From Crocinitomicaceae bacterium (GTDB lineage: Bacteria; Bacteroidota; Bacteroidia; Flavobacteriales_D; Crocinitomicaceae), in contig JAMLHA010000002.1 of the NCBI GenBank assembly GCA_023957475.1, positions 32,465 to 96,464 on the forward strand: a stretch of 64,000 nt of DNA. The letters run 5' to 3'. The notes below the pieces were generated by a model, which was not told the DNA's origin, made no database searches, and saw nothing but the letters and a program-made list of their open reading frames with translations. Positions within the stretch are counted from its first letter, which is position 1. Every line of letters starts with the position of its first letter. Below, in pieces: positions 1 to 64,000 of this stretch. Made by a program: the position numbers and the translations under genes.

Positions 1-699
1 ATTGAAACAGACCGCCGTATTATTGGACAGAAAATAGCTTTGCTAAAGACTCGATTAGCTGAAATCGATAAGCAAATGGCTACTCAGCGTGGTAATAGAG
101 GACAATTGGTAAGAGTTTCACTTGTTGGCTATACCAATGTTGGCAAGAGCACCATTATGAATTTGTTATCAAAATCAGATGTTTTTGCAGAAAATAAACT
201 TTTTGCAACACTTGACACAACTGTTCGTAAGGTTGTAATTGATAATTTACCTTTTCTTTTAACGGATACTGTTGGATTTATAAGGAAGTTGCCACATCAA
301 TTGGTAGAGTCCTTTAAATCAACTCTTGATGAGGTGAGAGAAGCTGATTTATTGGTGCATGTATTGGATTTAGCCCATCCAAATTTTGAGGATCATTACA
401 AGGTTGTTAATGAAACATTAGCTGAAATTGATAATAAAGAAAAACCAACCATTATTGTTTTTAATAAAATCGATCAATTTCATTATCAGCCGAAAGAGGA
501 AGATGATCTGTCGCCAAAAACACCACAAAACTATACAATAGAAGAGTTGAAAAAAACATGGATGGCTAAAGCCAATAGTAAATGTGTTTTTATATCTGCT
601 TATGAAAAGTTGAATGTTGAAGAATTTAAAGAAATTCTTTATCAAGAAGTGAAGCGTATTTTTCAAGAACGGTATCCCTATAATAATTTCTTGTATTGA
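1..699 (+). CDS. hflX: GTPase HflX, C-terminal part (5' end outside window)
   Basis: Frame open from base 1 (IETDRR...); G1 GYTNVGKST, LFATLDTT, DTVGF and NKID motifs. Confidence 0.95.
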   Translation: METDRRIIGQKIALLKTRLAEIDKQMATQRGNRGQLVRVSLVGYTNVGKSTIMNLLSKSDVFAENKLFATLDTTVRKVVIDNLPFLLTDTVGFIRKLPHQLVESFKSTLDEVREADLLVHVLDLAHPNFEDHYKVVNETLAEIDNKEKPTIIVFNKIDQFHYQPKEEDDLSPKTPQNYTIEELKKTWMAKANSKCVFISAYEKLNVEEFKEILYQEVKRIFQERYPYNNFLY

Positions 700-740
700 T
701 ACCTATTTGAAAACAAGTAAAAAAATTATAATTTTACCTT

Positions 741-2834
741 GTGAGTACATTTTTACAAACATCAATTGAATTTCTAAAGGGAGTTGGCCCACAACGAGCT
801 GAATTACTTAAAAGTGAGTTAGGAATTTATACGTTTGAGGATTTGTTGAATCATTTTCCTTTTCGTTATGTTGATCGCTCTCAGTATCATACTATTGCCG
901 AATCGCAATATTGCGATATGGCGATTCAACTAAAAGGCTATATCATCGAAATCAATGAATCTGGTGTTGGAAGAAAGCGTAAACTAACTGCCAAATTTCA
1001 AGACCAAACAGGTATGATTGAATTAATTTGGTTTCAAGGAATCAAATGGATATTACCAACCTTAAAAAAGGGTGTAGAAATGCAGGTTTATGGAAAACCC
1101 AAGCAATATGGACCTAAATGGAATATGCCGCACCCAGAAATTATTGAATTTTCGAAAGTGAAAGATGATGTTGGACTTCAACCAGTCTATTCTACAACAG
1201 AAAAGTTGACCAATTCAGGTTTGCACTCTAAAGGAATAGAGAAGCTTATAAAAACTTTGGTAGATCAGTTGCCTACTTTAAATGAATCGTTATCCAAACA
1301 GTTGTTAGTAAAACTCAATTTATTGGACAGAACAACCGCTTATAAGCAAATTCATCAACCAAAAACGGAAGAATTTGCTAATAGAGCAAGAAATAGATTC
1401 AAATTTGAAGAACTCTTTTATTTGCAGATGGAATTGTTGGTTAGAAAACAAATAAGTGTTCAAAAAACGAAGGGGTTTATTTTTGAAGAAGTAGGAGAGT
1501 TATTTAATGATTTTTACAAAAGAGGGCTCCCGTTTGATTTGACGGGTGCCCAGAAAAGAGTTATTAAGGAAATTCGTAAAGATTTTTTGAAAGGACACCA
1601 CATGAATCGTTTGCTGCAAGGAGATGTTGGGGCAGGCAAAACATTGGTGGCGCTATTGACAACGTTAATCGGTATTGGAAATAATTATCAAGCTGCAATT
1701 ATTGCGCCAACAGAAATATTGGCAATTCAACATTTTGAAACTATTAAGGAAATGTTGAAAGACTTTCCTGTTGAAGTTGCTTTGTTGACAGGTTCTACTA
1801 AAACAAAAGATCGCCGAGAATTGCATGAGAGATTATTGAATGGAGATATTCATTTGTTGATAGGAACACATGCATTGTTGGAAGATTCAGTACAATTTAA
1901 TAATTTAGGCATTGTTGTCATTGATGAACAGCACCGTTTTGGTGTTGCGCAACGAGCAAAAATGAGGTCAAAAAACACAACGCCACCTCACGTGTTAGTT
2001 ATGACAGCAACGCCAATTCCAAGAACGCTAGCAATGACATTTTATGGTGATTTAGATGTTTCTGTGATAGATGAACTGCCTCCTGGAAGAAAACCCATTA
2101 CAACGGTACATAAAAAGGAGCAAAACCGTTTGACTGTTTTTGGGTTTATACGCGAAGAAATTGAAAAAGGAAGGCAGATTTATATTGTTTATCCATTGAT
2201 TCATGAATCAGAGACATTGGATTTTAACAATCTAATGGATGGTTATGAAGCTATTTCTCGTTCTTTTCCGCTCCCTAAGTATAAAGTGAGTATGGTTCAT
2301 GGTAAAATGAAGCCAGAGGAGAAAGATTTTGAAATGCAACGATTTGTAAATGGAGAAACGCAAATAATGGTTGCAACTACAGTTATAGAAGTTGGAGTGA
2401 ATGTGCCAAATGCCTCTGTGATGATTATTGAGAGTGCTGAGCGTTTTGGATTGTCACAATTACATCAATTACGAGGGAGGGTTGGTAGAGGTGCAGAAAA
2501 GTCTTACTGCATTTTAATGACGGGAGATAAACTGTCGAAAGAAACAAAAAAACGATTGGATACCATGGTTCGAACAAATGATGGGTTTGAAATAGCTGAA
2601 GTTGATTTGCAATTGAGAGGCCCGGGAGATATTATGGGAACGCAACAAAGTGGTGAGTTGAACTTAAGGATTGCCGATTTAGCTAAAGATTCACAGACGG
2701 TTGTTTTAGCAAGAGATGAGGCAAGGGCGCTTTTGGCAGATGATCCATCTGTTGAAAAGCCCGAAAATTTTATTATAAGAGAATTGCTGACTAAAATATT
2801 AAAAGCAAAGCCTAATTGGGGGAGGATAGCATAA
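741..2834 (+). CDS. recG: ATP-dependent DNA helicase RecG
   Basis: LLQGDVGAGKT, IDEQHRFG, MTATPIPRTL, QLHQLRGRVGRG motifs. Confidence 0.97.
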   Translation: MSTFLQTSIEFLKGVGPQRAELLKSELGIYTFEDLLNHFPFRYVDRSQYHTIAESQYCDMAIQLKGYIIEINESGVGRKRKLTAKFQDQTGMIELIWFQGIKWILPTLKKGVEMQVYGKPKQYGPKWNMPHPEIIEFSKVKDDVGLQPVYSTTEKLTNSGLHSKGIEKLIKTLVDQLPTLNESLSKQLLVKLNLLDRTTAYKQIHQPKTEEFANRARNRFKFEELFYLQMELLVRKQISVQKTKGFIFEEVGELFNDFYKRGLPFDLTGAQKRVIKEIRKDFLKGHHMNRLLQGDVGAGKTLVALLTTLIGIGNNYQAAIIAPTEILAIQHFETIKEMLKDFPVEVALLTGSTKTKDRRELHERLLNGDIHLLIGTHALLEDSVQFNNLGIVVIDEQHRFGVAQRAKMRSKNTTPPHVLVMTATPIPRTLAMTFYGDLDVSVIDELPPGRKPITTVHKKEQNRLTVFGFIREEIEKGRQIYIVYPLIHESETLDFNNLMDGYEAISRSFPLPKYKVSMVHGKMKPEEKDFEMQRFVNGETQIMVATTVIEVGVNVPNASVMIIESAERFGLSQLHQLRGRVGRGAEKSYCILMTGDKLSKETKKRLDTMVRTNDGFEIAEVDLQLRGPGDIMGTQQSGELNLRIADLAKDSQTVVLARDEARALLADDPSVEKPENFIIRELLTKILKAKPNWGRIA

Positions 2835-2891
2835 AAAAAAGAAGCTACCCTTAATGGATAACTTCTTCTATGAATTTTAAATTTATATTGA

Positions 2892-3290
2892 TTACTTAGT
2901 AATATCTGCAGCAATTACAAATTTCAAATCGTTTTTAGTGCCAATCTGCAAGACATCAATCAATCGTTGAACTTCCATGTCGTAAGCTATACGTACAACA
3001 ACCGTATTATTTCCCAATTCAGTTGTTTTTGCTAAAAGTACAGATTCAATATCCTCAAAAGCAACAGGTTCTTTGTCAACAAAAAAGCCTTCATCTTTTG
3101 TTACAGATAATGTTAGATGCTTTTGAGATGTTTTTTCAGGAGCATCTGCCTTGGGCAAATCCATTTTTATTACGTTAGGGTTTGCCAAAGTTGAGATAAT
3201 CAAGAAAAAAAGCAACAAGAAGAACATGATGTCACTAAGAGCTTCTCTTGCTATTTCAATTTCGAATCGTTTATTTCGTCTTATCGCCAT
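2892..3290 (-). CDS. exbD: ExbD/TolR family biopolymer transport protein
   Basis: LSDIMFFLLLFFLI transmembrane motif; overlaps the end of the exbB-like gene. Confidence 0.88.
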   Translation of the reverse strand: MAIRRNKRFEIEIAREALSDIMFFLLLFFLIISTLANPNVIKMDLPKADAPEKTSQKHLTLSVTKDEGFFVDKEPVAFEDIESVLLAKTTELGNNTVVVRIAYDMEVQRLIDVLQIGTKNDLKFVIAADITK

Positions 3291-4023
3291 TTGGTCGTTG
3301 AATAATATTAATAAAATCCATATTCACTTTTTGAATATTTAAGACATATGCATCAATTGCACCATTAAGAAGGTGATAAGTTGTAAAGGCGATAATACCT
3401 ACAGCAAGACCAGCACCACTGGCGATCATTTTTTCGTACAAACCAGCAGAGATATTACCGATACTTACATTCTCTGTTACAGAGATACTATAGAAGATTT
3501 TAATAACCCCAGCAATTGTACCGATAAATCCAAGTGTTGGAGCAACCCCAGCAATCATACCAATACGGCCAAGATTTTTTTCCATTTTACCTATTTCGAT
3601 ATTTGTTGCTTTTTCCATGTTTGATTCAATTTCGGAAACTGGTCTTCCAATTGTTAAAATCCCTTCTTTAATCACATTTCCAAAGGCTGTTTTATCACGA
3701 GAAACAGTACTCAAAGCGCTCTCAACATTTCCTTGCACCAAACTATTCTGCATATCATTAAGCAAAGAGGCATCAAATTTTGTTGCTTTTCTAATGTAAA
3801 GAAACTTTTCAATTCCTACGGAAATTGTATAAAACAATAATAGAGCGATTGGAATAATCCAAACTCCTCCCATCATTAAGAAGTCTAAAGCTGAAATTTC
3901 TTTGACTTTATGAGTAGTTGTTTCAACAGCTGCCGTCGTAATTCCTGAATCTTCTTGAGAGAATGCAATTCCAATTGCAAATAGTGCAATGATTAAAGCT
4001 ACTGATTTAAATTTTATTTTCAT
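3271..4023 (-). CDS. exbB: MotA/TolQ/ExbB proton channel family protein
   Basis: APTLGFIGTIAG and MIASGAGL transmembrane motifs. Confidence 0.88.
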   Translation of the reverse strand: MKIKFKSVALIIALFAIGIAFSQEDSGITTAAVETTTHKVKEISALDFLMMGGVWIIPIALLLFYTISVGIEKFLYIRKATKFDASLLNDMQNSLVQGNVESALSTVSRDKTAFGNVIKEGILTIGRPVSEIESNMEKATNIEIGKMEKNLGRIGMIAGVAPTLGFIGTIAGVIKIFYSISVTENVSIGNISAGLYEKMIASGAGLAVGIIAFTTYHLLNGAIDAYVLNIQKVNMDFINIIQRPNGDKTK

Positions 4024-4158
4024 TTTTATAAATTTTTCACGTTAAAATTACACTATATTGAATTTAGAAATAAGATGGTAAAAATTATATTTCAAATATA
4101 GATTGTTAACAACTGAACCAATTGTATTAATAACGATTATTAATGCTTTTATTGTGTT

Positions 4159-4815
4159 TTATTTATTTCCTTTTTCGAAATCAGCTAAAAATTGCTCTAA
4201 CCCTTTATCTGTTAATGGATGATTGGCTAAAGCTTTGATTGCTTTTAATGGGCAAGTTGCCACATCAGCACCAATTTCTGCACAATGAATTATATGCATA
4301 GGGTAACGAACAGAAGCTGCTAAAATTTCTGTTTCGAACATGTAGTTATCAAAAATTACACGAATTTGCTGGATAAGGTCAATTCCATCATAAGAGATGT
4401 CATCTAAACGCCCTAAGAATGGAGATATATATGTTGCCCCAGCTTTTGCAGCCAATAAAGCTTGACCAGCAGAAAACACAAGTGTACAATTTGTTTTAAT
4501 TCCTTTTGAAGAAAAATATTTAATCGCTTTAATGCCTTCAGTAATCATAGGTATTTTGATTACTATATTTTTGTGAAGTTTAGCTAATTCCTCACCTTCC
4601 TTAATCATTTCTTTAAAGTCAGTGGAAATAACCTCTGCAGAAACGGGTCCGTCAACAATTTTACAAATTTTCACATAGTGGTTTAAAATGTTTTTCTTGC
4701 CCGTAATACCTTCTTTTGCCATTAATGAAGGGTTTGTGGTAACACCATCAAGAATACCTAAATCATAGGCTTCTTTAATTTCTTCTAAATTTGCTGTGTC
4801 GATAAAAAATTTCAT
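4159..4815 (-). CDS. fsa: Transaldolase / fructose-6-phosphate aldolase (TalC type)
   Basis: [33 protein letters not shown]. Confidence 0.93.
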
Positions 4816-4879
4816 GAGATTGTTTTTTTATGCAAAGATATAGAATGTTTAGTTTTTTTTAATTTTTTCGATAATTATC

Positions 4880-4903
4880 TACATATCGTAATATTGCGAT
4901 ATG
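4880..4903. promoter_or_regulatory. Palindromic operator upstream of arsR-family gene
   Basis: TACATATCGTAATATTGCGATATG; 22-bp near-perfect palindrome about 90 bp upstream of arsR; exact 24-nt copy at 19507-19530. Confidence 0.7.
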
Positions 4904-4992
4904 ACAAAAAAATGATAAAATATTTTTTTTAAGCGAATCTTTTTTATTAACTTCAATAAGAAATTTTAAACCTACCTTAAATTATTTACAAC

Positions 4993-5409
4993 ATGGGTGC
5001 AACAAAATACGAAGTATATCCAACAGAACTTATTGATGCTGTTGATTTATTAAAAGCAATTTCTCATCCTGCAAGACTACAAATTGTTCAGATGATTTCA
5101 GAAAGTAAAGAGAAAGAAGTTTCTACCAGTGAAATTTTGGAAGCAATTCAACTATCTCAATCCACAATATCTGTGCATTTGAAGGTATTGCACAATGCCG
5201 GTATTATTAATTCCAGAATGATGAAGCAGCGAAATAACAGAACAATTTTAAGCTATGGACTCAATATTGAAGCTTTGAAAATGCTAGAACAATGTCTTGA
5301 TTATCTTGTAATAAGGTTTGATGTAGATGCTAAAAAACTTCATGTATTGTATAATGTTTTTTCTCGATATAAAGAGAATACACCATTGAAAACTTTTTTT
5401 AGCACATAG
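4993..5409 (+). CDS. ArsR/SmtB family transcriptional regulator
   Basis: MGATK N-terminus, KAISHPARLQI, LSQSTISVHLKVL helix-turn-helix. Confidence 0.88.
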   Translation: MGATKYEVYPTELIDAVDLLKAISHPARLQIVQMISESKEKEVSTSEILEAIQLSQSTISVHLKVLHNAGIINSRMMKQRNNRTILSYGLNIEALKMLEQCLDYLVIRFDVDAKKLHVLYNVFSRYKENTPLKTFFST

Positions 5410-5497
5410 ATTCAGAGGTTAAATAAATGTTAATATTGTTAACTTTGGAACGATAATTGCGTCAATAAATTAAATTCACTTTCAAAATTAATGTAAT

Positions 5498-7042
5498 ATG
5501 AAATTTGTTTTATCTTTTATACTGGTTATTGTAGAGTCATTGTCATTTGGGCAAAAACTACGATTTAAAATTTTAGATCAAAAGGATACGATTGTCCATT
5601 TAGTGAAATACAATGGAGCAAAGCTTTTTTATGCTGATACAGCTGTAATAAAAGGAGGATATGTTGAATTTGACGGAGCAAAGCAAAGCCCTGGTATGTT
5701 GGGAGTTTTGTTTCCTGGTCAGCAACTTCTTGAGTTTATCTATAACAATGAAGAAGTTAATATCGAAGCAAAAGGTCCAAATTTTGCTGAAACAATGAAA
5801 ATTAAAAAGTCAGAGGAAAATAAAGTTTTCAATGAATATGTTAAATTCATTACCAGTAAAAGAGGAGAAGCTCAAAAGCTTGCTGATGAAAAAAGTAATT
5901 TAGATAAAAATAGTGATAAAGCAAAAGAATTACAAAACCAAATTGATGCAATCACGAAGGAAGTATATGCCTATCAAAATAATTTATCAAAAATCTATTC
6001 AAATATGTTGATTGGTAAAATGGTAAAGATGACCATTGATATGGAAATTCCAGAACCACCAGTTGATAGTAAGGGAAATATTATCGATTCTAATTTTAGG
6101 TATCACTATTTTAGAGATCATTATTTTGATAATATTGATTTTTCAGTAGATGGATTAGTGAATACACCTATTTTTGGAAATAAAATTGAATACTATTTTA
6201 GCAATAAGATGCTTATTCAGCATTGGGATACCATTTTGAAATATGCCTATAATTTAATTGACCCATTAAATCCAAAATCGAAAGCGTTTGAGTATATTGT
6301 TTCTTATGTTACAAGCACATTTGGTAAGAGCAATCAAATGGGAATGGATAAGGTTTATGTAATGATGGCTGATAAGTATTATTGTTCTAAAAATTCAGAA
6401 GGAAAATCACCGGCATATTGGATGACAAAGGATAAACTTGATGAACTTTGTGAAAAGATTGATGTGCAAAAACACCTTGTAATGGGAGTGAAAGCACCGA
6501 ATATCATCTTGCCAGACACATTGGATAAGCCTTGGGATCAGTTGAATTGGGTTAATTTACATAAATTAAAATCTGATTATACGATCTTGTATTTTTGGGA
6601 TCCAGAGTGTGGGCACTGTAAGAAAGTTACGCCTAAATTATCCGAACTGTATGACAAGAAGTTTAAAGCCAGAAACGTAGAGGTTTATGCTATTGGTAAA
6701 GCTTCTGGAGATGAATACAAAAAGTGGAAAGATTACATAAGGAATAATAAATTAAATTTTATCAATGTTGCTGTAACTGAAACTATTTTGAAAATAGGTA
6801 GAGAGGATGCACGTCAATTAATACCACGATTTACAACATTAGAATCGATGAATATTCATTTGACCTACGATATTTATTCAACACCGAGAATATTTGTATT
6901 GGATAAGGATAAAAACATCATCGCAAAGCAAATTTCTATTTCTCAACTTGAAAATATGATTGATCATATACAAGGAAAAGATGATTTGCCTAAGTTGTTT
7001 CCTCCAGATAAAGAGGAAGATGAGCACATGCAAAGTAAATAG
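5498..7042 (+). CDS. Exported thioredoxin-like (TlpA/redoxin) protein with DUF5106-like region
   Basis: Signal-peptide-like N-terminus; YFWDPECGHCKK CxxC; STPRIFVLDKDK. Confidence 0.8.
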   Translation: MKFVLSFILVIVESLSFGQKLRFKILDQKDTIVHLVKYNGAKLFYADTAVIKGGYVEFDGAKQSPGMLGVLFPGQQLLEFIYNNEEVNIEAKGPNFAETMKIKKSEENKVFNEYVKFITSKRGEAQKLADEKSNLDKNSDKAKELQNQIDAITKEVYAYQNNLSKIYSNMLIGKMVKMTIDMEIPEPPVDSKGNIIDSNFRYHYFRDHYFDNIDFSVDGLVNTPIFGNKIEYYFSNKMLIQHWDTILKYAYNLIDPLNPKSKAFEYIVSYVTSTFGKSNQMGMDKVYVMMADKYYCSKNSEGKSPAYWMTKDKLDELCEKIDVQKHLVMGVKAPNIILPDTLDKPWDQLNWVNLHKLKSDYTILYFWDPECGHCKKVTPKLSELYDKKFKARNVEVYAIGKASGDEYKKWKDYIRNNKLNFINVAVTETILKIGREDARQLIPRFTTLESMNIHLTYDIYSTPRIFVLDKDKNIIAKQISISQLENMIDHIQGKDDLPKLFPPDKEEDEHMQSK

Positions 7043-7119
7043 TCTGTCTTTTGGCAAATCGCAAGTGTTTTTTGGGGAGTTGTTTTTTGTAATGTAATTT
7101 TTAATAAGTTTACGCCACG

Positions 7120-7773
7120 ATGGATAGCTCATTACTTATACAGAAAATAACTTCTTTTGTTAAATCGCAATATTGCGATATCGCATCTGGACATGAGTGG
7201 TATCACATTAATCGTGTGAAAAACAATGCACTACACCTCCAATCAATCGAAGGCGGTAACAAAACCATCATCGAAATAGCCGCCTTATTGCATGACATAT
7301 CCGATTACAAATTCAATGGTGGAGACGAATACCTTGGTGGAGACGTATCCTACAACGCTGTTATAGATTGTGGTGGATCAGAAGAATTAGCAACATTGAT
7401 TAAAGAAATTGTAAATAGCATATCTTACAAAGGAGCCAACGTTGCCGATACAACCACTTCCTTAGAAGCTAAAATTGTGCAAGATGCCGACCGATTAGAT
7501 GCGCTTGGAGCAATTGGTATAGCAAGAACATTTGCTTATGGAGGCTCCAAAGGAAGTCCAATTTACGATCCAACTATTCATTACCAATTACACGATAGTT
7601 TTGATAAGTATAAAAATGCAAAATCAACTTCTATTAATCATTTTTATGAAAAATTATTACTTTTGGGAGATAAAATGCATACAAACTCAGCTAAGTTAAT
7701 AGCTAAAGAAAGAACCAATTTTATGAAAGAATTCCTTTCTCATTTTTATGAAGAGTGGGAGTGTAAGTATTAA
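7120..7773 (+). CDS. HD-domain phosphohydrolase (YedJ-like)
   Basis: GHEWYHINRV, ALLHDISD, QDADRLDALGAIGIAR. Confidence 0.88.
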   Translation: MDSSLLIQKITSFVKSQYCDIASGHEWYHINRVKNNALHLQSIEGGNKTIIEIAALLHDISDYKFNGGDEYLGGDVSYNAVIDCGGSEELATLIKEIVNSISYKGANVADTTTSLEAKIVQDADRLDALGAIGIARTFAYGGSKGSPIYDPTIHYQLHDSFDKYKNAKSTSINHFYEKLLLLGDKMHTNSAKLIAKERTNFMKEFLSHFYEEWECKY

Positions 7774-7775
7774 TT

Positions 7776-8726
7776 ATGTTGGATAGAGAACTAGCTTTGG
7801 GAATAGATATTGGCGGTACTAATACAGTATTTGCTATTGTAGATAGTGAAGGAAACATTCATTTCGAAAAATCGATTAAAACGAAAGATTTTAAGCAACC
7901 AGAGGATTTGGTGAATGAAATATACAACCAGTTACAAAAAAACTCATTGCTTCAAAATATTATTGGAATAGGTGTTGGAGCTCCCAATGGGAATCCTTTT
8001 AATGGAAATATTGAGTTTGCACCAAATTTACCTTGGAAAGGAATAATACCCTTGGCTTCAATCATTGAAAAAAAGTTTAATAAAAGCTGTAAAGTAGATA
8101 ATGATGCCAATATTGCTGCTTTAGGAGAAATGAAATTTGGAGTGGCCAGAGGGTTAAAAAATTTCGTTACCATTACATTAGGTACAGGATTGGGAAGTGG
8201 AATAGTTGTTGATGGAAGAGTGGTATATGGAGAAAATGGCTTTGCAGGTGAGTACGGACATATTCGAGTAGAGAAGGAGGGACGAGTATGCGGTTGTGGT
8301 AGAAAAGGGTGCTTAGAAACCTATGTTTCTGCAACAGGTGTAGTGAGAAGTATTCGTGAGCATGACTCAAAAAACCAAGCAAGTTCTATCTTACAAACAA
8401 TTGCTCATCCAACTAGTTTAGATGTTGTAAATGCAGCTAAGGATGGCGATAAGTTTGCAACAGAAATATTGGATTTCACAGCAAAAACATTAGGAGAATC
8501 TTTAGCAGATTTTATGTGTTTTTCCAACCCCAAAGCTTTTGTATTGTTTGGAGGTTTGGCAAAAATTGGAACAAGTTTCGCCGAAAATGTAGAAAAATAC
8601 ATGAATGATGCGGCTTTAAATATTTATAAAGGCAAAGCAAAAGTTTTAGTTTCTGATTTACACGATAAAAATGTAGCGCTTTTAGGAGCTGCGGCCTTGG
8701 TGTTTCACGAACTGAAATATTCTTAG
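7776..8726 (+). CDS. ROK family sugar kinase (glucokinase-like)
   Basis: GIDIGGT, NDANIAALGE, TLGTGLGSG, GEYGH, CGCGRKGCLE. Confidence 0.92.
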   Translation: MLDRELALGIDIGGTNTVFAIVDSEGNIHFEKSIKTKDFKQPEDLVNEIYNQLQKNSLLQNIIGIGVGAPNGNPFNGNIEFAPNLPWKGIIPLASIIEKKFNKSCKVDNDANIAALGEMKFGVARGLKNFVTITLGTGLGSGIVVDGRVVYGENGFAGEYGHIRVEKEGRVCGCGRKGCLETYVSATGVVRSIREHDSKNQASSILQTIAHPTSLDVVNAAKDGDKFATEILDFTAKTLGESLADFMCFSNPKAFVLFGGLAKIGTSFAENVEKYMNDAALNIYKGKAKVLVSDLHDKNVALLGAAALVFHELKYS

Positions 8727-10963
8727 TTGATTTGCTTTTTTCATGCTTTGTTTTTTAAAGGAATGAAAGAGATCGCTTCGCTTGTTCAATAATTTAAAAA
8801 GTTCTTTAAATTTACAGTCATAAACAACAGTTAAATTTTTTAAACTCTTTAATCCTACGTTGTGATTTGCTTTCAATAATTTAAAAAGTTCTTTAAATTT
8901 ACAGTCATAAACAACTGGATCAATTCCTTGTAGTTTGCCATTTACGTTGTGATTTGCTTTCAATAATTTAAAAAGTTCTTTAAATTTACAGTCATAAACA
9001 ACGTCTGCTGTTGTATTTGTTTACGAAAATGGGTTGTGATTTGCTTTCAATAATTTAAAAAGTTCTTTAAATTTACAGTCATAAACAACTTTTTCATCTT
9101 GTTCCAATTTCTCATTTGAGTTGTGATTTGCTTTTTTCATGCTTTGTTTTTTAAAGGAATGAAAGAGATCGCTTCGCTTGTTCAATAATTTAAAAAGTTC
9201 TTTAAATTTACAGTCATAAACAACATATATTCAGCATCTTCACAACTACATTTTGTTGTGATTTGCTTTCAATAATTTAAAAAGTTCTTTAAATTTACAG
9301 TCATAAACAACGTTTGTTTGTGGTGATTCATGGCATACTGTGTTGTGATTTGCTTTCAATAATTTAAAAAGTTCTTTAAATTTACAGTCATAAACAACGC
9401 GTTAATTTCAGCTTGCGAACAAACACCAGTTGTGATTTGCTTTCAATAATTTAAAAAGTTCTTTAAATTTACAGTCATAAACAACATTATAAAGATGTTC
9501 GTATAATGAGCCTACGTTGTGATTTGCTTTCAATAATTTAAAAAGTTCTTTAAATTTACAGTCATAAACAACGATTTGCGCGAAAAAATGGGCTTAAAAT
9601 CAGTTGTGATTTGCTTTCAATAATTTAAAAAGTTCTTTAAATTTACAGTCATAAACAACTGTTTGTAAATGACACAACAGACAACTACGTTGTGATTTGC
9701 TTTCAATAATTTAAAAAGTTCTTTAAATTTACAGTCATAAACAACTTCAATGATTGCTTTTCGTGAGATGAAGCAGTTGTGATTTGCTTTCAATAATTTA
9801 AAAAGTTCTTTAAATTTACAGTCATAAACAACAAATTCTATCAAGACGATTGGTTTGAGTTTGTTGTGATTTGCTTTCAATAATTTAAAAAGTTCTTTAA
9901 ATTTACAGTCATAAACAACAATAATAACTTACTTTCACACCTTTACGATGTTGTGATTTGCTTTCAATAATTTAAAAAGTTCTTTAAATTTACAGTCATA
10001 AACAACTGGCTTTCAATCAACCCCTAACCGACAGGTGTTGTGATTTGCTTTCAATAATTTAAAAAGTTCTTTAAATTTACAGTCATAAACAACCTCCTCC
10101 TTTTTTCAAGTACATTAAAAACTGTTGTGATTTGCTTTCAATAATTTAAAAAGTTCTTTAAATTTACAGTCATAAACAACATTTTCAACGCCTTTGTTTT
10201 CAGATTTAGTGTTGTGATTTGCTTTCAATAATTTAAAAAGTTCTTTAAATTTACAGTCATAAACAACTAATCGTAACCGTGTGACGTAACTCTTTGTGTT
10301 GTGATTTGCTTTCAATAATTTAAAAAGTTCTTTAAATTTACAGTCATAAACAACATATCCTTTGCTATTTTATTTATAGCTAGTGTTGTGATTTGCTTTC
10401 AATAATTTAAAAAGTTCTTTAAATTTACAGTCATAAACAACTAAAGGAACTGTTATAGCATGGCAGTTCCTTGTTGTGATTTGCTTTCAATAATTTAAAA
10501 AGTTCTTTAAATTTACAGTCATAAACAACGCATCGAATGGATAATCCTTTCTTTCGCCTGTTGTGATTTGCTTTCAATAATTTAAAAAGTTCTTTAAATT
10601 TACAGTCATAAACAACATAGAAATGGCACGATTGCAAGCCGAAGCAGTTGTGATTTGCTTTCAATAATTTAAAAAGTTCTTTAAATTTACAGTCATAAAC
10701 AACCTGTTCATTTATTCATCAATGGCAAAATGGTTGTGATTTGCTTTCAATAATTTAAAAAGTTCTTTAAATTTACAGTCATAAACAACTTCCTTTTGCA
10801 CTTCGTTTTCGTTGGCTACGTTGTGATTTGCTTTCAATAATTTAAAAAGTTCTTTAAATTTACAGTCATAAACAACCTTAAAAATAAAGAAAATGTCAAA
10901 AGAATTGTTGTGATTTGCTTTCAATAATTTAAAAAGTTCTTTAAATTTACAGTCATAAACAAC
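8726..10963 (+). CRISPR. Type II-C CRISPR array, 25 repeats / 24 spacers
   Basis: 23 identical 57-nt repeats GTTGTGATTTGCTTTCAATAATTTAAAAAGTTCTTTAAATTTACAGTCATAAACAAC plus long variants at 8726-8828 and 9120-9224; spacers 30 nt (two of 29, one of 31). + orientation inferred from tracrRNA complementarity and the downstream terminator. Confidence 0.97.
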
Positions 10964-10998
10964 GTCAGGTGGTTGTAAGTCAGTGTTTATAAGAGATT

Positions 10999-11043
10999 GA
11001 GTTCTATTGTTCAGAAAACGAAAAATAGAACTCTTTTCTTTTT
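10999..11043 (+). terminator. Intrinsic terminator in the array leader (ends the + strand pre-crRNA)
   Basis: GAGTTCTATT/AATAGAACTC 10-bp stem followed by TTTTCTTTTTTT on the + strand only. Confidence 0.7.
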
Positions 11044-11072
11044 TTAGAACTGTAATTGTACAAAAATCAAAT

Positions 11073-11411
11073 TCAAAACAAGGTCAATTGTTGAGGTGGA
11101 GGAGTGGTTGCTTCGGGTTTTTTTCCGTAAAAAATTTCCATGTTGCCAAATTGTTTGTCTGTAATCGAAAAAACACCAACTTTTCCTTTATCAGGCAATA
11201 TCCGCTTGACATATTTTTTGTGTACGTCTGCATTTTCCACACTCTGGCAAAATCGCATGTAAATGGAAAACTGAAACATCATAAAACCACTTTCTAGTAA
11301 TTTTTTCCGAAACTGAGAGGCTTCTTTGCGTTCTTTCTTTGTTTCGGTCGGTAAATCAAATAATACAAATACCCACATTGTTCTGTATGCGTTAAATCGT
11401 GAATTATCCAT
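11073..11411 (-). CDS. cas2: CRISPR-associated endonuclease Cas2
   Basis: [25 protein letters not shown]; ATG at 11411 preferred over the TTG at 11426. Confidence 0.95.
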
Positions 11412-11418
11412 AAACGTG

Positions 11419-12309
11419 TTATTCAAATATAGGATAAGGAATTTTGCGAACTTCTTGGGAAAAACAACGGTTCAATCCTGCTGTTGTTGAACTTACAGCA
11501 TGAAACAAGGGGCGTGTCATTTTACCTATATTGACATCCAATTGCGGAAGTTTTAAAAGTTCTATTTTTTGCTCTTTTGTTAATTCGTCTGTTTTTTCCT
11601 TTTGAATCATTTGAAAAACAATCCAATCAACAAAAGGACGATACGGTTCCATAATATCATCGGCTAAACAAAATGCGTTGTATTGATTTTTGTGAAAAAG
11701 CCCAAATGATGGATGTAAGCCCGATGCTGTCAAAGCGCGAGCAACAATAGATCGCAATATGGCATAACCATAATTGAGTTGCGAATTGGGTGTGTTTCGT
11801 TCTTGTGATCGTATAAAATCTGTTCCATACAGTTGATTCCAGTAATGCCCTGCCGCTTGTCCCTCACAATTAGTGCTGTCATCACTGAGAACCTGTTCTC
11901 TCAACACATACAAACGCTGACTGTTGAGGTTTAATTTGTCCAATAGTAAAGCTTGATTGTGAATTTTAGCTTTGACAGTTTGTTGCCACAGTTGCTTTTT
12001 GAGTGGCGCACTTGCTTCCACTTGCGTTTTCATTACTTTGGTTTGTAATGTATTTGCATCAAAAGGAAGAAATAGACCGCTTGGCATGTAGTTTTTATCA
12101 CATGAAACCAATGCGATGTTTTCACTCATAAAAGCTTCTAAAACAGCCGTAGTTAGTGTGATTTGTGGATTTTCCAAAACAACCATTCCCAAATCCATGA
12201 TAGGAACGGAATGTTTGGTTCTGCTATCATCTTTGAGTTCTACTATAAGTTGGTTGTTTTGAACGCTCAGATGAGCAGGATTGCTGAAGTGAAGAGTGCG
12301 TTTTACCAT
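11419..12309 (-). CDS. cas1: Type II CRISPR-associated endonuclease Cas1
   Basis: [36 protein letters not shown]; no cas4 or csn2 in locus, so II-C. Confidence 0.96.
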
Positions 12310-12312
12310 TGT

Positions 12313-12339
12313 AAATAGTTTAACGTTTGTAAACTATTT
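12313..12339. promoter_or_regulatory. 10-bp inverted repeat directly upstream of the cas1 start
   Basis: AAATAGTTTA-N7-TAAACTATTT, 3 nt from the ATG. Confidence 0.5.
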
Positions 12340-12370
12340 TACCGGTATTAAATGAAAAGGTTACGTTTTC

Positions 12371-12799
12371 TTATTGATTTTTAATGAGTTGAACAGTTTG
12401 TTGGAGTTCGTCTAATCGTTTTTGATTGATAGAATAACCTTGTACTAAAACATCTTTTAGTTTTTGAGTTGCCCATTGACGAAATTGAGTACCTCGTTTT
12501 GAGTTAATTCGATAGCCAACAGATAAGATGGCGTCTAAATTGTACAATTTTACCTTTCTGTTTACTATGCGTTTTCCTTCTTTTTGAACTAACGAGGAAT
12601 ACTCGGTAGTTGCATTTTCTTCTAACTCTTCTTCTCTATATATATTTTTTAGATGCAAGCTTATAGTATCTGTGTCTTTATCGAATAACTCTGCCATCTG
12701 CTTTTGAGTGAGCCAAATCGTTTCTCTATCTAAATTCACTTGAATTTCTGTTCCCGTTTGAGTTTTATATATTTTTATTTCTTTTCCTCTTTTTTGCAT
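12371..12799 (-). CDS. RhuM-family protein, N-terminal DNA-binding-like domain only (142 aa)
   Basis: ETIWLTQKQMAELF, YNLDAILSVGYRINSKRGTQFRQWAT; ends shortly after, no Fic/Doc domain. Confidence 0.82.
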   Translation of the reverse strand: MQKRGKEIKIYKTQTGTEIQVNLDRETIWLTQKQMAELFDKDTDTISLHLKNIYREEELEENATTEYSSLVQKEGKRIVNRKVKLYNLDAILSVGYRINSKRGTQFRQWATQKLKDVLVQGYSINQKRLDELQQTVQLIKNQ

Positions 12800-12804
12800 A
12801 AGTC

Positions 12805-13104
12805 TTAGTTTACTCGGTAGCTGACTGATAATATAGCATCTAAATTGTAGTATTCAACCTGTTTAGTTTGTGTTTTCCTCTGTATAGCACCATGTTGAGT
12901 GGTATGTGCATTTTTTGCACATACCACTTTTTCTTCTAATTCTTCCGTTTTGAAAATGTTATTTATATGTTTGGTAATCAAAGTTCTATCTCGCTGAAAT
13001 AAATCTGCAATTTGTTGTTGGGTTAACCAAAAGGTTTCATTATCAAATTTCATATTAATTTGAGTTTGATTGTCGGAAGTCTGGTAGATGATGATTTTGT
13101 TCAT
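12805..13104 (-). CDS. Second, shorter RhuM-family paralog (99 aa), possibly pseudogenized
   Basis: ETFWLTQQQIADLF, YYNLDAILSVSYRVN then stop in the middle of the conserved YRVNS..TQFR motif. Confidence 0.72.
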   Translation of the reverse strand: MNKIIIYQTSDNQTQINMKFDNETFWLTQQQIADLFQRDRTLITKHINNIFKTEELEEKVVCAKNAHTTQHGAIQRKTQTKQVEYYNLDAILSVSYRVN

Positions 13105-13107
13105 TAA

Positions 13108-16100
13108 TTATGCTCTTGAGATGTTGCCTAATCTATCAACTTTGAGTTTGATGCAAATTTCTTTTTCTGAAGTAAATTCAATCTTATTCAATTGAGTAAA
13201 TTCTGTTTTATTCACAATAGCTGTAGAAACTGATTGTGGAATGCCATATAATCGTCCTCCCGTAAAACTCACAACTTTATAAATATTCTTAATACCTATT
13301 TCAGCATCATTCCCACTTGGCACATACACCAAATCATTCGGCGAAAGGCTGAACAACAAACGATGACCTTTTTCATTCAACTCAGGAACAGATGTCAAAC
13401 CTTGTTTTTGTCGTTCGATAACCACATTCAAAGGAATGGTGTCATAACTGCGTTTTCCGTCTTTGTCGGCGTAGATTCCGAAAAACAGATTCGTGCCTTT
13501 TGCCGCCTCTACATATTTTTCTGTTTTGTTGCCTGTTTCTCCTAATGCAAACTTACTTCCTTGTTCAAAAACCCTCACTTTCAGAATCGGCTGATGTTGT
13601 TTTCCGTCGTTATACAAAGTGATGCTTTGGTTCATTTCTTCGATTCCTTCGGGTGAAAATGCGATTTCAGGATTACCACCTTTTACTTTTAAATAATTCA
13701 ATAAAATTTTCTGAATTCCAGTGTCGGTAATCGAAGAAATTAATTTTTCGTTGAAAGAACTATCTAAACTTTTTCTTGTTGCGGTTAGAATTTTCCCTTT
13801 GGCAACTTTTATTCTGTCTAATTGCACTTTTCCCGAAACGGTTTCTTTATGCAACGGTTTCCTAATCGCCCAATTTGTTCCTTCTTGTTTTACAATTCCT
13901 TTTACTTTTTCGCCGTTTTTCTCGACATATTTTTCGTAATAATTGGTTGCTTTGTTGATGACACGAGTATTTTGTTTGAAACTTACCACGATACTTTCCA
14001 AAGCCTTTTTGGCATCGACAGTAAAGTTGTTCCAAGGTTTTAAAAAGTCTTTAAACGCTGTTTTTTCTTTTCCGTCTTTATCTCGATACGTTTCTTGTAT
14101 TCTCAATTTATGTTGTAAATCGTAGCGTTTCAAATCAGATTTTGCAGATTCGTTATTCAACAAATTAATGTGGTCACGAGTAGCGCACGCAATCACCAGA
14201 GCGTCCATTGCATGATGGCGATGGTCAATTCTTTTCTTTGAAAAACCTTTTGACAATTCAAGCGGAACAGTCGGTAAAAACTTCTGGTATTTTTCGTTCC
14301 AAGTTGTAAAATCAGTTGAATTGGTTAATTGATTCATTCGTTCAAAACGTGGTAAAATCAATTCGTTCCAAACTGCTTCTAATCCCCAGTCTAGTTTTAA
14401 ACGTGTGGTGATTTTCCCATTTCCAGGAAGTAAATTTTTAGAATTGTACCCATCATCGTTGCTTCCGTCTTTATCATCACGCACAATATTTGACAACAAG
14501 TTTGAAACATATTTGCTGATGTAACGTGTATCGTTCATTTGACGCTCAACCATTTTTTCAGGAATTTCTTCCATCAATAATTTGTTTCGTTTCGCACGAT
14601 TTTTAGCATAATGTTCTTTTACAAATTCTTCGTAATCCGCTATTTCAAGTATCTGAACAGCTTTGTTTCCAATGGTAACTTTTTCTCCGTGATGATTTTT
14701 GATGAATTCAAAACCAAGCTGTCTATCTTTCAGTTTGTTAACTTCAGCTTCACAAATCACTTTATTGTTAAATCCATCATCAAAAAATCGACTTTGTGGA
14801 ATGATATGTTCAATCTCATATTCGTGCGTAAAGAGCTTATTTAATGGAATGATTTGCCCTGTATAAGGTGATTTGTATTTTTGTTCTAACCAAAGTTTGT
14901 AGCGTTTTAAATCAGCACTTGAAGGTTGTGCCGTTTTGCTGATTTTAAGAATATCCTCATCAATTTCGGCTTCGGAACTCAATGCACCGTCTTCATAAAT
15001 TTTCAAAATTTCTTGTTGCATTGGCGAGTATGGACGAACATTTTCCACATTACTATCTAGAGCCATTTCTGCTAACAAAGCTTTAATGCGCAAATTGGTA
15101 TTTTCGTTTTCGGTAACCATGTTGGTTAACCTTTTTCGTTCATCAGCCGTATTTTTCATTTCACGACCTAATTCAATATGAATTTCAGAGAAGAAATCTT
15201 TAGCTCCGTTGCCATATTTGATCCAAATATCCTTTACTACACGTAATGTTTCTGTGATTACTTGCTCCACAATTGGGTTTCGTAAAGAGTGTTGTTTGAA
15301 CTCATTTAAAAAATCTTCCAAATCCTTAACTGAATTCCATTTGCCTGAAACAGATGCTTCGGAATGACGACCGTAAACAATGTATTGAGCCAACCACAAC
15401 GGCAATCCTTGGAAATCATTTTCAGATTTCAGATGATACTTTTCTGCTTTTTCACGGATTTTATTTTTGATGTTTTCATCGTATTCGCCTGTGATGATTT
15501 TCCCAATTCGGTCTTTTGAGCTTGTGTGAATTTCATTCCAATCCCAAGATTTCCCGAAACGCATCAAGGGTAACAATTTCTTAATTGCTTTTTCTGAAAA
15601 ACTGCCGTAATCACTTTTGAAAGGTGGAAATTTCTTGAAATTATCAAAGAAAGAATCTACATTCAGTTGATTTTTTTCTGCAAATTTCTTTAATGCTTTT
15701 TCGTATTCAATTTTATCATTTACAGAATAGATAATATGCCACAATGCCATTTCTTTATCAAAAGTCAAGAAATCCGCAGGAACATTCTCGGTTTTATCCA
15801 ATCTTGATTGAATTAAATATCTCGTTTCGTTGCACGGATAGGTTTTATCTTCCACATAATTCCAGCGGTATTTTTCGGTTTCCGCTTTCGGAACTTTCTT
15901 GATTTCTAATTTTCTTTTGAGCAAAAATTCGATTAATTGCTTTTGGTCAATTTCTTTTTTAGTATTCAAAAAATGCAATAATTCCTCCCAATCATTTTGA
16001 TTCGGCAAAAATTCATTGGTAACATTTACATCATCATCTTTTCGGTAAATAGCGAGATTTTGCATCCATTGCAATAACCTAAATTCCTGATAATAAGGAT

Positions 16101-17400
16101 TTGATTTTGAAACAACTTTTATAGGAAAAACAATACCCTCTTTTGATTTTCTACTCTCTAAGGAACAATTTGAAATGGAAGATTTTTGGCTACGCAAAGG
16201 TCGCTGATAAAAGATAATGTCATTCAAAAACAAATGCACAAAATCTTTCGCAGAAAGCAATTGCTGGTGTTGTTCATTGTTTCGATACAATTCTCGAACG
16301 CAATCCATTAACAAATTTTCATCTTGCAATTCCGAATGAAATTCTTTTTGTTTGGTAAGAATTTTAAAGAGTTCGTCTTTGTAAAATTTACGTTCAATCG
16401 TACGAACCAATTTTCCTTTTATTTTTTGTTTTGGATTTAATAAAAGGTTGTCGAAAATGTATGTCCCGACTGTTTTATTAGAGTTGCTAATATCTTTTTC
16501 TGATTTCTTTTTCAACAAAGTCCAATCATCAGCACTTGGTGCTCGAAAACTTCTTTTTACGCTTCCTTCTTTGTCTAATTTCTCCGTTCCGTCATCATTC
16601 AAATCGGTCGTAACAATAAATTCTTTGACTTTATCTTTCCAATCAAACAACTCCGTTTTACTTGAACGACGGTAAATCCAACCGTTTTCCAAATGCATTG
16701 AATACCAAGTCTCTCCTTTATTATTTTTAGTTTCATCCGCAACAACTTCAACCACTTTCAAAGAATGAAATTCTACTAATTTGTTCGGGTTTTCTTCTTC
16801 CTCCTCTCCACGCAATTGATAATAACCACGTTTCTGATTAAAATTCAGAATAATCCACGCCAATTCTTCTTTTTCAATTTTTTGAGTCAATGCTTTTTTA
16901 CGTAAATAGTAAATCGTCCAATCGTGAGGAATTAAACAATCATTGCCATTTTTATCTTTCAGAAATTCAGGTTGATATTCCTTAAAATCTTCCAACATTT
17001 CATAAAAAGAAGATTGAAACAAAAATCCATTTTGGGAATAAGCTAATTTAGGTTCTGTTTCAGGAATAAATTTTCCAAAGCGTTTGTCAAAATCAATTTG
17101 AGTATCATAATGTTCTGGCAAAAAACCTAACAAATGTAATACTCTGTGCAAACGCTCTCTTCTCAATAAATGGCGTTCTCTTAATCTACGAGTACCTCTG
17201 TACCCAGTACGTTCTGCTGTTTGAGAAACTGAATTTCCTTTGTCAAAGTCGCCCATAATCGCCGCATCCATCGGAATAATTCGACTTCCCATGCCGAGTA
17301 TCTCGCCTTGTTTATTTTCAAAGTCTTGTTGAACAAGTGCCCATCCTATCGAATTCGTTCCCAAATCCAATCCAAGTATTGTTTTATTTGTGTTTTCCAT
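13108..17400 (-). CDS. cas9: Type II-C Cas9 (large Bacteroidota type, 1430 aa)
   Basis: RuvC-I ILGLDLGTNSIGWA, Arg-rich bridge helix, HNH EIEHIIPQS...NKVIC, RuvC-III DHRHHAMDA; catalytic residues look intact. Confidence 0.97.
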   Translation of the reverse strand: MENTNKTILGLDLGTNSIGWALVQQDFENKQGEILGMGSRIIPMDAAIMGDFDKGNSVSQTAERTGYRGTRRLRERHLLRRERLHRVLHLLGFLPEHYDTQIDFDKRFGKFIPETEPKLAYSQNGFLFQSSFYEMLEDFKEYQPEFLKDKNGNDCLIPHDWTIYYLRKKALTQKIEKEELAWIILNFNQKRGYYQLRGEEEEENPNKLVEFHSLKVVEVVADETKNNKGETWYSMHLENGWIYRRSSKTELFDWKDKVKEFIVTTDLNDDGTEKLDKEGSVKRSFRAPSADDWTLLKKKSEKDISNSNKTVGTYIFDNLLLNPKQKIKGKLVRTIERKFYKDELFKILTKQKEFHSELQDENLLMDCVRELYRNNEQHQQLLSAKDFVHLFLNDIIFYQRPLRSQKSSISNCSLESRKSKEGIVFPIKVVSKSNPYYQEFRLLQWMQNLAIYRKDDDVNVTNEFLPNQNDWEELLHFLNTKKEIDQKQLIEFLLKRKLEIKKVPKAETEKYRWNYVEDKTYPCNETRYLIQSRLDKTENVPADFLTFDKEMALWHIIYSVNDKIEYEKALKKFAEKNQLNVDSFFDNFKKFPPFKSDYGSFSEKAIKKLLPLMRFGKSWDWNEIHTSSKDRIGKIITGEYDENIKNKIREKAEKYHLKSENDFQGLPLWLAQYIVYGRHSEASVSGKWNSVKDLEDFLNEFKQHSLRNPIVEQVITETLRVVKDIWIKYGNGAKDFFSEIHIELGREMKNTADERKRLTNMVTENENTNLRIKALLAEMALDSNVENVRPYSPMQQEILKIYEDGALSSEAEIDEDILKISKTAQPSSADLKRYKLWLEQKYKSPYTGQIIPLNKLFTHEYEIEHIIPQSRFFDDGFNNKVICEAEVNKLKDRQLGFEFIKNHHGEKVTIGNKAVQILEIADYEEFVKEHYAKNRAKRNKLLMEEIPEKMVERQMNDTRYISKYVSNLLSNIVRDDKDGSNDDGYNSKNLLPGNGKITTRLKLDWGLEAVWNELILPRFERMNQLTNSTDFTTWNEKYQKFLPTVPLELSKGFSKKRIDHRHHAMDALVIACATRDHINLLNNESAKSDLKRYDLQHKLRIQETYRDKDGKEKTAFKDFLKPWNNFTVDAKKALESIVVSFKQNTRVINKATNYYEKYVEKNGEKVKGIVKQEGTNWAIRKPLHKETVSGKVQLDRIKVAKGKILTATRKSLDSSFNEKLISSITDTGIQKILLNYLKVKGGNPEIAFSPEGIEEMNQSITLYNDGKQHQPILKVRVFEQGSKFALGETGNKTEKYVEAAKGTNLFFGIYADKDGKRSYDTIPLNVVIERQKQGLTSVPELNEKGHRLLFSLSPNDLVYVPSGNDAEIGIKNIYKVVSFTGGRLYGIPQSVSTAIVNKTEFTQLNKIEFTSEKEICIKLKVDRLGNISRA

Positions 17401-17495
17401 AGTTTCAATTATTGTATGTAAATGATCAGCTTCATTTAAGAATTTGAATATAATAAGAAATTTTTAAAAAATGTGTTTAGTATCAAAATAATTTC

Positions 17496-17503
17496 TATAT
17501 TTG
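17496..17503 (+). promoter_or_regulatory. Bacteroidota -7 promoter box for tracrRNA
   Basis: TATATTTG matches TAnnTTTG just upstream of the anti-repeat. Confidence 0.7.
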
Positions 17504-17505
17504 AA

Positions 17506-17588
17506 TATTGAAAGCAAATCACAATAAGGATTATTCCGTTGTGAAAACATTTGGGTTGCCTCTTGTCCACAATCAGGAGGTTTTTTTA
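17506..17588 (+). ncRNA. tracrRNA
   Basis: TATTGAAAGCAAATCACAA is the reverse complement of repeat nt 2-20; followed by TAAGGATTATTCCGTTGTGAAAAC nexus-like segment and a CCTCTTG/CAGGAGG hairpin with T7 tract. Confidence 0.9.
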
Positions 17589-17631
17589 TGCCCAAATGTT
17601 TCAAAATCCATGAAAATAGAAGTAGTTCAGC

Positions 17632-17665
17632 AAAAAAAACGAGGCATTAATTTATCTGCCTCGTT
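17632..17665 (-). terminator. Intrinsic terminator of the DEAD-box helicase gene
   Basis: AACGAGGCA/TGCCTCGTT 9-bp stem with T tract on the - strand. Confidence 0.8.
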
Positions 17666-17688
17666 CTTAGTTATAAATTTCTGTTTGT

Positions 17689-18888
17689 TCAATCAACAAA
17701 CGTAAAAGCAGTTCCTGTTTTTCCTGCTCGTCCAGTTCTTCCTATTCGGTGAATGTATGTATCAAAATCATTTGGAACTTGGTAGTTTACCACCAACGAA
17801 ACATTGTTTACGTCAATTCCACGAGCCGCAACATCGGTTGCTACCAATATTCGGATTGTTCCCTTTTTAAACTTATCAAGCGCGTTGACTCTATAATTCT
17901 GCGATTTATTTCCATGAATTTGATCCGATTTTATACCCGATTCATTGAGTTTTTTAGCTAAACGATTTGCCAAATGTTTGGTTTCTGTAAATAAAATAAC
18001 TTTGTCGTAATCGGTGTTTGAAAGAAGGTTTAACAGCATTTTGAATTTATCTTGTCCTTGTGGTACTTTGATAATATCTTGTTCCACATTCTTCGAGCTT
18101 TGATCTCCAGAATGTATCTCAACAATTAAAGGATTGCTAACTATTTCATTAATAATGGATTGTTGTTTTGGATCTTTGGTTGCAGAAAACAATAACGTTT
18201 GTTTACGTTGTTTCATCCCATTAATCAATTCTCGAATATCGCGAATAAACCCCATATCGAGCATTTTGTCAAATTCATCAAGTACCAATACTTCAAAACG
18301 ACTCATTTTTAAATACCCACGATTTTTTAAATCCAATAAGCGCCCTGGAGTCCCAATGATCAAATCGAAATAATTCGATAAACTTCGAATATCCTTTTCA
18401 ACATTTGTTCCACCAATATAGCATGCCGCTCTTAACTTTAAATTTTCGGCCAATTTTTTAAATTCATCATAAACTTGTAACGCAAGTTCTCTTGTTGGTA
18501 CAATGATTATCGATTGAAATTTAGCATCGTTATTGCGCATTAAATTTTCAAGTATAGGTATCAAAAACGCACCTGTTTTACCGGTTCCGGTGTTGGCAAT
18601 TCCAATTAAATTCGATCCATTTACCAATTGATCAAATGTTTTGTCTTGTATTTCAGTAGGAGTGATAAACCCCATTTTACGAATGTTTTCCTTTAGTTGT
18701 TGATGCAAGTTCAAGTCATCAAATCGTGTTTCTACTTGAGGAGCTCTTTCTAATAAAACCTCTGCTTTTTGTATGAGCAAATTGGGATTTAGCGTTGATT
18801 TCTTTTTATTTTTCTTAGGTTGACTAAAAATAATGGTATTATTTCCTTGTTTATTAACGGGTTTGTTTGCTTTTCTATTTCGTTGCAT
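17689..18888 (-). CDS. DEAD-box RNA helicase (DEFD variant)
   Basis: Q motif GFITPTEIQ, ANTGTGKT, PTRELA, DEFD, SAT, ARGID, HRIGRTGR. Confidence 0.93.
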   Translation of the reverse strand: MQRNRKANKPVNKQGNNTIIFSQPKKNKKKSTLNPNLLIQKAEVLLERAPQVETRFDDLNLHQQLKENIRKMGFITPTEIQDKTFDQLVNGSNLIGIANTGTGKTGAFLIPILENLMRNNDAKFQSIIIVPTRELALQVYDEFKKLAENLKLRAACYIGGTNVEKDIRSLSNYFDLIIGTPGRLLDLKNRGYLKMSRFEVLVLDEFDKMLDMGFIRDIRELINGMKQRKQTLLFSATKDPKQQSIINEIVSNPLIVEIHSGDQSSKNVEQDIIKVPQGQDKFKMLLNLLSNTDYDKVILFTETKHLANRLAKKLNESGIKSDQIHGNKSQNYRVNALDKFKKGTIRILVATDVAARGIDVNNVSLVVNYQVPNDFDTYIHRIGRTGRAGKTGTAFTFVD

Positions 18889-19227
18889 ATTTTTTGTTTT
18901 CTATCTCTTTAAGATAATTCATTTATTGATAGCAAGGGATTTTCCCAAACTATATCTATGCAGAAAACTGAATTTATTCAGCATCTGAGTGAACGATAAT
19001 TCATTGTATCGTTTTGTATAAAATTCCGAAAATCTGTTGTGAAAAAGAGAAAAGAGTTTTTCTTCTTTTGTTAGAAACGAATAGAAGGACACGTTCAAAT
19101 TCGTTTGTTTTCATGTCAGGTGGAGTGCCTGATATATATTCTTAATTTCAATAACAACTTCCGGCAGGTATTTCTTTGCTGGTTTATTTGTTCATCAATA
19201 GTTGCCTACCAATAAAGCTTGTTTCTG

Positions 19228-19235
19228 CAAAGATA
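19228..19235 (-). promoter_or_regulatory. Putative -7 box for the helicase gene
   Basis: TATCTTTG(CA) on the - strand, about 340 nt upstream of the ATG. Confidence 0.6.
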
Positions 19236-19280
19236 AGCATTTTCTTCACGCTAAAATTAAATAAAGTTAAAATAAATGGT

Positions 19281-19288
19281 TACTTTTG
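19281..19288 (+). promoter_or_regulatory. Putative -7 box for the cold-shock-domain gene
   Basis: TACTTTTG, about 285 nt upstream of the ATG. Confidence 0.5.
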
Positions 19289-19506
19289 TAGCTATAAAGT
19301 TAGATTCTGTTGAAGTAGGTGTTGTAATATAGTTTAGTCAAAGCGGTTCCGCTTATCTTTCCTTTTTTATATCATTTTAATTTGAGATTTCTTTTATTGT
19401 TTCTATTTATTTAGAACAATTGTTTGTTTTATCTCATCGACAGAATGTATTTATCAATGAATGGCAAAACAGATAAGACATTTTTCTACTTTTTAAATAC
19501 GCAATT

Positions 19507-19530
19507 TACATATCGTAATATTGCGATATG
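19507..19530. promoter_or_regulatory. Second exact copy of the arsR-upstream palindrome
   Basis: TACATATCGTAATATTGCGATATG identical to 4880-4903, 42 bp upstream of the cold-shock-domain gene. Confidence 0.7.
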
Positions 19531-19572
19531 GCTTTTTAGTACAAATATTAAATTATTAATACACAAATAATT

Positions 19573-20007
19573 ATGGCGGAAACATTTAACAAGAAAGAAC
19601 GAGAAAAGAAAAGAGAGCAACGCAAAAAAGAAAAGCAATCCAAAAAAGAAAATAGAAAAGAACATGCTTCTTCTGGAGGGTGGGAAAGTATGATGGCTTA
19701 TGTGGATGAAAATGGATTACTTCAAGACACACCGCCAGATCCGTCTGCAAAAAAGAAAATCAACGCCAAATCGATTGAAATAGGGATTCCCAGAAGAGAG
19801 AAAGAAGAATTTGACCCAGTATTAAGAGGTTTTATCAATTATTTTGATTCAGCAAAAGGTTATGGATTCATAAAAACAGAAGACGATGAAAATTTCTTTG
19901 TACATCAAAACAATGTTTCTGGAATAGCCGAAAAAGGTAAAAAGGTTCGATTTGAAAAGGAGAAAAGCGCAAAAGGGTGGGTTGCAATCAAAGTTGTAAT
20001 CGAGTAG
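19573..20007 (+). CDS. Cold-shock domain protein with basic N-terminal extension
   Basis: KGYGFI (RNP1) and FFVH (RNP2); Lys/Glu-rich N-terminus typical of Bacteroidota. Confidence 0.88.
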   Translation: MAETFNKKEREKKREQRKKEKQSKKENRKEHASSGGWESMMAYVDENGLLQDTPPDPSAKKKINAKSIEIGIPRREKEEFDPVLRGFINYFDSAKGYGFIKTEDDENFFVHQNNVSGIAEKGKKVRFEKEKSAKGWVAIKVVIE

Positions 20008-20058
20008 TCTTAAATTCATAAAAAAACTCTGTGCTTTTGTGGTGATTCAATAAATTTC

Positions 20059-20140
20059 CGTACAGAAATCGTACAATTTTAAAATGAAAAACGTATAACT
20101 ATCAATTAATTAGACGTTTTGTTACGTAACCCCGTAAGGA
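20059..20140 (-). mobile_element. att-like relic: duplicated tRNA-Arg 3' end plus arm-like repeats
   Basis: GTAACCCCGTAAGGA (20126-20140) matches the tRNA 3' end GTGACCCCGTAAGGA at 14/15; adjacent AAAACGT...ACGTTTT inverted repeat and two CGTACA direct repeats; no integrase seen. Confidence 0.5.
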
Positions 20141-20292
20141 GTAAATAACCTATAGTGCTCCGAATTCCGAACAAAATCTTTATATTCTTTCAGAATATGA
20201 ATCTTTTTTTATTACCCATCTGTCTGAGTCTTTTCAAGCCTCACAGCTGTTTAATAAAAAAAGCCTCCCTTTCGGAAAGCTTTTGTTCTTAG

Positions 20293-20366
20293 TGACCCCG
20301 TAAGGATTCTAACCTTAAACCTCCACAGCCGTAATGTGGTGCTCTATACAGTTGAGCTACGGAGCC
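20293..20366 (-). tRNA. tRNA-Arg(ACG)
   Basis: Full cloverleaf; anticodon arm CCACA-TTACGGC-TGTGG; A20 present; CCA not encoded. Confidence 0.9.
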
Positions 20367-20438
20367 ATGCTTATTTAGCGAATGCAAAATTAGCTTATTT
20401 TTCTAAAACAACAACAATTTTTTTAGTTTATTTCAATT

Positions 20439-20723
20439 TTATTCGATTACAGCGCTTATTCCTCTGTCTAACAAGGCAGTACACATTGGTTCTAAATGCT
20501 CGTAATTACCTCGTTTCACCTGACATTTGCCATTGTGATGAATAATCAATGTACACTGCTCAGCTTGCAACGTATTGTGCTCGCAAACTTTTATAAGTGA
20601 TTCAATAACAAAATCAAATGTATTCACATCATCGTTGTAAACCACTAAATCGTATTTGTCCACAAGTTGCTCTATTACAGAAACCTCTTCTTGTGTTTGC
20701 GTATTGTTTTTAATTACCTCCAT
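20439..20723 (-). CDS. clpS: ATP-dependent Clp protease adaptor ClpS
   Basis: LVVYNDDVNTFDFVIESL, QAEQCTLIIHHNGKC; ATG at 20723 preferred. Confidence 0.9.
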   Translation of the reverse strand: MEVIKNNTQTQEEVSVIEQLVDKYDLVVYNDDVNTFDFVIESLIKVCEHNTLQAEQCTLIIHHNGKCQVKRGNYEHLEPMCTALLDRGISAVIE

Positions 20724-23700
20724 TTTTCTCTTCATTTTTTCCTTCTGAAAGGTTAAAACCAAATAGGGAAGTTGTGTTTTTTATTTCTTCCATATCTGCC
20801 GCTTGTACATCAAAAATACGAACTTCAATTGTTTCATCTACTAATTTGTATTCCTTCCTGTACGGCAATTTGATCAACCAATCATTGAAGTCACCCGGAA
20901 TTGTACGTTGATTTATTGAAATGGTTACTTTAGTTTGATAATTTTTTAAATATTCTTCTCTATTCAAGTGGATAGTGTCCATTTCATCTACAAACGTTGC
21001 AATTCTCGGCAAGCGTGTGTCAGCTGGATAATAATCAGATTTAATGCGTTTATCGTTTTTGTCATAATAGAAATTACCCTTTACATTGTAACGATTAATT
21101 TCATCTTTCGGATAACTATCAAATGTTTTCTTCGAAGCAAATTGTACAAACGAAGTGGCATCTACTACACTTTTTACCAACGTAAAGGTTTCATTAAATA
21201 CCGTTTTTTCTTCTATAATGTCTGGACGATCTTCTTCTACTTGTGTTTTAACTACCGTTTCTTGTGATCCTTCTTTATAGACCGGAACACCTTGACGGAT
21301 TAATTCCAACGCTTTAGCAATCGTAATACGTTCATTTTGGTAATACGCAACAACAAATGCTTCTTTAACTGCTGTATTTCGAATGCGTGTTTGCATGTCA
21401 ATAGCACTATTTAAACTGCTGAAAAGCCCAACGTTGTAACGTATTTGGCCATTGCCCAAACGGAAAGTATATAATGGTTTCAAATTGTGTAAACGTTCAT
21501 TACTTGCAGGTTTGTTAAATACACCTATTTGAACCGTAAAATAAAGTTGATTGTAATCGTATTGCTCTATCGCCTCTGCTTTGGCTGCTCCTGGTGCTTT
21601 GTTGTACGCAAATTCAGAAACAGGCTTTAAGGTTTTTGTCGTGTCCTCAATACCTAAATGAGAAGCAATGTTCGATGCTACTTCCAATTGAATTTCATTG
21701 GTGCTTTGACCAATACATTCTCCTCTTGCTTCCATGTTGCGTGCTTCACCAAATGGAATGCGCTTCCCATCACAGTAAGCAACTACAAAGGCATCGGCAT
21801 AACCAAATTGACGTATTTTTTCGCGAGCATCTACCACTGATACGGCATTGTTGAAGAATCCTGCCATGTAGCGAATAACGTTTGTATTGGCTATTTTCTC
21901 TCCTGTTACAGGTGTAAATTCTTTAAAATGTCCTTCTGGCAATGGTTTTGCAAATGCTCCAACTTGTACACGATAAACCAAGCCTTTAGGTGATAAAACA
22001 TCTACCGGAATCATGCTTGTTTCAGAAACGATATGTGCATTTGCATTGTAATCGATACCATTTACTGAAATCGGAACCAATGCAGCTGCAATCAATGATT
22101 TCTTGATTGGGTTTATACCTCTTGCAACTAAGTTTTGATATTTCATAGCTTCAGTTGAATCTGATGGTAAATACGTGTTTGCTTCTTTATTTAATTGGGC
22201 TATTTCGGTCTCCAATTGTTTCAAAGATAGGGAGATATTTGAAATAGTATCCAATAGATTTGATTTTTGTTGCATTAAATCTACTCGTTCTTGTTGCGAA
22301 GCAGTCATTTCTTGCTGGCGAATAGCAGTCAATTTTTGCTGTTGTTTCAATAAATTTTCGCTGTTAACAGTATGTTTATTAATTAATTCATCTTGCTTGG
22401 CAATTACTGTTGCATATTTTTCATAGTTTTCTGTTGAGGCAATTTGTCGCTCTTCGTTGTAAGATAAATTTACAGTGTTTTCACTAAGACTTGTTGGTTG
22501 TTTGATTGGTTGATAAAGTGCAAGCTGCTTGTCGATGAGTTCTATTTCTTTCTGCAATAAGCTTTGTTTTTCTTTGATCGCTCCAACTTCTACACCAACT
22601 TGCTCTTTTTCTTTTTTGTTCTTGGTGGTAGCATATTGGTAATCTTTCTCCAATTTTAATGTTTCTAATTCTCCAATCTCAATGGAATAGCGCTTTTTCT
22701 TTTCTGCTAATGATTCTTGATCATAAATTCTTGCCGCAGTGTGCTCCGAAACAAATGATTGATCTTCTTCTAACTCAGTAACCTGCTTTAAATAGTTTAA
22801 ATGTGCTTCGTTTTTGTCTTGCAGTTGGCTTAAAATAAGCTCTTTTCCAGCAGTTGTTTTTTCTTTGAGCAACTTAGCTTCTAAATCATTCTTTTCGGCC
22901 TCGTAAACGCTTGTATTGTTATTTGTAAGGTTTTTTTGTTGCGATTGTTGCTGCAATGTTTCAATTTGTTGTTGCGTTGTTTCGTTGGCTGCTATTAAAT
23001 GGTCAATTTCCTTTTCTGCTTGTTGATTTTTAAGAACAAGCATTTCCTTTTCAAGTTCTTTACGTTCTTTTTTAGAAATGTCATCGTTTAACATTTTAGC
23101 TTCTATCTCTTGTTGCTTTGTTGTTGGCACCACATCGGAGGGAGTAGAAGAGGTGTTTTCTATATTTTGCGCTACAATTGCTTGTTCTATGCTTGCTTTT
23201 TGTTGTTCCAACGCTTGAATACGGTTAGATATGCGTTGCGTTTCTTGATTCACAGCATCTTTGTACAATTCTTTCTCTGTTTTTGGTGCTTTGGCTAAAA
23301 CTTGGTTGATTTGTTTTTGGTAATCTTTCAAACGTTGAACAGTTTGATTGATTGCTTCTACAGTTGTTGGTTCTTCATTGAAATCACTTTCGATGTTGCC
23401 TGAATAAGACGCTTGCAATTCCTTGGTAACAACGGTAGGAGTTTTAGCAGGTTTTACCTGTTCAGGTGTGTCCTTTGGTTGTTTGTTTTCTTGTGTTTGA
23501 TTTGCATTTGTTTGTTGAGCTATAGCAGCTTGTTCAAGCACCGTTTTTTGTTTTTCCAATTCTTGAATACGTGTATTTACACGTTGTTGCTCTTGATTGA
23601 TAACAGCTACATAATCTGCACGTTCATTGTTTGAAATAGTTTCAAGTACGTCATTGTTTTGTTGTTTGTAGTTTTCTAAACGTTGTATCGTAGTTGCAAT

Positions 23701-26700
23701 TTCTTCAATTGTAGAAGGAGTTGCTGTAAAATCAGTTTTTAAATCACCGCTATATAATTTTTGAAGATCCTCTAAAATAATTGTTGGGGTCTTTTTTTCT
23801 TGTTCAATTGGTTTGACTACTTCATTTGTTGTCTGTTGGGTGTTGGTAGATGTCGTGTTGTTTTCGTTAGCATTTTTTTGGTTGTTTTGAGCAATGATTT
23901 CTTTTTGTTTTTGCAATTCAACTTTTTCATTGTTCACGAGCATCGCAACTTCATCTATTTTATTCTCAATAGCTACAATTTTAGGATCAATGCTTTTATT
24001 TTCAGGATTTTTAACCTTGATCGCTTCTAAAGCTTGTTTTTGCTTGGTTAAGTCTTTGTTTAATTGATTCAGAAGGTTGATGTTATCTTGCGCATTGTCA
24101 GATTCTTGCAATGTTACCATTGCTTTTTGGTAGGCATTGTCAGCACCTTGACCAAGTTCGTCAATTTGATTTTGTATTTGCTGCTGTTTTGCGATTAATT
24201 CATCTGTTTTAGCCAGTTTTTCTATTTCTTTAACTCGTGCAGCAATGGTTGTTTTTAGTTCATTGATTTTTTTGTCAATCAATTGATTTTTTGCTTGTAA
24301 TACTTTTGTTTCACTTGTTTTTGCAAGCTGTTCTTTGGTTTGTTTTATTTCTTCCAATAATTTATCAATCAAATCATGGTCGTTGCTGTTCAATTGCTTT
24401 AATTTTTCAATTTCTGTTAATTGATCATCTTCTTGTATTTGATTTTGAAGAGTAGAATAAGTTGGAGCGATAGAACTAATGATTGATTCAATGTTTTGCT
24501 TGGATATTTCCTTGTTTGCATTTGAAGTCAAGGAATCTTTCAAAATCTTTTGGTCTTGATTGAGTTCAACCAATAGTTTTTCAATTTTAGTTATTTGCTG
24601 ATTTGTGGCATCAGTGTTTTCTTTTTGTTTTAATTCACTCAAATACTCTTTTAATTCTGCTTGTTTTTGAGTGTTTAATTCCAACAATTGTTTTTGACGC
24701 TCGTAATTGCTTATCTCGTCATTTGAATAGATTTCTACTGACTGTTCGTTATATTGCGATATTGCGATATCGGCATAATCTTTGCTCTCATTAGAGGTAG
24801 AATTCTTTTCGCGTAACTCTGCTAATGCATTTTCAGAATATGCACGTAATGTTTCAATTTTGCTGTTATTGGTGTTGTATTTTGCTTGAATGATTTCATC
24901 ATTGGAAATAGGTTTCCCTTTGTATGCATCAATTTCGTTTGCAACGGCTAAATGTTTTTCGTTGGTGTTTCTTTTTTCTGCTTGTTCGGCAATCAACGTT
25001 TGCACTTTTGTTAAAGCGCTTTTAGCATCGTTTAATTCATAGTTTTTGGCATCTATTTCATCTTGAATAGGTTGCTTTTGTTTAGGTTTTGCAGCATCAC
25101 GTTGTTGTTCTAATTTAGCAATGTCATCCTCAATACGCTTAACGGTTTCGATGTTTGTTGCTTCAACAGACTTTAGTCGTGTTAGTTCTTTTTGAATACC
25201 TAACTGCTCTTGCACCAATTTTTCAGAAGAAGTTACGTTGTTTCCTTTTAAAAATGATTGAATCAAATCTTTGTTTTCGGTTAATGTAGCGATAGCTTCT
25301 TTGTTTTGATTATTCGCTATTGCAGTTGAAAACTGATCGATGACTGTTTTTACTTCTCGTAAATTAACGTGGGTTCCGTTTGAATTTGCTTGTGTAAGTT
25401 GATTGCTGATTTGTTCAATTTCATCAATTTTGTCAAACAATTGATCTCTTTGCTCATACAATTCGGCAATGTTTTCTAAAATGGCTTCTTTTCGCTGTAA
25501 ATTATCTGCATTATCGGCTTCTTTTATGAGGTTTTTAATCTGTTCATCTGTTTGATTGATTTGATTGAGAATGGCTAAAACCACACCATTTGTAGAAGTT
25601 TCTAATTTGCGATCAGATTGTTTTGCATTGCTGGCTTCTTGATAATTTTCTTTAAGTTGTTGACTGACTTCATTTGGCGTTTTAGTTCCCATTCCAAGCT
25701 CTGAAATGATTTTTTGGAGTTCAACTTGAGCATGCAACTCATTTTCATCAAATTGATCTTCGTTGATATTCAAATTCGCTCTTTCTTTCAGTACTTGAGA
25801 AACAATGCTTTGTGCATCGTCAAATCGTTCGTCAAATAAATTCGTGATTTTAATTTGTTCCTGACCATCTACAATCAAATGTTCCATTCTCTGTTTTAAT
25901 GGACGCAATTCTTTTAAAAATGGCACATCAATATCCATTTTAAATGTTTCATTAGAACCAGCTATTGTAATGGTGTACTGATATTTTCCGCCTTTTGGAA
26001 AAACAATTAAATAACTGTCGTCATCCAATGAATTGAAATATCCAATGAATTTACCACTGACTTTATCAGTTACTTCACAGGTCATTTTAGAATTGGCAGG
26101 CAACACCGTTGACGAAAATCCTCCTTTGATAATTGCCAGTTGAATAGGAATGCGCTCAACACCTACTTTGTAAACAACCACTTTGCCATCTTGTGATTGA
26201 CGAGTTGATGAAAAATAGGCGTTTTTATTCTCTTTATCAACAACATATAGGATATCGTCATCTGGTGAACTGATGGCAAAATCAACATTTGTTACATCAG
26301 AATATGTGTTATCGCTATATTGCGATTTGAAGATATCGTATCCTCCCATTGAATTGTGCCCTTTGGAAGAAAAGTACAGTTCTCTACCATTTGGATGCAT
26401 GAATGGATAATCTTCATCGTAAGGTGTATTGATAACATCGGGTAATCGTTGTGGTAAACCGTATTTTCCTCCAGGAAGTCTTTTTGCTACGTAAATATCA
26501 AGGTTGTCTCGATCACCATAACTTGCAAAATAAACGTTTTCCATATTGGGTAAAATACAGACTATCGGTTTGTGATCGTATTTTTTATCGTTTTTTGATT
26601 GAAAATCTACCGCCGTAATTATACTTCCACCCATATCGCTCAAATCATACAGACGGAAAAAATCTTGTTGTTTAATTTCTGTTTTTTTACGTACGATGAT

Positions 26701-27159
26701 GTCTGTAATCGTGCTTAGTAATTGCTTACCACTATTACACATTTCAATGTTTCTTTTCGCATCATTGTAGTATTCACCTTTGATGCCAGCAGATTTAATG
26801 TACAAGTTGTATTCAGCAATGGCATCGTTGAACTGGTAATTCAAATGGTAGGCTTTCCCCAAATAATAATGAGCAGCATCAATCGGTGTGGGACTGGTAA
26901 TTGCGTATTTTAAATAGCGAATGGCATTTTGCTTGCTGGTCGAATTGAACAATAAACAAGTACCGTATTTAAAACTGTAATCATAATCTCTTGGTTGTAA
27001 AGAAAGCAACCTTAAGTAGAGAGGGGTGGCTTCAACAAATTCCTTCTTATTGAACAAAGCATCGGCTTTTGTTTTCATTTCGACTTCTGTCTGAGTCAAA
27101 GAATTGAAAACAATGAATAGTGTAACAACAAAGAGGGCAATATGTTTACTAAAAGACAC
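20710..27159 (-). CDS. Giant exported protein: TPR + PD40 repeats + long coiled coil + two SPOR-like domains
   Basis: Signal-peptide-like start; TPR helices (AAHYYLGKAYH); PD40 motifs (NTPYDEDYPFMHPNGRELYFSS); Q/E/K/L heptad-rich core; VYRVQVGAF and FTVQIGVF. Confidence 0.7.
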   Translation of the reverse strand: MSFSKHIALFVVTLFIVFNSLTQTEVEMKTKADALFNKKEFVEATPLYLRLLSLQPRDYDYSFKYGTCLLFNSTSKQNAIRYLKYAITSPTPIDAAHYYLGKAYHLNYQFNDAIAEYNLYIKSAGIKGEYYNDAKRNIEMCNSGKQLLSTITDIIVRKKTEIKQQDFFRLYDLSDMGGSIITAVDFQSKNDKKYDHKPIVCILPNMENVYFASYGDRDNLDIYVAKRLPGGKYGLPQRLPDVINTPYDEDYPFMHPNGRELYFSSKGHNSMGGYDIFKSQYSDNTYSDVTNVDFAISSPDDDILYVVDKENKNAYFSSTRQSQDGKVVVYKVGVERIPIQLAIIKGGFSSTVLPANSKMTCEVTDKVSGKFIGYFNSLDDDSYLIVFPKGGKYQYTITIAGSNETFKMDIDVPFLKELRPLKQRMEHLIVDGQEQIKITNLFDERFDDAQSIVSQVLKERANLNINEDQFDENELHAQVELQKIISELGMGTKTPNEVSQQLKENYQEASNAKQSDRKLETSTNGVVLAILNQINQTDEQIKNLIKEADNADNLQRKEAILENIAELYEQRDQLFDKIDEIEQISNQLTQANSNGTHVNLREVKTVIDQFSTAIANNQNKEAIATLTENKDLIQSFLKGNNVTSSEKLVQEQLGIQKELTRLKSVEATNIETVKRIEDDIAKLEQQRDAAKPKQKQPIQDEIDAKNYELNDAKSALTKVQTLIAEQAEKRNTNEKHLAVANEIDAYKGKPISNDEIIQAKYNTNNSKIETLRAYSENALAELREKNSTSNESKDYADIAISQYNEQSVEIYSNDEISNYERQKQLLELNTQKQAELKEYLSELKQKENTDATNQQITKIEKLLVELNQDQKILKDSLTSNANKEISKQNIESIISSIAPTYSTLQNQIQEDDQLTEIEKLKQLNSNDHDLIDKLLEEIKQTKEQLAKTSETKVLQAKNQLIDKKINELKTTIAARVKEIEKLAKTDELIAKQQQIQNQIDELGQGADNAYQKAMVTLQESDNAQDNINLLNQLNKDLTKQKQALEAIKVKNPENKSIDPKIVAIENKIDEVAMLVNNEKVELQKQKEIIAQNNQKNANENNTTSTNTQQTTNEVVKPIEQEKKTPTIILEDLQKLYSGDLKTDFTATPSTIEEIATTIQRLENYKQQNNDVLETISNNERADYVAVINQEQQRVNTRIQELEKQKTVLEQAAIAQQTNANQTQENKQPKDTPEQVKPAKTPTVVTKELQASYSGNIESDFNEEPTTVEAINQTVQRLKDYQKQINQVLAKAPKTEKELYKDAVNQETQRISNRIQALEQQKASIEQAIVAQNIENTSSTPSDVVPTTKQQEIEAKMLNDDISKKERKELEKEMLVLKNQQAEKEIDHLIAANETTQQQIETLQQQSQQKNLTNNNTSVYEAEKNDLEAKLLKEKTTAGKELILSQLQDKNEAHLNYLKQVTELEEDQSFVSEHTAARIYDQESLAEKKKRYSIEIGELETLKLEKDYQYATTKNKKEKEQVGVEVGAIKEKQSLLQKEIELIDKQLALYQPIKQPTSLSENTVNLSYNEERQIASTENYEKYATVIAKQDELINKHTVNSENLLKQQQKLTAIRQQEMTASQQERVDLMQQKSNLLDTISNISLSLKQLETEIAQLNKEANTYLPSDSTEAMKYQNLVARGINPIKKSLIAAALVPISVNGIDYNANAHIVSETSMIPVDVLSPKGLVYRVQVGAFAKPLPEGHFKEFTPVTGEKIANTNVIRYMAGFFNNAVSVVDAREKIRQFGYADAFVVAYCDGKRIPFGEARNMEARGECIGQSTNEIQLEVASNIASHLGIEDTTKTLKPVSEFAYNKAPGAAKAEAIEQYDYNQLYFTVQIGVFNKPASNERLHNLKPLYTFRLGNGQIRYNVGLFSSLNSAIDMQTRIRNTAVKEAFVVAYYQNERITIAKALELIRQGVPVYKEGSQETVVKTQVEEDRPDIIEEKTVFNETFTLVKSVVDATSFVQFASKKTFDSYPKDEINRYNVKGNFYYDKNDKRIKSDYYPADTRLPRIATFVDEMDTIHLNREEYLKNYQTKVTISINQRTIPGDFNDWLIKLPYRKEYKLVDETIEVRIFDVQAADMEEIKNTTSLFGFNLSEGKNEEKNGGN

Positions 27160-27206
27160 TTTTTGAGATGACTATTGTATTTTTATATATTCATAAGTAT
27201 ATACGA

Positions 27207-27827
27207 TTATCTCTTAAAAAGGTTCATTTTATTTTCGTTGCCATCAATTAACCGTTTAATATTTTTCCGATGAGCGAGAATAACAACCGATGCCAAGAGG
27301 ATGGAAAACAAGTTCAACCAAATTGAATGTGATTTAAAAATAAAAATCACTGAAATTGGAAAGGAAAATGAACCACAGATTGCTCCAAGAGATACATAAT
27401 TCGAGGCAATAAAAACGATTAAGAAAATAACGATGCAAACTAAGGAAGCTGGAGGGTGAACGCCAATAATGACACCCAATGAAGTTGCAACACCTTTTCC
27501 TCCTTTAAACCCCGCATATATTGGAAATACATGTCCCAAAACAGCAAGAAATGAGCACATGATTTGCACTAAAACCAATTTGTCGGGATTCAGATTCTCG
27601 TCAATAAATAGATAGGGCAAAAAAGATGCAATAAATCCTTTTAAAATATCCACCGTTAATACAAAAATACCCGCTTTTTTACCCAATACACGAAAAGTGT
27701 TTGTTGCGCCTGCATTTTTACTACCATGTTCCCTTACATCAATGCCATATTTAATTTTGCCAACCCAAATAGCAGTTGGAATTGAACCGATTAAATAAGC
27801 AATTATTCCAAATATTAAAAATTCCAT
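27207..27827 (-). CDS. plsY: Glycerol-3-phosphate acyltransferase PlsY
   Basis: YLIGSIP, GSKNAGATN, FKGGKGVAT, HRKNIKRL. Confidence 0.95.
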   Translation of the reverse strand: MEFLIFGIIAYLIGSIPTAIWVGKIKYGIDVREHGSKNAGATNTFRVLGKKAGIFVLTVDILKGFIASFLPYLFIDENLNPDKLVLVQIMCSFLAVLGHVFPIYAGFKGGKGVATSLGVIIGVHPPASLVCIVIFLIVFIASNYVSLGAICGSFSFPISVIFIFKSHSIWLNLFSILLASVVILAHRKNIKRLIDGNENKMNLFKR

Positions 27828-30800
27828 TATTCACTGAATAAATTGAAGAATACTGTTTTTAAACCTCCTTGACCAAGTTGATAAATGAAATTTTTCTTTT
27901 TTCGTTTATCTTCTTTCAATGCTGAAATATCTGTCGCCAATTCTGAATCGCCTGTCATGATATCCATCACCCCGTCTTTACGCCCCATCGAGTAGTTGAA
28001 GAAGTAATCCTTCCCTCCTGGAATATCCATCAATAACGCAAACCAATCACCACCTGCTCCAGAATGTTTTTGTTGGAAAAAGGCTTTGAATGGTACGTAT
28101 TTCATGACCGGCTTGTCAAACACATTCACTAAAATAGCTGATTCGGTATTGGTAATCAATCCTTTGAAGTTATTTAAACGTGGTTTACTATAATAACTCA
28201 ATTTTAAACCTGTAATCGTAATGGTTGATTCCAAACAACTTGGAAGTTTCTTTACTTCACCTTTAATCGTGAAATTTTCTTCCAATTTGTCAGCTTCTGC
28301 TTGTGAACTCCATGTTGTGATAGCAGATTTTAACGTGTTTGTTGCAAAATCAATTGATTTCAACCCGTCTGTAGCGTTGATTTTATCTGGAATGTTCTTA
28401 AATACGGATTTGTCTAAAGGAATATCAAATTTTGCCGTTAGATTGAAGAATGCTTCTCCAGTTTTAGAATTGTAATCAACCATACCAGCAGTGCTAATTT
28501 GAACATCGCCATGATTCATACCAAGGTCGATAACTCCTTCACCAAATAAAGAACATGTTTCTGTATTCATCGATAAGAAATTTCCTTTTTCTGTTCGGTT
28601 AATCAACTTGTCTTTTGTTGCTATTCTGTATTCTTTCGACTCGTGATCATACGTCAATAAACCAGATGAGGTAACAACAATTGGGTCGTTTTCGTTAACC
28701 AATTTCGATAAGAATGTAGGGTAGAGCGCAATGCTGTCAACAACTGGAGAATCTCTCCATACAATTCCCGCAGAAATAGCTTGTCCATCAAGGTTTTTCA
28801 TGCTTGAACTAACGGGTATTTGTACATTTTTAGGATCGATTGAGCTTGAGAACGCTAACCAGTTTTTCTCAAAATCAACACAGTTGTGATTGATACGTGT
28901 AGCTCCGTTGAATAAAATCTCTGGTGTTGAAGCTTTTACGATGATGTCGCCATAGTAATCAAATTCTGGACTAAGTTTGAATCCTTGGTTGCCACTAATC
29001 TTACCTGTAGCTCTAGTTTGATACGATGAATCTAAACCAATTGAATTCATGGTGATATAGGTTAAAATACTATCCCGATCATAATATGGATATTCTCCAG
29101 AACCGTTATACGCTCTTCTAGCTGTAATATCTACTTTAGATTTGGTGAATTTATGGTATTTCGTGATGTAATTGGCTACTATTGTTGCATTGTTGAACTG
29201 ATCCAATTTTGCTTTTCTACGAATGTTGACTTTCATGCTATCCGGATAAATTCGGGCATCGGCAACGTCAATATATTCAACTTCGGAACAATAAATGGAT
29301 TTCTCTTTCATGTCAAGTTTTGCTTTTGGAGCTCTAAATTGAAGCGAATCTTGTTTTGGATGAAGGGAGAAAAAGTTAGGTCCCAATAAATCCACTCCAG
29401 CAGTAATATCCATGTCTTTTGTTGCTTTCTTTTCCATTGCCAATTCATCTTGATCCATGAACCAAGTAAATAAGTCCATTTTACACATGTATTGGTTTAC
29501 AGGAAAATCAACTCTGGATTCTCCTTTGTTGGAATTGAAAACACCTTTTCTATCGGTAAAACTAACATGTGATTTGACATTGGCAGTTTCAAATACTAAG
29601 GGAGCTTCTCCTTCCTCTCTATTTTGATTTTTAAGAGCAAAACTGGAAGTGTCAGCATATAAATCCTTGTACTCGTAAACAAATTTTTTCGAAACAATGG
29701 TTGCATTTTTAAAGGACATTAACCCATTTCCTTCTATTCCTTTTGGTGTTACAATTGCAGTCCCTTTTAGATTGGCTTCTTTGTCAAAAAACTCAAATTC
29801 AGAACGAGGCATTGTCGTTGCTTTTAGTATTTTTTTACGAGGAATATAAGTTAAAAAAGCTTCTTCACAAGTTGCTTTCGGGAATTGAATACCTGTTTGA
29901 ACGGGTTCGTTCATAAAGGAAACAACACCAATGGTAGAGTCTGGTAAAAATGTTAACAAGCCTTTTGATACAGATGTGGATTTAACAAAGTTAATTGTTC
30001 CAGCTCCTTGCAATCCATTTCCAGACAACATGACTTTGTTATCATACTTCGCCACTCCGTAAAATTCAAAACCATCTTTTGGAGATGTTGTTGAGAACCC
30101 AAATGAATAGTCAGGCATTACTTTCAAATCTTCTTTTATAACAGGAAAGATTCCAGCAGAAATCAATTCTCCTTTCAAACGCCAGCTTTTATCGTTGAAA
30201 TTATCAACACTATCCACTGTGAATGGTTGAAGTGTGTAGTAAAAACGTGTACTGTCATACGCTCCTTTGTACAAATCAGGTGAGTTGTAATATATTTTAG
30301 TGGTATTTTTTATCGTTAAAATCGGATATATAGACGTTGTTGCATCTTCTTTGTTTCCAGAACGATTATCTGGAAGGTCTATCACAACATCTCCAACAAT
30401 ACCTGAAATTGTACTGCTCATCGCTATTCCAGCTGTTCCATCTTCTGCCTTACGTGGTTGAACCCTGAAAACAGATTCGTTGGTCTTTAATAGATTAATT
30501 TTATTGAGTGCATAATTGTAATTGGCACTAACGGTATTGATCTCAGCTTTTCCAGCATTCAGCCAACCACTAAATTCAATGTCTCTATTTTGCTTAACAG
30601 TTACAGTGTTTTGATTGGGATAAATGTGGACGTTTTGTTTGTCAGATATTGTAATTCTATCAATGCCCGATAAGCTCATGTCCATTGAACTTAAATCAAA
30701 GTGACCAAAGTTTTCTAAAATTCTTCGTGCTTCATTTTGAGTTTTGTAATTCTCTTTTATTTGCTGTAAATTGGGGTTATTTTTTATTTCTTCATCGGTA

Positions 30801-32464
30801 TAGCCTTTTAATTCTTTTGGTCTAAAATCTGCTGTAAAAATAATGTTGTCAAAATCCTTTTTACCTGCTTTTCCTTTAACGAAGTTGTTTAACTTTTGTG
30901 TGATAAACACTTTTTTATTTTCGGTGTCGTAATTGATAAAACCATAATTTGCAAGTTGTAGCATCAGTGAACGTACTTGCTCAATTGTTCCACCCAAAGC
31001 TGATGCACATTCTCCTTCGGTGATTTCGTCTTTGTCATATTTATAACCATAACGACTAATGGCTACCAATGGATGCACAGATGAAAATCCTTGTAATTTA
31101 TCATACAATTGCCCGTCGTAGTAATTAAATGACTCAAAACGAGCTACACGTTGCTCCTGACTTGTTCCTTTTTCATACGTGAAGTAGATTTTATTATCCT
31201 TTTCATTGAGTATGATTTTTGGTACATAATAAAACAATTGGTGGTAATAATCAATAAATGGTGATTGACCTAACCCTGTTGTCGGTCGAGAAAATTCAAT
31301 AATGCCATCGTTGTAATAGTACGTAAAATTGTTACTTGGATGTATCAATGAATCGCCTGTGTTAAAGATGATTTTACTGCTTGTTGTGTAACTATATATC
31401 TGCTTGTCAGTGATGTAAATTTCGTTAGCTTTTGAAATGATATAGGGTTTTGAATTTTTAAGGATAACAATCTTAGCAGGTATATTTTTTGCTCCTGTAC
31501 CGATGAATTTAGCTCCTTTCAAAGAAAATGCTCCTTCATAATTTGTATTAGGCTTAATGTTGTTGATTTTTAAATCCGTTTTATAGGAGATGAATTGTGG
31601 AAATAATCGGTCTTCCTCACGGTTGATTTTAAATGCTCTATCCGACAAGCTACCGAGTAAAACTTCGTTAAAATAAGGTGTTTTCAACTTCACAGAATCT
31701 ATGTTCATGTTGGTGTTTTTCATGGATAATTGAAACTTACCAACTTCTGCATACGTTTCATTTTTAGGCAATCCAACTTTTTCCCAAGTGACGATTCCGC
31801 CGTTTCCTTCCCATTTTTGCAATGCAGGGTCGTATGTTCCGGTAGTTTTAAATACCACCATGCTATCTACGTATTTGGCTTCTTTTTTAGTGGTACCAAT
31901 ATCAACAGCTCTACAGATAAGATTTCCGTCACTTAGTTGAATATAAGCCTTTTCATCGTATTTGAATTCATATTTTCCACCCTTGTAAAACCACTCAAAA
32001 TTGGATTTTCCAGCCAATCTTCCTTCTGAGAAAAATCCTGCTGATAAATCGGCAAAATCGGTAAATCGTTTCGGGTTTCTACTTTCTAATAACTTGTCAA
32101 CAGCACTTTGATAAGCATTGTAACTGGATTCATTTTGTTTGTTTTTAACAAGTGAATAGATGGAAAACACGTAATTGTAAACATCTGGAACAACTGAAAA
32201 TCGTTTACTAATCAACGTGTTGCAAGTTGCAACTAAATTGGTAAAATACCGATCTGGAAATTCAGTAGTTTGAAGCAACATGACGCTTAGTTCTTTCTTA
32301 ACAAACTGCGATTGTTCATCTGTTGCATATTGCGCCATTGAACTTTGCAATTCTTTTATGAATTTAGCACGATCATTGCTATAAGTTGTCTGGCTGTACG
32401 AATAACTTCCGATGATAAGAAGTAAAAAAAGCATTGTATTTTTCATAGTACCTGAATTTTTCAA
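27827..32464 (-). CDS. Large exported beta-rich hypothetical protein (1545 aa)
   Basis: Uninterrupted ORF, signal peptide (MKNTMLFLLLIIGSYSYSQ), no recognisable motif; TAATG overlap with plsY. Confidence 0.75.
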   Translation of the reverse strand: MKNSGTMKNTMLFLLLIIGSYSYSQTTYSNDRAKFIKELQSSMAQYATDEQSQFVKKELSVMLLQTTEFPDRYFTNLVATCNTLISKRFSVVPDVYNYVFSIYSLVKNKQNESSYNAYQSAVDKLLESRNPKRFTDFADLSAGFFSEGRLAGKSNFEWFYKGGKYEFKYDEKAYIQLSDGNLICRAVDIGTTKKEAKYVDSMVVFKTTGTYDPALQKWEGNGGIVTWEKVGLPKNETYAEVGKFQLSMKNTNMNIDSVKLKTPYFNEVLLGSLSDRAFKINREEDRLFPQFISYKTDLKINNIKPNTNYEGAFSLKGAKFIGTGAKNIPAKIVILKNSKPYIISKANEIYITDKQIYSYTTSSKIIFNTGDSLIHPSNNFTYYYNDGIIEFSRPTTGLGQSPFIDYYHQLFYYVPKIILNEKDNKIYFTYEKGTSQEQRVARFESFNYYDGQLYDKLQGFSSVHPLVAISRYGYKYDKDEITEGECASALGGTIEQVRSLMLQLANYGFINYDTENKKVFITQKLNNFVKGKAGKKDFDNIIFTADFRPKELKGYTDEEIKNNPNLQQIKENYKTQNEARRILENFGHFDLSSMDMSLSGIDRITISDKQNVHIYPNQNTVTVKQNRDIEFSGWLNAGKAEINTVSANYNYALNKINLLKTNESVFRVQPRKAEDGTAGIAMSSTISGIVGDVVIDLPDNRSGNKEDATTSIYPILTIKNTTKIYYNSPDLYKGAYDSTRFYYTLQPFTVDSVDNFNDKSWRLKGELISAGIFPVIKEDLKVMPDYSFGFSTTSPKDGFEFYGVAKYDNKVMLSGNGLQGAGTINFVKSTSVSKGLLTFLPDSTIGVVSFMNEPVQTGIQFPKATCEEAFLTYIPRKKILKATTMPRSEFEFFDKEANLKGTAIVTPKGIEGNGLMSFKNATIVSKKFVYEYKDLYADTSSFALKNQNREEGEAPLVFETANVKSHVSFTDRKGVFNSNKGESRVDFPVNQYMCKMDLFTWFMDQDELAMEKKATKDMDITAGVDLLGPNFFSLHPKQDSLQFRAPKAKLDMKEKSIYCSEVEYIDVADARIYPDSMKVNIRRKAKLDQFNNATIVANYITKYHKFTKSKVDITARRAYNGSGEYPYYDRDSILTYITMNSIGLDSSYQTRATGKISGNQGFKLSPEFDYYGDIIVKASTPEILFNGATRINHNCVDFEKNWLAFSSSIDPKNVQIPVSSSMKNLDGQAISAGIVWRDSPVVDSIALYPTFLSKLVNENDPIVVTSSGLLTYDHESKEYRIATKDKLINRTEKGNFLSMNTETCSLFGEGVIDLGMNHGDVQISTAGMVDYNSKTGEAFFNLTAKFDIPLDKSVFKNIPDKINATDGLKSIDFATNTLKSAITTWSSQAEADKLEENFTIKGEVKKLPSCLESTITITGLKLSYYSKPRLNNFKGLITNTESAILVNVFDKPVMKYVPFKAFFQQKHSGAGGDWFALLMDIPGGKDYFFNYSMGRKDGVMDIMTGDSELATDISALKEDKRKKKNFIYQLGQGGLKTVFFNLFSE

Positions 32465-32483
32465 GTTTACAGTTTTGTATTGA

Positions 32484-33332
32484 TTAGTCGCGCGACTTAT
32501 AAATTAACTTAATAGCCGCCCAATTGTCTTTGTTGTAAATGTGTTCTTTCTCGAAACCGAATGCACGTGCAAATTCAATCAACTCATCTGTATCCGAGTC
32601 GAAAAAGCCGCTTAATAGCAATACACCTCCGTCATTAAGCGATTGTGCGTAGAAAGGAATGTGTGCTTTCAAAACATTTTTATTAATATTAGCTAAAATC
32701 GTATCAAATTTTGTACCACTAATTAAGTCAACATCACCACACTTTGTTTCAATGTGTTTGCATTGGTTTCTTTCAGCATTTTCAACCGTGTTTTCAGCCG
32801 ACCAATCTTCAATGTCTATTGCAAGAATTGCGGTAGCACCCAATTTTTCCGCTAAAATTGCTAAAACGCCTGTCCCTGTGCCCATGTCCAATACCTTTTT
32901 GGGAAAAGGATGCAGGTCAAACAGTGCTTTGGACATCATCCAAGTTGTTTGATGGTGGCCAGTACCGAAAGACATCTTGGGTTGTATTTCAACAATGATT
33001 CCTTTTGCGATAGATTTGTCGTGAAAGGGTGCTAAAATACTAGCTAGTTCTTCAACATAAACAGGCTCAAAGTCACTTTCCCAAACAGCATTCCAGTTTT
33101 GATGTTCGATGATTTGTGACTCAAACGAAAAAGATACATCTTCTCGCTCTTCGCCAAGAAATGTTTCTTTTAAAGCACGTTCTACAGAAGTTTCTTGCAC
33201 TTGACCGTAAGCCAAAACGCCTTCATCGGTGTTCACAAAACTTTCAAAACCAGCATCGGCTAATTGAGCTACAATGATTTCATTAAATGGTTTTAATGGT
33301 TGTAGTTTAATATTTAATTCTATGTAATCCAT
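32484..33332 (-). CDS. prmA: Ribosomal protein L11 methyltransferase
   Basis: PKMSFGTGHHQTT, VLDMGTGTG, ILANIN. Confidence 0.94.
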   Translation of the reverse strand: MDYIELNIKLQPLKPFNEIIVAQLADAGFESFVNTDEGVLAYGQVQETSVERALKETFLGEEREDVSFSFESQIIEHQNWNAVWESDFEPVYVEELASILAPFHDKSIAKGIIVEIQPKMSFGTGHHQTTWMMSKALFDLHPFPKKVLDMGTGTGVLAILAEKLGATAILAIDIEDWSAENTVENAERNQCKHIETKCGDVDLISGTKFDTILANINKNVLKAHIPFYAQSLNDGGVLLLSGFFDSDTDELIEFARAFGFEKEHIYNKDNWAAIKLIYKSRD

Positions 33333-34076
33333 TTAAAATGCGTCTATTATGCTTTTGAACGAAGAAGCCTTTAATGAAGCACCTCCTACAAGTCCTCCAT
33401 CTACGTTGTAACAAGAAAATAACTCTTTTGCATTGTTTTCGTTACAACTACCTCCGTATAGAATAGAAGTACTATTTGCAATAGGTTCTCCATAATGATC
33501 ACCAATGAATGAACGAATTGTTTGATGCATTTCTTCTGCTTGCTCATTGGTTGCTGTTTTTCCAGTTCCAATCGCCCAAATTGGTTCGTAGGCGATGATG
33601 CATTTGCTAAAATCTTCAGCACTTAAATGAAACAAACTCTCTTTTAATTGATTTGTTACAAAGTGCTTTTCATTTCCAGCCTCTCTGATGTCCAATGATT
33701 CACCACAGCAAAATACTGGAGTGATGGAATGCATCAATGCAGCATCTACTTTTTCTCTTAATTGCACATTGGTTTCATTAAAATAAGCACGTCTTTCGCT
33801 GTGACCAATAATCACATGATTGACACCTATACTCTTTAATTGTTGAAAAGAAGTTTCTCCGGTGTAAGCTCCACTGTCTTTGGCATAAGCGTTTTGCGCA
33901 CCAACAGAAATAGTTCTATTTGCTGTATCAATAAACGGTTGTATGTAGGGTGTTGATGGGAAGATTAAAACTTCTACACCTTCTTTTTTTATAGCTGCAA
34001 TTTCTTGAAACAAAGCATTTGCTTCATCCCAATTCAAATTCATTTTCCAGTTTCCTGCTACTATTTTTTTTCTCAT
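33333..34076 (-). CDS. tpiA: Triosephosphate isomerase
   Basis: AGNWKMN, IIGHSERR, AYEPIWAIGTG, LVGGASL. Confidence 0.97.
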   Translation of the reverse strand: MRKKIVAGNWKMNLNWDEANALFQEIAAIKKEGVEVLIFPSTPYIQPFIDTANRTISVGAQNAYAKDSGAYTGETSFQQLKSIGVNHVIIGHSERRAYFNETNVQLREKVDAALMHSITPVFCCGESLDIREAGNEKHFVTNQLKESLFHLSAEDFSKCIIAYEPIWAIGTGKTATNEQAEEMHQTIRSFIGDHYGEPIANSTSILYGGSCNENNAKELFSCYNVDGGLVGGASLKASSFKSIIDAF

Positions 34077-35968
34077 TGTTTTAATAATATGTTTTTTTCT
34101 AACCAGCCAAATGTTGGTGTAGAACGATGTGGATATTTTCCTTTTACAATTCCTTTTTGAATGACCATCATAGATGGATTGCTTCTTGCTATAGCTTTCA
34201 ATTCAATCTCATCATTGGTGAATATTGGTATATTGAAATTGTATTTCTTTCTAAAGTTATTGATGTCCTTACGGTTAGAACTACTCAACAATATCATTGG
34301 AATACCATGTTTTTTTGCCCCTTCTAAAATTGATTTGTAGCGATCCATTGCATCCCAATTAGCTTTGAAGATATCTCTTGTTGTAAGAATGATGATTTCA
34401 TCCGTTGTTGTGATGTAATTACGAATGTTGACATCCGTCAATTCTGGATCAACTTCGGTAACGGTATCCAACACTTGGTAATAGTTAGGAGAGTATTCTT
34501 CTAATGTAAATTCATCCATTGGCACATCGTAAATATCATTGGAGGATAAATTTTTCACATGCACAATTTGAATCCCATTTGAAGCTATAAATTCATTCAC
34601 GAAGCTTAAATTTTTTTCATAATCTGTCATGTCTTGAATGGCTATAAACGGATTGAATTGTTCGGTAATAGATGGTAATTTGGTTGCTTTAATCGTTTTT
34701 TGAACCATGTCAACATATTCCCAGTTCTCATCGTCCCAAATTTTTGATTTCATGTATTCAGGTGATGAAGAATCATATAAACGCTCTTCTTTCGTGTTTT
34801 TATTGACATATCTCAGCATGCTTTGATAAATACCTTCTTCACCATTGTTCATTAATTCAACCAGATTGCTCCCTTGTGCATAGGGGCGGTAATCTTTCAT
34901 TGGTTCGTAACGCAACACAAAGAACACAAAAATGCTTGATAGAATCGTTAAGAAGATTCCCATTCCAAAGTAATTTCCAAAGAGCACCCCTCCAGATCGT
35001 TTGATCCAAAGCGCTCCTACTATTCCAATTAATCCAAAAATGATAGGAAAATACCAAGAGAAAATCATTGAAAAGAAGGCAATAACAAGAAGTGAAGTAG
35101 TAGCAAAAACAACATTTTGCTTTCTTTCATTGGGCACAATTAACCATTGAGCAATGAAAATCCACATTCCTAAGTAAAATACAATGATGTCTTTCCAAAG
35201 TGATTCTTTTGGTGTAAGTGAGCGACCAATAGAGCCTTTCATGGCATCACCAAAGCAACCACAATCATCCACGCATTGAGGTTGTTTCATTTCATCAATA
35301 ACAACTTCTTCATTGTTTTGGCTTACAATTTTAATGTCTTTATTGGTTTCTGCTTGCTTTATTTTGATAGCAGCTATGGGGTTGGATAATGCATAAGTAT
35401 CTCTGTCTTTAAACTTTTTGCCCGAGTCACAGGTTGCAGTATGCCAAGTTAAAAAAGTAAAGAATGCCATCATAAATACCAAAAGGTAAGATACTGGTTT
35501 GATTTTCTCTCCAATAATTAAAAAGATACCGATGATTATCTCAATAATGCAGATGATAACACTAAGTGGTAAAGCATAATCAATTAAAAATTCCAAGCTA
35601 AATCCAGGTGCTCCAAACCATTCTTTGATACGATACGCTAACGCTCCATCTTCAAAATATTCTTCTAATTTGTAAGCAAAACCAAGTGGATCATTGGCTT
35701 TTACAAGACCCGAAACAATAAACAATCCTCCGATTAAAACTCGAGATACATTTGCCATCATCAAGCGACCTCTAAAAATAAGTAAACCAGCTGTTGCCAA
35801 TGCCATTAAAGTAAAGCCGATTAATTTAAGTCCCAAGGAACTACCTGAAAAACTATCGTGATAGGCAATTGTGATTAAAGTTAGTCCAAATATGTTTAAA
35901 AGTACAAAAAGTACATTAAAAAAGTACGATCTTCCTCCAACGGAGATATTTCTGTTTTTAGCACTCAT
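34073..35968 (-). CDS. DoxX-like membrane protein (BT_3928 family)
   Basis: SGLVKANDPLGFAYKLEEYF, DCGCFGDA, ARSNP; conserved position next to tpiA. Confidence 0.8.
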   Translation of the reverse strand: MSAKNRNISVGGRSYFFNVLFVLLNIFGLTLITIAYHDSFSGSSLGLKLIGFTLMALATAGLLIFRGRLMMANVSRVLIGGLFIVSGLVKANDPLGFAYKLEEYFEDGALAYRIKEWFGAPGFSLEFLIDYALPLSVIICIIEIIIGIFLIIGEKIKPVSYLLVFMMAFFTFLTWHTATCDSGKKFKDRDTYALSNPIAAIKIKQAETNKDIKIVSQNNEEVVIDEMKQPQCVDDCGCFGDAMKGSIGRSLTPKESLWKDIIVFYLGMWIFIAQWLIVPNERKQNVVFATTSLLVIAFFSMIFSWYFPIIFGLIGIVGALWIKRSGGVLFGNYFGMGIFLTILSSIFVFFVLRYEPMKDYRPYAQGSNLVELMNNGEEGIYQSMLRYVNKNTKEERLYDSSSPEYMKSKIWDDENWEYVDMVQKTIKATKLPSITEQFNPFIAIQDMTDYEKNLSFVNEFIASNGIQIVHVKNLSSNDIYDVPMDEFTLEEYSPNYYQVLDTVTEVDPELTDVNIRNYITTTDEIIILTTRDIFKANWDAMDRYKSILEGAKKHGIPMILLSSSNRKDINNFRKKYNFNIPIFTNDEIELKAIARSNPSMMVIQKGIVKGKYPHRSTPTFGWLEKNILLKQ

Positions 35969-35982
35969 AGTAAAAAGTATTT

Positions 35983-36528
35983 TTAATTGTTTTCTTGTGT
36001 TAAATGTATCAAAGCGAATACGGCATAATTGAGCATGTCATAGTAATTGGCGTCAATGCCTTCACTGATGATTGTATTGCCTTTGTTGTCTTCTATTTGC
36101 TTGATTCTTAGTATTTTTGTTAAAATCAAGTCGGTTAATGAACTAACTCGCATATCGCGCCAAGCTTCACCATAATCGTGGTTTTTCTTTTTCATTAACT
36201 GATAAGCTTTTTCGGCGTATTTTTCATACAAATTAATTGCCATTTCTTCTGGTAATTCAATTTCTTTCAACTCTTTTTCGTTAAATTGGATCAAAGCCAT
36301 GATGCAATAATTGACAATGGCAAAAAATTCACCTTCAATGGATTCATCAATTTCACTGTGTCCAGCTTCTTGAATGGTTCGGATACGTTGTGCTTTGATA
36401 AATAATTGATCCGTCAATGAACTCGGGCGTAAAATTCGCCATGAAGTACCATAATCTTTTGTTTTTTTACTGTAAATCTCCTTACAGTTAGCTATTACTT
36501 TTGTATATTGCGCGTCAGTTTGGCTCAT
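35983..36528 (-). CDS. DUF1599 domain protein
   Basis: KKTKDYGTSWRILR and KKNHDYGEAWRDMR duplicated motif. Confidence 0.85.
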   Translation of the reverse strand: MSQTDAQYTKVIANCKEIYSKKTKDYGTSWRILRPSSLTDQLFIKAQRIRTIQEAGHSEIDESIEGEFFAIVNYCIMALIQFNEKELKEIELPEEMAINLYEKYAEKAYQLMKKKNHDYGEAWRDMRVSSLTDLILTKILRIKQIEDNKGNTIISEGIDANYYDMLNYAVFALIHLTQENN

Positions 36529-36539
36529 TATTCAATTAA

Positions 36540-37412
36540 ATGAAAAATTCAAGGGTTGAAGATACAAATTATAATGCAATTGCCATGAATATTAACGGAA
36601 ATTTAATGGATTTTAAGGTTCCCAAAGTAATGGGGATTTTAAATGTAACGGATAATTCCTTTTATGAGGGTAGTCGCTTGACGTCTGATATAGAATTACT
36701 TAAGAAGGCAGAGTTACACTTGTCAGAAGGTGCTGATATTCTAGATTTGGGTGGTTTTTCTACACGACCAGGTTCACAATTAGTTGATGAAGAAATGGAG
36801 TTAAATCGTATAAAAAATGCGTTGTATCTTCTTAAAAAAGAGTTTCCAACTGCAACTATTTCAGTGGATACCTTTCGAGGAAAAGTTGCCGAAGTTGCAA
36901 TAAAAGAAGGTGCATCAATCATCAACGATATCAGTGGATTTCAATTTGATAATTCGCTACTTGCCACCATTTCAAAGTACGATGTAACTTATGTTTTAAT
37001 GCACATTGCAGAAAGTTTTGATACCATGCACGATGTTTCTGCACAGACTATTGCTACTCATTCCGAAAACATCTTGGAAAAAGTAGCTACTTATTTTAAA
37101 CAAAAAATTGGTGTGTTGAATCAACAGGGGATTTCAAATATTGTTATAGACCCAGGCTTTGGATTTAGTAAAACATTGAAAGAGAATTACACCTTGTTAC
37201 ACCAATTGGATTTCTTTCATCAATTGAATTGTCCTGTTTTAGTTGGAATTTCCAGAAAATCAATGATTTATAAAGAATTAGGTATTACACCTGAAGAATC
37301 GTTGAACGGAACAACGGCATTGCATGCATTGGCTATCTTAAAGGGCGCATCAATTCTCAGAGTTCACGATGTAAAGCCTTGTAAGCAGGTGATTGATTTG
37401 CTGTTGTACTAA
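36540..37412 (+). CDS. folP: Dihydropteroate synthase
   Basis: VMGILNVT, STRPG, ISVDTF, DPGFGFSK, GISRKS, LRVHDV. Confidence 0.95.
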   Translation: MKNSRVEDTNYNAIAMNINGNLMDFKVPKVMGILNVTDNSFYEGSRLTSDIELLKKAELHLSEGADILDLGGFSTRPGSQLVDEEMELNRIKNALYLLKKEFPTATISVDTFRGKVAEVAIKEGASIINDISGFQFDNSLLATISKYDVTYVLMHIAESFDTMHDVSAQTIATHSENILEKVATYFKQKIGVLNQQGISNIVIDPGFGFSKTLKENYTLLHQLDFFHQLNCPVLVGISRKSMIYKELGITPEESLNGTTALHALAILKGASILRVHDVKPCKQVIDLLLY

Positions 37413-37418
37413 AATAGC

Positions 37419-38681
37419 TTAATCGTAAATCAAATAATGTGATCTGACTTCTTTGAATTGTTTTAAATCTTCTTTCCAGCTATCTCTTATTTCTCGTTCA
37501 CTTGCAAACGAGTTGATTTGTTTCAATAATTCGTCATTTCCTGCCAATAAATTGAAAAATCGTGGACGATCTATCCATTTTTCGCCTAAAATTGGATACA
37601 ATGCATCTCTTGCTTCAAACAAATAATCCAATTCGAGTTTTTTTAATCGATGGCGTTGATCAGTAAGATTTTCCCCGTAACAAAGTTGCCCTTTTAATAC
37701 TGGTGAACTTGCTCCTGGCTGTGAAGTGGGAGTGAATGAAAATCCTTTGTCTGGAAACTGTGGATGTCCAAATAGTTCAAATGGAGTAGAGGTTCCACGC
37801 CCAACGCTCACCACCGTTCCTTCAAAAAAGCAAAGACTTGGGTAAAGCATAATGGCATTGTCTGTTCTCAAATTGGGAGAAGGTGGTATGGGCAAAGAAT
37901 AATGGCTTTTATGCGTATAGTTTTTTATTTCTATAACTGTCAAATCGCACTGAACACTGTCTTTTAACCATTTTTCTCCATTGATCATTTTACCGTATTC
38001 TCCTATCGTCATTCCGTATAAAACGGGCACTGGATGCATGCTGATAAATGACTCAAAACCAGCTTTTTTTACAGGACCATCAATGATGTTCCCATTTGGG
38101 TTCGGTCGATCTAATAAAATCACTGGAATGTTCGATTCTGCTGCTGCTTCCATGATATAATGAAGCGTTGATATGTAGGTGTAAAATCGAACGCCAACAT
38201 CCTGTAAATCAAAAACAATGATATCAATACTATCCAAATCAGTTGACTTTGGCTTTTTATTATTTCCATACAGAGAAATAATGGGTAAACCTGTTTTTTT
38301 GTCGATGTCATCATTGACTGTAGCTCCAGCATCTTCACTTCCTCGAAAACCATGCTCTGGTGAAAATACTTTGACTACGGCTACATCTTGCGAAAGAAGT
38401 GTATCCACAAGGTGTGTGTTTTTGATAAAAGAAGCTTGGTTTGCCACTACAGCAACACGTTTGTTGGCCAGTTTTGCAAGGTAATCATCCAATTGATATG
38501 CTCCGGGTATAATTCCCTCATTTTCATTGATTTCTGTATAAATTGTAGGGGTTGCTTCAACGGTTGAAAAGTTGCTATATGCAATAAAAAGAATTAAAAA
38601 GAGGGAAATTCTTTTTAACCAAAAATCCTTTGTGTATTTTAGCACCCAAAATCGTTGTCTATTGTCATTCGAATATTTCAT
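37419..38681 (-). CDS. DUF1343 / NamZ-like exo-beta-N-acetylmuramidase (start uncertain)
   Basis: FSPEHGFRG, FDLQDVGVRFYTY, LDRPNPNG, PPSPNL. Confidence 0.87.
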   Translation of the reverse strand: MKYSNDNRQRFWVLKYTKDFWLKRISLFLILFIAYSNFSTVEATPTIYTEINENEGIIPGAYQLDDYLAKLANKRVAVVANQASFIKNTHLVDTLLSQDVAVVKVFSPEHGFRGSEDAGATVNDDIDKKTGLPIISLYGNNKKPKSTDLDSIDIIVFDLQDVGVRFYTYISTLHYIMEAAAESNIPVILLDRPNPNGNIIDGPVKKAGFESFISMHPVPVLYGMTIGEYGKMINGEKWLKDSVQCDLTVIEIKNYTHKSHYSLPIPPSPNLRTDNAIMLYPSLCFFEGTVVSVGRGTSTPFELFGHPQFPDKGFSFTPTSQPGASSPVLKGQLCYGENLTDQRHRLKKLELDYLFEARDALYPILGEKWIDRPRFFNLLAGNDELLKQINSFASEREIRDSWKEDLKQFKEVRSHYLIYD

Positions 38682-40368
38682 ATCAAAACGTATTCTAAAA
38701 AACGAAGTACAAGGTAAGAAAGTTTCCAAAGCAATTGTGCGCATATCTGTTATAAGTATTGCACTAGCAATTGTTGTTAACTTAATTACGATCGCTATCG
38801 TTAAAGGTTTTCAAAGTCAAGTTCGTGACAAGGTTTCTGGATTTGGAGCTCATTTAAGCATTTTGTCCGCATCCGACGGAAACATGTACGAATCAACACC
38901 TATCCTCAAAAATCAGGCCTTTTTTCACGATTTAGAAAAAAATAATGAAATAAAAAGTATTTCAGCGGTTGCATACAAGCCTGTTTTGTTTCAAAGTGAT
39001 AAAAATGAGCGTGTTGTAAAACTATCCAATCTGAAGGATACAATCATAAAAGAACAAAATGTTCAAGGTGCTATACTAAAAGGAGTGGAAAATCAATACG
39101 ATTGGGATTTTTTTAAGGCTAATTTAAAGGAAGGTTCGATTCCTAAATTTGATAAAAAGCAACTATCCAACGAAATTATCATTTCAAAGCAAATAGCTTC
39201 GTTACTCAATTATGGAATCAATGATACGATTCGTGCCTATTTTGTTAGAAGCGCACCAATTCTTAAAAAGTTAGTCATAAAAGGTATTTATGAAACTGGT
39301 TTAGAAGATCATGATAAGAAATTTGCTGTCGGTGACTTGCGCTTGGTACAAGAATTAAATGATTGGGGCATTCAATCTACAATTGATATTGACGATACGC
39401 TTTACAAAGCACCAGGTTATGAAAGTCAGCTAATCGTTCGTGTGAAAGCGAGAGGAGGAAAAGGACAATTTCGTTACGATTGGGGTAGAGGTCAAGAGAT
39501 TTATGGTGCTAAAACAATTAATACGGATAGAGATACCAGTTTTCGGGTAATTGTATCGGACTATTCAATGAATTTATTGGAAAAAAACTCGTTGAGCCTT
39601 GAAGATACTGCGATTATTAAAATTACTATTTCTGGAAATAAAAATAGTATCAATCAGTTTGAATTGGAAGACAATTATTTGGTAAAACACTATGAGAACG
39701 AGACAGGGACAAAATACACTATCCATTCCAATGATAAACAAATTCATGTAGAAATTGAAAACGGTAGTGGTAGTTACATGAATTACATTGCTGGATTTGA
39801 AATAAAAGTGAAGGATTGGAAGAAGCTTGATGAGGTGCGAAAAGCAGTAAAATCTAAAGTAGAATTTATTCCATCTGAAGCAGGTGAGGTCTTTCGGGTG
39901 CAAAGTATCAAGGAAGCTGAAAGCGATATTTTTGTTTGGCTCGATTTTCTTGATATCAATGTGTTTATCATCATCGTATTGATGATTTTGATTGGCATTA
40001 TCAACATGGGATCGGCTTTATTGGTGTTGATTTTGGTTAGAACAAATTTTATTGGTATCTTAAAATCACTAGGTGCATCGGATTGGTCAATCCGAAAGAT
40101 ATTTCTTTACCAAGCCTCTTTTCTTATTTTGAGGGGAATGGTTATTGGTAACTTAATCGGTTTAGTAATTGCGTTTACTCAATACTATTTCAATATTATT
40201 CCACTCAATCCAGAGGTTTATTACTTAGACACTGTTCCCATCCAACTTTCATTTGTAGATTGGTTGTTGCTAAATGTTGGTACATTGATAGTGTGTGTCA
40301 TTGCATTGATTGTGCCAAGTGTGATCATTACACGTATCAATCCATCAAAAGCAGTTCGGTTTAATTAA
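38662..40368 (+). CDS. LolC/E-family ABC transporter permease with a ~139-aa periplasmic insertion
   Basis: Probable TTG start (MSFEYFISKRI); IGILKSLGA and YYLDTVP motifs; 4-TM layout. Confidence 0.85.
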   Translation: MSFEYFISKRILKNEVQGKKVSKAIVRISVISIALAIVVNLITIAIVKGFQSQVRDKVSGFGAHLSILSASDGNMYESTPILKNQAFFHDLEKNNEIKSISAVAYKPVLFQSDKNERVVKLSNLKDTIIKEQNVQGAILKGVENQYDWDFFKANLKEGSIPKFDKKQLSNEIIISKQIASLLNYGINDTIRAYFVRSAPILKKLVIKGIYETGLEDHDKKFAVGDLRLVQELNDWGIQSTIDIDDTLYKAPGYESQLIVRVKARGGKGQFRYDWGRGQEIYGAKTINTDRDTSFRVIVSDYSMNLLEKNSLSLEDTAIIKITISGNKNSINQFELEDNYLVKHYENETGTKYTIHSNDKQIHVEIENGSGSYMNYIAGFEIKVKDWKKLDEVRKAVKSKVEFIPSEAGEVFRVQSIKEAESDIFVWLDFLDINVFIIIVLMILIGIINMGSALLVLILVRTNFIGILKSLGASDWSIRKIFLYQASFLILRGMVIGNLIGLVIAFTQYYFNIIPLNPEVYYLDTVPIQLSFVDWLLLNVGTLIVCVIALIVPSVIITRINPSKAVRFN

Positions 40369-40393
40369 TAACTGGAGACTCTGTGTTAATAGG

Positions 40394-43300
40394 TTAATTC
40401 AACTTGTAATTTAAGTTCATGTTTTCAAGTGATTTCAATAATTCGCTTGTTACCTTTATTTTAATATTCTTTGCACTCATGTTCACATTCACTTCATCAA
40501 CAGGGTCATAAATATTGAATGTAATAGTGCTCGGTCCTTCATTGGATAAAAAGAGATTGTTTAAATCAGCGATTAACTTCTGATCCAGTAAGCGTGCTGA
40601 AATATTTAATACAAGCGATTTGGCACTTTTTTCACTTAAATTTTGAAGAAATTCAATGTTTGTAATTTCAAACGTTGGCTCTTTCCTGTAATTGATGATA
40701 AATTTACCATGAACGGCAACAAATATATTAGGAGTAATATATGGTTTGTTTCTTAGGTAATTATCTCCAAACAAAGCGATTCTGGCAGAATGGGTGTAAT
40801 CTTCCAAAGTGATGATTCCAAAAGGCATTCCTTTTACAGTAAATCGATGTTCTGCGTCTGAGATGTATCCGCCTACAACGATTGTTTTGTTTAAATAAGT
40901 GAGTGGATCGTTAATCATTTCAACATTTCCATTACAAAATGTTTTGAGTTCTAATTTATAATCATCAAGTGGGTGACCAGAAATATAGATACCAATTACT
41001 TCTTTTTCTTTAGATAATTTTTGCCAATTGCTCCATTCAGGTGCGTTGGGAATAATTGGTTCGGGCATTTCAACGGCAGAATCTTCACCAAATAAAGATG
41101 ATTGAGCAGAATCTTCGCTGTCTTTGTAGCTCGAACCGTATTTTAATAAACTTTCTAAAAATGTTCGTTTGTTTGCATCCTCTTGAAAAAATTGCGCACG
41201 GTGAATGTTTTTAAAAGAGTCAAAGCCACCACCAAAAATCAAGCCTTCATAAGCTTTTTTGTTACACTCTCTTGAGCTAACACGTTTTGCAAAGTCAAAA
41301 ATTGATTTGAATGGACCATTTTCTTCTCGTTCACTAATGATGGCAGATACGGGACCGTTCCCCAATCCTTTAATTGCACCTAATCCAAAACGAATGTCAC
41401 CGTTTTTATTTACGGTAAATTTCATGTGTGATTCGTTGATATCTGGGCTCAATACATTGATACCCATTCTTCTACATTCCTCCATGAAAAAAGTCACTTG
41501 TTTGATGTCATTCATGTTGTTGGAAAGCACAGAAGCCATATATTCTGCCGGATAGTTGGCTTTTAAATAGGCTGTTTGGTAAGCAATCCAAGCGTAACAA
41601 GTTGAGTGTGATTTGTTGAAGGCATAAGAAGCAAACGCTTCCCAGTCTTTCCAAATTTTCTCTAATGTTGTTTCATTGTGTCCTTTTTTTGCACCATTTT
41701 GGATGAACAAAGGTTTCATTTTATCCAACACTTCTTTTTGCTTTTTCCCCATTGCCTTACGCAGTGTATCGGCTTCACCTTTTGTAAAATCAGCCAACTT
41801 TTGAGAAAGAAGCATTACCTGCTCTTGGTAAACTGTAATACCATACGTTTCTTTCAGATACTCTTCACAATCATCCAAATCATAAACAATGGGCTCTTCT
41901 CCATGTTTTCTTTTAATAAACGAAGGGATGTAATCCATTGGTCCCGGACGATACAAAGCGTTCATGGCAATCAAATCGGCAAAAACGGAAGGCTTTAATT
42001 CCTTTAAATATTTTTGCATACCAGGAGATTCGTATTGGAAAATACCAACAGTTTCGCCTCGTTGAAACATTTCGTATGTTGTTACATCATCAACTGGAAA
42101 AGCATCGGGATCCAACTCTAGTCCATGTCGGATTTTAATATTGCGAAGCGCATCTTTGATGAGTGTTAACGTTTTTAAACCTAAGAAGTCCATTTTTAAT
42201 AACCCAGCTGACTCTACAACTTTGTTATCAAACTGTGTACACCACATGGTTGAATCTTTTGCTAAGGCAACTGGCACATAATTTGTAATGTCTTCTGGTG
42301 TAATAATGACTCCACATGCGTGAATACCAGTATTGCGCAACGAACCTTCGAGCATGGCAGCTTGTTTTACTACATTTCCTTGTAAGTTCGTTTGTTTCGC
42401 AATTTCTTTGAGTTCCCTTGCTTTTGCAATGGATTCAGAATTGTTTTTTAATTTCTCAGCTAATTTGTCCTCATTTAGCTTAAAAATATTGGATAATGAG
42501 GTGTCTGGAATCAATTTGGCAATTCTGTCAGCCTCATTCAATGGTAGGTCTAAAACACGCGCTGTGTCACGTATAGATGATTTTGCGGCCATTGTTCCAT
42601 AAGTGATGATTTGGGCAACTTGGTTGGAACCATATTTTTTGATTACCCAATCAATGACATCACCACGACCTTCGTCATCAAAGTCAATATCGATATCGGG
42701 CAACGATACACGTTCTGGATTTAGGAAACGCTCAAATAGTAGGTCGTATTTGATGGGGTCAACGTTTGTAATACCGATACAATAGGCAACTGCGGAACCG
42801 GCAGCGGAGCCACGCCCTGGTCCAACAGATACACCCATATCTCTGGCTGCTTGACAGAAGTCTTGTACAATCAAGAAATAACCAGGGTAACCTGTTTTTT
42901 CAATTGTTGACAATTCAAATTCCAATCGTTCTTTGATGTCATCAGAAATTTCTCCATAACGTTTTTTTGCTCCTTCGAAAGTAAGGTGACGTAAGTAGTT
43001 GTTTTCCCCTCTTTTGCCATGGTCTTCCAAATCTTGACTGTCTTGAAATTCTGTTGGTATATCAAAAGCGGGTAACAAAACATCTCTTGCCAATCCATAA
43101 GGTTCACATTTGTCGATAATTTCTTCTACAGACTCAATGGCTTCAGGAAGATCAAGGAATAATTCTTTCATTTCTTCCTGTGATTTAAAGTAATATTCCT
43201 CGTTGTCAAGTCCAAAACGGTATCCTCTTCCTCGTCCTTTTGGTGTACTTACCAATGCAGAATCTTTAATACAAAGCAAAACATCGTGTGCAATAGCATC

Positions 43301-44749
43301 TTGTCGAGATGGGTAAAATGTATTATTTGTTGCTACTAATTTAATGCCGTGTTCTTTTGATAGTTTGATGAGGGTTTCGTTGACACTGTTTTCATCACTT
43401 TGACCATGGCGCATTACTTCTATGTACAAATCCTCTCCAAATTGTTCTTTCCACCATAAAAGAGCTTCTTCGGCTTGCTTTTCACCTACATTTAAGATTA
43501 AATTGGGAACTTCACCATAAAGGTTTCCTGTCAATACAATGATGTCATTTTTATATTTCTCGATGACACTTTTGTCAATTCTTGGAACATAGTAAAAGCC
43601 TTCCGTGTAGGCAATGGAAGCTAATTTTATTAAATTGTTGTATCCTTTTTTGTTCTTTGCAAGAAAAACAACTTGATACCCATTGTCTTGAGATGATTTA
43701 TTGGTTAAATCTTTGCAAACATTGAATTCACATCCAATAATAGGTTTAATGAAATTGGCTTCAAACTCTTCTCCTTTCTCTTTGGCTTCTTCTTGTAATG
43801 CTTTGACTTTCTTATTGTAACTCGATACTTCCTTTTCAAAAACAAAAGCACCCATCATGTTGCCATTGTCGGTAAGGGCAACAGCAGGCATTTTGTATTC
43901 AGCAGCTTTTGCTACCAAATCGCTATATGTCGATATGGACTGAAGTATCGTAAACTGTGTATGGTTGTGTAAATGCGCAAAATGAACATTTTCTAGACGC
44001 TTTCGAGCATCATCGAGATTTCCTGTAGAAATGGTTGTTCCTTCTTGCGGTTTAAGTTTAGCACTTTCGGTTTTAAAATTGATGTGATTTAAACCTATCG
44101 GTTGAATCTCAGAAGGATTGTTTGTTTTGTATTCTTCTAAATAGGTTTCTGGTTGTTGCAATTCATCCAACGTGAAATTTCCTGTTCTTATCAATTCAAA
44201 GAAACAGCGAGCAGTAGCTTCCACATCGGCAGTGGCATTGTGCGCTTCTTGAAATGGAACACCAAATAAGTGTTTGTGCAACTCACTTAGTGTTGGTAGT
44301 TTAAAACGACCACCACGACCGCCGGGTATTTGACATAAATTAGCTGTAACTTCCGTACAAGTGTCCAAAACTGGCATAGCTCCCATTGGAGACTCTATAC
44401 CTGTTCGAACAAGTTCACAACCCAATACATTGATGTCAAATTTGAGGTTTTGACCGACAATAAATTTTGATTTCTTAAGTGCTTCATTGAAACTATCGAG
44501 AACAACGGTTAATTCTTCTCCATACTTATCAGCTAATTCTGTAGAAATACCATGTATTTGTTCCGCATCAAATGGAATGTTAAATCCATCTGGCTTAATA
44601 AGAAAATCTTTGTGTTCAATGATTCGGCCAAATTCATCATGTAATTGCCACGCTAATTGGATAACACGTGGCCAGTTTGTTGTGTCTGTTATAGGGGCGT
44701 TCCAATCTCTTGGTAAACCAGTTGTTTCGGTGTCAAAAATGATATACAT
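40394..44749 (-). CDS. dnaE: DNA polymerase III alpha subunit with N-terminal DEDDh exonuclease fusion
   Basis: FDTETTG...HNATADV exonuclease; PHP LHNHTQF; GRGSAAGS; PDIDIDF. Confidence 0.96.
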   Translation of the reverse strand: MYIIFDTETTGLPRDWNAPITDTTNWPRVIQLAWQLHDEFGRIIEHKDFLIKPDGFNIPFDAEQIHGISTELADKYGEELTVVLDSFNEALKKSKFIVGQNLKFDINVLGCELVRTGIESPMGAMPVLDTCTEVTANLCQIPGGRGGRFKLPTLSELHKHLFGVPFQEAHNATADVEATARCFFELIRTGNFTLDELQQPETYLEEYKTNNPSEIQPIGLNHINFKTESAKLKPQEGTTISTGNLDDARKRLENVHFAHLHNHTQFTILQSISTYSDLVAKAAEYKMPAVALTDNGNMMGAFVFEKEVSSYNKKVKALQEEAKEKGEEFEANFIKPIIGCEFNVCKDLTNKSSQDNGYQVVFLAKNKKGYNNLIKLASIAYTEGFYYVPRIDKSVIEKYKNDIIVLTGNLYGEVPNLILNVGEKQAEEALLWWKEQFGEDLYIEVMRHGQSDENSVNETLIKLSKEHGIKLVATNNTFYPSRQDAIAHDVLLCIKDSALVSTPKGRGRGYRFGLDNEEYYFKSQEEMKELFLDLPEAIESVEEIIDKCEPYGLARDVLLPAFDIPTEFQDSQDLEDHGKRGENNYLRHLTFEGAKKRYGEISDDIKERLEFELSTIEKTGYPGYFLIVQDFCQAARDMGVSVGPGRGSAAGSAVAYCIGITNVDPIKYDLLFERFLNPERVSLPDIDIDFDDEGRGDVIDWVIKKYGSNQVAQIITYGTMAAKSSIRDTARVLDLPLNEADRIAKLIPDTSLSNIFKLNEDKLAEKLKNNSESIAKARELKEIAKQTNLQGNVVKQAAMLEGSLRNTGIHACGVIITPEDITNYVPVALAKDSTMWCTQFDNKVVESAGLLKMDFLGLKTLTLIKDALRNIKIRHGLELDPDAFPVDDVTTYEMFQRGETVGIFQYESPGMQKYLKELKPSVFADLIAMNALYRPGPMDYIPSFIKRKHGEEPIVYDLDDCEEYLKETYGITVYQEQVMLLSQKLADFTKGEADTLRKAMGKKQKEVLDKMKPLFIQNGAKKGHNETTLEKIWKDWEAFASYAFNKSHSTCYAWIAYQTAYLKANYPAEYMASVLSNNMNDIKQVTFFMEECRRMGINVLSPDINESHMKFTVNKNGDIRFGLGAIKGLGNGPVSAIISEREENGPFKSIFDFAKRVSSRECNKKAYEGLIFGGGFDSFKNIHRAQFFQEDANKRTFLESLLKYGSSYKDSEDSAQSSLFGEDSAVEMPEPIIPNAPEWSNWQKLSKEKEVIGIYISGHPLDDYKLELKTFCNGNVEMINDPLTYLNKTIVVGGYISDAEHRFTVKGMPFGIITLEDYTHSARIALFGDNYLRNKPYITPNIFVAVHGKFIINYRKEPTFEITNIEFLQNLSEKSAKSLVLNISARLLDQKLIADLNNLFLSNEGPSTITFNIYDPVDEVNVNMSAKNIKIKVTSELLKSLENMNLNYKLN

Positions 44750-44824
44750 GAAATAAATTTTGCGAAGTATAAAATTAAGAATTTTTTAGAGCAAAAAAAA
44801 GCAAATTTCCAAAAGGTTATTAAC

Positions 44825-44857
44825 AAAAAAATCCCCGACGAATCGAGGATTTTTTTT
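44825..44857 (-). terminator. Intrinsic terminator after rplY
   Basis: AAAAAAATCC...GGATTTTTTT stem with flanking A/T tracts. Confidence 0.7.
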
Positions 44858-44878
44858 AAAATCTATTTACAGTTGCTA

Positions 44879-45454
44879 TTATTCAGCATCATCAGCTGAA
44901 TCATCAACAGAGTTACGAGATTTTTTGATAGATACCACAACAGCATTTGCTGGGTCTAAAACTGTTACATTAGGAATTTCTACGTTTTTAACACGAATAG
45001 ATTGTCCAATTCTCAAATCTGTAATGTTTACAACAATTGCATCTGGTAAATCTTTTGCTAAACCAAATACACGTAATTTTCTAAATACTTGAAGCAATCT
45101 ACCTCCAGCTAATACCCCTCTAGCACTACCTTCTAAACGTACAGGTAAACCAATTTTAATAGGTTTTTTGTCTGTTACTTCATAAAAGTCAACGTGTTGA
45201 ATAGTATCTTTTACAGGATGTTGTTGCAATTCACGGATGATTGCACTGTGTTTTTTACCATCAATGTCTAATTCTACTTTGTAAACATCTGGTGAAAAAA
45301 CGATTTTGTTGATATCGTTTTCCTTTACAGAAAAGTGAGTTTGCTCACCAGTTCCGTAAAGCACTGCAGGAACTAAACCTTGATTTCTAAGTGCATTAGC
45401 ATCCTTTTTCCCTACGTTCGCTCTTGACGAACCGCTCAATTGTGCTGTTTTCAT
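44879..45454 (-). CDS. rplY: 50S ribosomal protein L25/Ctc
   Basis: LRNQGLVPAVLYG, QQHPVKDTIQHVDF. Confidence 0.94.
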   Translation of the reverse strand: MKTAQLSGSSRANVGKKDANALRNQGLVPAVLYGTGEQTHFSVKENDINKIVFSPDVYKVELDIDGKKHSAIIRELQQHPVKDTIQHVDFYEVTDKKPIKIGLPVRLEGSARGVLAGGRLLQVFRKLRVFGLAKDLPDAIVVNITDLRIGQSIRVKNVEIPNVTVLDPANAVVVSIKKSRNSVDDSADDAE

Positions 45455-45481
45455 TTATTATTTATTTAATTTATTTCTATT

Positions 45482-46411
45482 TTATAAAAAGTTAGAGCTA
45501 ATAGATTGGTTATGTACCATTTTATTGATTACATCTGCAAATAAATCAGCTACAGATAGTACTCTGATTTTGCTACTTTGTTTCTTTAATGGAATCGTAT
45601 CGGTTACTATTAATTCAGTCAAATTAGACTCTTCAATTCTTTCGTATGCTGGACCTGATAATACAGCGTGTGTACAAAACGCTCTAACAGATTTTGCTCC
45701 TTTTGACATGAATAAATCTGCTGCTTTTGTCAATGTTCCGGCTGTGTCACACATATCGTCAACAAGTACCACATCTTTTCCTTCCACATCACCGATAACG
45801 GTCATTTCTGCAACTTCATTGGCAACTTTTCTTTGCTTGTGACAAATTGCTAAACCAGTATTCAAGCGTTTTGCATAAGAATTGGCTCTTTTTGCACCTC
45901 CAGCATCTGGAGCAGCCATAATCAAATTTCCTGTGTTTAATTTTTCGATTTCTGGAAAGAAAATGGTAGAACCGTATAAGTGATCTACAGGAACTTCAAA
46001 GAAACCTTGAATTTGATCAGCGTGTAAATCCATCGTCATAATGCGATCTACTCCAGCAGCCATCAACATATTGGCAACCAATTTGGCACCAATAGCAACT
46101 CTTGGTTTGTCTTTTCTGTCTTGACGAGCGAATCCAAAATAAGGACATACGGCAATGATTTTTCGTGCAGATGCTCTTTTTGCAGCATCAATCATCAATA
46201 ATAATTCAAATAAATTGTCAGTAGGAGGCATCGTTGATTGAATGATAAATACATCCATTCCACGTACTGTCTCTTCAAATGATGGTTGAAATTCTCCATC
46301 ACTGAAATCAGTTACTTTCACATCTCCTAAGGACACACCGTAAACTTTAGCAACTTTAGTTGCTAATTCTTGCGATGCTCTTCCTGAAAAAATTTTAATT
46401 CCTGCTGACAT
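45482..46411 (-). CDS. prs: Ribose-phosphate pyrophosphokinase
   Basis: FSDGE, YFGFARQDRK, DLHADQIQGFF, VDDMCDTAGT. Confidence 0.96.
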   Translation of the reverse strand: MSAGIKIFSGRASQELATKVAKVYGVSLGDVKVTDFSDGEFQPSFEETVRGMDVFIIQSTMPPTDNLFELLLMIDAAKRASARKIIAVCPYFGFARQDRKDKPRVAIGAKLVANMLMAAGVDRIMTMDLHADQIQGFFEVPVDHLYGSTIFFPEIEKLNTGNLIMAAPDAGGAKRANSYAKRLNTGLAICHKQRKVANEVAEMTVIGDVEGKDVVLVDDMCDTAGTLTKAADLFMSKGAKSVRAFCTHAVLSGPAYERIEESNLTELIVTDTIPLKKQSSKIRVLSVADLFADVINKMVHNQSISSNFL

Positions 46412-46468
46412 AATTCAAATTCTCAAATGAGGAGGCAAATTTAGGTATTTTTTATTTAATAAAACCAT

Positions 46469-46503
46469 AAAAAAGCGGATTCTTTTTTTAGAGCCCGCTT
46501 TTA
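46469..46503 (-). terminator. Intrinsic terminator after pntB
   Basis: AAAAGCGG/CCGCTTTT stem. Confidence 0.65.
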
Positions 46504-46517
46504 AATTGTTTTGCCTT

Positions 46518-47909
46518 TTATTTCTTAATGTATGAAAGTAATTTATCAACGCTGTCTTTAGCATCTCCTAATAACATTTCAGAGTTGTCTTTGTAGAACA
46601 ATGGGTTGTCTTCCCCAGAATATCCTGCTGACATGGAACGTTTCATAATGATTACTTTCTCCGCTTTCCACGCTTCAATAACAGGCATTCCATAAATAGA
46701 ACATCCCGGATCGTCTTGTGCACTTGGATTAACAACGTCATTGGCACCAATAACCATGACAACGTCAGTGTCTGGTAAATCAGGGTTGATTTCATCCATT
46801 TCCATTACAATGTCGTAAGGTACTTTAGCCTCAGCTAATAATACGTTCATGTGTCCAGGTAAACGACCTGCAACTGGGTGAATGGCAAAACGCACTTCTT
46901 TTCCTTCTTTTCTCAATGTTTGCACTAAATCATGAATGGGGTATTGTGCTTTTGCAACAGCCATACCGTATCCTGGTACAATGACGATAGATTTTGCTTG
47001 TTTCAACAAATCAGCTGCTTCTTCGTGATTAATGGTTGTAATTTCTCCTTCAATTGCTTTGCTCGAACCGCTTGTATTTCCAAAACCTCCTAAGATAACG
47101 GAAACAAATTTACGGTTCATGGCCTTACTCATGTGAATGGATAAGATCGCACCCGAACTACCAACCAATGCACCTGTAACAATTAATAAGTCGTTGCCCA
47201 ACATAAATCCTGCTGCTGCGGCTGCCCAACCAGAATAAGAGTTTAACATACTCACCACAACGGGCATATCACCACCACCAATAGCCATAACCATCATAAC
47301 ACCAATAAAACAACCAATAGCAGTCATAATGTACAGATAAATCATGCCATCTGTTCCTTCTGCTTGTGCAAATAGCACTCCTAAAATAGCTGTAACAATT
47401 AATAATAGGATGTTGATTGCATGTCGTCCTGGATAAATCAATGCTTTACTCATGATTTTACCGTCTAATTTACCCCAAGCAATAATTGAGCCTGTAAAAG
47501 TCAATGCACCAATAAAGATACCTACATAGACTTCTACCACGTGAATGGAGTGAGTAGCTCCTGTTAATGTTTGTGTTTCTGGGTCTAAATAAGAACCAAA
47601 ACCAACCAATACAGCTGCCAATCCAACAAAACTGTGTAAAATGGCAATTAATTGAGGCATGGCTGTCATTTCTACTTTACGAGCCAATGAAACTCCTATT
47701 AATGAGGCAATTGCAACGGCTACAAGAATGTAAACATGACCTTCTGCTTCATGTCCTAAAACAGTTGCTAAAAGTGCGATTATCATCCCCACAATACCGT
47801 ACATAACTCCACGTTTTGCAGATTCTTGAGAGGACAATCCCCCTAAGCTAAGAATAAAAAGAATACTTGCAAATAAGTATGCTGCTGTTTGTATTTCGTG
47901 ACCAATCAT
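46518..47909 (-). CDS. pntB: NAD(P) transhydrogenase beta subunit
   Basis: [44 protein letters not shown]. Confidence 0.96.
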
Positions 47910-47938
47910 ATTCTAATTTTTTTGAGAATTTCTATCTA

Positions 47939-49513
47939 TTATTTCTGAAACATTTTCAACATTCTGTGTGTAACCAAGAATCCACCTACGATATTGATGC
48001 TCGCAAGTAGAATTGCTACTAACGCAATGATTGTAACAGGGCTTGATGCATCATTTGTTGTTTGCAATAAACCACCAACAATGATGATACCACTAATGGC
48101 ATTTGTTACTGACATCAAAGGTGTGTGTAGTGCATGTGTTACATTGGTTATCAATTGCCAACCTACAAATACTGCCAATACAAACACGGTCATGTGTTGT
48201 AAGAAATTGGATTCTTGTGGTGCAAATTTACCAATTAAAAAAAGCAACAGACCAACCACTCCTAATCCAATCGCTGTTGATACTGCTTTTTTCTTTGCAA
48301 TAGCCGCTTCTTGTGCTTTAAGCTCTTCTGGAGTTGGTAAAACAGGTTTTGTTGCAGCACCACCTCCAGCTGTTGGGCTAACTTGTAGTGGAGCAGGAGG
48401 CCAGTTCACTTTTCCATCAAAAGTAACCATCGAACGAGATATAACATCATCGTTCATGTCGATTTTGAAGTTCTCTGCCTTACCCATATCATCTAATAAG
48501 TGACACAAGTTATTTCCATACAACTGTGACGCTTGATTTGGTAATTGATCAAGTTTTCCAACAATGATTACACCGTTTTCAGTTGTAACAATTTCTCCAT
48601 TTTTTGTTTGCGTACAGTTACCACCAGCAGAAGCAGCCAAGTCAATGATAACTGAACCTGGTTTCATAGCCGCTACGTGGTAATCTAAAATTAATTTTGG
48701 TGCAGGTCTTCCTGGAATCAATGCCGTTGTGATGATGATATCCACATCTTTTGCTTGCTCCAAAAACAGTTGCATTTCAGCTTCGATAAATTCCTTACTC
48801 ATTTCTTTAGAGTAACCAGAAGAGGTAGCTCCGTCTTCATCAATTTCAACTGTTAAGAATGATGCACCCATCGATTCGATTTGTTCGGCAACTTCTTTAC
48901 GAGTATCAAAAGCTCTTACAATTGCACCCAAAGAATTAGCAGCTCCAATTGCAGCCAATCCAGCTACTCCAGCACCGATTACCAATACTTTTGCCGGGTC
49001 AACTTTACCAGCAGCGGTAATTTGACCATTAAGGAAACGACCAAAATGATAAGAACCTTCAATCACAGCGCGATACCCTGCAATATTTGCCATAGATGAA
49101 CGAACGTCCATTTTTTGCGCTCTTGAAATACGAGGAATGGCATCCATTGCCACTGCGTTAACTTTTTTATCAGCTAACTTTTGAATCAATTCTTTATTTT
49201 GATCAGGCCATAGATGGCTTAATAAAACCAATCCTTCGTGCATTAAATCCACTTCTTCAAGAGTTGGTTCTTTAACTTTAAGCACGATGTCGGAGTCTCT
49301 ATAGATGTCAGCTGCTGACGCAACTATTTTAGCACCTGCTTCTTCAAATTCTTTATCTGAAAAATTGGCTTTAATCCCAGCGTCATGTTGAATATAAACG
49401 TCAAACCCTTGCTTTTGAAGTCGTTTAACTGTTTTTGGAGTTGCGGCAACCCTCAACTCATCTTGTGCTATCTCAGCAGGTATTCCTACTTTCATATATC
49501 TTGTTTTATTCAA
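47939..49513 (-). CDS. pntA: NAD(P) transhydrogenase alpha subunit (single-chain)
   Basis: RAQKMDVRSSM, GAGVAGL, ALHTPLMSVTNAISG. Confidence 0.96.
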   Translation of the reverse strand: MNKTRYMKVGIPAEIAQDELRVAATPKTVKRLQKQGFDVYIQHDAGIKANFSDKEFEEAGAKIVASAADIYRDSDIVLKVKEPTLEEVDLMHEGLVLLSHLWPDQNKELIQKLADKKVNAVAMDAIPRISRAQKMDVRSSMANIAGYRAVIEGSYHFGRFLNGQITAAGKVDPAKVLVIGAGVAGLAAIGAANSLGAIVRAFDTRKEVAEQIESMGASFLTVEIDEDGATSSGYSKEMSKEFIEAEMQLFLEQAKDVDIIITTALIPGRPAPKLILDYHVAAMKPGSVIIDLAASAGGNCTQTKNGEIVTTENGVIIVGKLDQLPNQASQLYGNNLCHLLDDMGKAENFKIDMNDDVISRSMVTFDGKVNWPPAPLQVSPTAGGGAATKPVLPTPEELKAQEAAIAKKKAVSTAIGLGVVGLLLFLIGKFAPQESNFLQHMTVFVLAVFVGWQLITNVTHALHTPLMSVTNAISGIIIVGGLLQTTNDASSPVTIIALVAILLASINIVGGFLVTHRMLKMFQK

Positions 49514-49654
49514 TTCGAGTTAACAAACAACGTAAAAATAATCTTTTACTGTTAATTGTTGATTTTAAAAGTTGCAATAGTAGTGATTTTTTTGTTTTTT
49601 TCAAAATGTGAAATTAAGTTTTTATTTAAAGTTAAGATTATCAATTGTATGCAA

Positions 49655-51967
49655 TCAGTTTTTTTGATTAAAAGATTTAAAGCTCTTTATCTCACAAGAA
49701 TTTAATGTTATTTCTATTTTATCCTTATTCCAGATGTATGCTGAAATCACTTCATTTGATTTGAAAACGTTTGCAGGGATCTTATTTAAAAAAGAATATA
49801 ATTTTTTTCCAACTTCTAAAGTATGCGAATCCCAATAAACAATGTTTTTGTTTTTATCTTCAACTTGTATTATCAAATATGTGTTTGGGTTGATAACCTG
49901 AATATTTAATCTAGACTCTACAAAATAATCAACTTGTTGGTTCACTTCAAATTTTGTGATAGGAATGTATTCTTCTTTTGATTTAATTGATTTGCTTTGT
50001 TTGAAATAAGCATTTTTTTCTTTTTCCATGAAAGCTAAATAATCTTCAAAAGGGAGTAGTCTATTTTTTAAAGTGCTGTATAAGTTGACATAGTTAAAAA
50101 GTTCTAATTTTTTTCGCAAAAGAGCTTCAATTTTTTCATCCTTATAGGATGTGATGTTTTGATTATTTACGTCAACCTTATAAAGTGTTTCGTTAGAAAA
50201 GAAATAACCATTATCGTAGATTTCACTTATTTTTCGATTTACATTCATAAAAGCAACAGTTCTATCCATATCTTTTTCTTTCATTTTTAAGACACTGCCA
50301 AGTGAGGCACTTGTTGTAGGAACACGTACGCCATAACCCCTTAAAATATTGAGCATTGTTTGAAAAATATCTAAATGACTAACGATATTGTTGCTTTTAC
50401 CTGTTTTTATAAGTTGTGGGCTGTAAATTATTAGAGGTACATGGTATTTCTTTAGTGCGTTTTCTCTGGGTGCTTCATTCATTGGGTGATCGCCTGTAAT
50501 AATGAAAATGGTATTTTTGTATTCGGGACGTTTAGAATACGCTTTTAAAAAATAGTTAATAGCGTCATCTGCATACAATGTTGTGAGATAATACTTTTTA
50601 TTGGCTTGCAATTGATTTTTGTAGGCGGTTGAAGTACATTTTTTTACTAACTTTTCAAAGGTTGCAGAATAATGAGGTTCGTTATATACTTTAAACGGAA
50701 AATGCATGGAATGAGTAAAGTAAATATCAAAGTAAGGATAAATAGTATTTTTTGATTTTATTCGTAAAGCTTCTTTGTAAATGGTTTTGTCATCATAACT
50801 TAGGACAAAATCGCCATGCATAATTTTAGGGGCACTTTCGGGGTATTTGTTTTTATCGAAATTATAATCTACTCCTTCATTAGCATAGTATCTATCTCTG
50901 TTTAAATACCAAGAATCTTGACCTTCATAGCTAATTACATGATAATTATTTTTCTTTACAATCGAAATTAAGGATAAGAATGTTGGATAAATTTCCAATT
51001 CAGTAAAGCATTTTGTTCCATAGGGTAATCCACCTGTTGTTGATGGAACTGCCGCAAAAGATCTTTCTCCAAGTGTAAAGCAATTTGACCAATATAAACT
51101 TGAATCTTTGAGACTGTTTAGATAAGGCATTAAAACAGTATTATCTCTTTTTTGAATGTAATCGTCATTTAATCCTTCAACAATCAATAATACGATGTTG
51201 GGCTTTTGATCAAATTTTCCAAAATAACTTTCTAAGTAATTTGTTGTGTCAGGAATATGGTAAAATGGATACTTATTATTGATGTAGTTTTTTGGAAATA
51301 ATTGCTGATATTCTTCAATTTTACTTTTAGAATACGTGAGATCTATTTTTTTTGATAAATAAAAGTCAAATGCTGATTCTACAAAATAGACCGTTTTATT
51401 AATGGAGTAATTATTTGTTGCCTTTATGAAAAAGTTAGAAACAAAAACGAAAAAACTAATACCAAAAACAAGTAGATAACTTTTATTAAAAGTATCGATT
51501 TTTGGTTTTCTTTTAGTATAAATGTAATAAATTAGATTGATAATAATCAGTTCAATTAAAATAGAAATGATGATAGGAGTGAATTGAATACCAGCGGTTT
51601 TTGTGAAAAAAACAATCTCTGCTATTGAGTGTTGAAAAAACACTTCTCCTAGTGTGTTTTTTTCTACAAAGAAATAGGCTAAAAGAAGCGATTGAGCTAT
51701 CCAGAATAAGTTAAAAATATTTAAGTAAACAAATGCTAAATTAACTTTTTTAAGCCTGAATAACCATTCTATAAAATAGAAAAAAATAATAAAAGCAATG
51801 ATTAAACCGATGTCATAAAATAAACCGACAATTTCTTGGAAAAGAGCAAGTGGTTTTTCGCTAGTGTCAAATAAAACGAGAACTGCAGTAAATTCAATTA
51901 TTCTTAGTATTGAAATGATTAGTACGCTAAAAAGTAAAAAATTGTTGTATTTGCTAAGTTTACCCAT
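49655..51967 (-). CDS. LTA synthase / sulfatase-like membrane protein
   Basis: N-terminal TM helices, NIVLLIVEG, THSMHFPF, IITGDH. Confidence 0.8.
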   Translation of the reverse strand: MGKLSKYNNFLLFSVLIISILRIIEFTAVLVLFDTSEKPLALFQEIVGLFYDIGLIIAFIIFFYFIEWLFRLKKVNLAFVYLNIFNLFWIAQSLLLAYFFVEKNTLGEVFFQHSIAEIVFFTKTAGIQFTPIIISILIELIIINLIYYIYTKRKPKIDTFNKSYLLVFGISFFVFVSNFFIKATNNYSINKTVYFVESAFDFYLSKKIDLTYSKSKIEEYQQLFPKNYINNKYPFYHIPDTTNYLESYFGKFDQKPNIVLLIVEGLNDDYIQKRDNTVLMPYLNSLKDSSLYWSNCFTLGERSFAAVPSTTGGLPYGTKCFTELEIYPTFLSLISIVKKNNYHVISYEGQDSWYLNRDRYYANEGVDYNFDKNKYPESAPKIMHGDFVLSYDDKTIYKEALRIKSKNTIYPYFDIYFTHSMHFPFKVYNEPHYSATFEKLVKKCTSTAYKNQLQANKKYYLTTLYADDAINYFLKAYSKRPEYKNTIFIITGDHPMNEAPRENALKKYHVPLIIYSPQLIKTGKSNNIVSHLDIFQTMLNILRGYGVRVPTTSASLGSVLKMKEKDMDRTVAFMNVNRKISEIYDNGYFFSNETLYKVDVNNQNITSYKDEKIEALLRKKLELFNYVNLYSTLKNRLLPFEDYLAFMEKEKNAYFKQSKSIKSKEEYIPITKFEVNQQVDYFVESRLNIQVINPNTYLIIQVEDKNKNIVYWDSHTLEVGKKLYSFLNKIPANVFKSNEVISAYIWNKDKIEITLNSCEIKSFKSFNQKN

Positions 51968-52094
51968 TCAAATGATTGTTTTGCGAAAGTAATTAGCAAA
52001 TTTATTAAAAATATTTGTTTATATACGAACACCTATGTTTTAAATAAAGTGGAAAAGGATTGGGTTAAAGCAGCTAGTAAAGTAGTGTGTGATG

Positions 52095-52244
52095 TTATTT
52101 GTCAGAGTAATGTCCTATAGCGGAAACGACTTGTACAGTTACAATTTTATTAATTTTATTTATTGTGGATTTGTTTTCCACTTTCTTGTGTGTTTCAAGG
52201 TCTTTTAATGCTTGTCTTTCGAATTCTACTTTATACTTGCCCAT
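52095..52244 (-). pseudogene. Internally deleted Txe/YoeB-family toxin (49-aa in-frame remnant)
   Basis: Reads MGKYKVEFERQALKDLETHKKVENKSTINKINKIVTVQVVSAIGHYSDK*; YoeB-like N and C termini joined without the central core; start overlaps the antitoxin gene. Confidence 0.7.
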
Positions 52245-52432
52245 ACATCTTTCGGATTAACCTCTATAAAATCGCCTCGTTTTTCAGCACGCTTTATTTT
52301 TTTTACAAATTCAGGATTGTAAGGGCTTTTGTTTTCCATAATTTCAACGCCAGGCTGCCCTGCTAATATTTGTAGTATAGCCTCAAGTGCCTTGCCTGCT
52401 TTACTACGTGGATTTATTTTTATTGTTTCCAT
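52226..52432 (-). CDS. DUF2683-family putative antitoxin
   Basis: SPYNPEFVKKIKRAE motif; 68 aa; upstream of the YoeB remnant. Confidence 0.75.
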   Translation of the reverse strand: METIKINPRSKAGKALEAILQILAGQPGVEIMENKSPYNPEFVKKIKRAEKRGDFIEVNPKDVWASIK

Positions 52433-52641
52433 ATCACACTTTTTTACAAAGACACAAAAAATATGCCATTTGAAAATAATCTTCTAGGTTCACCAGTTAC
52501 TATTTTTCACGAAGATTGTGAGGTTTTGCCTCAAGTGGAGAAGGGGCTTTTTAGTTAAAAAGGGTTCTGGTACAGTGTCAGCCTTCGGTTGATATTCACT
52601 TCTGCTATATTTAACTGAGTTGTTAAAACGCTCACATAAAC

Positions 52642-52671
52642 AAAAAAGGAGTCCAAAAACTGAACTCCTTT
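52642..52671 (-). terminator. Terminator after tRNA-fMet
   Basis: AAAGGAGT/ACTCCTTT stem immediately after CCA. Confidence 0.7.
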
Positions 52672-52674
52672 CAA

Positions 52675-52750
52675 TGGTAGCGGGGACACGACTCGAACGT
52701 GCGGCCTTCGGGTTATGAGCCCGACGAGCTACCAACTGCTCCACCCCGCG
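52675..52750 (-). tRNA. Initiator tRNA-fMet(CAT)
   Basis: CGCGGGG...CCCCGCTACCA with C1:A72 mismatch; three G:C pairs in the anticodon stem; CAT anticodon. Confidence 0.96.
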
Positions 52751-52928
52751 ATATATCTTTGCAAATATTGTATCTATTTTATTATCCTCGTTTGGATAAG
52801 CGAGTGCAAATATAGTGTTTTTATTTCATTCTGCAATGAATTTCGTAAAAAAGATTAAAAATGAATGCCATTTCAATTTTAAATTGTACTTTTAAATAGA
52901 ATTTTTACCAATATCAAATAGTAAACCG

Positions 52929-54830
52929 ATGGCAAATACGTTGAAAATAAGAACTTTCGAGGAATATCAAGAAAAGTACCAGCAAAGTATCGAAAATCCT
53001 GAAAAATTTTGGGGAGAAATAGCCGAAGAATTTCAATGGATGAAAAAATGGGAACGTGTGTTGGATTGGAATTTTGATGAGCCTAAGCTCGAATGGTTTA
53101 AAGGTGCAAAATTGAATATCACCGAAAATGCCTTGGATAGACATTTGGAAACCAGAGGAAATAAATTGGCTTTAATCTGGGAGCCAAATGACCCAAAAGA
53201 ACGTTTTGTTAGATATACTTACCGAGAATTACATGATAAAGTCTGTCAATTGGCAAATGCACTGAAAGAAATGGGTGTCAAAAAGGGGGATAGGGTGTGT
53301 ATTTACCTCCCAATGATTCCCGAATTGGCAATTTCATTGCTCGCATGCGCTCGAATTGGTGCTATTCACTCTGTGATTTTTGCTGGGTTTTCTTCGTCTT
53401 CAATTATGGATAGAGTAAATGATGCTCAAGCAAAAATGGTTATCACAGCAGATGGATTGTATCGTGGAGCAAAACAAATTCCGTTGAAACGTGTTGTAGA
53501 TGAAGCGTTGGAAAATTGCCCATCAGTTGAAAAAGTGATCGTCTATAATCGCTTGAATTGGGAACCAAATATGGTAGCTGGTAGAGATTTTAAATGGGAA
53601 GAGGTGGTTGATTATCAGTCTAAATCTTGCCCTGCAGAACCAATGGATGCAGAAGATCCTCTTTATATTTTATATACTTCGGGTTCTACCGGTAAACCAA
53701 AAGGTGTGGTACATACCTGTGGCGGTTATATGGTGGGAACGGCTTATACATTCCTAAATGTGTTTCAATACGAAGAGTCGGATGTGTATTGGTGTACTGC
53801 CGATATTGGTTGGGTAACAGGACATTCATACATTGTTTATGGTCCTTTGCTGACTGGTGCTACAACTGTCATGTTTGAAGGTATTCCAACTTATCCGGAT
53901 CCAGGGAGATTCTGGCAAATCATTGATAAATATGGTGTTAACCAGTTTTTAACGGCTCCAACTGCTATTCGTTCGTTAATGGCGCATGGAGAAAATCATG
54001 TGTTGGCTTATAGCTTGGATTCGCTAAAAGTTATCGGTTCTGTAGGAGAACCAATCAACGATGAGGCATGGAAATGGTATCATTTACACGTTGGAAAAGA
54101 AAGATGTGCTGTGGTAGATAATTGGTGGCAAACGGAAACGGGTGCAGTAATGATTTCTGGTTTGGGAAATATCTCACCAATGAAACCTACTTATGCTGGT
54201 TATCCCTTGCCGGGTGTTCAACCTGTTTTATTGAACCAAGAGGGGCAAGAAATCCAAGAATCGGATGTGGAAGGATATTTGTGCATGAAAGCTCCGTGGC
54301 CTTCAATGTTGCGCACGACTTGGGGTGATCACGAACGGTGTAAAAACACGTATTTTTCAAATTATAAGGGCTATTATTTTTCGGGTGATGGTGCAAAACG
54401 CGATAAAAACGGTATGTACCGCATCATTGGTCGTGTGGACGATGTGATAAATGTTTCGGGACACCGTTTTGGTACGGCTGAAATAGAAAATGCCATTAAT
54501 ACCAATGACAATGTTGTGGAATCAGCTGTTGTTGGTTATCCGCACCCTGTAAAAGGTCAATCCATTTACGCATTTGTTATTTGCGAAAGCGAAATAGAAG
54601 ACGAAGCATTGATGAGGGGAGCAATTATAGAATCTGTAGCCCGAGAAATCGGAAGAATTGCCATTCCCGAAAAAATTCAGTTTGTTTCAGGGTTGCCAAA
54701 AACACGTTCGGGTAAAATAATGCGCCGTATTCTTCGTAAAATTGCCGAAGATGAAATTGCTTCAATAGGAGATACTTCTACCTTGTTAGATCCACAAATT
54801 GTAGATGAACTCATTGCGGGTAAACTGTAA
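52929..54830 (+). CDS. acs: Acetate--CoA ligase
   Basis: YTSGSTGKPKG, WWQTETG, GRVDDVINVSGHR, PKTRSGKIMRR. Confidence 0.96.
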   Translation: MANTLKIRTFEEYQEKYQQSIENPEKFWGEIAEEFQWMKKWERVLDWNFDEPKLEWFKGAKLNITENALDRHLETRGNKLALIWEPNDPKERFVRYTYRELHDKVCQLANALKEMGVKKGDRVCIYLPMIPELAISLLACARIGAIHSVIFAGFSSSSIMDRVNDAQAKMVITADGLYRGAKQIPLKRVVDEALENCPSVEKVIVYNRLNWEPNMVAGRDFKWEEVVDYQSKSCPAEPMDAEDPLYILYTSGSTGKPKGVVHTCGGYMVGTAYTFLNVFQYEESDVYWCTADIGWVTGHSYIVYGPLLTGATTVMFEGIPTYPDPGRFWQIIDKYGVNQFLTAPTAIRSLMAHGENHVLAYSLDSLKVIGSVGEPINDEAWKWYHLHVGKERCAVVDNWWQTETGAVMISGLGNISPMKPTYAGYPLPGVQPVLLNQEGQEIQESDVEGYLCMKAPWPSMLRTTWGDHERCKNTYFSNYKGYYFSGDGAKRDKNGMYRIIGRVDDVINVSGHRFGTAEIENAINTNDNVVESAVVGYPHPVKGQSIYAFVICESEIEDEALMRGAIIESVAREIGRIAIPEKIQFVSGLPKTRSGKIMRRILRKIAEDEIASIGDTSTLLDPQIVDELIAGKL

Positions 54831-54868
54831 TAGACTGAGATTCGATATAGAATTCTATTCAAGTTAAA

Positions 54869-56596
54869 TTAATTGTGCTCTTGTGCCAATTTACTATGTT
54901 TATTTCCGTACAAGAAATAGATCACAAGACCAATTACCAACCATACCATAAACCCAATCCAGTTTTTCAACTCAATTTGAGCCATCATATATAGACAGCA
55001 AACCAAACCCAGTACAGGAATAAGTGAGTAATTTCTTGTGAAACTTCTAACAATTAAAATGACAACTACGGTAAAGAAAATCCACATCGGAACATTGTGA
55101 AAAAAGGCAACCAATGAGTTCATGTTGCTTCCTTCTTCTGGTGCAGAAGTGATAAAACGCACAAAACTATCTGTGTTGTAGATGTACGATACAATTAACC
55201 CTACAATAAATCCAATAGGAAGAATCCATTTGGAATTAACGTATGGAGTTTTGAATTTTCGTTCTACTCCCATTTCTTCCAACCGCAACACACCAGCACA
55301 CACCAATACGAATGCAAAAAGTGTGCCAATACTGCACAGATCGGTTACGGTTTCCATGTTTAAAAACAAGGCACCTCCACCAACAATTACACCTGTTATG
55401 ATGGTTGAAAAAGCAGGTGTATTGTGCTTTGGATGAATTTTTGCAAATCGTTTTGGCAATAAACCATCTCTACTCATGCTCATCCAAATACGTGGTTGCC
55501 CGATTTGGAACACCAACAATACACTAGCCATAGCGATAACGGCACTCACAGCAATGATACCCGACAACCATTTTAAATCCAATTTTTTGAAAACAAATGC
55601 CAAGGGGTCGTTTACAGCCAATTCCGTGTACTTAACCATACCTGTTAGCACCAATGCAATCAATATGTATAAAATGGTACAAATAATAATTGCCCACATC
55701 ATTCCCCGTGGCAAATCACGTTGCGGATTCTTACATTCTTCGGCAGTAGTGCTGATGGCATCAAACCCAATATAGGCAAAAAACACGGCAGAAACCCCTT
55801 TTAAAACACCGCTGATACCGTTTGGAGCGAAGGGATTCCAGTTGTCAATATCTACATAAAATGCACCAACTGCTATTACGAGTAAAACAACCGATATTTT
55901 AATGATAACCATTGCGTTAGCAGCATTTTTAGATTCTTTAATTCCTTTGTAAACCAACCAGGTAATCAAAAATGTGATAAATAAAGCAGGGAAATCGGCG
56001 ATAATTCTCAAACCACCAATAGATGGAGCTTCAAGCCATGCTGTATAAGCTTCTTTTTGTACAAACGTCAAACTGTCAAGCGTTGTGCCACTTGCTAATA
56101 GTTCTTGAGTTTCTTTAAAGCCATTGGATGCAGAAAAATAGTCAATCGTTGTCCAGGCGGGGAAATGCAACCCCATGCTGGCTACTAACTCGGTGAAATA
56201 ACCACTCCAACCAATTGCCACGGTGATGTTGCCAATAGCATATTCCATGATGAGTGCCCAACCGATAACCCACGCAAATAATTCACCGAAAGCAACATAA
56301 CTATAAGTGTAGGCACTACCAGATACAGGGACAACGCTTGCAAATTCAGCATAAGCAAAAGCGGCAAATCCACATGCGATGGATGTAAAAATAAACAAAA
56401 AAGCAACCGCAGGACCGCCATCGGCACTAGCTTGACCAATAGTGGTGAAAATTCCTGCACCAATAATTGCGGCAATACCAAGAGAAGTAAGGTCTTTTAC
56501 ACCTAAGTGTTTTGCCAACCCTACCTGACTGGGGTCTGTTGAAGCTTGTAATATTTGTTCAATGCTTTTTTTCCTGAATAGTGTACTAATATTCAT
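54869..56596 (-). CDS. APC-family amino acid permease
   Basis: GIAAIIGAGIF, GSAYTYSY, FFAYIGFDA, GLLP motifs. Confidence 0.9.
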   Translation of the reverse strand: MNISTLFRKKSIEQILQASTDPSQVGLAKHLGVKDLTSLGIAAIIGAGIFTTIGQASADGGPAVAFLFIFTSIACGFAAFAYAEFASVVPVSGSAYTYSYVAFGELFAWVIGWALIMEYAIGNITVAIGWSGYFTELVASMGLHFPAWTTIDYFSASNGFKETQELLASGTTLDSLTFVQKEAYTAWLEAPSIGGLRIIADFPALFITFLITWLVYKGIKESKNAANAMVIIKISVVLLVIAVGAFYVDIDNWNPFAPNGISGVLKGVSAVFFAYIGFDAISTTAEECKNPQRDLPRGMMWAIIICTILYILIALVLTGMVKYTELAVNDPLAFVFKKLDLKWLSGIIAVSAVIAMASVLLVFQIGQPRIWMSMSRDGLLPKRFAKIHPKHNTPAFSTIITGVIVGGGALFLNMETVTDLCSIGTLFAFVLVCAGVLRLEEMGVERKFKTPYVNSKWILPIGFIVGLIVSYIYNTDSFVRFITSAPEEGSNMNSLVAFFHNVPMWIFFTVVVILIVRSFTRNYSLIPVLGLVCCLYMMAQIELKNWIGFMVWLVIGLVIYFLYGNKHSKLAQEHN

Positions 56597-56951
56597 CTTG
56601 TATTAGGTTATATTTCATATTGACAGCGACGAATATACAATTTTCAACAATACCAAGTAATTATTTTTTCAGATAATCGATTGATTTAAAAATGAAGGCT
56701 ATAAAAATGCACACATTTCAATTGACAGCAAACTCTCCTGTAAAAGGATTTCGAACGGTTCCATTGAGTATCCTTGAAATGAGTATATCGAATTGCCGAA
56801 ATGAATATTTTATAACTTTATAGATAGAAATTATAGGAGTGTCGCATTTGAAACTTGAATCTGCCCCCTGTAAAAATGGAATAGGATTATTTGCAAGAAA
56901 ATAAAACAATTAGTAATATTGGCGAATAATTATTAATTAATACATTTTAAG

Positions 56952-57458
56952 TTGGCAAAAGTAGGAATCATCATGGGGAGCAAGTCGGATTTACCGATTA
57001 TGCAAGATGCAGCTGAAATTTTGGAAAAATTCGGTATTGCTTATGAATTAAATATTGTTTCGGCACATAGAACACCAGATTTAATGGTTGACTATGCAAG
57101 AAATGCAAAAAAAAGAGGGATTAATGTAATTATTGCAGGAGCTGGTGGTGCAGCCCATCTACCTGGTATGACAGCCTCATTGACAGCTTTGCCGGTAATA
57201 GGCGTACCTATAAAATCATCCAATTCAATAGATGGTTGGGATAGTATTTTGTCTATTCTTCAAATGCCCAACGGTATTCCTGTTGCCACTGTTGCTTTAA
57301 ACGGAGCAAAAAATGCAGGTATTTTGGCCGCTAAAATAATCGGAGCGAGCAATGACCAAGTTTTGGCAAAAATTGAAGAATATATGGAAGACTTGAAAGA
57401 GGCCGTTATTAAAAGTCAAGAAGATTTAAACGAAAGTAAAAGCGGTATCGAAGATTAA
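56952..57458 (+). CDS. purE: N5-CAIR mutase PurE
   Basis: [36 protein letters not shown]. Confidence 0.96.
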
Positions 57459-57846
57459 TGCTGTTGGTTTTCTTTGAACACTGTAACACTTCATTTCGAT
57501 GACGTAGTAAGAGAAATCTAAAGGAATTAGCTCTAAATTTAAATGCATTTGTCTAGAGGAATGACGGTGTTTATTGGTTTTAAAAGGAGGAAGGTGACGG
57601 TTTTATCGCCTACTTTCTCTTCTCCATACTCCCCCTAATTATTGTCTTTCCGAATCAACAAAAGTAGGTGAGCATCTTTGATGTTTTAAAAAATGATTTT
57701 TCACATAATAAAACACACAAATAAATTGAATAAATTTTAAAACTACCTTTTTTGTTAGAAAATTGTGAACAAAAGTTGTAAAACTTGTTTTATTTATTCG
57801 TTCGTAAACAAATAAAATTATGTAGCTTTGTTTTTTTATAAGTGTT

Positions 57847-58293
57847 ATGAGTAATCACGACGTTCAAGAAGTAGTAAAAAATATTTTTTCAGCTTATTTA
57901 GAGCAAAATGGGCACCGTAAAACGCCAGAACGATTTGCTATTTTAGCCGAAATTTACAGTTATCCTGGTCATTTTGATGTTGAAACATTGTACATCAAAA
58001 TGAAAAGCCAGAATTACCGTGTTTCAAGAGCCACTTTGTACAATACTATAGAATTGTTGTTGGCGTGCAACTTGGTTCGTAAGCACCAATTTGGAAAAAA
58101 TATTTCGCAGTTTGAAAAATCACATGGAAACAAACAACACGACCATTTGGTGTTGACCGATACTGGAGAAGTGATTGAATTTTGTGATCCACGTATTCAA
58201 ATTATTAAATCTACCATTGAAGAAGTGTTTGGTGTAGAAGTACAGCACCACTCATTGTACTTTTATGGCGTAAAAAAAGAAGATAAAGCATGA
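57847..58293 (+). CDS. fur: Fur-family transcriptional regulator
   Basis: RKTPERFAIL, VSRATLYNT, HDHL; Bacteroidota fur-purA context. Confidence 0.88.
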   Translation: MSNHDVQEVVKNIFSAYLEQNGHRKTPERFAILAEIYSYPGHFDVETLYIKMKSQNYRVSRATLYNTIELLLACNLVRKHQFGKNISQFEKSHGNKQHDHLVLTDTGEVIEFCDPRIQIIKSTIEEVFGVEVQHHSLYFYGVKKEDKA

Positions 58294-58643
58294 GTGTGAT
58301 TTCAAATTTATCTATTGATAATGGAATTTTAATTGTTTCTATTGAAGGTCGCTTGATAGAAGAATCTAAAATCAAAGAATTGTTAGTAGAAATTGAAAAT
58401 CACTTAATTGAAACAAAAGGAAGATTAATTTTAGCGGTTGAAAAATTGGAATATATCAATTCAATCGGAATTAATTTTTTTATAAAAGCACTAACAAAAG
58501 CACGAGTTCACCAAGGAGATATGGTATTGAACGGAGCAAAAGGTAGTGTGCTGTCAATTGTGCAAGTTGCCAAAATGGACGAAGTGTTTACAATGACAGA
58601 AAATATACAAGAAGCATTAACAATATTTAAAAATAGAAAATGA
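58290..58643 (+). CDS. STAS-domain protein (anti-sigma antagonist-like)
   Basis: LEYINSIGI motif; 117 aa. Confidence 0.8.
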   Translation: MSVISNLSIDNGILIVSIEGRLIEESKIKELLVEIENHLIETKGRLILAVEKLEYINSIGINFFIKALTKARVHQGDMVLNGAKGSVLSIVQVAKMDEVFTMTENIQEALTIFKNRK

Positions 58644-59911
58644 AAGTAGATGTACTTTTAGGGTTACAGTGGGGTGACGAAGGAAAAGGAAAAATCGTTG
58701 ACGTATTAACACCTCAATATGATATTATTGCACGTTTTCAAGGTGGACCAAATGCAGGTCACACGTTGGAATTTGAGGGTATTAAGCATGTATTGCATAC
58801 CATTCCCTCTGGAATTTTTAGAAAAGATGTAATCAATATTGTCGGTAATGGTGTGGTGATTGACCCTGTTATTTTTAATGGTGAATTGGAAAAATTACGC
58901 CCATTCAATGTTGATTTCAAAAAAGTACTATTGATTTCTAAAAAAGCACATTTAATTTTGCCAACACATAAATTATTAGATGCTGCTTCTGAACAATCAA
59001 AAGGAAAAAATAAAATTGGTTCAACATTAAAAGGTATCGGTCCAACATATATGGACAAAACAGGTAGAAATGGTTTGCGTGTAGGCGACATTCTTTCTCC
59101 AAATTTCAAAGATAAATACGATGCCTTAGTTGAAAAACATTTGGGTATCTTAAAGCATTACGAAGATTTTACGTTTGATTTATCAGCATTGGAAAAACCT
59201 TGGTTCGAAGGAATTGAAGTGATGAAACAATTGGATTTTATTGACAGTGAACATTATGTGAATGCAGCATTGAAAGCAGGTAAAAAAGTGTTGGCTGAAG
59301 GTGCACAAGGAACTATGTTGGATGTTGATTTTGGTACATATCCGTTTGTTACTTCGTCCAATACAGTAACTGCTGGAACTTGCACTGGGTTAGGTGTAGC
59401 TCCTTCTAAAATTGGAAATGTTATCGGTATTTTTAAAGCATATTGTACACGTGTAGGTTCTGGACCTTTCCCAACTGAATTAAACGATGAGGTGGGTGAG
59501 AAAATCCGTAAAGATGGGCATGAATTTGGTGCAACAACAGGGCGACCAAGAAGAACCGGTTGGATCGATTTGCCAGCATTGAAATATGCAATTATGATCA
59601 ATGGCGTTACCGAATTATCAATGATGAAAGCAGACGTACTTGATGATTTTGATGCAATTAAAGTGTGTACACATTACATCGTGAATGGCGAAAAAATTGA
59701 CTATTTCCCATTTGATATCAATGATGTGGAGGTTACTCCTGTTTACGAAGAAGTGAAGGGATGGAACACAAACTTAACAAATTTGACTAATTTTGCGGAT
59801 GCTCCGACTGAATTAAAAGACTACATTAAATATTTGGAACGAAATTTGGAGGTTCCTGTTACAGTGGTTTCAGTTGGGCCAGATAGAACGCAAACGTTGA
59901 ATACAAAGTGA
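58640..59911 (+). CDS. purA: Adenylosuccinate synthetase
   Basis: GLQWGDEGKGK, GGPNAGHT, GATTGRPRR. Confidence 0.97.
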   Translation: MKVDVLLGLQWGDEGKGKIVDVLTPQYDIIARFQGGPNAGHTLEFEGIKHVLHTIPSGIFRKDVINIVGNGVVIDPVIFNGELEKLRPFNVDFKKVLLISKKAHLILPTHKLLDAASEQSKGKNKIGSTLKGIGPTYMDKTGRNGLRVGDILSPNFKDKYDALVEKHLGILKHYEDFTFDLSALEKPWFEGIEVMKQLDFIDSEHYVNAALKAGKKVLAEGAQGTMLDVDFGTYPFVTSSNTVTAGTCTGLGVAPSKIGNVIGIFKAYCTRVGSGPFPTELNDEVGEKIRKDGHEFGATTGRPRRTGWIDLPALKYAIMINGVTELSMMKADVLDDFDAIKVCTHYIVNGEKIDYFPFDINDVEVTPVYEEVKGWNTNLTNLTNFADAPTELKDYIKYLERNLEVPVTVVSVGPDRTQTLNTK

Positions 59912-61560
59912 TCAATAAAATCGACATATTCAGAAAATTTGCGCTTTCAATAAGCGCATTTTTTTTATGTTTAAATGTTTTTTCCCAAGCATTTGGAGAA
60001 TTATTGCCTGGCTCCAGCACATTGATTTACGATGAGGCAAAAGGTGTGCATAAATTACTCGATGGTGCCAATTTTATTTACAAAGGAAACACCATGTACA
60101 GCGATTCTGCTTACTATTTTGAAAAAGACAAGACCGTAAGAGCGTATGGGCATGTAAATATCCGAAAATCGGATAATGTCAACTTGTTTTGTGATTCTTT
60201 GTGGTACCATTCCAATACAGGATTGGCTTATTTATGGGGGCACGTGAGAGCAATGGATTCACAATACCGGCTAACAACCGATTCCATGATTTACAACACC
60301 AAAAATGAACAAGGTATTTACCGTCACGGGGGAAAAATTGAAAACACACTGAAAAATGAAGTGTTGACCAGTAAAATAGGCTATTTCCAACCCAATTCCA
60401 AGAATTTTTTCTTTAGAAACAACGTCGTTTATACATCTGATGAGTTGCGAATGACGACAGATTCGTTGCAATACAAATACGAAAAAAGCACCTGTTATTT
60501 TTTCGGAACGACTTGTATCGCCACAAAAGACGCTTTTTTAGAAGGAGAAAAAGGTTGGTATAATGTGGATACAGAAGAGGGAAGTATTGCCATCAATGCG
60601 ATGATAGAACAAAAGTCACGCATTATCAAAGGGGATTCACTGTACTATTCGCCCGTTTTGAAAATAGCCGAAGCGTTTAATCATGTTTCAGTGGTTGATA
60701 CTACCGATAAAGTTGCGTTTACAAGTGATTATGCCATCATGAATGATTCACTCAAATATTCACTTTTGACAAAAAATGCCATTCTGACAAAATACCATCA
60801 AAAAGATACGTTGCACATTCATGCCGATACTTTGTACAATTTAAATGATTCACTCGATAACCGTAAATTAACATTGGGCTATCACGGAGTGAAAATCTTT
60901 AGCTCAAAAATACAAGGAGTAGGAGATAGCCTTTCGTATGCACGAGAAGATGGCTACATGGAATTGTACCGAAAACCAATGCTGTGGGCTCAAAATGGTG
61001 AGTTAAAAGGCGATTCGATGCGGGTGTATATGAATGATACGATTATAGATAAAGCACATATTTGGGGAAAAGCAACAGCTGTTATGGAACTGGATTCAGG
61101 AAATTATTACAACCAATTGGGAGGCAAAGATATTTGGGCTCATTTTGTGAAAAATGAACTAAAAACAGTGAAAATAACGGGAAATGCACAAACCGTCTAT
61201 TTTCCAGAAGAAGAGCAAGGTAAACAAGAAATACCCCTAGTTGATAGTGTACAAATGAATCAGCCAGGAGATAGTTTAATCGTCAATCAGCCTGAAACGG
61301 TAGTAGATACCTTGAGTAAAGATACAAGTCTATTTAAAACTGTTATGGTGATTAAACGTTTGGGAATGAATCGTTTTTATGCATCGGACATAAAAGTTTA
61401 TTTGGATAGTGGAGAAGTGGTAGGAGTAACTTATTATGAAAAACCAGATGGTGTTTTTTATCCAATGGATCAAATCAATAAAGAAGAGCAATTTATTCAA
61501 AATTTTTCTACTAATTTTGTATTGAGACCTAAATCTATAGATGATTTATTAAAAGAATAA
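59908..61560 (+). CDS. OstA/LptA-like beta-jellyroll protein
   Basis: Repeated DS(L/M)xY/AxG motifs; signal peptide; typical position after purA. Confidence 0.78.
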   Translation: MINKIDIFRKFALSISAFFLCLNVFSQAFGELLPGSSTLIYDEAKGVHKLLDGANFIYKGNTMYSDSAYYFEKDKTVRAYGHVNIRKSDNVNLFCDSLWYHSNTGLAYLWGHVRAMDSQYRLTTDSMIYNTKNEQGIYRHGGKIENTLKNEVLTSKIGYFQPNSKNFFFRNNVVYTSDELRMTTDSLQYKYEKSTCYFFGTTCIATKDAFLEGEKGWYNVDTEEGSIAINAMIEQKSRIIKGDSLYYSPVLKIAEAFNHVSVVDTTDKVAFTSDYAIMNDSLKYSLLTKNAILTKYHQKDTLHIHADTLYNLNDSLDNRKLTLGYHGVKIFSSKIQGVGDSLSYAREDGYMELYRKPMLWAQNGELKGDSMRVYMNDTIIDKAHIWGKATAVMELDSGNYYNQLGGKDIWAHFVKNELKTVKITGNAQTVYFPEEEQGKQEIPLVDSVQMNQPGDSLIVNQPETVVDTLSKDTSLFKTVMVIKRLGMNRFYASDIKVYLDSGEVVGVTYYEKPDGVFYPMDQINKEEQFIQNFSTNFVLRPKSIDDLLKE

Positions 61561-61572
61561 AGTAATAAACCA

Positions 61573-61644
61573 GCCCTCGTAGTTCAACGGATAGAACAAA
61601 AGTTTCCTAAACTTTAGATGCAAGTTCGATTCTTGCCGAAGGCA
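61573..61644 (+). tRNA. tRNA-Arg(CCT)
   Basis: Anticodon arm AAAGT-TTCCTAA-ACTTT; T-arm GCAAG-TTCGATT-CTTGC; one C4:A69 acceptor mismatch; CCA not encoded. Confidence 0.88.
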
Positions 61645-61663
61645 CAAATTAAAATACATTAAC

Positions 61664-62830
61664 GTGAATAATTTTGAGGCATATAACCCAACACGAATAG
61701 TTTTTGGTAAAGATCAATACCACCGAATCAATGAATTGATGACCGAGCAATCAATCAAAAAAGTGTTGCTTGTTTATGGAGGAGGAAGCATAAAGAAAAA
61801 TGGTATTTACGACCAAGTAATGGCACATCTTGCCAATTTTTCTGTGGTTGAATTTGGAGGAGTTGAAGCAAATCCAGAATATTCAACATTGATGAAGGCT
61901 GTAGAAATTGTAAAAAAAGAATCCATAGATTTTATTTTAGCAGTTGGAGGTGGCTCTGTGATCGATGGAGTGAAATTTATTGTTGGAGCAGCTCTATACG
62001 ATGGAGAACCGTGGGATGTTTTAGAACGAAAACCAGGCTGTAAATTTACCAATGCACTTCCTTTTGGAGTGGTGTTAACATTACCTGCTACTGGTTCGGA
62101 AGCCAATTCATCGGCGGTAATAAATCGCTCAGAACTGAAAATGAAAAGAACATTGGGTGGACCCAATTTATTTCCCATATTTTCTATTTGCAACCCGCAA
62201 GTTGTAGCATCTCTACCAAAACGTCAGATCGTAAATGGAATTGTTGATTCATTTATGCATACATTGGAACAATACCTGACCTATCCAAGCGGAAATTTAT
62301 TGCAGCAACGGCAAGCAGAATCTATTTTACAAACACTTGTAGAAATAGCACCAAAAATCCTTGAAAACCCAAGTGATTACGAGGCGGCAGCCAATTTGAT
62401 GTGGTGTTCTACACATGCGCTAAATGGAAATCTAAGAGCTGGAGTGCCAACCGATTGGTGTACCCACATGATTGGGCATGAATTAACTGCTTTTTATGGT
62501 ATTGACCATGCAAGAACATTGGCGATTATAGCACCTCGTTTATTTGAAAATCAATTTGATAATAAATTTAACCTATTGGTGCAATATGGAAAAAGAGTTT
62601 GGAATTTAAGCGGCGATGATAAAATGATTGCAAACCAAGCAATTACCAAAACCGAAAGTTTTTTTCAACAACTGGGTATCCAAACAAAAATTTCAGATTA
62701 TACAACAAATACAGCATTCATAGCTGACGAAATTAAAAATAGATTCATCGACAGAGGTTGGACAGGAATGGGAGAACGAAAAGCAATAACTCCAGATGAT
62801 GTCAAAGAAATCGTTTTAAACGCTATTTAA
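61664..62830 (+). CDS. Iron-containing alcohol dehydrogenase (YqhD-like)
   Basis: AVGGGSVID, TLPATGSE, HMIGHELTA, HARTLA. Confidence 0.92.
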   Translation: MNNFEAYNPTRIVFGKDQYHRINELMTEQSIKKVLLVYGGGSIKKNGIYDQVMAHLANFSVVEFGGVEANPEYSTLMKAVEIVKKESIDFILAVGGGSVIDGVKFIVGAALYDGEPWDVLERKPGCKFTNALPFGVVLTLPATGSEANSSAVINRSELKMKRTLGGPNLFPIFSICNPQVVASLPKRQIVNGIVDSFMHTLEQYLTYPSGNLLQQRQAESILQTLVEIAPKILENPSDYEAAANLMWCSTHALNGNLRAGVPTDWCTHMIGHELTAFYGIDHARTLAIIAPRLFENQFDNKFNLLVQYGKRVWNLSGDDKMIANQAITKTESFFQQLGIQTKISDYTTNTAFIADEIKNRFIDRGWTGMGERKAITPDDVKEIVLNAI

Positions 62831-62922
62831 ATGTTAACTTTTCAAAAAAATAAATTGTTGTTGATTTCTTTTTAAAGCTACCTTTTTAAATTTGTTTACT
62901 TTTGATTAAAAATAAAATATAA

Positions 62923-63636
62923 TTGTCAGACGCATTAATAATTATACCGACTTATAACGAAAAAGAAAACGTTGAAAGAATGACCAGAAAAGTCATGTCT
63001 TTGGAAAAGTCATTTGATCTACTTTTTATTGATGATGCCTCACCTGATGGTACTGCCACAATTATTAAGACCTTAATGAATGAATTTCCAAATCGTATTT
63101 TTATTGAAGAAAGAAAAGGTAAATTAGGATTGGGAACAGCTTATATTCATGGGTTTAAATGGGCAATAACACATCAATACGATTATATTTTTGAAATGGA
63201 TTGTGATTTTTCGCATAATCCAGATGATTTGATTCGACTTTACAATGCTTGCGCTATAGATGGTGCTGATTTTAGTATAGGTTCACGATACATTCATGGT
63301 GGAAAAGTTGAAAACTGGCCAATGAGACGATTGTTGTTGTCCTATTTTGCCAGTGTTTATGTTCGATTGATTCTTCTAATCAATATACGTGACACAACTG
63401 CTGGTTTTAAATGCTACAAAAGAAAGGTATTGGAAACAATCAACTTAGATGGAAATACGTTTAAAGGATATGCTTTTCAAATTTGCATGAAATTTGCAGC
63501 ATTAAAACATGGATTTAAAGCAATCGAAGTTCCAATTACATTTGTAGATAGAATATATGGAGAATCCAAAATGAGTTCTGGAATCTTTAAGGAAGCATTT
63601 TTTGGAGTTTGGAAAATGAGGAGAATGAAATTATGA
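62923..63636 (+). CDS. Polyprenol monophosphomannose synthase-like GT2 glycosyltransferase
   Basis: [35 protein letters not shown]. Confidence 0.9.
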
Positions 63637-64000
63637 CGAATTATCTGTTGAAGAACGCTTTAATTGTCAATGAAGGATTGACAAAGCAAGGAGATGTTTA
63701 TATAAAAAATGGTTTAATTGAGAAGATTGGAGAAAACCTTTCGATTGATGAAAACCATGAAGTTATTGATTTGAACGGAGCTTACTTGCTTCCAGGCTGT
63801 ATTGATGACCAAGTACATTTTAGAGAGCCAGGATTAACGCACAAAGCAACCATCGAGACAGAATCTCGTGCAGCTGTGGCAGGTGGAATTACATCTTATA
63901 TGGAAATGCCAAATACCGTGCCAAATGCATTGACGCAAGAATTGTTAGAAGATAAATACCAAATTGCTTCAAAAACATCGATAGCCAACTATTCATTTTT
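63633..64000 (+). CDS. pyrC: Dihydroorotase, N-terminal part (runs off window)
   Basis: ATGA overlap with upstream gene; [31 protein letters not shown]. Confidence 0.9.

Follow-up and report, generated by a model that had tools for sequence, protein, structure and literature searches.

A palindromic box matching an ArsR footprint clusters around genes for sensor-less ArsR/SmtB-type paralogues in Crocinitomicaceae

Introduction

ArArsR of Arsenicibacter rosenii SM-1 was described in mLife in 2025 as a 'new type' of ArsR that responds to As(III) and MAs(III) (PMC11868830). DNase I footprinting and EMSA revealed that ArArsR protects a region 19-46 bp ahead of its gene and that this region contains ATCGTAATATTGCGAT, and mutagenesis assigned the As(III) site to Cys41, Cys80 and Cys82 (PMC11868830).

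The autorepressors SmtB, CzrA, CadC, HlyU and NolR, with their 12-2-12 inverted-repeat operators, resemble the system analysed here in being dimeric winged-helix proteins with a long AT-rich inverted repeat at their own promoter, but they use only a handful of promoter operators. HlyU and NolR have no ligand, showing that a metal site is dispensable for function in this family. For SmtB/CzrA-type repressors, we know of no description of tens of operator copies that are clustered around paralogues or placed in coding sequence.

Other DNA-binding proteins are accompanied by regional groups of sites. RTP of Bacillus subtilis is a small autoregulated winged-helix dimer whose gene lies amid about ten composite Ter sites; these sites have a polarity and are arranged at a single terminus in two groups that oppose each other. 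The parS/ParB, matS/MatP and ram/RacA systems use short palindromes in tens of copies or fewer, which are regional, tolerated in genes and independent of position and orientation. Here, we analysed a 64-kb window, the whole stretch of DNA presented above, from a Crocinitomicaceae genome (G000), and compared its recurrent palindrome and ArsR-like gene with these systems.

Results

Box copies in the window

The strict pattern ATCG-NN-ATAT-NN-CGAT was found at six sites in the window compared to 0.00 in shuffles. With up to two mismatches and both strands included, there were 14 strand-matches compared to 0.11 in shuffles, and besides the six strict sites the window also has one degenerate overlapping pair (Table 1). 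The first-pass annotation had reported a recurring 16-bp palindrome, and all of its positions and sequences were verified, far above what shuffles yield. The diverged box in the 1451-aa ORF was absent from its list. Around the strict core, the full box reads roughly ATATCGYCAT-ATCGCAAT-ATTGCGAT-ATGRCGATAT. The extended palindromes are 32-42 bp long with half-sites phased by 8 bp, which is enough room for more than one dimer, and the offset of the overlapping pair equals this 8-bp periodicity of the extended consensus.

Table 1. Boxes and the ArsR-like gene in the 64-kb window
Feature	Position	Strand	Context
Perfect box ATCGCAATATTGCGAT	902-917	.	within recG (741-2834), read ESQYCD
Own-promoter box, 24-mer with core ATCGTAATATTGCGAT at 4885-4900	4880-4903	.	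92 bp before the ArsR-like start codon, in the spacer separating the ArsR-like gene (4993-5409, +) from the divergent transaldolase gene (4159-4815, -)
Paralogue A, 138-aa sensor-less ArsR/SmtB-type winged-helix protein	4993..5409	+	presumed class-A box binder
Perfect box ATCGCAATATTGCGAT	7164-7179	.	44 nt into the HD-phosphohydrolase gene (7120-7773), read KSQYCD
Second identical 24-mer, core ATCGTAATATTGCGAT at 19512-19527	19507-19530	.	45 bp before the 144-aa cold-shock-domain gene (19573-20007); divergent DEAD-box helicase gene ~620 bp away
Two overlapping degenerate 14/16 copies, 8 bp offset	24745-24768	.	within the 2149-aa gene (20710-27159, -)
15/16 box ATCGCTATATTGCGAT	26311-26326	.	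within the 2149-aa gene (20710-27159, -), read KSQYSD
Seventh, diverged box ATCGCTATATGTCGAT	43919-43934	.	within a 1451-aa ORF, 39 kb from the regulator gene

Identity of the box

The core shared by the two 24-mers is an exact match to the published ArArsR footprint. The box also lies 20-66 bp before the genes of canonical short ArsRs (~108 aa) in Mucilaginibacter, Sphingobacterium, Pricia and other Bacteroidota genera. These short homologues carry Cys41/43/80/82 and a C-terminal CC, and they head operons of the arsM/arsC/ACR3 type. For the longer paralogues (~138 aa), a TATCG-N8-CGATA box with at most two mismatches was found 83-161 bp upstream of 21 of the 30 genes examined in eight genomes. 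That the 16-mer is the predicted site of the regulator encoded at 4993-5409, as the first-pass annotation had put forward, is thus strongly supported by the ArArsR footprint, by the upstream placement of the box throughout the family and by the recognition-helix covariation described below. We conclude that the palindrome is probably the core of the site of an ArsR/SmtB-type winged-helix dimer and was multiplied together with sensor-less paralogues.

A palindrome of this kind could instead be a hairpin terminator acting as RNA or DNA, or a REP/MITE-like element that a transposase has dispersed. As palindromes the sites are perfect, with RNA folding energies of -7 to -14 kcal/mol, and in one related genome (G009) about 10 of 31 boxes lie between convergent genes, many of them 5-20 bp after stop codons. 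Dispersed palindromes that are mostly intergenic, as in G009, and often between convergent genes also recall REP/REPIN-RAYT systems. Comparison of the two arms, however, gave 255 matches against 246 +/- 10 in permutations; arm complementarity therefore equals the permutation expectation, with no covariation beyond the consensus, a result that fits recognition by a protein and would be unexpected for a hairpin. Conservation from Cytophagales to Flavobacteriales extends to the exact box sequence, beyond pairing ability, and no U-tract follows the intergenic copies of the window. The copies in recG and in the HD gene arose without a change in length, and the sole Y1/RAYT-type transposase gene, on contig C32, has no box within 1.5 kb. 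In contrast to REP/REPIN-RAYT elements, the boxes have a predicted dedicated winged-helix binder rather than a transposase, and their coding copies are free of indels. Lacking arm covariation, indels and a link to RAYT, the hairpin and REP-like readings were rejected as very improbable.

The ArsR-like protein and its relation to ArArsR

The protein encoded at 4993-5409 belongs to the ArsR/SmtB winged-helix family. It matched Pfam HTH_5 (PF01022) with 50.5 bits (cut-off 22) and the NCBIfam ArsR/SmtB metalloregulator model NF033788 with 59.1 (cut-off 55). Its AF2 model (pLDDT 83.5) has the order alpha1-alpha2-alpha3-alphaR-beta1-beta2-alpha5, with a low-confidence region in the C-terminal tail, and the top PDB matches in Foldseek were HlyU, CzrA, SrnR, SmtB and CadC (probability 1.00), with HlyU, CzrA and SrnR the best. 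In common with ArArsR, it has the same DNA site upstream of its own gene, the ArsR/SmtB fold, an invariant N-terminal MGATK and a recognition helix of the form Q-S-T-x-S-x-H-L-K. Its probable kinship to ArArsR is traced by way of the Cys-bearing homologues.

The differences concern sensing and context. Cys41, Cys80 and Cys82, the As(III) ligands of ArArsR, are absent from the aligned positions of the protein, which has a single Cys, at position 101; it also has 30 additional residues and a C-terminal tail that is new. The gene lies outside an ars operon, being followed by genes for a thioredoxin-like DUF4369/AhpC-TSA protein, an HD hydrolase and a ROK kinase, and a search of the whole genome for ACR3 found none. 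Its box is ~100 bp before the start codon as opposed to ~30 bp for ArArsR, and the genome has 26 boxes, some of them intragenic, as opposed to one or two. The protein presumably binds the window copies constitutively, without release by arsenite.

Distribution across genomes and covariation with the recognition helix

Box counts among genomes were bimodal and tracked the long paralogues, which were present in all eight box-rich genomes (G000, 26 boxes; G001, 25; G003, 36; G005, 28; G007, 29; G009, 50; G021, 12; G023, 20) and confined to these genomes with 12-50 boxes. Most other Crocinitomicaceae had 0-2 boxes, and a reversed-pattern control in the same comparison gave 0-1. Taishania pollutisoli CZZ-1, a cultured relative, has 36 boxes and six long paralogues.

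Covariation was seen between the residue that precedes the invariant His in the recognition helix and the first inner base of each half-site. Q or V pairs with C or T in 26 of 36 half-sites, E with G in three of four paralogues, and R with A in both paralogues that have it; the R paralogue of G000 is located among boxes of the corresponding class. The exceptions are L014 of G023, which has E with CAAT, and several Q/V paralogues with mixed half-sites. Because the inner bases of orthologous boxes differ between species, they are no strict specificity code.

On the basis of the first inner base of each half-site, boxes were assigned to class A (C or T), class B (G) or class C (A). The 3.14-Mb G000 genome contains 26 real boxes compared to 0 for each of five composition-matched control patterns. 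It has three paralogues and three box classes, and each class is clustered within tens of kb around one paralogue in its own neighbourhood, and the class-A cluster, with the gene at 4993-5409 in its midst, is the one seen in the window. Of the 26 boxes, 18 lie less than 60 kb from a paralogue on the same contig, in 8.8% of the genome (binomial p ~1e-13). Three further high-quality class-A boxes are on contig C8, which has no known paralogue. G009 has six paralogues, and 29 of its 31 class-A boxes lie no more than 51 kb from one of them; several of the G009 paralogues have the same box class. The paralogue gene is roughly central in each cluster, and no GC-skew switch was found within the cluster-bearing contigs, giving no link to origin or terminus.

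Positions are partly conserved. At orthologous loci of three species (L062-L064), three box positions relative to the paralogue are retained (about -3660, -120 and +2150), and the last of these lies between convergent genes. The persistence of boxes between convergent genes argues against a simple promoter regulon. The flanking genes have no common theme, including mutS2, rpsP, dapD, pcm, a cyclophilin and a photolyase in G009, and recG, tal and a CRISPR-Cas9 locus in G000.

Copies in coding sequence

Coding boxes in the genome numbered 17, compared to 0.4 in protein-preserving codon shuffles (~40-fold). In recG, ten orthologues read L-P/A-x-V/L-D (LPQVD) at the position of the box, without an indel, and SQYCD is not kept; the box was found only in G000. 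By this alignment, the recG box is a product of clustered substitutions that changed the protein in this lineage. In the HD-gene orthologue of T. pollutisoli, the corresponding codons contain a 14/16 copy, and no copy is present in more distant species. The asnB genes of G000, G001 and G009 share a box position to the codon but differ in its inner bases. The codon-shuffled null and the orthologue comparison had both been proposed in the first-pass annotation, and both came out in favour of selection at the DNA level; judged from these comparisons, the coding copies are under such selection.

The same results bear on whether a motif of the HIP1 or DUS kind, iterated genome-wide and shaping protein sequence, or a conserved SQYxD peptide with a coincidentally palindromic coding sequence, could account for the boxes. 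The common S-Q-Y frame noted at the outset does hold for the four window coding copies, but it fails as a rule, since the perfect coding copies in asnB and in a DUF4350 gene on contig C8 read R-N-I-A-I. The peptide is not conserved in orthologues, and codon shuffling that preserves the protein removes the motif. Boxes of the HIP1/DUS kind would number hundreds to thousands throughout a genome, as opposed to the small and regionally confined set found here. These explanations, of which the first had been offered in the first-pass annotation, are refuted by the low regional count, the RNIAI frame, the orthologues and the codon shuffle, and we give them practically no chance of being correct.

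The extra boxes might also be decoys with little or no effect on their neighbours, either titrating the regulator or arising as nearly neutral by-products near its operator. Consistent with this, the quality of class-A boxes drops with distance from the gene, from perfect or C-to-T only at less than 15 kb to 1-3 mismatches at 20-39 kb, and individual sites turn over between species, as in recG. However, coding copies are perfect despite their amino-acid cost and far exceed the codon-shuffled null, and positions in asnB and around the L062-L064 paralogue are kept in three species. Furthermore, a specific 16-mer was written without an indel, for which we know of no mutational mechanism. We therefore consider decoys improbable.

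Discussion

The DNA site and the protein family are already known. What appears to be undescribed is a duplicated, sensor-less metalloid repressor whose recognition helix has diversified along with its box, and around each gene copy of which tens of selected sites, with predicted binding, are found. In most Bacteroidota, the box is found only once or twice, at the arsR promoter of an ars operon whose ArsR senses arsenite. Within some of the Crocinitomicaceae, G000 among them, this regulator probably gave rise to the longer ~138-aa paralogues without the sensing cysteines. Each would still stand behind its own box, which implies autorepression, while the box itself has been multiplied to tens of copies, each class clustered near its paralogue gene. 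The extra copies could act locally, most plausibly, though at slightly less than even odds, as repressor or roadblock sites whose occupancy would be set by how near they lie to the regulator gene; architectural or titrating roles share the remaining odds. Repression of the classical promoter type fails to account for copies between convergent genes or deep inside genes, such as those at +664 in asnB, +844 in the DUF4350 gene, and +833 and +2391 in the 2149-aa gene.

These same copies are what a structural role would lead one to expect. The sensor-less paralogues would then organise the chromosome locally instead of regulating genes, with each one bridging or coating the boxes of its class over 50-120 kb centred on its gene, and the boxes would be loop anchors, insulators or domain boundaries for which promoter position is irrelevant. 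The boxes are indeed indifferent to promoters, occurring in coding sequence as well as in the spacers of tandem and of convergent genes, and the flanking genes in G009 and G000 are functionally unrelated. The paralogue gene is roughly in mid-cluster, G000 has three classes in three neighbourhoods, and the phased half-sites of the extended palindromes leave space for a further dimer. On the other hand, oligomerisation beyond the family dimer is without support, the tail that might be considered is modelled at low confidence, and the sharing of one class by several G009 paralogues means that neighbourhoods are not separated by specificity. Clustering is equally expected from a low-abundance repressor acting near its own gene, and the link to origin or terminus is absent. 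Overall, we regard such organisers as unlikely. It is similarly unlikely that the paralogues form an undescribed, self-centred neighbourhood-marking system, in which each would occupy its box class within about 50 kb, in spacers and genes alike, insulating or folding the stretch as a roadblock, boundary or loop anchor, and which would have been gained all-or-none in several Crocinitomicaceae lineages.

Known systems with regional sites resemble the clusters in part. As with RTP/Ter, a small winged-helix protein is encoded amid a cluster of its predicted sites, but the boxes here are palindromes, and their clusters occur at several places in a genome, none of them coinciding with a GC-skew switch. 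As with parS, matS and ram, there are few to tens of palindromic sites, regionally confined, coding or not. Unlike them, the predicted binder is of the ArsR type, and there are several regions per genome (three in G000, six in G009), each centred on a paralogue; the cluster contigs and GC skew revealed no single region tied to origin or terminus with ParB, MatP or RacA as its binder. Canonical parS is present in two perfect copies on contig C29 and a single ParB is encoded on C23, both away from the clusters.

Some of the boxes overwrite conserved housekeeping proteins (recG, asnB, the HD hydrolase), a clean natural case of DNA-level selection prevailing over protein sequence. That predicted binding sites are confined to the surroundings of the gene for their regulator is relevant to target search by low-abundance DNA-binding proteins, and the clusters bear on local chromosome structuring in bacteria without H-NS or Fis. 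As T. pollutisoli CZZ-1 is in culture, the question is directly testable. The G000 genome itself is from a wastewater bacterium and is Taishania-like.

Copies of the palindrome in the window and genome

All motif positions claimed by the first-pass annotation were borne out when the window sequence was re-read, and the generalised core ATCG-NN-ATAT-NN-CGAT (the strict box) revealed an extra copy that the annotation had missed (see the table below). The window holds 6 strict copies compared to 0.00 in shuffles. The whole genome (G000; 3.14 Mb, 34% G+C, 33 contigs) contains 4 copies of the perfect 16-mer and 26 of the strict core, and five control patterns of matched composition gave 0. TATCG-N8-CGATA occurs 22 times in G000, compared to 1-4 times for every other spacing from 2 to 14. 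The inner bases of the half-sites define classes A, B and C. The 11 class-A-like copies in the genome (at most two mismatches) all lie at 15-59 kb of contig C12, which carries the window (C12:32465-96464), or at 38-60 kb of contig C8. The symmetry reaches ~36 bp via the flanks with an 8-bp phase (ATATCGYCAT, ATCGCAAT, ATTGCGAT and ATGRCGATAT). Boxes were also seen as pairs 40-45 bp apart: a class C and a class A box at C12:31052-31107, just left of the window, precede a 139-aa gene without a Pfam match and then a cytochrome c gene; a further two, both class C, lie at C5:9020-9080 within a single 309-aa ORF.

Coordinates of box copies, box classes and the CRISPR-Cas locus (window positions unless a contig is named)
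Feature	Position	Strand	Detail
ATCGCAATATTGCGAT, perfect	902-917 and 7164-7179		window sequence
ATCGTAATATTGCGAT, within identical 24-mers	4885-4900 and 19512-19527		window sequence
15/16 copy	26311-26326		window sequence; inside 2149-aa gene 20710-27159 (-)
Overlapping degenerate copy pair	24745-24768		window sequence; inside 2149-aa gene 20710-27159 (-)
Extra strict copy	43919-43934		generalised core
Class A boxes	contigs C12 and C8		inner bases C/T-AAT...ATT-G/A
Class B boxes	C1 at 163-274 kb, plus C15 and C22		GGAAT/GGGAT
Class C boxes	C5, start of C8, C12:31052		ACAT/AAAT
CRISPR array	8771-10966		~25 repeats, unusually long 87-bp period
cas1	11419-12309	-
Two RhuM-family fragments	12371-13104	-	wedged before cas9
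cas9	13108-17400	-	RuvC_III, HNH, bridge helix

The palindrome is an ArsR box

The 16-mer is an ArsR box of the ArArsR type. For ArArsR, the As(III)-responsive ArsR of Arsenicibacter rosenii (Cytophagales), DNase I footprinting and EMSA showed a protected stretch 19-46 bp before its own start codon that contains exactly ATCGTAATATTGCGAT, and Cys41, Cys80 and Cys82 are needed to sense As(III) (PMC11868830). This paper was the sole relevant match in a full-text literature search for the core sequence. No literature on palindromes of this genus was found. Homologues of ~108 aa with the ArArsR cysteine pattern were found in Mucilaginibacter, Sphingobacterium, Pricia, Saprospiraceae and several Flavobacteriales genera. 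These genes have this box at 20-66 bp upstream; in some cases another copy lies just 3' of the gene. They are the first genes of operons with ArsM-like, ArsC (LMW-PTP), ArsI-like and ACR3-like genes.

In the window, the gene at 4993-5409 starts 92 bp downstream of the 4885 box and encodes a 138-aa ArsR/SmtB protein, whose AlphaFold model (pLDDT 83.5) has HlyU, CzrA, SrnR, SmtB and CadC as its best PDB matches. The protein is without the ArArsR-pattern cysteines and its C-terminal tail is longer. A thioredoxin-like gene, an HD hydrolase and a ROK kinase follow; ACR3 was sought in the G000 genome and not found.

The single 138-aa protein as a query against metagenome and genome contigs found no relatives; these were found with a 7-sequence alignment as the query. 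Relatives matching over most of the 138-aa length (long paralogues) are present in 2-7 copies in G000, G001, G003 (Taishania pollutisoli CZZ-1), G005 (UBA5422), G007 and G009 (a Crocinitomicaceae MAG), all of one GTDB genus, and also occur in G021 and G023, both outside it. The strict boxes number 26, 25, 36, 28, 29 and 50 in these six genomes, respectively, 12 in G021 and 20 in G023. The five remaining genomes of the genus have 0, 0, 1, 0 and 1, and most of 80 sampled family members have 0-2 (reversed-pattern control, 0-1). Box counts are bimodal across genomes, with the high state found in genera g9, g14 and g35 too. Of 30 long paralogues, 21 have a box with two mismatches or fewer at 83-161 bp 5' of the start codon. 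This placement, together with the match to the ArArsR footprint, supports the earlier suggestion that the box is the binding site of an ArsR-like regulator. No conserved partner gene was found next to the long paralogues, most of which are solitary and many of which have a convergent neighbour. A 138-aa long-form paralogue (455-868) was also observed on L070, a 3.8-kb contig binned as an Ignavibacteriaceae MAG, with 56% identity to the first sequence of the query alignment, a G009 paralogue. Upstream of it, the 8-bp unit TTACGATA is repeated in tandem at least four times, giving box half-sites in a phased series. The contig's assignment may reflect mis-binning or horizontal transfer.

The recognition-helix residue preceding the invariant His and the first inner base in each half-site covary. 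Glutamine, found at this position in all canonical short ArsRs, is the ancestral state. Q and V are paired with C or T in 26/36 half-sites, E with G in 3/4 paralogues, and R with A in 2/2. The three paralogues of G000 have V, E and R, and the boxes in their neighbourhoods are of class A, B and C, respectively; the R paralogue, at the edge of contig C5, is surrounded by class-C boxes.

Boxes cluster around the paralogue genes

In G000, 18 of the 26 boxes are found no more than 60 kb from a paralogue on their contig, an area comprising 8.8% of the genome (p ~1e-13), and most of the others are on contigs whose adjacency is not established. Similarly, 29 of 31 class-A boxes in G009 have one of six paralogues no more than 51 kb away, in neighbourhoods that make up 17.5% of the genome at most. 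In both genomes the paralogue gene is near the middle of the cluster. The pattern recurs in G003, with 4 boxes within 10 kb of its C8 paralogue and 5 within 13 kb of its C12 paralogue. At one orthologous paralogue, boxes at about -3660 and -120 are kept in G009, G005 and G003, and one at about +2150, between convergent genes, in G009 and G003; the inner bases of these position-conserved boxes vary by species.

In G009, 27/31 boxes are intergenic. About ten lie between convergent genes, often 5-20 bp past stop codons, and the remainder in divergent or tandem spacers. The genes flanking the G009 boxes are unrelated housekeeping genes (mutS2, rpsP, dapD, pcm, cyclophilin, GNAT and photolyase). 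All five intergenic class-A copies in G000 are in divergent spacers, and at least six copies are intragenic (folK (HPPK), recG, the HD gene, asnB, a DUF4350 gene and the 2149-aa gene). The asymmetric C-to-T variant of the box showed no consistent orientation relative to the downstream gene or to paralogue position.

In this lineage, a sensor-less, duplicated derivative of the arsenic repressor has retained a box at its own promoter, implying that it represses itself, and tens of further boxes have been gained under selection close to each copy of the gene. That the boxes are placed without regard to promoters, and persist within genes as well as between convergent ones, argues against an ordinary regulon. 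Of three possible roles for the extra boxes, the likeliest is that a scarce protein, acting near where it is made, uses them for local repression or roadblocking. The main rival to this explanation is that the extra boxes have an architectural or boundary role, and titration of the protein is a lesser one. The presence of several clusters per genome argues against a single Ter-like or centromere-like region. A parS, origin or terminus reading was rejected: the two perfect copies of canonical parS are on C29, the only ParB is on C23 and dnaA is on C1, and no GC-skew switch was found within the cluster-bearing contigs.

No end overlaps joining C5, C8 and C12 were found. On the left, paralogue C (C5:93-497) is separated from the end of C5 by 92 bp, and C8 has a class-C box (C8:55-70) 55 bp from its left end. 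The promoter of paralogue C may have been split by an assembly break, and a C8-left/C5-left join, resting only on this box and this paralogue, is plausible. At C8:42763-44600 (L005, 12764-14600), a DDE_Tnp_1_3 transposase is present in two ORFs, probably through a frameshift, with a class-A box (C8:43990) adjoining; nearby, upstream of pth, the minus strand appears to carry the 3' end of a tmRNA gene.

Coding copies are selected at the DNA level

Coding copies of the box are selected at the DNA level. When synonymous codons were permuted inside each gene, as the first-pass annotation had proposed, 0.4 strict boxes (maximum 2) were obtained compared to 17 observed, and 0.1 class A coding copies compared to 4. 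G000 RecG reads A-E-S-Q-Y-C-D-M-A, compared to A-E-L-P-Q-V-D-T-A in ten orthologues, with no indel; the recG box arose by clustered substitutions that altered 4 or 5 residues in a variable segment. The HD gene orthologue of T. pollutisoli has a 14/16 version at identical codons. In asnB, TATCG-N8-CGATA is at identical codons in G000, G001 and G009, with differing inner bases and amino acids, and there is no box in the other eight orthologues. The S-Q-Y reading reported earlier is indeed a common frame in the window but is not general, since the asnB and DUF4350 copies read R-N-I-A-I. As the frame is not general and the recG orthologues are without SQY, a HIP1/DUS-like iterated motif shaping protein sequence, the other alternative offered at first reading, was rejected. 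The giant minus-strand genes at 20710-27159 (2149 aa) and 27827-32464 (1545 aa) gave only one weak PD40 repeat as their Pfam signal.

Hairpin and REP-like readings

Outside the consensus, the box arms showed 255 complementary matches compared to 246 +/- 10 for randomly paired arms. RNA hairpins of the boxes are of moderate stability only, and no U-tract follows the intergenic copies in the window. A hairpin or terminator was rejected on the moderate folding energies and the lack of arm covariation. A REP/RAYT link was likewise rejected, since the sole Y1 transposase gene in G000 has no box nearby. Collectively, these results favour a protein that recognises the half-sites independently, rather than a hairpin or REP-like element. 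Rfam and tRNA scans of window 1-30000 detected a tRNA-Arg only.

Metagenome contigs and the CRISPR-Cas locus

Near-identical DNA is present in sludge and wastewater metagenomes of several studies. For window 600-20000, contigs were compared from four public runs (sludge, wastewater and one metatranscriptome), and the long pieces are identical to the window; the strains are too similar for these contigs to inform on strain-level conservation of the boxes. The RNA contigs, which give no transcript ends or levels, map to exbBD, the thioredoxin-like gene, cas9, the DEAD-box gene and 19496-19885, and none of them covers the ArsR-like gene. In 3/4 runs, the contigs have 24 extra nt inserted after 17688, where the DEAD-box helicase gene has its stop codon. 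In two runs the bin 17422-18068 had 10-30 times the depth of neighbouring bins, and hence contains sequence that is repeated or widely shared. A type II CRISPR-Cas locus (8771-17400) lies inside the class-A cluster, and a metatranscriptome contig of depth 110 matches 9316-9340 with many mismatches.

What the first reader, a model, noticed from the sequence alone, without database searches (positions are those of the whole stretch)
8726..9224. Two giant CRISPR repeats carry an identical 48-nt insert that contains a built-in anti-repeat mimic
Repeat 1 (8726-8828, 103 nt, also missing 2 nt near its 5' end) and repeat 5 (9120-9224, 105 nt) have TTTTTCATGCTTTGTTTTTTAAAGGAATGAAAGAGATCGCTTCGCTTG inserted after repeat nt 13. 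Its segment TGAAAGAGATCGC (9160-9172) aligns with the tracrRNA anti-repeat TGAAAGCAAATCAC with one gap and two A-to-G changes that keep G:U pairing. The repeat could therefore fold back over its own tracrRNA-binding end (GTGATTT with AGATCGC, CTTT with AAAG, CAT with ATG). Long insert-bearing repeats are known in type VI-B (Cas13b) arrays, and leader-repeat pairing that suppresses the extraneous crRNA is known in S. pyogenes II-A; I know of no equivalent in a II-C Cas9 array. Inference: a cis switch that silences specific guides (the glk-derived extraneous crRNA and spacer 4) or allows tracr-independent RNase III processing.
Basis: partly seen in the sequence, partly recalled or inferred. Interest (0 to 1): 0.85.

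Follow-up and report, generated by a model that had tools for sequence, protein, structure and literature searches.

The report
Hairpin cassette inside old Cas9 repeats
Two repeats at the old end of this Cas9 CRISPR array carry a real 48-base hairpin insert that recurs, in either orientation, at the same spot in related arrays; it looks like a small dispersed repeat that landed in a tolerant part of the repeat, not a purpose-built switch.

Summary
The type II-C array (window 8726-10963, 25 repeats) has 23 identical 57-nt repeats. R1 (103 nt) and R5 (105 nt) carry an identical 48-nt insert after repeat nt 13-15.

The predicted fold-back onto the tracrRNA-binding head appears only in this genome. 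It lowers predicted tracrRNA binding from about -15/-18 to -9/-13 kcal/mol without overturning it. It is absent from homologous inserts in relatives, including a locus whose Cas9 is 93% identical.

The conserved features are different:
- The cassette has a covarying closing stem.
- It sits at the same linker position of the repeat, between the tracrRNA-pairing head and the tail.
- It is found in 12 of 251 Crocinitomicaceae genomes (6 genera).
- Wherever the array end is readable it lies in the first, oldest repeats, often in runs of 2-5, and in both orientations.
- Related sequences and other inserts match small dispersed hairpin repeats elsewhere in these genomes.

The architecture parallels the Cas13b (VI-B) "long direct repeats", but sequence homology to them was not shown.

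Best reading: a small repeat module inserted at a permissive site, copied during spacer acquisition, and mildly weakening two guides.

The parts
7776..8726 (+). ROK-family glucokinase-like gene. Its TAG stop overlaps the first base of R1, so its last ~30 nt would be the 'extraneous' guide.
   Evidence: ORF list. Pfam ROK 7.5e-61. Same junction in 5 Logan assemblies.
8726..8828 (+). R1: first (oldest, leader-distal, first-transcribed) repeat, long form, 103 nt. Head 8726-8738 lacks GT, cassette 8739-8786, tail 8787-8828.
   Evidence: independent assemblies.
9120..9224 (+). R5: internal long repeat, 105 nt. Intact head 9120-9134, cassette 9135-9182 (48/48 identical to the R1 copy), tail 9183-9224.
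9135..9164 (+). Cassette hairpin in R5. Closing stem TTTCAT (9135-9140) / ATGAAA (9159-9164) around a T-rich loop with an inner CTTT/AAAG stem. The same hairpin lies at 8739-8768 in R1.
   Evidence: Folds. Covariation of this stem across 9 homologues: 90.9% of cells paired, 3 of 6 pairs with changes on both sides, 0/500 shuffles reach it.
9160..9172 (+). It consists of the 3' arm of the cassette stem plus the start of the cassette tail.
   Evidence: Sequence. Fold-back P=0.51, p~0.035 against shuffles, and not conserved in homologues.
9165..9182 (+). Cassette tail GAGATCGCTTCGCTTGTT. It resembles the module GCTnCTTCGnGG found in other inserts and in dispersed repeats. The minus strand reads GCGAAGC.
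   Evidence: Comparison by eye (inference). The nearby 22-mer in G077 matches the G143 insert at 20 of 22 positions.
8859..10963 (+). The other 23 repeats, all identical 57-mers (GTTGTGATTTGCTTTCAATAATTTAAAAAGTTCTTTAAATTTACAGTCATAAACAAC), with spacers 2-24.
10999..11045 (+). Terminator-like hairpin (AGTTCTATT...AATAGAACT) followed by a T-run on the + strand after the last repeat. It fits + strand transcription of the array towards cas2.
   Evidence: Read. The scan tool did not list it, so this is by inspection.
11073..12309 (-). cas2 (11073-11426) and cas1 (11419-12309). The leader lies between cas2 and R25.
   Evidence: Pfam Cas2 3.8e-17, Cas1 1.2e-33.
13108..17400 (-). cas9, 1430 aa. No csn2 or cas4 is present, so the locus is type II-C.
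   Evidence: Pfam RuvC_III, HNH_4 and Cas9-BH. Relatives.
17507..17590 (+). Putative tracrRNA: anti-repeat ATTGAAAGCAAATCACAAT, a nexus-like hairpin, and a terminator GCCTCTTGTCCACAATCAGGAGG + T7. It is preceded by TATATTTG, which fits the Bacteroidetes -7 box TAnnTTTG.
   Evidence: The promoter motif is from my own knowledge, and the RNA ends are not mapped.

Best explanation
R1 and R5 are 'long-repeat' alleles of the type II-C repeat.

What the insert is. A 48-bp self-folding cassette sits in the linker between two parts of the repeat. The head (nt 1-15) pairs with tracrRNA. The tail (nt 16-57) precedes the next spacer. The cassette belongs to a family of small hairpin-forming repeat modules of Crocinitomicaceae genomes. 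These modules have entered this same linker several times, in both orientations.

How it spreads and is lost. Once in the leader-proximal repeat, a cassette is copied with the repeat at every spacer acquisition. That produces runs of long repeats. Later loss of the cassette restores the short repeat, which is then the one copied. Long repeats therefore survive only at the old end of the array. In this genome R2-R4 have either lost the cassette or come from recombination.

What it does to the RNA. The cassette protrudes as a side hairpin at the distal end of the crRNA:tracrRNA duplex, where engineered single-guide RNAs carry their loop. That is why it is tolerated. Here its stem happens to extend onto repeat nt 4-9. 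Together with the 2-nt deletion in R1, this should make the two guides that end in a long repeat load less well. Those guides are the glk-derived extraneous guide and spacer 4. They are weakened, not switched off.

Shown: the anatomy, the recurrence, the two orientations, the covarying stem, and related copies outside arrays. Inferred: insertion as the origin, copying at acquisition, loss by excision, and the weakening of the two guides.
For: Position in the array:
- Long repeats are the first repeats in every array whose distal end could be read. Runs: G009 R1-R2; G079 R1-R3; G139 R1-R5, then only short repeats; G338 R1-R2 plus a solitary older copy; G126; G115 R1; G031; G160, first four.
- The literature sets this polarity: II-C arrays add spacers at the last repeat and are transcribed from the first (PMC12080349; PMC13187072; PMC8092290).

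Homology and structure:
- G000 vs G009, p<0.0005. G009 vs the reverse complement of G338, p=0.0005, against 0.76 in the same sense.
- The covariance model finds the cassette in 12 of 251 family genomes, 6 genera. It also finds the truncated G007 copy that was not used to build it.
- The closing stem covaries.

Tolerance:
- The head (13-17 nt) is intact in all long repeats.
- In the co-fold, head:tracrRNA pairing is kept and the cassette is a side hairpin. Binding remains -9 to -13 kcal/mol.

Link to dispersed repeats:
- G338:C16 holds a copy outside any array that is 37/42 identical to the G000 cassette. G126:C30 holds another.
- G077 has a ~195-nt element in at least 5 copies. It contains a cassette-like segment (CM E=6.5e-5). 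Next to that segment is a 22-mer that matches the unrelated-looking G143 insert at 20 of 22 positions.
- The 26-mer around that 22-mer has 8 copies in G079.
- The G160 insert is an 18-nt palindrome that is dispersed in G143 and other genomes.
Against: - No copy of the cassette lies outside the array in G000 itself. In most genomes the strong copies are all inside arrays.
- No transposase or insertion mechanism was identified, and no clear target-site duplication.
- Insertion at almost the same nucleotide in both orientations could instead reflect survivorship of tolerated sites, or an unknown site-specific process.
- The interspersed pattern in G000 (long, 3 short, long) and in G143 needs an extra step: excision or recombination.
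- The covarying stem could mean selection for an RNA function that I am under-weighting.
- The stem is weak as RNA: 6 A/U-rich pairs around a 20-27-nt loop, and it is absent from some MFE folds.
- No expression data were available.
Confidence: 0.5

Rival explanations
1. The cassette is a cis-acting RNA switch. Its anti-repeat mimic folds over the tracrRNA-binding head and silences the extraneous glk-derived guide and spacer 4. Alternatively it creates a tracrRNA-independent RNase III site.
For: - In G000 the head is predicted to pair with the cassette: P=0.51, and only 3.5% of shuffles reach that.
- Predicted tracrRNA binding drops by about 5-8 kcal/mol for R5.
- In G007 the mimic reads TGAAAGAAAT, even closer to the anti-repeat.
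- Disabling the extra first repeat is a known need of II-C arrays (PMC12080349).
- The fold-back plus cassette stem gives about 18 imperfect base pairs.
Against: - tracrRNA pairing still wins in both MFE and ensemble.
- The mimic and the fold-back are absent in homologues from G009, G115, G338, G238 and G139.
- The cassette is inverted in five arrays.
- Internal long repeats (R5 here, runs of 2-5 elsewhere) are not extra repeats.
Confidence: 0.15
2. The cassette is an adaptive element of the array's first repeats and works as a hairpin regardless of orientation. It could be an insulator or terminator against read-through from the upstream gene (here glk, which abuts R1 with no spacer DNA). It could also be a stabilising or protein-binding hairpin on the oldest, least expressed guides.
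For: - It always sits at the first-transcribed end.
- The stem covaries.
- Upstream terminators and hairpins are documented anti-ecrRNA strategies in II-C.
- The G160 insert is a GC-rich palindrome followed by TTGTAATTTT, which is terminator-like.
- There is no intergenic space for a glk terminator in G000.
Against: - The G000 hairpin is A/U-rich, with no U-tract directly after it. The terminator scan did not flag it.
- Cassette stems are marginally stable.
- VI-B long repeats lie at the same old end, but there that is the 3' end of the transcript. The shared feature is therefore age, not transcript position.
- Covariation in quasi-palindromes can arise by template-switch mutation without selection (my knowledge, not tested).
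Confidence: 0.2
3. The long repeats are by-products of the Cas1-Cas2 integrase itself. This could be aberrant integration into the middle of a repeat, duplicating only the head. It could also be exchange between II-C and VI-B arrays served by the same integrase. In that case II-C long repeats and Cas13b long direct repeats would share one origin.
For: - The architecture is the same as the VI-B long DR: 5' and 3' repeat fragments around an insert, distal in the array (real sequences).
- The reverse complement of the VI-B repeat matches the II-C head at about 16 of 20 positions, by my own by-eye count. This puts both inserts at the equivalent position.
- The cassette tail loosely resembles repeat nt 6-15.
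- Cas1-Cas2 integrates fragments in either orientation.
Against: - Sequence homology between the VI-B insert and the cassette is not supported: best pairwise p~0.08 and no profile-HMM hit, while the G238 control scores p=0.003.
- No VI-B-type array was found in G000, in the cassette-bearing genomes, or in 301 genomes of the order.
- The cassette is a conserved sequence with relatives outside arrays, not a random spacer.
Confidence: 0.1
4. Assembly artefact: the second copy (R5) was created by mis-assembly of a repetitive array.
For:
- The R5 and R1 copies are 48/48 identical.
- Logan contigs collapse the array.
Against: - The R5 head has the GT that R1 lacks, so its junction k-mers are unique.
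- R1 is confirmed in five runs.
- Interspersed or multiple long repeats occur in other assemblies.
Confidence: 0.03

Closest known systems
Long direct repeats of type VI-B (Cas13b) arrays (Smargon et al. 2017; bioRxiv 10.1101/092577)
   Same: - A repeat is split into its 5' and 3' fragments by an inserted sequence.
- It lies distal in the array.
- It occurs in Flavobacteriales.
- The insert sits in a part of the guide handle that the effector tolerates; VI-B long-DR crRNAs are processed and active.
- Real examples are 72 nt with a 36-nt insert that forms a hairpin (ATTCGT/ATGAAT).
   Different: - The effector and the processing differ: Cas9 with tracrRNA, against Cas13b self-processing.
- No significant sequence similarity was found between the VI-B insert and this cassette.
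- No VI-B array is present in these genomes.
- In VI-B the old end is the 3' end of the transcript; here it is the 5' end.
Mutated 'extra' first repeat and other anti-ecrRNA devices of type II-C arrays (Feussner et al. 2025, PMC12080349)
   Same: The first repeat is the oldest and is often mutated within its first 15 nt, which weakens tracrRNA pairing. R1 has a 2-nt deletion in the head plus the insert, and its predicted binding is weaker.
   Different: - That work describes point mutations, upstream terminators and hairpins in the extraneous guide. The terms insertion, inserted and indel returned no mention of inserts in repeats.
- Here internal repeats carry the cassette too, and runs of up to five occur elsewhere.
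Leader-repeat hairpin of type II-A and type VI systems (Liao et al. 2022; PMC13187072)
   Same: An intramolecular helix competes with the pairing or folding the effector needs, which lowers production of an unwanted guide.
   Different: - There the competing strand is the leader, the helix is conserved and was tested.
- Here the competing strand lies inside the repeat, the predicted helix is specific to one lineage, and it is not dominant.
Small dispersed palindromic repeats and MITE-like elements (REP/BIME-type, miniature inverted-repeat elements)
   Same: - Short size and hairpin-forming arms.
- Both orientations occur.
- Related copies are scattered in intergenic DNA of related genomes.
   Different: - No transposase, terminal inverted repeats or target duplication were defined.
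- In most genomes the strong copies are confined to CRISPR repeats.
- Insertion at one precise repeat position is unexplained.
Engineered hairpin insertions in the sgRNA tetraloop (e.g. the MS2 loops of the Cas9-SAM design)
   Same: The extra hairpin is placed at the distal end of the repeat:anti-repeat duplex, where Cas9 tolerates it. Smargon et al. draw this parallel for long DRs.
   Different: This cassette is natural and lies in the crRNA strand of a dual-RNA guide. Tolerance by this Cas9 has not been tested.

Membership tests
Type II-C CRISPR-Cas locus | cas9, cas1 and cas2 only (no csn2 or cas4) | tested here: met
   Pfam hits for Cas9 domains, Cas1 and Cas2. The two extra ORFs between cas9 and cas1 are RhuM-like.
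Type II-C CRISPR-Cas locus | tracrRNA with an anti-repeat complementary to the repeat's 5' part; array read towards cas2; degenerate repeat at the cas-distal end | tested here: met
   A 19-nt anti-repeat lies at 17507-17525 + with a downstream terminator. R1, at the cas-distal end, is the only repeat with a changed head. Transcription itself was not measured.
Type II-C CRISPR-Cas locus | Promoter inside each repeat (as in Neisseria and Campylobacter) | not testable with these tools
   The repeat tails share a box TAnnTTTAC, noted by eye.
VI-B-type 'long direct repeat' | Repeat = 5' fragment + intervening sequence + 3' fragment, alongside short repeats in one array | tested here: met
   Compare the VI-B examples.
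VI-B-type 'long direct repeat' | Located at the leader-distal (old) end of the array | tested here: met
   R1 and R5 of 25 repeats. Same in G009, G079, G139, G338, G126, G115, G160 and G031.
VI-B-type 'long direct repeat' | Belongs to a Cas13b array, or is homologous to its insert | tested here: not met
   This is a Cas9 array and the genome has no VI-B array. Insert similarity is not significant.
VI-B-type 'long direct repeat' | The long-repeat crRNA is processed and functional | not testable with these tools
   Needs RNA-seq and interference assays.
cis anti-repeat switch (leader-repeat-hairpin type) | The intramolecular helix outcompetes the functional pairing | tested here: not met
   tracrRNA pairing is retained in the MFE and remains -9 to -13 kcal/mol in the ensemble.
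cis anti-repeat switch (leader-repeat-hairpin type) | The helix is conserved or covaries among related systems beyond chance | tested here: not met
   Fold-back P=0.00-0.17 in homologues, no better than shuffles. The mimic sequence is not conserved in G009 or G115.
Small dispersed hairpin repeat / MITE-like element | Related copies at several unrelated genomic sites | tested here: inconclusive
   Met in relatives: G338:C16, G126:C30, the ~195-nt element of G077 in at least 5 copies, and 8 copies of the 26-mer in G079. Not met in G000 itself.
Small dispersed hairpin repeat / MITE-like element | Found in both orientations relative to the target | tested here: met
   sense in G000, G007, G009 and G115; inverted in G079, G098, G126, G139 and G338.
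Small dispersed hairpin repeat / MITE-like element | Defined ends, target-site duplication, cognate transposase | not tested
   Only 1-2 nt of junction ambiguity and loose flanking similarity were seen. No transposase was searched for.

The most novel reading that the evidence does not exclude
A family of small hairpin repeats specifically colonises the one permissive slot of Flavobacteriales class-2 CRISPR repeats. That slot is the linker after the tracrRNA-pairing head in II-C, and perhaps the loop of Cas13b repeats. The repeats then spread inside arrays by riding on Cas1-Cas2 repeat duplication and change how strongly individual guides are used. This would be a CRISPR-repeat-resident mobile element. 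It would also be nature's own version of the aptamer slot used in engineered guide RNAs.
Probability: 0.2. Interest if true: 0.8.

Novelty: new variant of a known kind. Interest (0 to 1): 0.55.

Why it matters
Long, insert-bearing repeats were reported for Cas13b arrays in 2017, and I found no explanation of them in the library searched. This work shows the same architecture is common in Cas9 (II-C) arrays of one bacterial family. The insert is a conserved cassette with a covarying stem. It occurs in both orientations at one repeat position, and it has relatives among dispersed genomic repeats.

If the inferences hold, three things follow:
- CRISPR repeats have a defined slot that tolerates extra RNA structure, which is useful for guide engineering with II-C Cas9s.
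- This Cas1-Cas2 can copy repeats of 47 to about 105 bp. That bears on the open question of how one integrase serves arrays with different repeat lengths (raised in PMC8092290).
- Small repeats can invade arrays and weaken particular guides.

It also warns CRISPR-finding software that old-end repeats may be twice the normal length.

Tried and rejected
- Rfam scan of 7500-19000 at E<=1: no known RNA family or ribozyme in the insert.
- Promoter/terminator scan: nothing at the insert.
- Exact-pattern scans for the insert: only the Fluviicola MAG G007 in genome contigs and nothing in metagenome contigs.
- Second metagenome scan with the head+cassette junction: 34 hits, essentially all chance or non-CRISPR.
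- Look-up of a spurious ORF spanning R5: not on record.
- Idea that the cassette is the core of a Cas13b repeat. It was prompted by repeats recalled from memory, and only the PspCas13b repeat could be confirmed in papers. No VI-B arrays were found in the relevant genomes or in 301 genomes of the order. Tests against real VI-B long repeats from PMC13187072 Dataset EV1 were not significant. It is kept only as an architectural parallel.
- Pattern GGWATNNAAGAGATCGCT as a marker of dispersed copies: mostly chance hits in a conserved coding gene. Only G338:C16 and G126:C30 extend to real cassette similarity.
- Weak covariance-model hits in G373 and G499 look like A/T-rich chance matches.
- Conserved synteny as an explanation for the shared terminal repeat: rejected, because the G007 flank maps to other contigs of G000.
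- In-repeat promoter reasoning (-33 TTG / -7 box) was explored by eye. It was not consistent enough across repeat lengths to use.
- Earlier notes of this scan on kilobase 'mega-spacers' do not concern inserts within repeats.


Full report
WHAT IS THERE

The window carries a complete type II-C locus on the minus strand.
- cas9 lies at 17400..13108 (1430 aa; RuvC_III, HNH and bridge-helix domains).
- Two short RhuM-like ORFs follow, then cas1 and cas2.
- A putative tracrRNA lies upstream of cas9 on the + strand. Its anti-repeat ATTGAAAGCAAATCACAAT is at 17507-17525, followed by a stem-loop and a T7 terminator.

The array runs from 8726 to 10963. Its + strand is the crRNA sense, because the repeat's 5' part pairs with the anti-repeat. 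A hairpin plus T-run on the + strand follows the last repeat (by inspection).

The array has 25 repeats and 24 spacers of 29-31 nt. Twenty-three repeats are identical 57-mers.
- R1 (8726-8828) is 103 nt. Its first base is the G of the stop codon of a ROK glucokinase-like gene.
- R5 (9120-9224) is 105 nt.
- Both contain the same 48 nt after repeat nt 13-15. R1 also lacks GT at positions 4-5.
- The insert occurs nowhere else in the 3.14-Mb genome, which has only this one CRISPR array.

IS IT REAL?

Five Logan assemblies from at least three studies contain the identical glk-R1 junction, with the deletion and the insert. Two of them collapse the array, as expected for such contigs.

R5 could not be checked. 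However, the R5 head has the GT that R1 lacks. Its junction is therefore unique sequence that cannot be produced by threading through R1 (inference).

The segment TGAAAGAGATCGC (9160-9172) does align with the anti-repeat as described.

Folding:
- RNA folding of R5 alone gives a helix in which repeat nt 4-9 pair with AGATCGC. This helix stacks on the cassette's own stem (MFE -16.3 kcal/mol).
- The probability that nt 1-15 pair with the insert is 0.51. Composition-matched shuffles average 0.16, and 3.5% of them reach 0.51.

With tracrRNA:
- In the MFE, R5 nt 1-13 stay paired to the anti-repeat. The cassette forms a side hairpin, and TCAAT re-pairs with the tracrRNA 5' end.
- Ensemble binding free energies are -14.6 to -17.9 kcal/mol for short repeats. 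They are -9.2 to -9.8 for spacer 4 + R5 and -13.0 for the glk-derived guide + R1.

The prediction is therefore a weaker interaction, not a switch. Kinetics and Cas9 binding are not modelled.

RELATIVES CHANGE THE PICTURE

The genus is Fluviicola (record title).

Cas9-guided and pattern-guided sampling of the family found long repeats in many arrays:

| Genome | Relationship | Long repeats | Insert |
|---|---|---|---|
| G007 | same genus, Cas9 90% | first repeat; contig ends inside it | homologous; flanking genes not syntenic with G000 |
| G009 | same genus, Cas9 67% | R1-R2 | homologous, 55 nt |
| G115 | other genus, Cas9 93% | R1 | homologous |
| G079, G098, G139, G126, G338 | three other genera | runs of 2-5 first repeats | 46-50 nt |
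| G031 | other genus | R1 plus a decayed older copy | cassette-like, 48 nt |
| G238 | another family | all visible repeats, ~90 nt | cassette-like |
| G160 | other genus | first four repeats | unrelated 18-nt GC palindrome |
| G143 | other genus | at least four, interspersed with short | unrelated 22 nt |
| G003, G149 | same genus; other genus of the family | none | none |

In every array whose end is visible, the long repeats are the cas-distal ones. The literature identifies these as the oldest and first-transcribed repeats of II-C arrays.

A covariance model of the cassette finds it in 12 of 251 family genomes from 6 genera. Cas9 matches (most of them distant) were found in about a quarter of a separate family sample (37 of 151).

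WHAT IS CONSERVED

The mimic is not conserved.
- In G009 the corresponding segment is TGAAAACGCCTGAC. In G115 it is TGAAAACGCCTTCGGC.
- Fold-back probabilities in G009, G338, G238, G143 and G160 are 0.00-0.17. G079 and G031 reach 0.30-0.35. None is better than shuffles.

Three things are conserved.
1. Position. The cassette always follows repeat nt 15-17. That is the end of the 15-19-nt stretch that pairs with tracrRNA.
2. A closing stem that changes sequence but keeps complementarity. The variants are TTTCAT/ATGAAA (G000), ATTTAT/ATAAAT (G009), ATGCAT/ATGCAT (G338), ATGAAT/ATTCAT (G079, G139) and ATAAAT/ATTTAT (G126). On the alignment, 90.9% of cells pair, 3 of 6 pairs have changes on both sides, no shuffle of 500 reaches the covariation score, and slid registers give 22-52% pairing.
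3. A loop motif, TTTTCAGCGGTAT in G009, and a tail of the form GCTnCTTCGnGG.

The cassette is inverted relative to the repeat in G079, G098, G126, G139 and G338.
- G009 matches the reverse complement of G338 with p=0.0005, but the same sense only with p=0.76. The two share a 13-mer.
- A sense-specific RNA mimic therefore cannot be the cassette's general function.
- As RNA the stems are weak, and some are missing from MFE folds.

WHERE THE INSERTS COME FROM

In most genomes the strong copies lie only in arrays. Related sequences do exist elsewhere:
- G338:C16 has a solitary copy 37/42 identical to the G000 cassette, with no repeat around it. G126:C30 has another.
- G077 carries a ~195-nt element in at least five copies. 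It contains a cassette-like segment (CM E=6.5e-5). About 25 nt upstream of that segment lies ACCTTCGGTGCTGCTTCGCGG, which matches the 22-nt G143 insert at 20 of 22 positions.
- The 26-mer around it has eight copies in G079.
- The G160 palindrome is scattered in G143 and other genomes.

By eye, the cassette tail resembles the 3' half of that dispersed module. On the opposite strand these tails read as C-GNA-G mini-hairpins (GCGAAGC in G000). This last point rests on my own knowledge and was not tested.

Taken together, different inserts in the same repeat slot look like modules of small dispersed hairpin repeats.

HOW I THINK IT WORKS

1. A small repeat module entered the linker of a II-C repeat, on independent occasions in the two orientations. 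Alternatively only linker insertions survive, because head and tail stay intact.
2. When the affected repeat was next to the leader, each spacer acquisition copied it. This explains runs such as G139 R2-R5, which are identical to each other. It implies that this Cas1-Cas2 defines the repeat by its ends rather than by a fixed length.
3. Loss of the cassette restored the short repeat, which has been copied since. Long repeats therefore remain only at the old end.
4. In G000, R2-R4 lost the cassette or were brought in by recombination.
5. At the RNA level the cassette is a side hairpin at the position of an sgRNA loop. In G000 it also competes modestly with tracrRNA. The glk-derived guide and spacer 4 are therefore probably used less.

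Steps 1-4 are inferences from anatomy. Nothing was measured.

COMPARISON WITH WHAT IS KNOWN

The closest precedent is the long direct repeat of Cas13b arrays, described as 5' and 3' repeat fragments around an intervening sequence. It is distal in the array, and it is processed and active.
- Real examples from Dataset EV1 of PMC13187072 are 72 nt with a 36-nt hairpin-forming insert.
- In the common leader frame, the VI-B insert sits at the equivalent repeat position. II-C sense equals VI-B antisense, which fits PMC8092290.
- I could not show sequence homology. The best pairwise p is ~0.08 and the profile HMM gives no hit, while the G238 control scores p=0.003.
- None of these genomes has a VI-B array.

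For II-C, Feussner et al. 2025 describe mutated first repeats, upstream terminators and guide-trapping hairpins. A term search of that paper found no mention of inserts in repeats. No paper in the searched library follows up on long repeats.

VERDICT

The proposed switch is at best a local side effect. The underlying phenomenon is a recurrent, two-orientation hairpin cassette in the oldest repeats of Cas9 arrays, linked to dispersed repeats. It is a new variant of a known kind and moderately interesting.

Noticed in passing
window 12371-13104 (minus strand): Two short RhuM-family ORFs (142 and 99 aa) sit between cas9 and cas1. They are also present in the Logan contig of another strain (L026). 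Pfam Virulence_RhuM scores 2e-24 for the 142-aa ORF; the 99-aa ORF scores 1.9e-05, below the curated cutoff.
   Followed up: partly
window 8859-10963: The normal repeat is 57 nt. That is 10 nt longer than the 47-nt repeats of most relatives, and the extra ATAATTTAAA lies at the same linker position as the cassette. G115 and G160 also have repeats of about 57 nt. The linker seems generally tolerant of length changes.
   Followed up: partly
L077 1771-2925 (G338:C34): A solitary, degenerate long repeat lies about 1.07 kb beyond the first repeat of the array, with unannotated non-repeat DNA in between. It looks like a kilobase-sized 'spacer' at the old end, as noted for other genomes in earlier findings of this scan.
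   Followed up: no
L138 1440-1800 (G077:C25) and G077 contigs C19, C10, C7: A ~195-nt intergenic element is present in at least five copies. It is built of short modules: ACCTTCGGTGCTGCTTCGCGG, a cassette-like segment, and the hairpin TTTTCATTTCACTGCGTTGCATGAAAA. It is an undescribed MITE-like repeat family of Crocinitomicaceae.
   Followed up: partly
L076 1395-1465 (G031:C1): An older decayed repeat upstream of R1 carries a second, different hairpin insert (TCCGACTTTTTCAGTCGGA) inside its tail. Repeat tails can therefore take insertions as well.
   Followed up: no
L079 1-480 (G238:C23): In this array every visible repeat is ~90 nt and carries a cassette-like hairpin (TTTCACGA/TCGTGAAA). The repeat ends in GTTCCAAC, which is like the reverse complement of Cas13b repeat starts. 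The associated effector was not identified because the contig starts inside the array.
   Followed up: no
L026 1165-1175 compared with window 10964-10972: The leader-side flank differs between strains (GTCGTGTGG in SRR22348915/7, GTCAGGTGG in the window). Several strains of this species are therefore present in public runs, and their arrays could be compared.
   Followed up: no
L024 1-40 (G007:C59) and L002 1-54 (G007:C31): In the G007 MAG one contig ends inside the tracrRNA and another inside the long first repeat. The array itself is missing from the assembly, so MAGs systematically lose this kind of feature.
   Followed up: no

Follow-up and report, generated by a model that had tools for sequence, protein, structure and literature searches.

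How a type II-C CRISPR-Cas system accommodates a repeat of 57 nt, and which part of the repeat holds the extra bases, are the questions raised by an array in the window (the whole stretch of DNA analysed here, 64,000 nt). A repeat of this kind is the substrate of three machines, namely Cas9 with its tracrRNA, RNA polymerase (through an embedded promoter), and the Cas1-Cas2 integrase, and length variants with two fixed modules and a stretched linker reveal the parts that each machine needs. We consider it quite likely that this is a functional-looking II-C locus with a repeat of the ~47-nt class, in which a promoter is embedded and the linker has been enlarged by a presumably neutral insertion that was then copied onward.

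The array, its cas genes, and the tracrRNA

The features of the locus were located by explicit parsing of the window, ORF analysis, and Pfam searches (Table 1). Among the 25 repeats, 23 are perfect copies of a single 57-mer, GTTGTGATTTGCTTTCAATAATTTAAAAAGTTCTTTAAATTTACAGTCATAAACAAC, and the initial annotation of a 57-nt consensus repeat in a type II-C array was thereby confirmed. Repeat finding and Tandem Repeats Finder gave an array period of 86-88. No two of the 24 spacers are alike, and their lengths range from 29 to 31 nt (mostly 30). Nucleotides 1-20 of the repeat had 23 matches on the + strand of the window and one opposite-strand match (the anti-repeat), against 0.03 expected by chance. 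No second array with the 57-nt repeat is present in the 3.14-Mb genome. The extent originally assigned to the array, 8859-10963, holds for its main body, but the true start lies near 8724 and includes an extra terminal repeat; because two aberrant, insert-bearing repeats are counted here, the array is larger than first delimited.

The reading frames of cas9, cas1, and cas2 are intact, and their products give full domain matches (for Cas9, RuvC_III 5e-62, HNH_4 1e-18, and bridge helix 8e-10), and the cas locus is flanked by genes for a ROK kinase and a DEAD-box helicase. Neither csn2 (type II-A) nor cas4 (type II-B) was found among the ORFs of 11073-17400 or the flanking genes. Since cas9, cas1, and cas2 are present and csn2 and cas4 are absent, the locus is type II-C, as had been proposed. 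The array itself is genuine and intact.

Table 1. Positions of the CRISPR-Cas features in the window
Feature	Position	Strand	Description
CRISPR array, whole	8724-10963	+	25 repeats, 24 spacers (explicit parse)
Terminal, cas-distal repeat R*	8724..8828	+	Degenerate 5' end; 48-nt insert after nt 15; then intact 42-nt 3' part
Array main body	8859..10963	+	23 identical 57-nt repeats and one 105-nt repeat; spacers 2-24 (29-31 nt)
Internal 105-nt repeat	9120..9224	+	57-nt repeat with 48-nt insert after nt 15
Leader, between cas2 and first repeat	10964..11072	-	Inverted repeat AGTTCTATT..AATAGAACT
cas2, 117 aa	11073..11426	-	Pfam CRISPR_Cas2, E = 3.8e-17
cas1, 296 aa	11419..12309	-	Pfam Cas_Cas1, E = 1.2e-33
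Pair of short ORFs (142 and 99 aa) resembling the RhuM N terminus, flanked by cas9 and cas1	12371..13104	-	Pfam Virulence_RhuM, E = 2e-24 (first ORF) and 1.9e-5 (second ORF, under the curated cut-off)
cas9, 1430 aa	13108..17400	-	Pfam RuvC_III, HNH_4, Cas9-BH
tracrRNA gene (predicted)	17496..17588	+	Upstream of cas9; box, anti-repeat, core, terminator
tracrRNA -7 box	17496-17503	+	TATATTTG; Bacteroidota -7 promoter type
Anti-repeat	17506-17525	+	19/20 match to repeat nt 1-20; nt 1 faces U (G-U wobble)
tracrRNA core	within 17496..17588	+	AAGGATTATTCCGTTGTGAAAACATT; 3' of anti-repeat
Terminator hairpin, then T7	17558-17581	+	From sequence

The predicted tracrRNA would be transcribed divergently from cas9. 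Its layout is common to nine related loci with 47-, 50-, 56-, and 58-nt repeats, in which a TAnnTTTG box lies 5-12 nt upstream of a 16-20-nt anti-repeat that is followed by the same invariant core. With anti-repeats of this length, tracrRNA pairing beyond ~20 bp would be impossible for any repeat of these loci. The earlier statement that only nt 1-20 of the repeat pair with the tracrRNA was thus correct, but it describes nothing special to the 57-nt form, as this is the norm across the family, 47-nt repeats included. At gathering thresholds, Rfam matched tRNAs alone in the window and returned no tracrRNA or crRNA family. The anti-repeat sets the + strand as the crRNA sense strand, with the array read toward the cas genes, and transcription would probably proceed in this direction, as in other studied II-C systems.

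Anatomy of the repeat

In an alignment of 18 repeats of the family, nt 1-17 were invariant (apart from two variable positions), TA..TTT was invariant as well, and all of the length variation fell within the linker that separates these two conserved parts. Linker length is 3-6 nt for repeats of 47 nt, 13-16 nt for those of 56-58 nt, and 25-26 nt for those of 69 nt; the window repeat has a linker of ~16 nt. The window repeat accordingly consists of the handle GTTGTGATTTGCTTTCAATA (nt 1-17/20), the linker, the box TAAATTTA (nt 36-43), and a 14-nt tail ending in ACAAC. When compared with the 47-nt repeat of a sister lineage (…CAA-GTTCCT-TATTTTTAC…), the window repeat (…CAA-TAATTTAAAAA-GTTCTT-TAAATTTAC…) has ~10-11 extra A/T-rich bases in the linker, roughly TAATTTAAAAA. 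Nucleotides 1-17/20 would form the Cas9/tracrRNA handle by pairing with the ~19-20-nt anti-repeat at the tracrRNA 5' end.

The box was counted in 98 distinct Bacteroidota II-C repeats and in shuffled controls. TAnnTTT was present in 69 of the 98 repeats vs 13 expected after shuffling, and in 64 of these 69 it ended 15-18 nt from the repeat 3' end, whatever the repeat length. Its start is found at nt 23-26 in 46-47-mers, nt 26-27 in 50-51-mers, and nt 35-36 in 56-58-mers. Given this fixed distance from the 3' end, the box is anchored to the downstream spacer, as a repeat-embedded promoter requires, and it probably represents a -7 promoter of the Bacteroidota type, from which the spacer downstream of each repeat would be transcribed on the + strand. 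An A follows the TTT in 25 of the 69 boxes, and the box of the window departs from the consensus TAnnTTTG. The spacing to the box from the TTG at nt 2-4 increases from ~20 nt in 47-mers to 31 nt in the window, and that from the TTG at nt 9-11 increases from 13 to 24 nt; neither upstream TTG of the window repeat lies at the canonical 19-21-nt spacing. Because the insertion alters this spacing, promoter strength may differ from that of the 47-mers, and the embedded promoter could be weakened or otherwise altered.

Repeat-embedded crRNA promoters were reportedly described in 2013 in the II-C systems of Neisseria meningitidis (by Zhang et al.) and Campylobacter jejuni (by Dugar et al.). In Flavobacterium II-C arrays (F. 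columnare and F. psychrophilum), embedded promoters that transcribe toward the variable end have also been described (PMC10309648). The window resembles these three groups of systems in having a promoter-like box in the 3' half of each repeat, a crRNA sense strand that runs toward the cas genes, and a tracrRNA with its own promoter. It differs in that its box is of the Bacteroidota -7 type rather than an extended -10, with activity suggested by conservation, and in that the insertion shifts the distance between box and TTG.

The extra bases had also been linked to an 8-bp hairpin. The palindrome concerned, AATTTAAA-AAGTTC-TTTAAATT, spans repeat nt 20-41, is perfect over 8 bp in 25/25 repeats, forms part of the minimum free energy (MFE) fold, and overlaps the TAnnTTT box; hairpin inserts also lie near or inside the box in other long repeats (62 nt in L191; 73 nt in L165 and L193). 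Such a hairpin might be functional: it could direct processing or attenuation of the pre-crRNA, form a cruciform or operator overlapping the embedded promoter, or be recognized by Cas1-Cas2. Against this, the repeat fold, at an MFE of -6.1 kcal/mol, has a z-score of -0.45, and equally good folds were obtained for 57 of 200 shuffled sequences, while an all-A/U stem of 8 bp is marginal at physiological temperature. Homologous repeats of 56 nt in the same Cas1 clade also lack this helix: genome G074 has none, and genome G085 has a different one of 5 bp. On the basis of the z-score and this non-conservation, a functional hairpin was rejected as the main explanation and is judged unlikely; the hairpin itself is present, as annotated, and is treated as incidental.

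Repeat length among relatives and the origin of the extra bases

A comparison sample of 80 loci with relatives of the window Cas1 was drawn from species-representative genomes and processed with a simple array finder. The ~60 Bacteroidota arrays of this sample had repeats of 45-48 nt and spacers of 30 nt, which bears out the view that 57 nt is unusual for Bacteroidota II-C; a repeat length of 36 nt was seen in two arrays. Within the window's own genus, the genomes carry repeats of 47 nt. Additionally, 401 Crocinitomicaceae genomes (by locus titles) were scanned for repeated occurrences of the conserved 5' handle with a period ≥ 80. A long period was seen in 7 genomes (the window's own included) vs 35 with a normal period. 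Repeats were 56 nt in G074 and G085, 58 nt in G151, and 50 nt in G026 (20 repeats), and G115 and G378 had sporadic 69-nt repeats within 47-nt arrays. Among the metagenome matches listed for a similar pattern were many uniform 49-51-nt arrays, one uniform 62-nt array (L191), 73-nt repeats beside 46-nt repeats (L165 and L193), and a GC-rich hairpin insert in the terminal repeat alone (L169, L176, L209, and L197). The extra bases of long repeats lie mostly in the linker, and some hairpin inserts lie inside the box. The 57-nt repeat is therefore uncommon but not unique, and is part of a continuum of 45-73 nt.

An "extra large" repeat class of 44-50 nt, tied to type II-C in Bacteroidetes, is defined in the CRISPRDetect paper (PMC4869251). 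Published examples include the 46-bp repeats of F. psychrophilum (PMC10309648) and the 47-nt II-C repeats of Capnocytophaga canimorsus, Riemerella anatipestifer, and Weeksella virosa (PMC4869251, PMC10309648). The window shares with this class the 5' handle GTTGTGAnTnGCTTTCA, 30-nt spacers, an ACAAC-type end, a box at a fixed 3' distance, a locus made up of a large Cas9, Cas1, and Cas2 only, and an array downstream of cas2. Unlike that class, its repeat of 57 nt is 7 nt above the described upper bound, with the extra bases placed between handle and box. The literature searched held no paper on 57-nt CRISPR repeats or on II-C repeats above 50 nt, and the 57-nt form, a Bacteroidota II-C repeat of the known type with an expanded linker, is apparently undescribed there.

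Bacteroidota loci with repeats above 47-55 nt can be missed or mis-delimited under the defaults of some array detectors, as the maximum repeat is 47 in MinCED and 55 in CRISPRCasFinder; PILER-CR, with a limit of 64, would admit the 57-nt form. The default maximum of CRT, 38 (PMC5570325), is likewise exceeded, but CRISPRDetect has no fixed upper repeat limit (PMC4869251). The initial annotation, according to which such arrays may be systematically missed, therefore fits only some tools.

The window Cas1 is 90% identical to that of G085 (56 nt), 74% to that of G074 (56 nt), and 70% to that of Taishania (47 nt). In a maximum-likelihood Cas1 tree, the window grouped with G085 (support 100/99), then with G074 (96/78), and then with L001 (100/99), and the clade of the window, G085, and G074 was nested in a group of Crocinitomicaceae whose other members have 47-nt repeats. 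The insertion is homologous among these three members. L001 is also the closest Cas9 relative (89% identical); its contig ends at the first repeat, and a search of the L001 MAG for arrays with a period ≥ 80 nt found none. G151 (58 nt) branched apart from the window clade and G026 (50 nt) was placed far away. From these separate positions, taken together with the GC-rich 69-nt form, it appears that repeats of this family have expanded independently at least three times.

The 69- and 73-nt hairpin repeats (L165, L193, G115, and G378) resemble the window repeat in that their extra bases are placed mid-repeat and spare nt 1-17, and in that unique spacers lie beside the long form. In contrast to the window, these additions are GC-rich palindromes of 22-27 nt that occur in some repeats (often at the old end), some of them splitting TAnnTTTG, whereas the window addition is A/T-rich and 10-11 nt long, precedes the box, and is the same throughout the array. 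The window itself also has larger inserts. The 48-nt insert is identical between the terminal repeat and the internal 105-nt repeat (Table 1), has a 55-nt homologue in the G085 terminal repeat, and has no further copies in the 3.14-Mb genome beyond these two in the array. A role of this insert as an anti-repeat mimic was not supported in a light test, with pairing to the 5' part of the repeat at z = -0.38 and unkept in the G085 insert.

Inserts of this kind could be taken to mean that the extra segment of the 57-nt repeat is a decayed small mobile palindromic element (REP-/MITE-like) whose copy in the leader-proximal repeat became fixed. GC-rich palindromic inserts of 22-30 nt at a similar site (G115, G378, L165, L193, L169, L176, L209, and L197) and the 48-nt insert in the window's own terminal and internal repeats are compatible with such an origin. 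It is nevertheless very unlikely, given that the added stretch is A/T-rich and, at 10-11 nt, too short to hold a complete element, that it does not vary between repeats, and that it is related to the sequence of G074 and G085 by ordinary homology. No features resembling a terminal inverted repeat or a target duplication were seen, and the 48-nt insert occurs only twice in the genome, both times in the array.

The adaptation module and spacer acquisition

G074 combines an adaptation module and a repeat of the same type as those of the window (Cas1 74% and Cas2 78% identical) with a divergent Cas9, which is 26% identical to the window Cas9 in the main tblastn alignment and up to 37% identical over the nuclease region (genome-search match). 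The repeat therefore tracks the adaptation module, and the universally conserved handle would let different Cas9/tracrRNA pairs use the same repeat. Cas1 and Cas2 of the long-repeat clade aligned with those of 47-nt loci without notable indels, the leader shares homology with those found next to repeats of 47 nt and of 56-58 nt alike, and spacer length is ~30 nt regardless of repeat length. From these three observations we infer that the integrase tolerates the extra linker length. The far end of the repeat is probably found by the inverted-repeat sequence (GTTGT…ACAAC) and not by a rigid ruler. That Cas1-Cas2 would need to span a longer repeat during integration, as the initial annotation proposed, is a reasonable expectation.

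In the linker-expansion reading favoured here, the linker would not be contacted in a length-critical manner by Cas9 or tracrRNA, nor apparently by Cas1-Cas2. With linker length non-critical, an ancestor would have tolerated the gain of roughly one helical turn of sequence in its leader-proximal repeat, and each new repeat would then have been a copy of the longer form. That the whole repeat is duplicated on acquisition, as the initial annotation implied, is upheld by the 23 identical 57-mers around unique spacers, and by 72 identical 56-mers in G074 and 23 identical 58-mers in G151.

These counts also bear on whether the array has stopped acquiring spacers and is a relic, in which case the 57-nt repeat would be uninformative on Cas1-Cas2 tolerance. 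Some observations would agree with a relic. The old end of the array is rearranged, with the insert-bearing repeats duplicated, and no convincing phage targets of the spacers were found in phage records or IMG/VR scans. When the entire array was compared with 50,697 phage records by BLAST, the matches were at chance level only, and three scans of IMG/VR with the newest spacers returned a single 24/30 match, on a 263-kb contig. Within the genome itself, spacer 21 matches C1:193861-193889 at 28 of 30 positions. The two 3' flanks of spacer matches disagree, and these therefore yield neither a PAM nor an independent check of orientation. Set against a relic are the intact ORFs of cas9, cas1, and cas2 with their full domain matches, and the 23 repeats that are 100% identical over 57 nt among 24 unique spacers, according to which the long form was duplicated at least ~20 times. 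The uniform long arrays of G074 and G151 point the same way, and we regard a relic as highly improbable.

A more tentative proposal, possible but not the one we favour, is that the middle of the repeat acts as a "cargo slot", with the second cut set by the distal ..ACAAC and not by a fixed ruler, and that in this lineage an insertion of about one turn re-phased the embedded promoter relative to its upstream TTG elements and so altered crRNA output. Behind this proposal stand Cas1-Cas2 modules that are 58-90% identical and keep 47-, 50-, 56-58-, and 62-nt repeats with 30-nt spacers, and single arrays that mix 46-47-nt with 69-73-nt repeats. Stretched repeats of this kind hint that the enzymes which insert spacers are not strict on repeat length. 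The natural series of 47, 50, 56-58, 62, and 69-73 nt is suited to testing a ruler vs far-end reading by II-C integrases, and also bears on how repeat-embedded promoters cope with repeat length.

The two RhuM-like ORFs of the cas operon have a homologue in G085, no counterpart in G074, and a remnant in the 47-nt Taishania locus. A link between these ORFs and the long repeat was ruled out, since G074 has 56-nt repeats without them and Taishania has 47-nt repeats with a remnant; they are accessory and lie outside the question of repeat length. The window Cas9 matched CbCas9 (PDB 8IYQ) over its full length (2029 bits, residues 6-1428). The CbCas9 system of Chryseobacterium (PDB 8IYQ, 8WR4; Zhang et al. 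2024 Nature, cited in PMC13153721) shares with the window a full-length Cas9 homologue and a II-C locus with accessory genes inside the cas operon, but its accessory gene encodes the PIN-domain protein PcrIIC1, in place of the two short RhuM-N-terminal-like ORFs of the window.

Insert-bearing repeats in the window array

Two repeats of the array, one of them at the cas-distal end, carried an identical 48-nt insert (TTTCATGCTTTGTTTTTTAAAGGAATGAAAGAGATCGCTTCGCTTGT), and no further copies of this insert were found elsewhere in the genome. A homologous insert of 55 nt was present at the same site in the terminal repeat of a second genome of the family (G085, locus L120), the Cas9 of which is 93% identical to that of the window. 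Given that the "terminal" repeat type also has an internal copy, an old recombination or a fusion of two arrays is suggested.

Features in and beside the array (window coordinates)
Feature	Position	Strand	Description
Terminal repeat, cas-distal	8724-8828		48-nt insert after repeat nt 15
Internal repeat	9120-9224		four spacers inward of the terminal repeat; 48-nt insert after repeat nt 15
Spacer 21	10617-10646		
Pair of short ORFs (142 aa, 99 aa)	12371-13104	minus	RhuM-family N-terminal similarity; between cas9 and cas1

Inserts in other II-C repeats

Sporadic 69-nt repeats were observed within arrays of 47-nt repeats in two genomes of the family (loci L123/L124 of G115 and L125 of G378) and at loci L200 and L205. 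These longer repeats contain a 22-nt GC-rich insert in the linker (ACCTACGGTGCTGCTACGCGGT or AACTGCGTTGCTGCTTCGCGGT) and are interspersed among normal repeats, with unique spacers on their flanks.

Among the matches listed, six metagenome contigs (L165, L193, L169, L176, L209, and L197) contained GC-rich palindromic inserts of approximately 27-30 nt within II-C repeats. Several of these interrupt the TATC|TTTG box exactly, and they are often limited to the cas-distal (old) end of the array or to the terminal repeat. Also among the matches listed, metagenome contig L191 (1330-1800) contained a uniform array of 62-nt repeats, in which an inserted perfect hairpin (TCCCGA-ATAGCTA-TCGGGA) separates the tracrRNA handle from the TATCTTTG box.

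Adaptation and effector modules in a related genome

In family member G074 (locus L138, G074:C69), Cas1 (74% identical), Cas2 (78% identical), and a 56-nt repeat resemble those of the window. The adjoining Cas9 belongs to a distant clade relative to the window Cas9 (the main tblastn alignment gives 26% identity, rising to at most 37% over the nuclease region), and despite this distance the tracrRNA core is identical. The combination of similar Cas1, Cas2, and repeat with a distant Cas9 suggests that the effector module was exchanged against a conserved adaptation-plus-array module.

RhuM-like ORFs and a spacer self-match

A homologue of the two RhuM-like ORFs was present in G085, and a 32-aa remnant was found at the Taishania locus (L002). 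No PDB sequence match was obtained for either ORF. In comparison with the homologous CbCas9 system of Chryseobacterium, these ORFs are unrelated to its PIN-domain accessory protein, PcrIIC1.

Spacer 21 matched the organism's own chromosome (C1:193861-193889) at 28 of 30 positions, possibly as an imperfect self-target or a mobile-element remnant.

What the first reader, a model, noticed from the sequence alone, without database searches (positions are those of the whole stretch)
12371..13104. Tandem minimal RhuM-family genes embedded between cas9 and cas1
Two paralogous short ORFs (99 and 142 aa) start 3 nt after the cas9 stop and are 5 nt apart, so they are likely co-transcribed with cas9. Both keep only the N-terminal predicted DNA-binding region and lack the Fic/Doc-type C-terminus often attached in this family; the first stops inside the conserved motif. 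Accessory genes at large Bacteroidota II-C loci can modulate Cas9 (PcrIIC1 in Chryseobacterium is the precedent). Inference: candidate Cas9 or Cas1-Cas2 cofactor or cas regulator, possibly a heterodimer; decayed cargo is the alternative.
Basis: partly seen in the sequence, partly recalled or inferred. Interest (0 to 1): 0.7.

Follow-up and report, generated by a model that had tools for sequence, protein, structure and literature searches.

The report
Toxin-less RhuM relics in Cas9 operon
Two short genes wedged between cas9 and cas1 are the leftover front halves of a mobile toxin-type defence gene (RhuM-Doc) that often sits inside bacterial immune operons; the toxin half is gone here, so they are most likely relics, not new Cas9 helpers.

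Summary
Two homologous ORFs (99 and 142 aa, 43% identical) lie 3 nt after the cas9 stop, 5 nt apart and 61 nt before cas1. Both are only the N-terminal module of RhuM-family proteins (PF13310; PADLOC PDC-S05/S23).

Relatives show what they come from. In other Bacteroidota II-C loci the same slot holds intact 320-340-aa genes made of this module plus a Fic/Doc toxin domain or the full RhuM domain. ORF2 ends with the exact last 21 nt and 3' flank of the intact gene in a same-genus genome. The join falls on a 9-nt motif (CAACTCATT) that occurs twice in that gene, so an in-frame loss of about 184 codons removed the toxin. ORF1 belongs to a different, older lineage and is cut inside the conserved core.

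The same cassette, including the short-plus-long tandem, sits between hsdS and hsdR of type I R-M operons. The cas9|cas1 slot of relatives also carries MazF, HicB, Bro-N and HIRAN genes. All stages of decay are seen, and this genome has no intact RhuM.

A role as regulator or partner is about 0.2. A Cas9 cofactor role is unlikely. RhuM ORFs in this slot were noted in B. fragilis in 2017.

The parts
13108..17400 (-). cas9 (1430 aa), type II-C, first gene of the operon
   Evidence: ORF list. 52-87% identical to Cas9 of other Bacteroidota II-C loci.
12805..13104 (-). ORF1, 99 aa: 5' fragment of a RhuM-N module (the subtype with a 3-residue TTQHGAIxGK insert), cut inside the YNLDAIxSVGYRVNS motif. 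It lacks the conserved FRQWATQRLK helix.
   Evidence: Groups with L037 pos2 and L044, not with ORF2. The AF2 model of ORF2 places helix 101-123 beyond the cut.
12371..12799 (-). ORF2, 142 aa: complete RhuM-N module joined in frame to the last three codons and stop of a full-length RhuM-N-Doc gene. The linker and Fic/Doc domain are deleted.
   Evidence: Sister to L091 pos2 with 98/97 support.
12383..12391 (-). Deletion junction: the 9-nt motif CAACTCATT (Q-L-I). In the intact same-genus gene it occurs twice (CAACTTATT at codons 134-136, CAACTCATT at codons 318-320), 184 codons apart.
   Evidence: Codon-level comparison of the ORF2 tail with L088 and L087.
12310..12370 (-). 61-nt spacer between the ORF2 stop and the cas1 start, homologous to the spacer that follows the intact RhuM-Doc gene in L088
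   Evidence: blastn: window tail, spacer and cas1 start against L088, 75% over 116 nt.
11419..12309 (-). cas1 (296 aa)
11073..11426 (-). cas2 (117 aa)
12897..12929 (+). Near-perfect 14-bp-stem hairpin (perfect over at least 12 bp) followed by a T-run, reading as a terminator on the + strand (antisense to the operon), inside ORF1. Role unknown.
   Evidence: unique in the genome.

Best explanation
ORF1 and ORF2 are the remains, without effector domains, of RhuM-family defence or toxin cassettes that lodge between cas9 and cas1 in Bacteroidota type II-C operons. The intact gene has two parts. The first is a roughly 135-aa N-terminal module, predicted to be winged-helix or Bro-N-like and presumably a sensing or binding module. 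The second is a C-terminal effector, either a Doc-type Fic domain (motif HPF(S/T)DGNKR) or the RhuM-C domain.

Shown: ORF2 carries a complete N module. It runs in frame into the last 21 nt (QLIKNQ-stop) and the 3' flank of the intact gene as found in a same-genus genome. The join lies on a 9-nt motif that the intact gene contains twice, so about 184 codons holding the linker and Doc domain are missing. ORF1 is the 5' 99 codons of a different RhuM lineage and is cut within the conserved core.

Inferred: an older resident gene was truncated when a second cassette arrived. One possible route is homology-facilitated illegitimate recombination anchored on the conserved 3' side. The newcomer then lost its toxin domain by slippage or recombination between the two QLI-coding repeats. 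Losing the toxin is harmless, whereas losing the N part first might not be, which would explain why N-only forms accumulate.

Both ORFs are probably still transcribed passively with cas9-cas1-cas2. They have no toxin output and no required role in CRISPR immunity.
For: ORF2 derives from an intact gene.
- Its tail, CAA CTC ATT AAA AAT CAA TAA, is identical to the 3' end of the intact 323-aa gene of same-genus G005 (L088), and the downstream spacer and cas1 start are homologous. L088 has QLI-coding 9-mers at codons 134-136 and 318-320.

Intact genes occupy the same slot elsewhere.
- N + Fic/DOC: L088, L087 pos2, L044, L037 pos2, L093 pos2.
- N + full PF13310: L036, L045, L081.
- The lost domain is Doc-like (Pfam Fic; PDB 9vzc_A, death-on-curing family, E 7e-4).

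Every stage of decay is seen in this slot.
- L008: a 32-aa N remnant plus a 78-aa Doc fragment.
- L062 (66 aa) and L079 (45 aa).
- L091 pos2: split into 191 + 121 aa.

This genome has four RhuM fragments and no intact gene.

The genes move and turn over.
- Position-1 short genes are polyphyletic. ORF1 is 59-63% identical to Sphingobacteriaceae genes but 43% to the same-genus gene.
- ORF2 is 74% identical to L091 pos2, although the cas1 genes of those two loci are only 44% identical.

The cassette is not specific to Cas9.
- The ten best phylum-wide homologues are not near cas genes.
- Three that I examined lie between hsdS and hsdR, one as a [127 aa][322 aa N-Doc] tandem.

The slot is a cargo hotspot.
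- 24 of 76 loci carry inserts: 9 RhuM, 4 Bro-N, and MazF (in the closest relative, L007), HicB, HIRAN and DUF6036.

Across Bacteroidota about one fifth of RhuM-N hits are truncated, at widely scattered lengths from 127 to 293 aa (my tally from the listed rows).
Against: - Both ORFs are open and keep every residue that is invariant across the family. Their terminal branches are no longer than those of intact relatives. Either the truncations are recent or the N modules are still under constraint.
- ORF2 ends at the module boundary, as do at least six other N-only genes of 132-155 aa. This is not what purely random decay predicts, although repeat-mediated deletion and survivorship could produce it.
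- Tandems of [N-only][N-Doc] recur in several independent loci, and single proteins with two N modules exist. Paired N modules may therefore have a function.
- The direct ancestor of ORF2 is not available. The repeat pair was observed in a relative of another sub-lineage, so a chimeric join (incoming N module to resident tail) is equally possible.
Confidence: 0.6

Rival explanations
1. The N-only proteins are functional on their own. They could be antitoxin-like or dominant-negative partners, or co-sensors, that pair through their N modules with full-length RhuM-Doc/RhuM proteins. They could also be DNA-binding regulators. On this view the window keeps the regulatory half after toxin loss, for example as protection against incoming RhuM toxins or as a cas-operon regulator.
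For: The [short N-only][long N-Doc] tandem recurs after cas9 in L087, L037, L093-L098 (one protein seen on 20 contigs) and L091. It also occurs between hsdS and hsdR in L099. Natural N-N-effector fusions exist: P0003, P0029, P0084, P0141. N-only genes end at the module boundary. Small families of N-only variants keep their length: 142-aa P0192/P0201/P0213 and 148-aa P0190/P0195/P0205. ORF1 and ORF2 keep the invariant residues. The literature reports two RhuM ORFs in this slot in most type II-C-bearing B. fragilis strains (PMC5704556).
Against: Position-1 genes are polyphyletic with different tails, so there is no conserved short-partner family. Intact N-Doc genes also occur singly (L088, L044, L100, L106), so the short partner is not required. 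This genome has no full-length RhuM to partner with. ORF1 lacks the most conserved helix. Pairwise dN/dS of about 0.1 cannot be assigned to the period after truncation, because synonymous sites are saturated.
Confidence: 0.22
2. Dedicated CRISPR accessory factors: ORF1/ORF2 bind Cas9 or Cas1-Cas2 and modulate interference or acquisition, as PcrIIC1 does in Chryseobacterium.
For: The ORFs are tightly coupled in the operon (gaps of 3 nt and 5 nt). No Bacteroidota -7 box (TAnnTTTG) lies on the - strand between the cas9 stop and the cas1 start. RhuM-N genes fill this exact slot in 9 of 76 surveyed II-C loci across several orders, against roughly 5e-4 expected per locus from their genomic density.
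Against: The same family is embedded just as tightly in type I R-M operons (PMC3710099). One PDC-S05 (RhuM-domain) candidate system on its own protected E. coli against T7, T5 and T4 (bioRxiv 10.1101/2024.09.26.614923). Most II-C loci have nothing in the slot, and others hold unrelated TA-type cargo. The closest Cas9 relative (87% identical, L007) has MazF there instead. The genes decay often. No PIN or other nuclease domain was found.
Confidence: 0.07
3. The segment is kept for an RNA-level or spacing role rather than for its proteins. It might preserve translational coupling or cas1 expression signals. Alternatively, the strong + strand hairpin terminator inside ORF1 might stop antisense read-through from the convergently transcribed CRISPR array.
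For: A near-perfect 14-bp-stem hairpin plus T-run lies at 12897-12929 on the + strand and is unique in the genome. The tracrRNA signals suggest the array is read on the + strand, towards the cas genes. The in-frame deletion preserved the native stop and the spacer before cas1.
Against: In 52 of 76 related loci cas9 abuts cas1 with no such segment. The hairpin is absent from the nearest ORF1 homologues, whose residues differ in that stretch. Nothing was tested experimentally.
Confidence: 0.05

Closest known systems
RhuM family (Pfam PF13310; PADLOC candidates PDC-S05 / PDC-S23)
   Same: Both ORFs match the family's N-terminal region. ORF2 is above the Pfam cut-off. One PDC-S05 candidate system with a RhuM domain was reported to protect E. 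coli against T7, T5 and T4 (bioRxiv 10.1101/2024.09.26.614923).
   Different: Only the first roughly 70 of 252 Pfam positions are present. There is no RhuM-C and no Fic/Doc domain, so the presumed effector part is absent.
RhuM-domain ORFs between cas1 and cas9 of Bacteroides fragilis type II-C loci (Tajkarimi & Wexler 2017, PMC5704556)
   Same: Same slot and same family, and two ORFs are reported there as well. Function unknown.
   Different: A different order (here Flavobacteriales, Crocinitomicaceae, by Cas1 relatives). I could not inspect the B. fragilis genes, so I do not know whether they are intact, split or N-only.
RhuM/Doc genes embedded in type I R-M operons (Anantharaman et al. 2013, PMC3710099)
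   Same: Homologues 52-61% identical to ORF2 lie between hsdS and hsdR with overlapping junctions, one as a [127 aa][322 aa] tandem. That paper proposes RhuM as a toxin layer in multi-level defence.
   Different: Here the host operon is CRISPR-Cas9, and the toxin domain has been deleted.
Doc of the Phd-Doc toxin-antitoxin system (Fic/DOC, PF02661)
   Same: The domain lost from ORF2's ancestor is Doc-like: motif HPF(S/T)DGNKR, Pfam Fic, and a PDB death-on-curing match. From general knowledge, P1 Doc blocks translation by phosphorylating EF-Tu.
   Different: In these genes Doc is fused behind the RhuM-N module rather than paired with Phd. The window ORFs contain none of it.
PcrIIC1, the pro-CRISPR factor of Chryseobacterium II-C loci (Zhang et al. 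2024; summarised in PMC12669027 and PMC13153721)
   Same: A non-Cas gene encoded inside a Bacteroidota II-C locus.
   Different: PcrIIC1 is described as a predicted PIN-domain nuclease that forms a complex with Cas9. ORF1 and ORF2 have no such domain, belong to a family that also lives in R-M operons, and are truncated.

Membership tests
RhuM family (PF13310) | Score above Pfam's gathering cut-off (33.7 bits) | tested here: met
   ORF2 scores 86.7 bits. ORF1 scores only 24.5 bits and fails on its own, but its homology to ORF2 (E 6e-25) and to PADLOC RhuM models (E 5e-37) places it in the family as a fragment.
RhuM family (PF13310) | Presence of the whole roughly 250-position RhuM domain | tested here: not met
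   ORF2 covers profile positions 2-71 and ORF1 covers 2-37 of 252. Intact relatives L036 and L045 cover positions 1-249.
PADLOC PDC-S05 / PDC-S23 candidate defence genes | Match to the PADLOC HMMs | tested here: met
   ORF2 E 7.6e-62 and ORF1 E 4.9e-37. Short models of 138-152 positions are matched end to end by ORF2; models of about 330 positions are matched only on their first roughly 145 positions.
PADLOC PDC-S05 / PDC-S23 candidate defence genes | Confers protection against phage | not testable with these tools
   Reported for one PDC-S05 representative. Nothing is known for N-only forms.
Fic/DOC toxins (PF02661) | Fic/Doc domain with motif HxFx(D/E)GN(G/K)R | tested here: not met
   No Fic hit in either ORF. 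The motif HPF(S/T)DGNKR is present in L088, L087 pos2, L044, L037 pos2 and L093 pos2 but is deleted here.
Bro-N / winged-helix DNA-binding domains (PF02498) | Significant sequence or fold match | tested here: inconclusive
   The window ORFs have no Pfam Bro-N hit. Relatives give sub-threshold hits (E 0.0037 and 0.00063). hhalign against cas-linked Bro-N proteins gives probability 2%. Foldseek against PDB finds nothing below E 0.08. DNA binding remains a prediction.
Cas9 accessory (pro-CRISPR) factors such as PcrIIC1 | Encoded within the cas operon | tested here: met
   Gaps of 3 nt, 5 nt and 61 nt between cas9, ORF1, ORF2 and cas1.
Cas9 accessory (pro-CRISPR) factors such as PcrIIC1 | Association specific to CRISPR loci and conserved with them | tested here: not met
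   The slot is empty in 52 of 76 loci and holds other cargo in 15. The ten closest phylum-wide homologues are not cas-linked, and three examined lie in type I R-M operons.
Cas9 accessory (pro-CRISPR) factors such as PcrIIC1 | Physical complex with Cas9 and enhancement of its activity | not testable with these tools
   No multimer prediction or biochemistry was available.

The most novel reading that the evidence does not exclude
The RhuM-N module is a portable sensor or adaptor that works in pairs. Short N-only proteins would be selected partners (antitoxin-like gatekeepers or co-sensors) of RhuM-Doc toxins that are wired into immune operons such as Cas9 II-C and type I R-M, forming a back-up abortive-infection layer. 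The window would then retain the gatekeeper half, possibly still binding DNA, a phage protein or Cas9.
Probability: 0.2. Interest if true: 0.7.

Novelty: new member of a known kind. Interest (0 to 1): 0.35.

Why it matters
For this window the main result is a correction: the two ORFs should be annotated as truncated RhuM-family fragments, not as candidate Cas9 cofactors. The wider pattern may deserve a dedicated study. A RhuM-N-Doc/RhuM toxin cassette is repeatedly exchanged between, and decays within, one fixed slot of two unrelated immune operons: cas9|cas1, and in the type I R-M operons examined hsdS|hsdR. It often leaves N-only stubs upstream of a fresh copy. If the intact cassette proves to be a CRISPR-coupled abortive-infection or addiction module, about one in eight Bacteroidota II-C loci would have a second defence layer. 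The N-only stubs would then be natural tools for dissecting its regulation.

Tried and rejected
- Fold identification: the AF2 model of ORF2 (pLDDT 74) has no PDB fold match below E 0.08. A profile search of PDB sequences found nothing.
- Full-length N-Doc model (L044): the C-terminal half has pLDDT below 50, so nothing can be said about N-Doc contacts.
- Bro-N relationship by hhalign: probability 2%, only a motif-level resemblance.
- dN/dS (NG86): about 0.07-0.13 for ORF2 and ORF1 against relatives, but synonymous sites are saturated (pS 0.62-0.81) and the pairs span periods before the truncation, so it is not decisive.
- Closest ORF2 homologue (P0152, 80% identical): it lies in a [132 aa][143 aa] tandem on a 1-kb contig, but its DNA was not retrievable.
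- Left junction of ORF2: alignment to L091 and L087 loses homology upstream of ORF2 codon 6, so the event that truncated ORF1 could not be reconstructed.
- tracrRNA in the ORF region: rejected. The anti-repeat lies upstream of cas9 at 17506-17524.
- The ORF1 hairpin as a dispersed repeat related to the 48-nt insert in the array: rejected. It is unique in the genome.
- Read-through or frameshift fusion of ORF1 and ORF2: ORF2 is offset by 8 nt with no slippery site, and ORF1 lacks the module's second half, unlike natural N-N fusions.

Full report
**Anatomy**

On the - strand the window carries cas9 (13108-17400), ORF1 (12805-13104, 99 aa), ORF2 (12371-12799, 142 aa), cas1 (11419-12309) and cas2 (11073-11426), followed by the CRISPR array. 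The gaps are 3 nt (cas9 to ORF1), 5 nt (ORF1 to ORF2) and 61 nt (ORF2 to cas1). ORF1 and ORF2 are 43% identical (E 6e-25).

ORF2 passes the Pfam RhuM threshold (86.7 bits) but covers only profile positions 2-71 of 252. ORF1 is sub-threshold at 24.5 bits. Both match PADLOC PDC-S05/PDC-S23 models very strongly, always on the N-terminal part. NCBIfam and PHROGs add nothing.

**What the intact gene looks like**

I surveyed 80 Bacteroidota II-C loci found with Cas1 and added loci from relatives. In many of them a RhuM-type gene begins within a few nucleotides of the cas9 stop and ends just before cas1. There are two full-length architectures, and they share the same roughly 135-aa N module.
- N + Fic/DOC: L088 (same genus, 323 aa), L087 pos2, L044, L037 pos2, L093 pos2.
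- N + complete RhuM domain: L036, L045, L081.

The Fic part is Doc-like, with motif HPF(S/T)DGNKR and a match to a PDB death-on-curing family protein at E 7e-4. Large-scale searches show a huge family: 24,403 representatives at E<=0.001. Some proteins carry two N modules in tandem ahead of yet another C-terminal domain. The N module therefore looks like a portable domain attached to interchangeable effectors.

**Origin of ORF2**

ORF2's last 21 nt (CAA CTC ATT AAA AAT CAA TAA, QLIKNQ-stop) are identical to the end of the intact L088 gene. The spacer and cas1 start that follow are homologous, at 75% over 116 nt. L088 contains the QLI-coding 9-mer twice: at codons 134-136, right after the N module (...LRQTVQLIQTSIS...; ORF2 has ...LQQTVQLI...), and at codons 318-320 (...IIQLIKNQ*). 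ORF2 reads ...QQTVQLIKNQ*.

ORF2 is therefore a full-length gene with 184 codons, the linker plus Doc, removed in frame at a direct repeat. Alternatively, an incoming N module was joined to the resident tail at that microhomology. Similar in-frame stubs that keep the native tail occur in L023 (...DLT|QLINSR*) and probably in L087 pos1 (QLIHK*).

**Origin of ORF1**

ORF1 belongs to another sub-lineage, one with a 3-residue TTQHGAIxGK insert. It is 59-63% identical to Sphingobacteriaceae genes but 43% to the same-genus gene. It ends after YRVN, inside the family's most conserved motif, and so lacks the FRQWATQRLK helix (helix 101-123 in the AF2 model). No remnant of the missing part follows it.

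**Comparative pattern**

ORF2 is sister to the second gene of L091 (98/97 support, 74% identity), although the two loci's Cas1 proteins are only 44% identical. RhuM cassettes therefore move between II-C loci independently of the adaptation genes.

Short-plus-long tandems recur:
- L087: 139 + 323 aa.
- L037: 155 + 341 aa.
- L093-L098: 142 + 323 aa, the same protein on 20 contigs.
- L091: 148 aa + a gene split into 191 and 121 aa.
- The P0152 contig: 132 + 143 aa.

The upstream short genes are polyphyletic and have different tails. This fits serial arrival of new cassettes that leave a 5' stub of the old one better than it fits one conserved two-gene system.

Decay is common. L008 keeps 32 aa of N plus a Doc fragment, and L062 and L079 keep 66 and 45 aa. 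This genome holds four RhuM fragments and no intact copy.

**Specificity for CRISPR**

Of 76 loci with cas9 upstream of cas1, 52 have no insert. The other 24 have inserts: 9 with RhuM-N, 4 with 275-aa Bro-N proteins, and others with MazF (in L007, whose Cas9 is 87% identical to the window's), HicB, HIRAN or DUF6036 nucleotidyltransferase genes.

In a 401-genome phylum sample, 132 genomes have RhuM-N. None of the ten best hits is next to cas9 or cas1. The three I examined lie between hsdS and hsdR with overlapping junctions, one as a [127 aa][322 aa N-Doc] tandem.

This agrees with the literature. RhuM and Doc are proposed toxin layers inside R-M operons (PMC3710099). One PDC-S05 (RhuM-domain) candidate system on its own protected E. 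coli against T7, T5 and T4. Two RhuM-domain ORFs between cas1 and cas9 were noted in most type II-C-bearing B. fragilis strains (PMC5704556).

**Interpretation**

The best-supported reading (about 0.6) is decayed defence cargo: an old stub (ORF1) plus a newer cassette that lost its Doc toxin (ORF2). Both are probably still co-transcribed, because no Bacteroidota -7 box lies on the - strand between cas9 and cas1 and no - strand terminator was found there.

A functional N-only partner or regulator (about 0.2) is not excluded. Three things favour it: the invariant residues are retained, N-only genes end at the module boundary, and paired N modules recur. A dedicated Cas9 or Cas1-Cas2 cofactor is unlikely (about 0.07).

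Several tests were uninformative: fold searches, the full-length model, the Bro-N profile comparison and dN/dS. RNA evidence was unavailable.

**Earlier notes from this scan**

One note reports a Fic-fold gene between cas9 and cas1 in II-B loci of another genome. It is an untested lead suggesting that Fic-type cargo in this slot may be broader than II-C.

Noticed in passing
window 12897-12929 (+): A near-perfect 14-bp-stem inverted repeat (perfect over at least 12 bp; GAGTGGTATGTGCA-TTTTT-TGCACATACCACTT) followed by a T-run lies inside ORF1. It reads as an intrinsic terminator on the + strand, antisense to the cas operon. It is unique in the genome and absent from the nearest ORF1 homologues.
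   Followed up: partly
window 17496-17581 (+): Likely tracrRNA gene on the + strand upstream of cas9: a -7-like box TATATTTG (17496-17503), a 19/19 anti-repeat match (17506-17524) and a terminator-like hairpin (17558-17581). This implies the array is transcribed on the + strand, convergent with cas2-cas1.
   Followed up: partly
G000 C23:164294-164566 (L003) and C1:275561-275683 (L005): Two further RhuM relics elsewhere in the genome. One is an N-module fragment with an in-frame TAA that is cut after YNLDVI. The other is a roughly 40-aa piece of the RhuM-C domain between housekeeping genes. The genome has no intact RhuM.
   Followed up: partly
L007:3061-5001 (Fluviicola sp. MAG, Cas9 87% identical): The closest relative's cas9|cas1 slot holds three other ORFs, including a MazF/PemK toxin directly before cas1. 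Cargo in this slot turns over rapidly within the genus.
   Followed up: partly
L030, L057, L063, L081 (cas9|cas1 slot): A well-conserved 275-aa Bro-N domain protein (71-75% identical between loci) occupies the same slot in four Bacteroidales loci. In L081 it sits directly after an intact RhuM gene.
   Followed up: no
L099:4841-10696 (G224): A type I R-M operon reads hsdS - 127-aa RhuM-N stub - 322-aa RhuM-N-Doc - hsdR with overlapping or 3-nt junctions. This is the same short-plus-long tandem as in the Cas9 loci.
   Followed up: partly
P0003, P0029, P0084, P0141 (408-435 aa): Single proteins with two tandem RhuM-N modules followed by a roughly 170-aa domain with no Pfam hit. That domain carries an HDR(F/Y)(L/I)IID...G(A/T)SL motif that reminds me of PLD-type nucleases (from memory, not tested).
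   Followed up: no
L091:1900-8200 (GCA_964653095): This locus looks like a decaying II-C system. Cas9 similarity is spread over several ORFs (599, 233 and 171 aa called). The RhuM-Doc gene is split into 191 and 121 aa, while cas1 and cas2 are intact.
   Followed up: no
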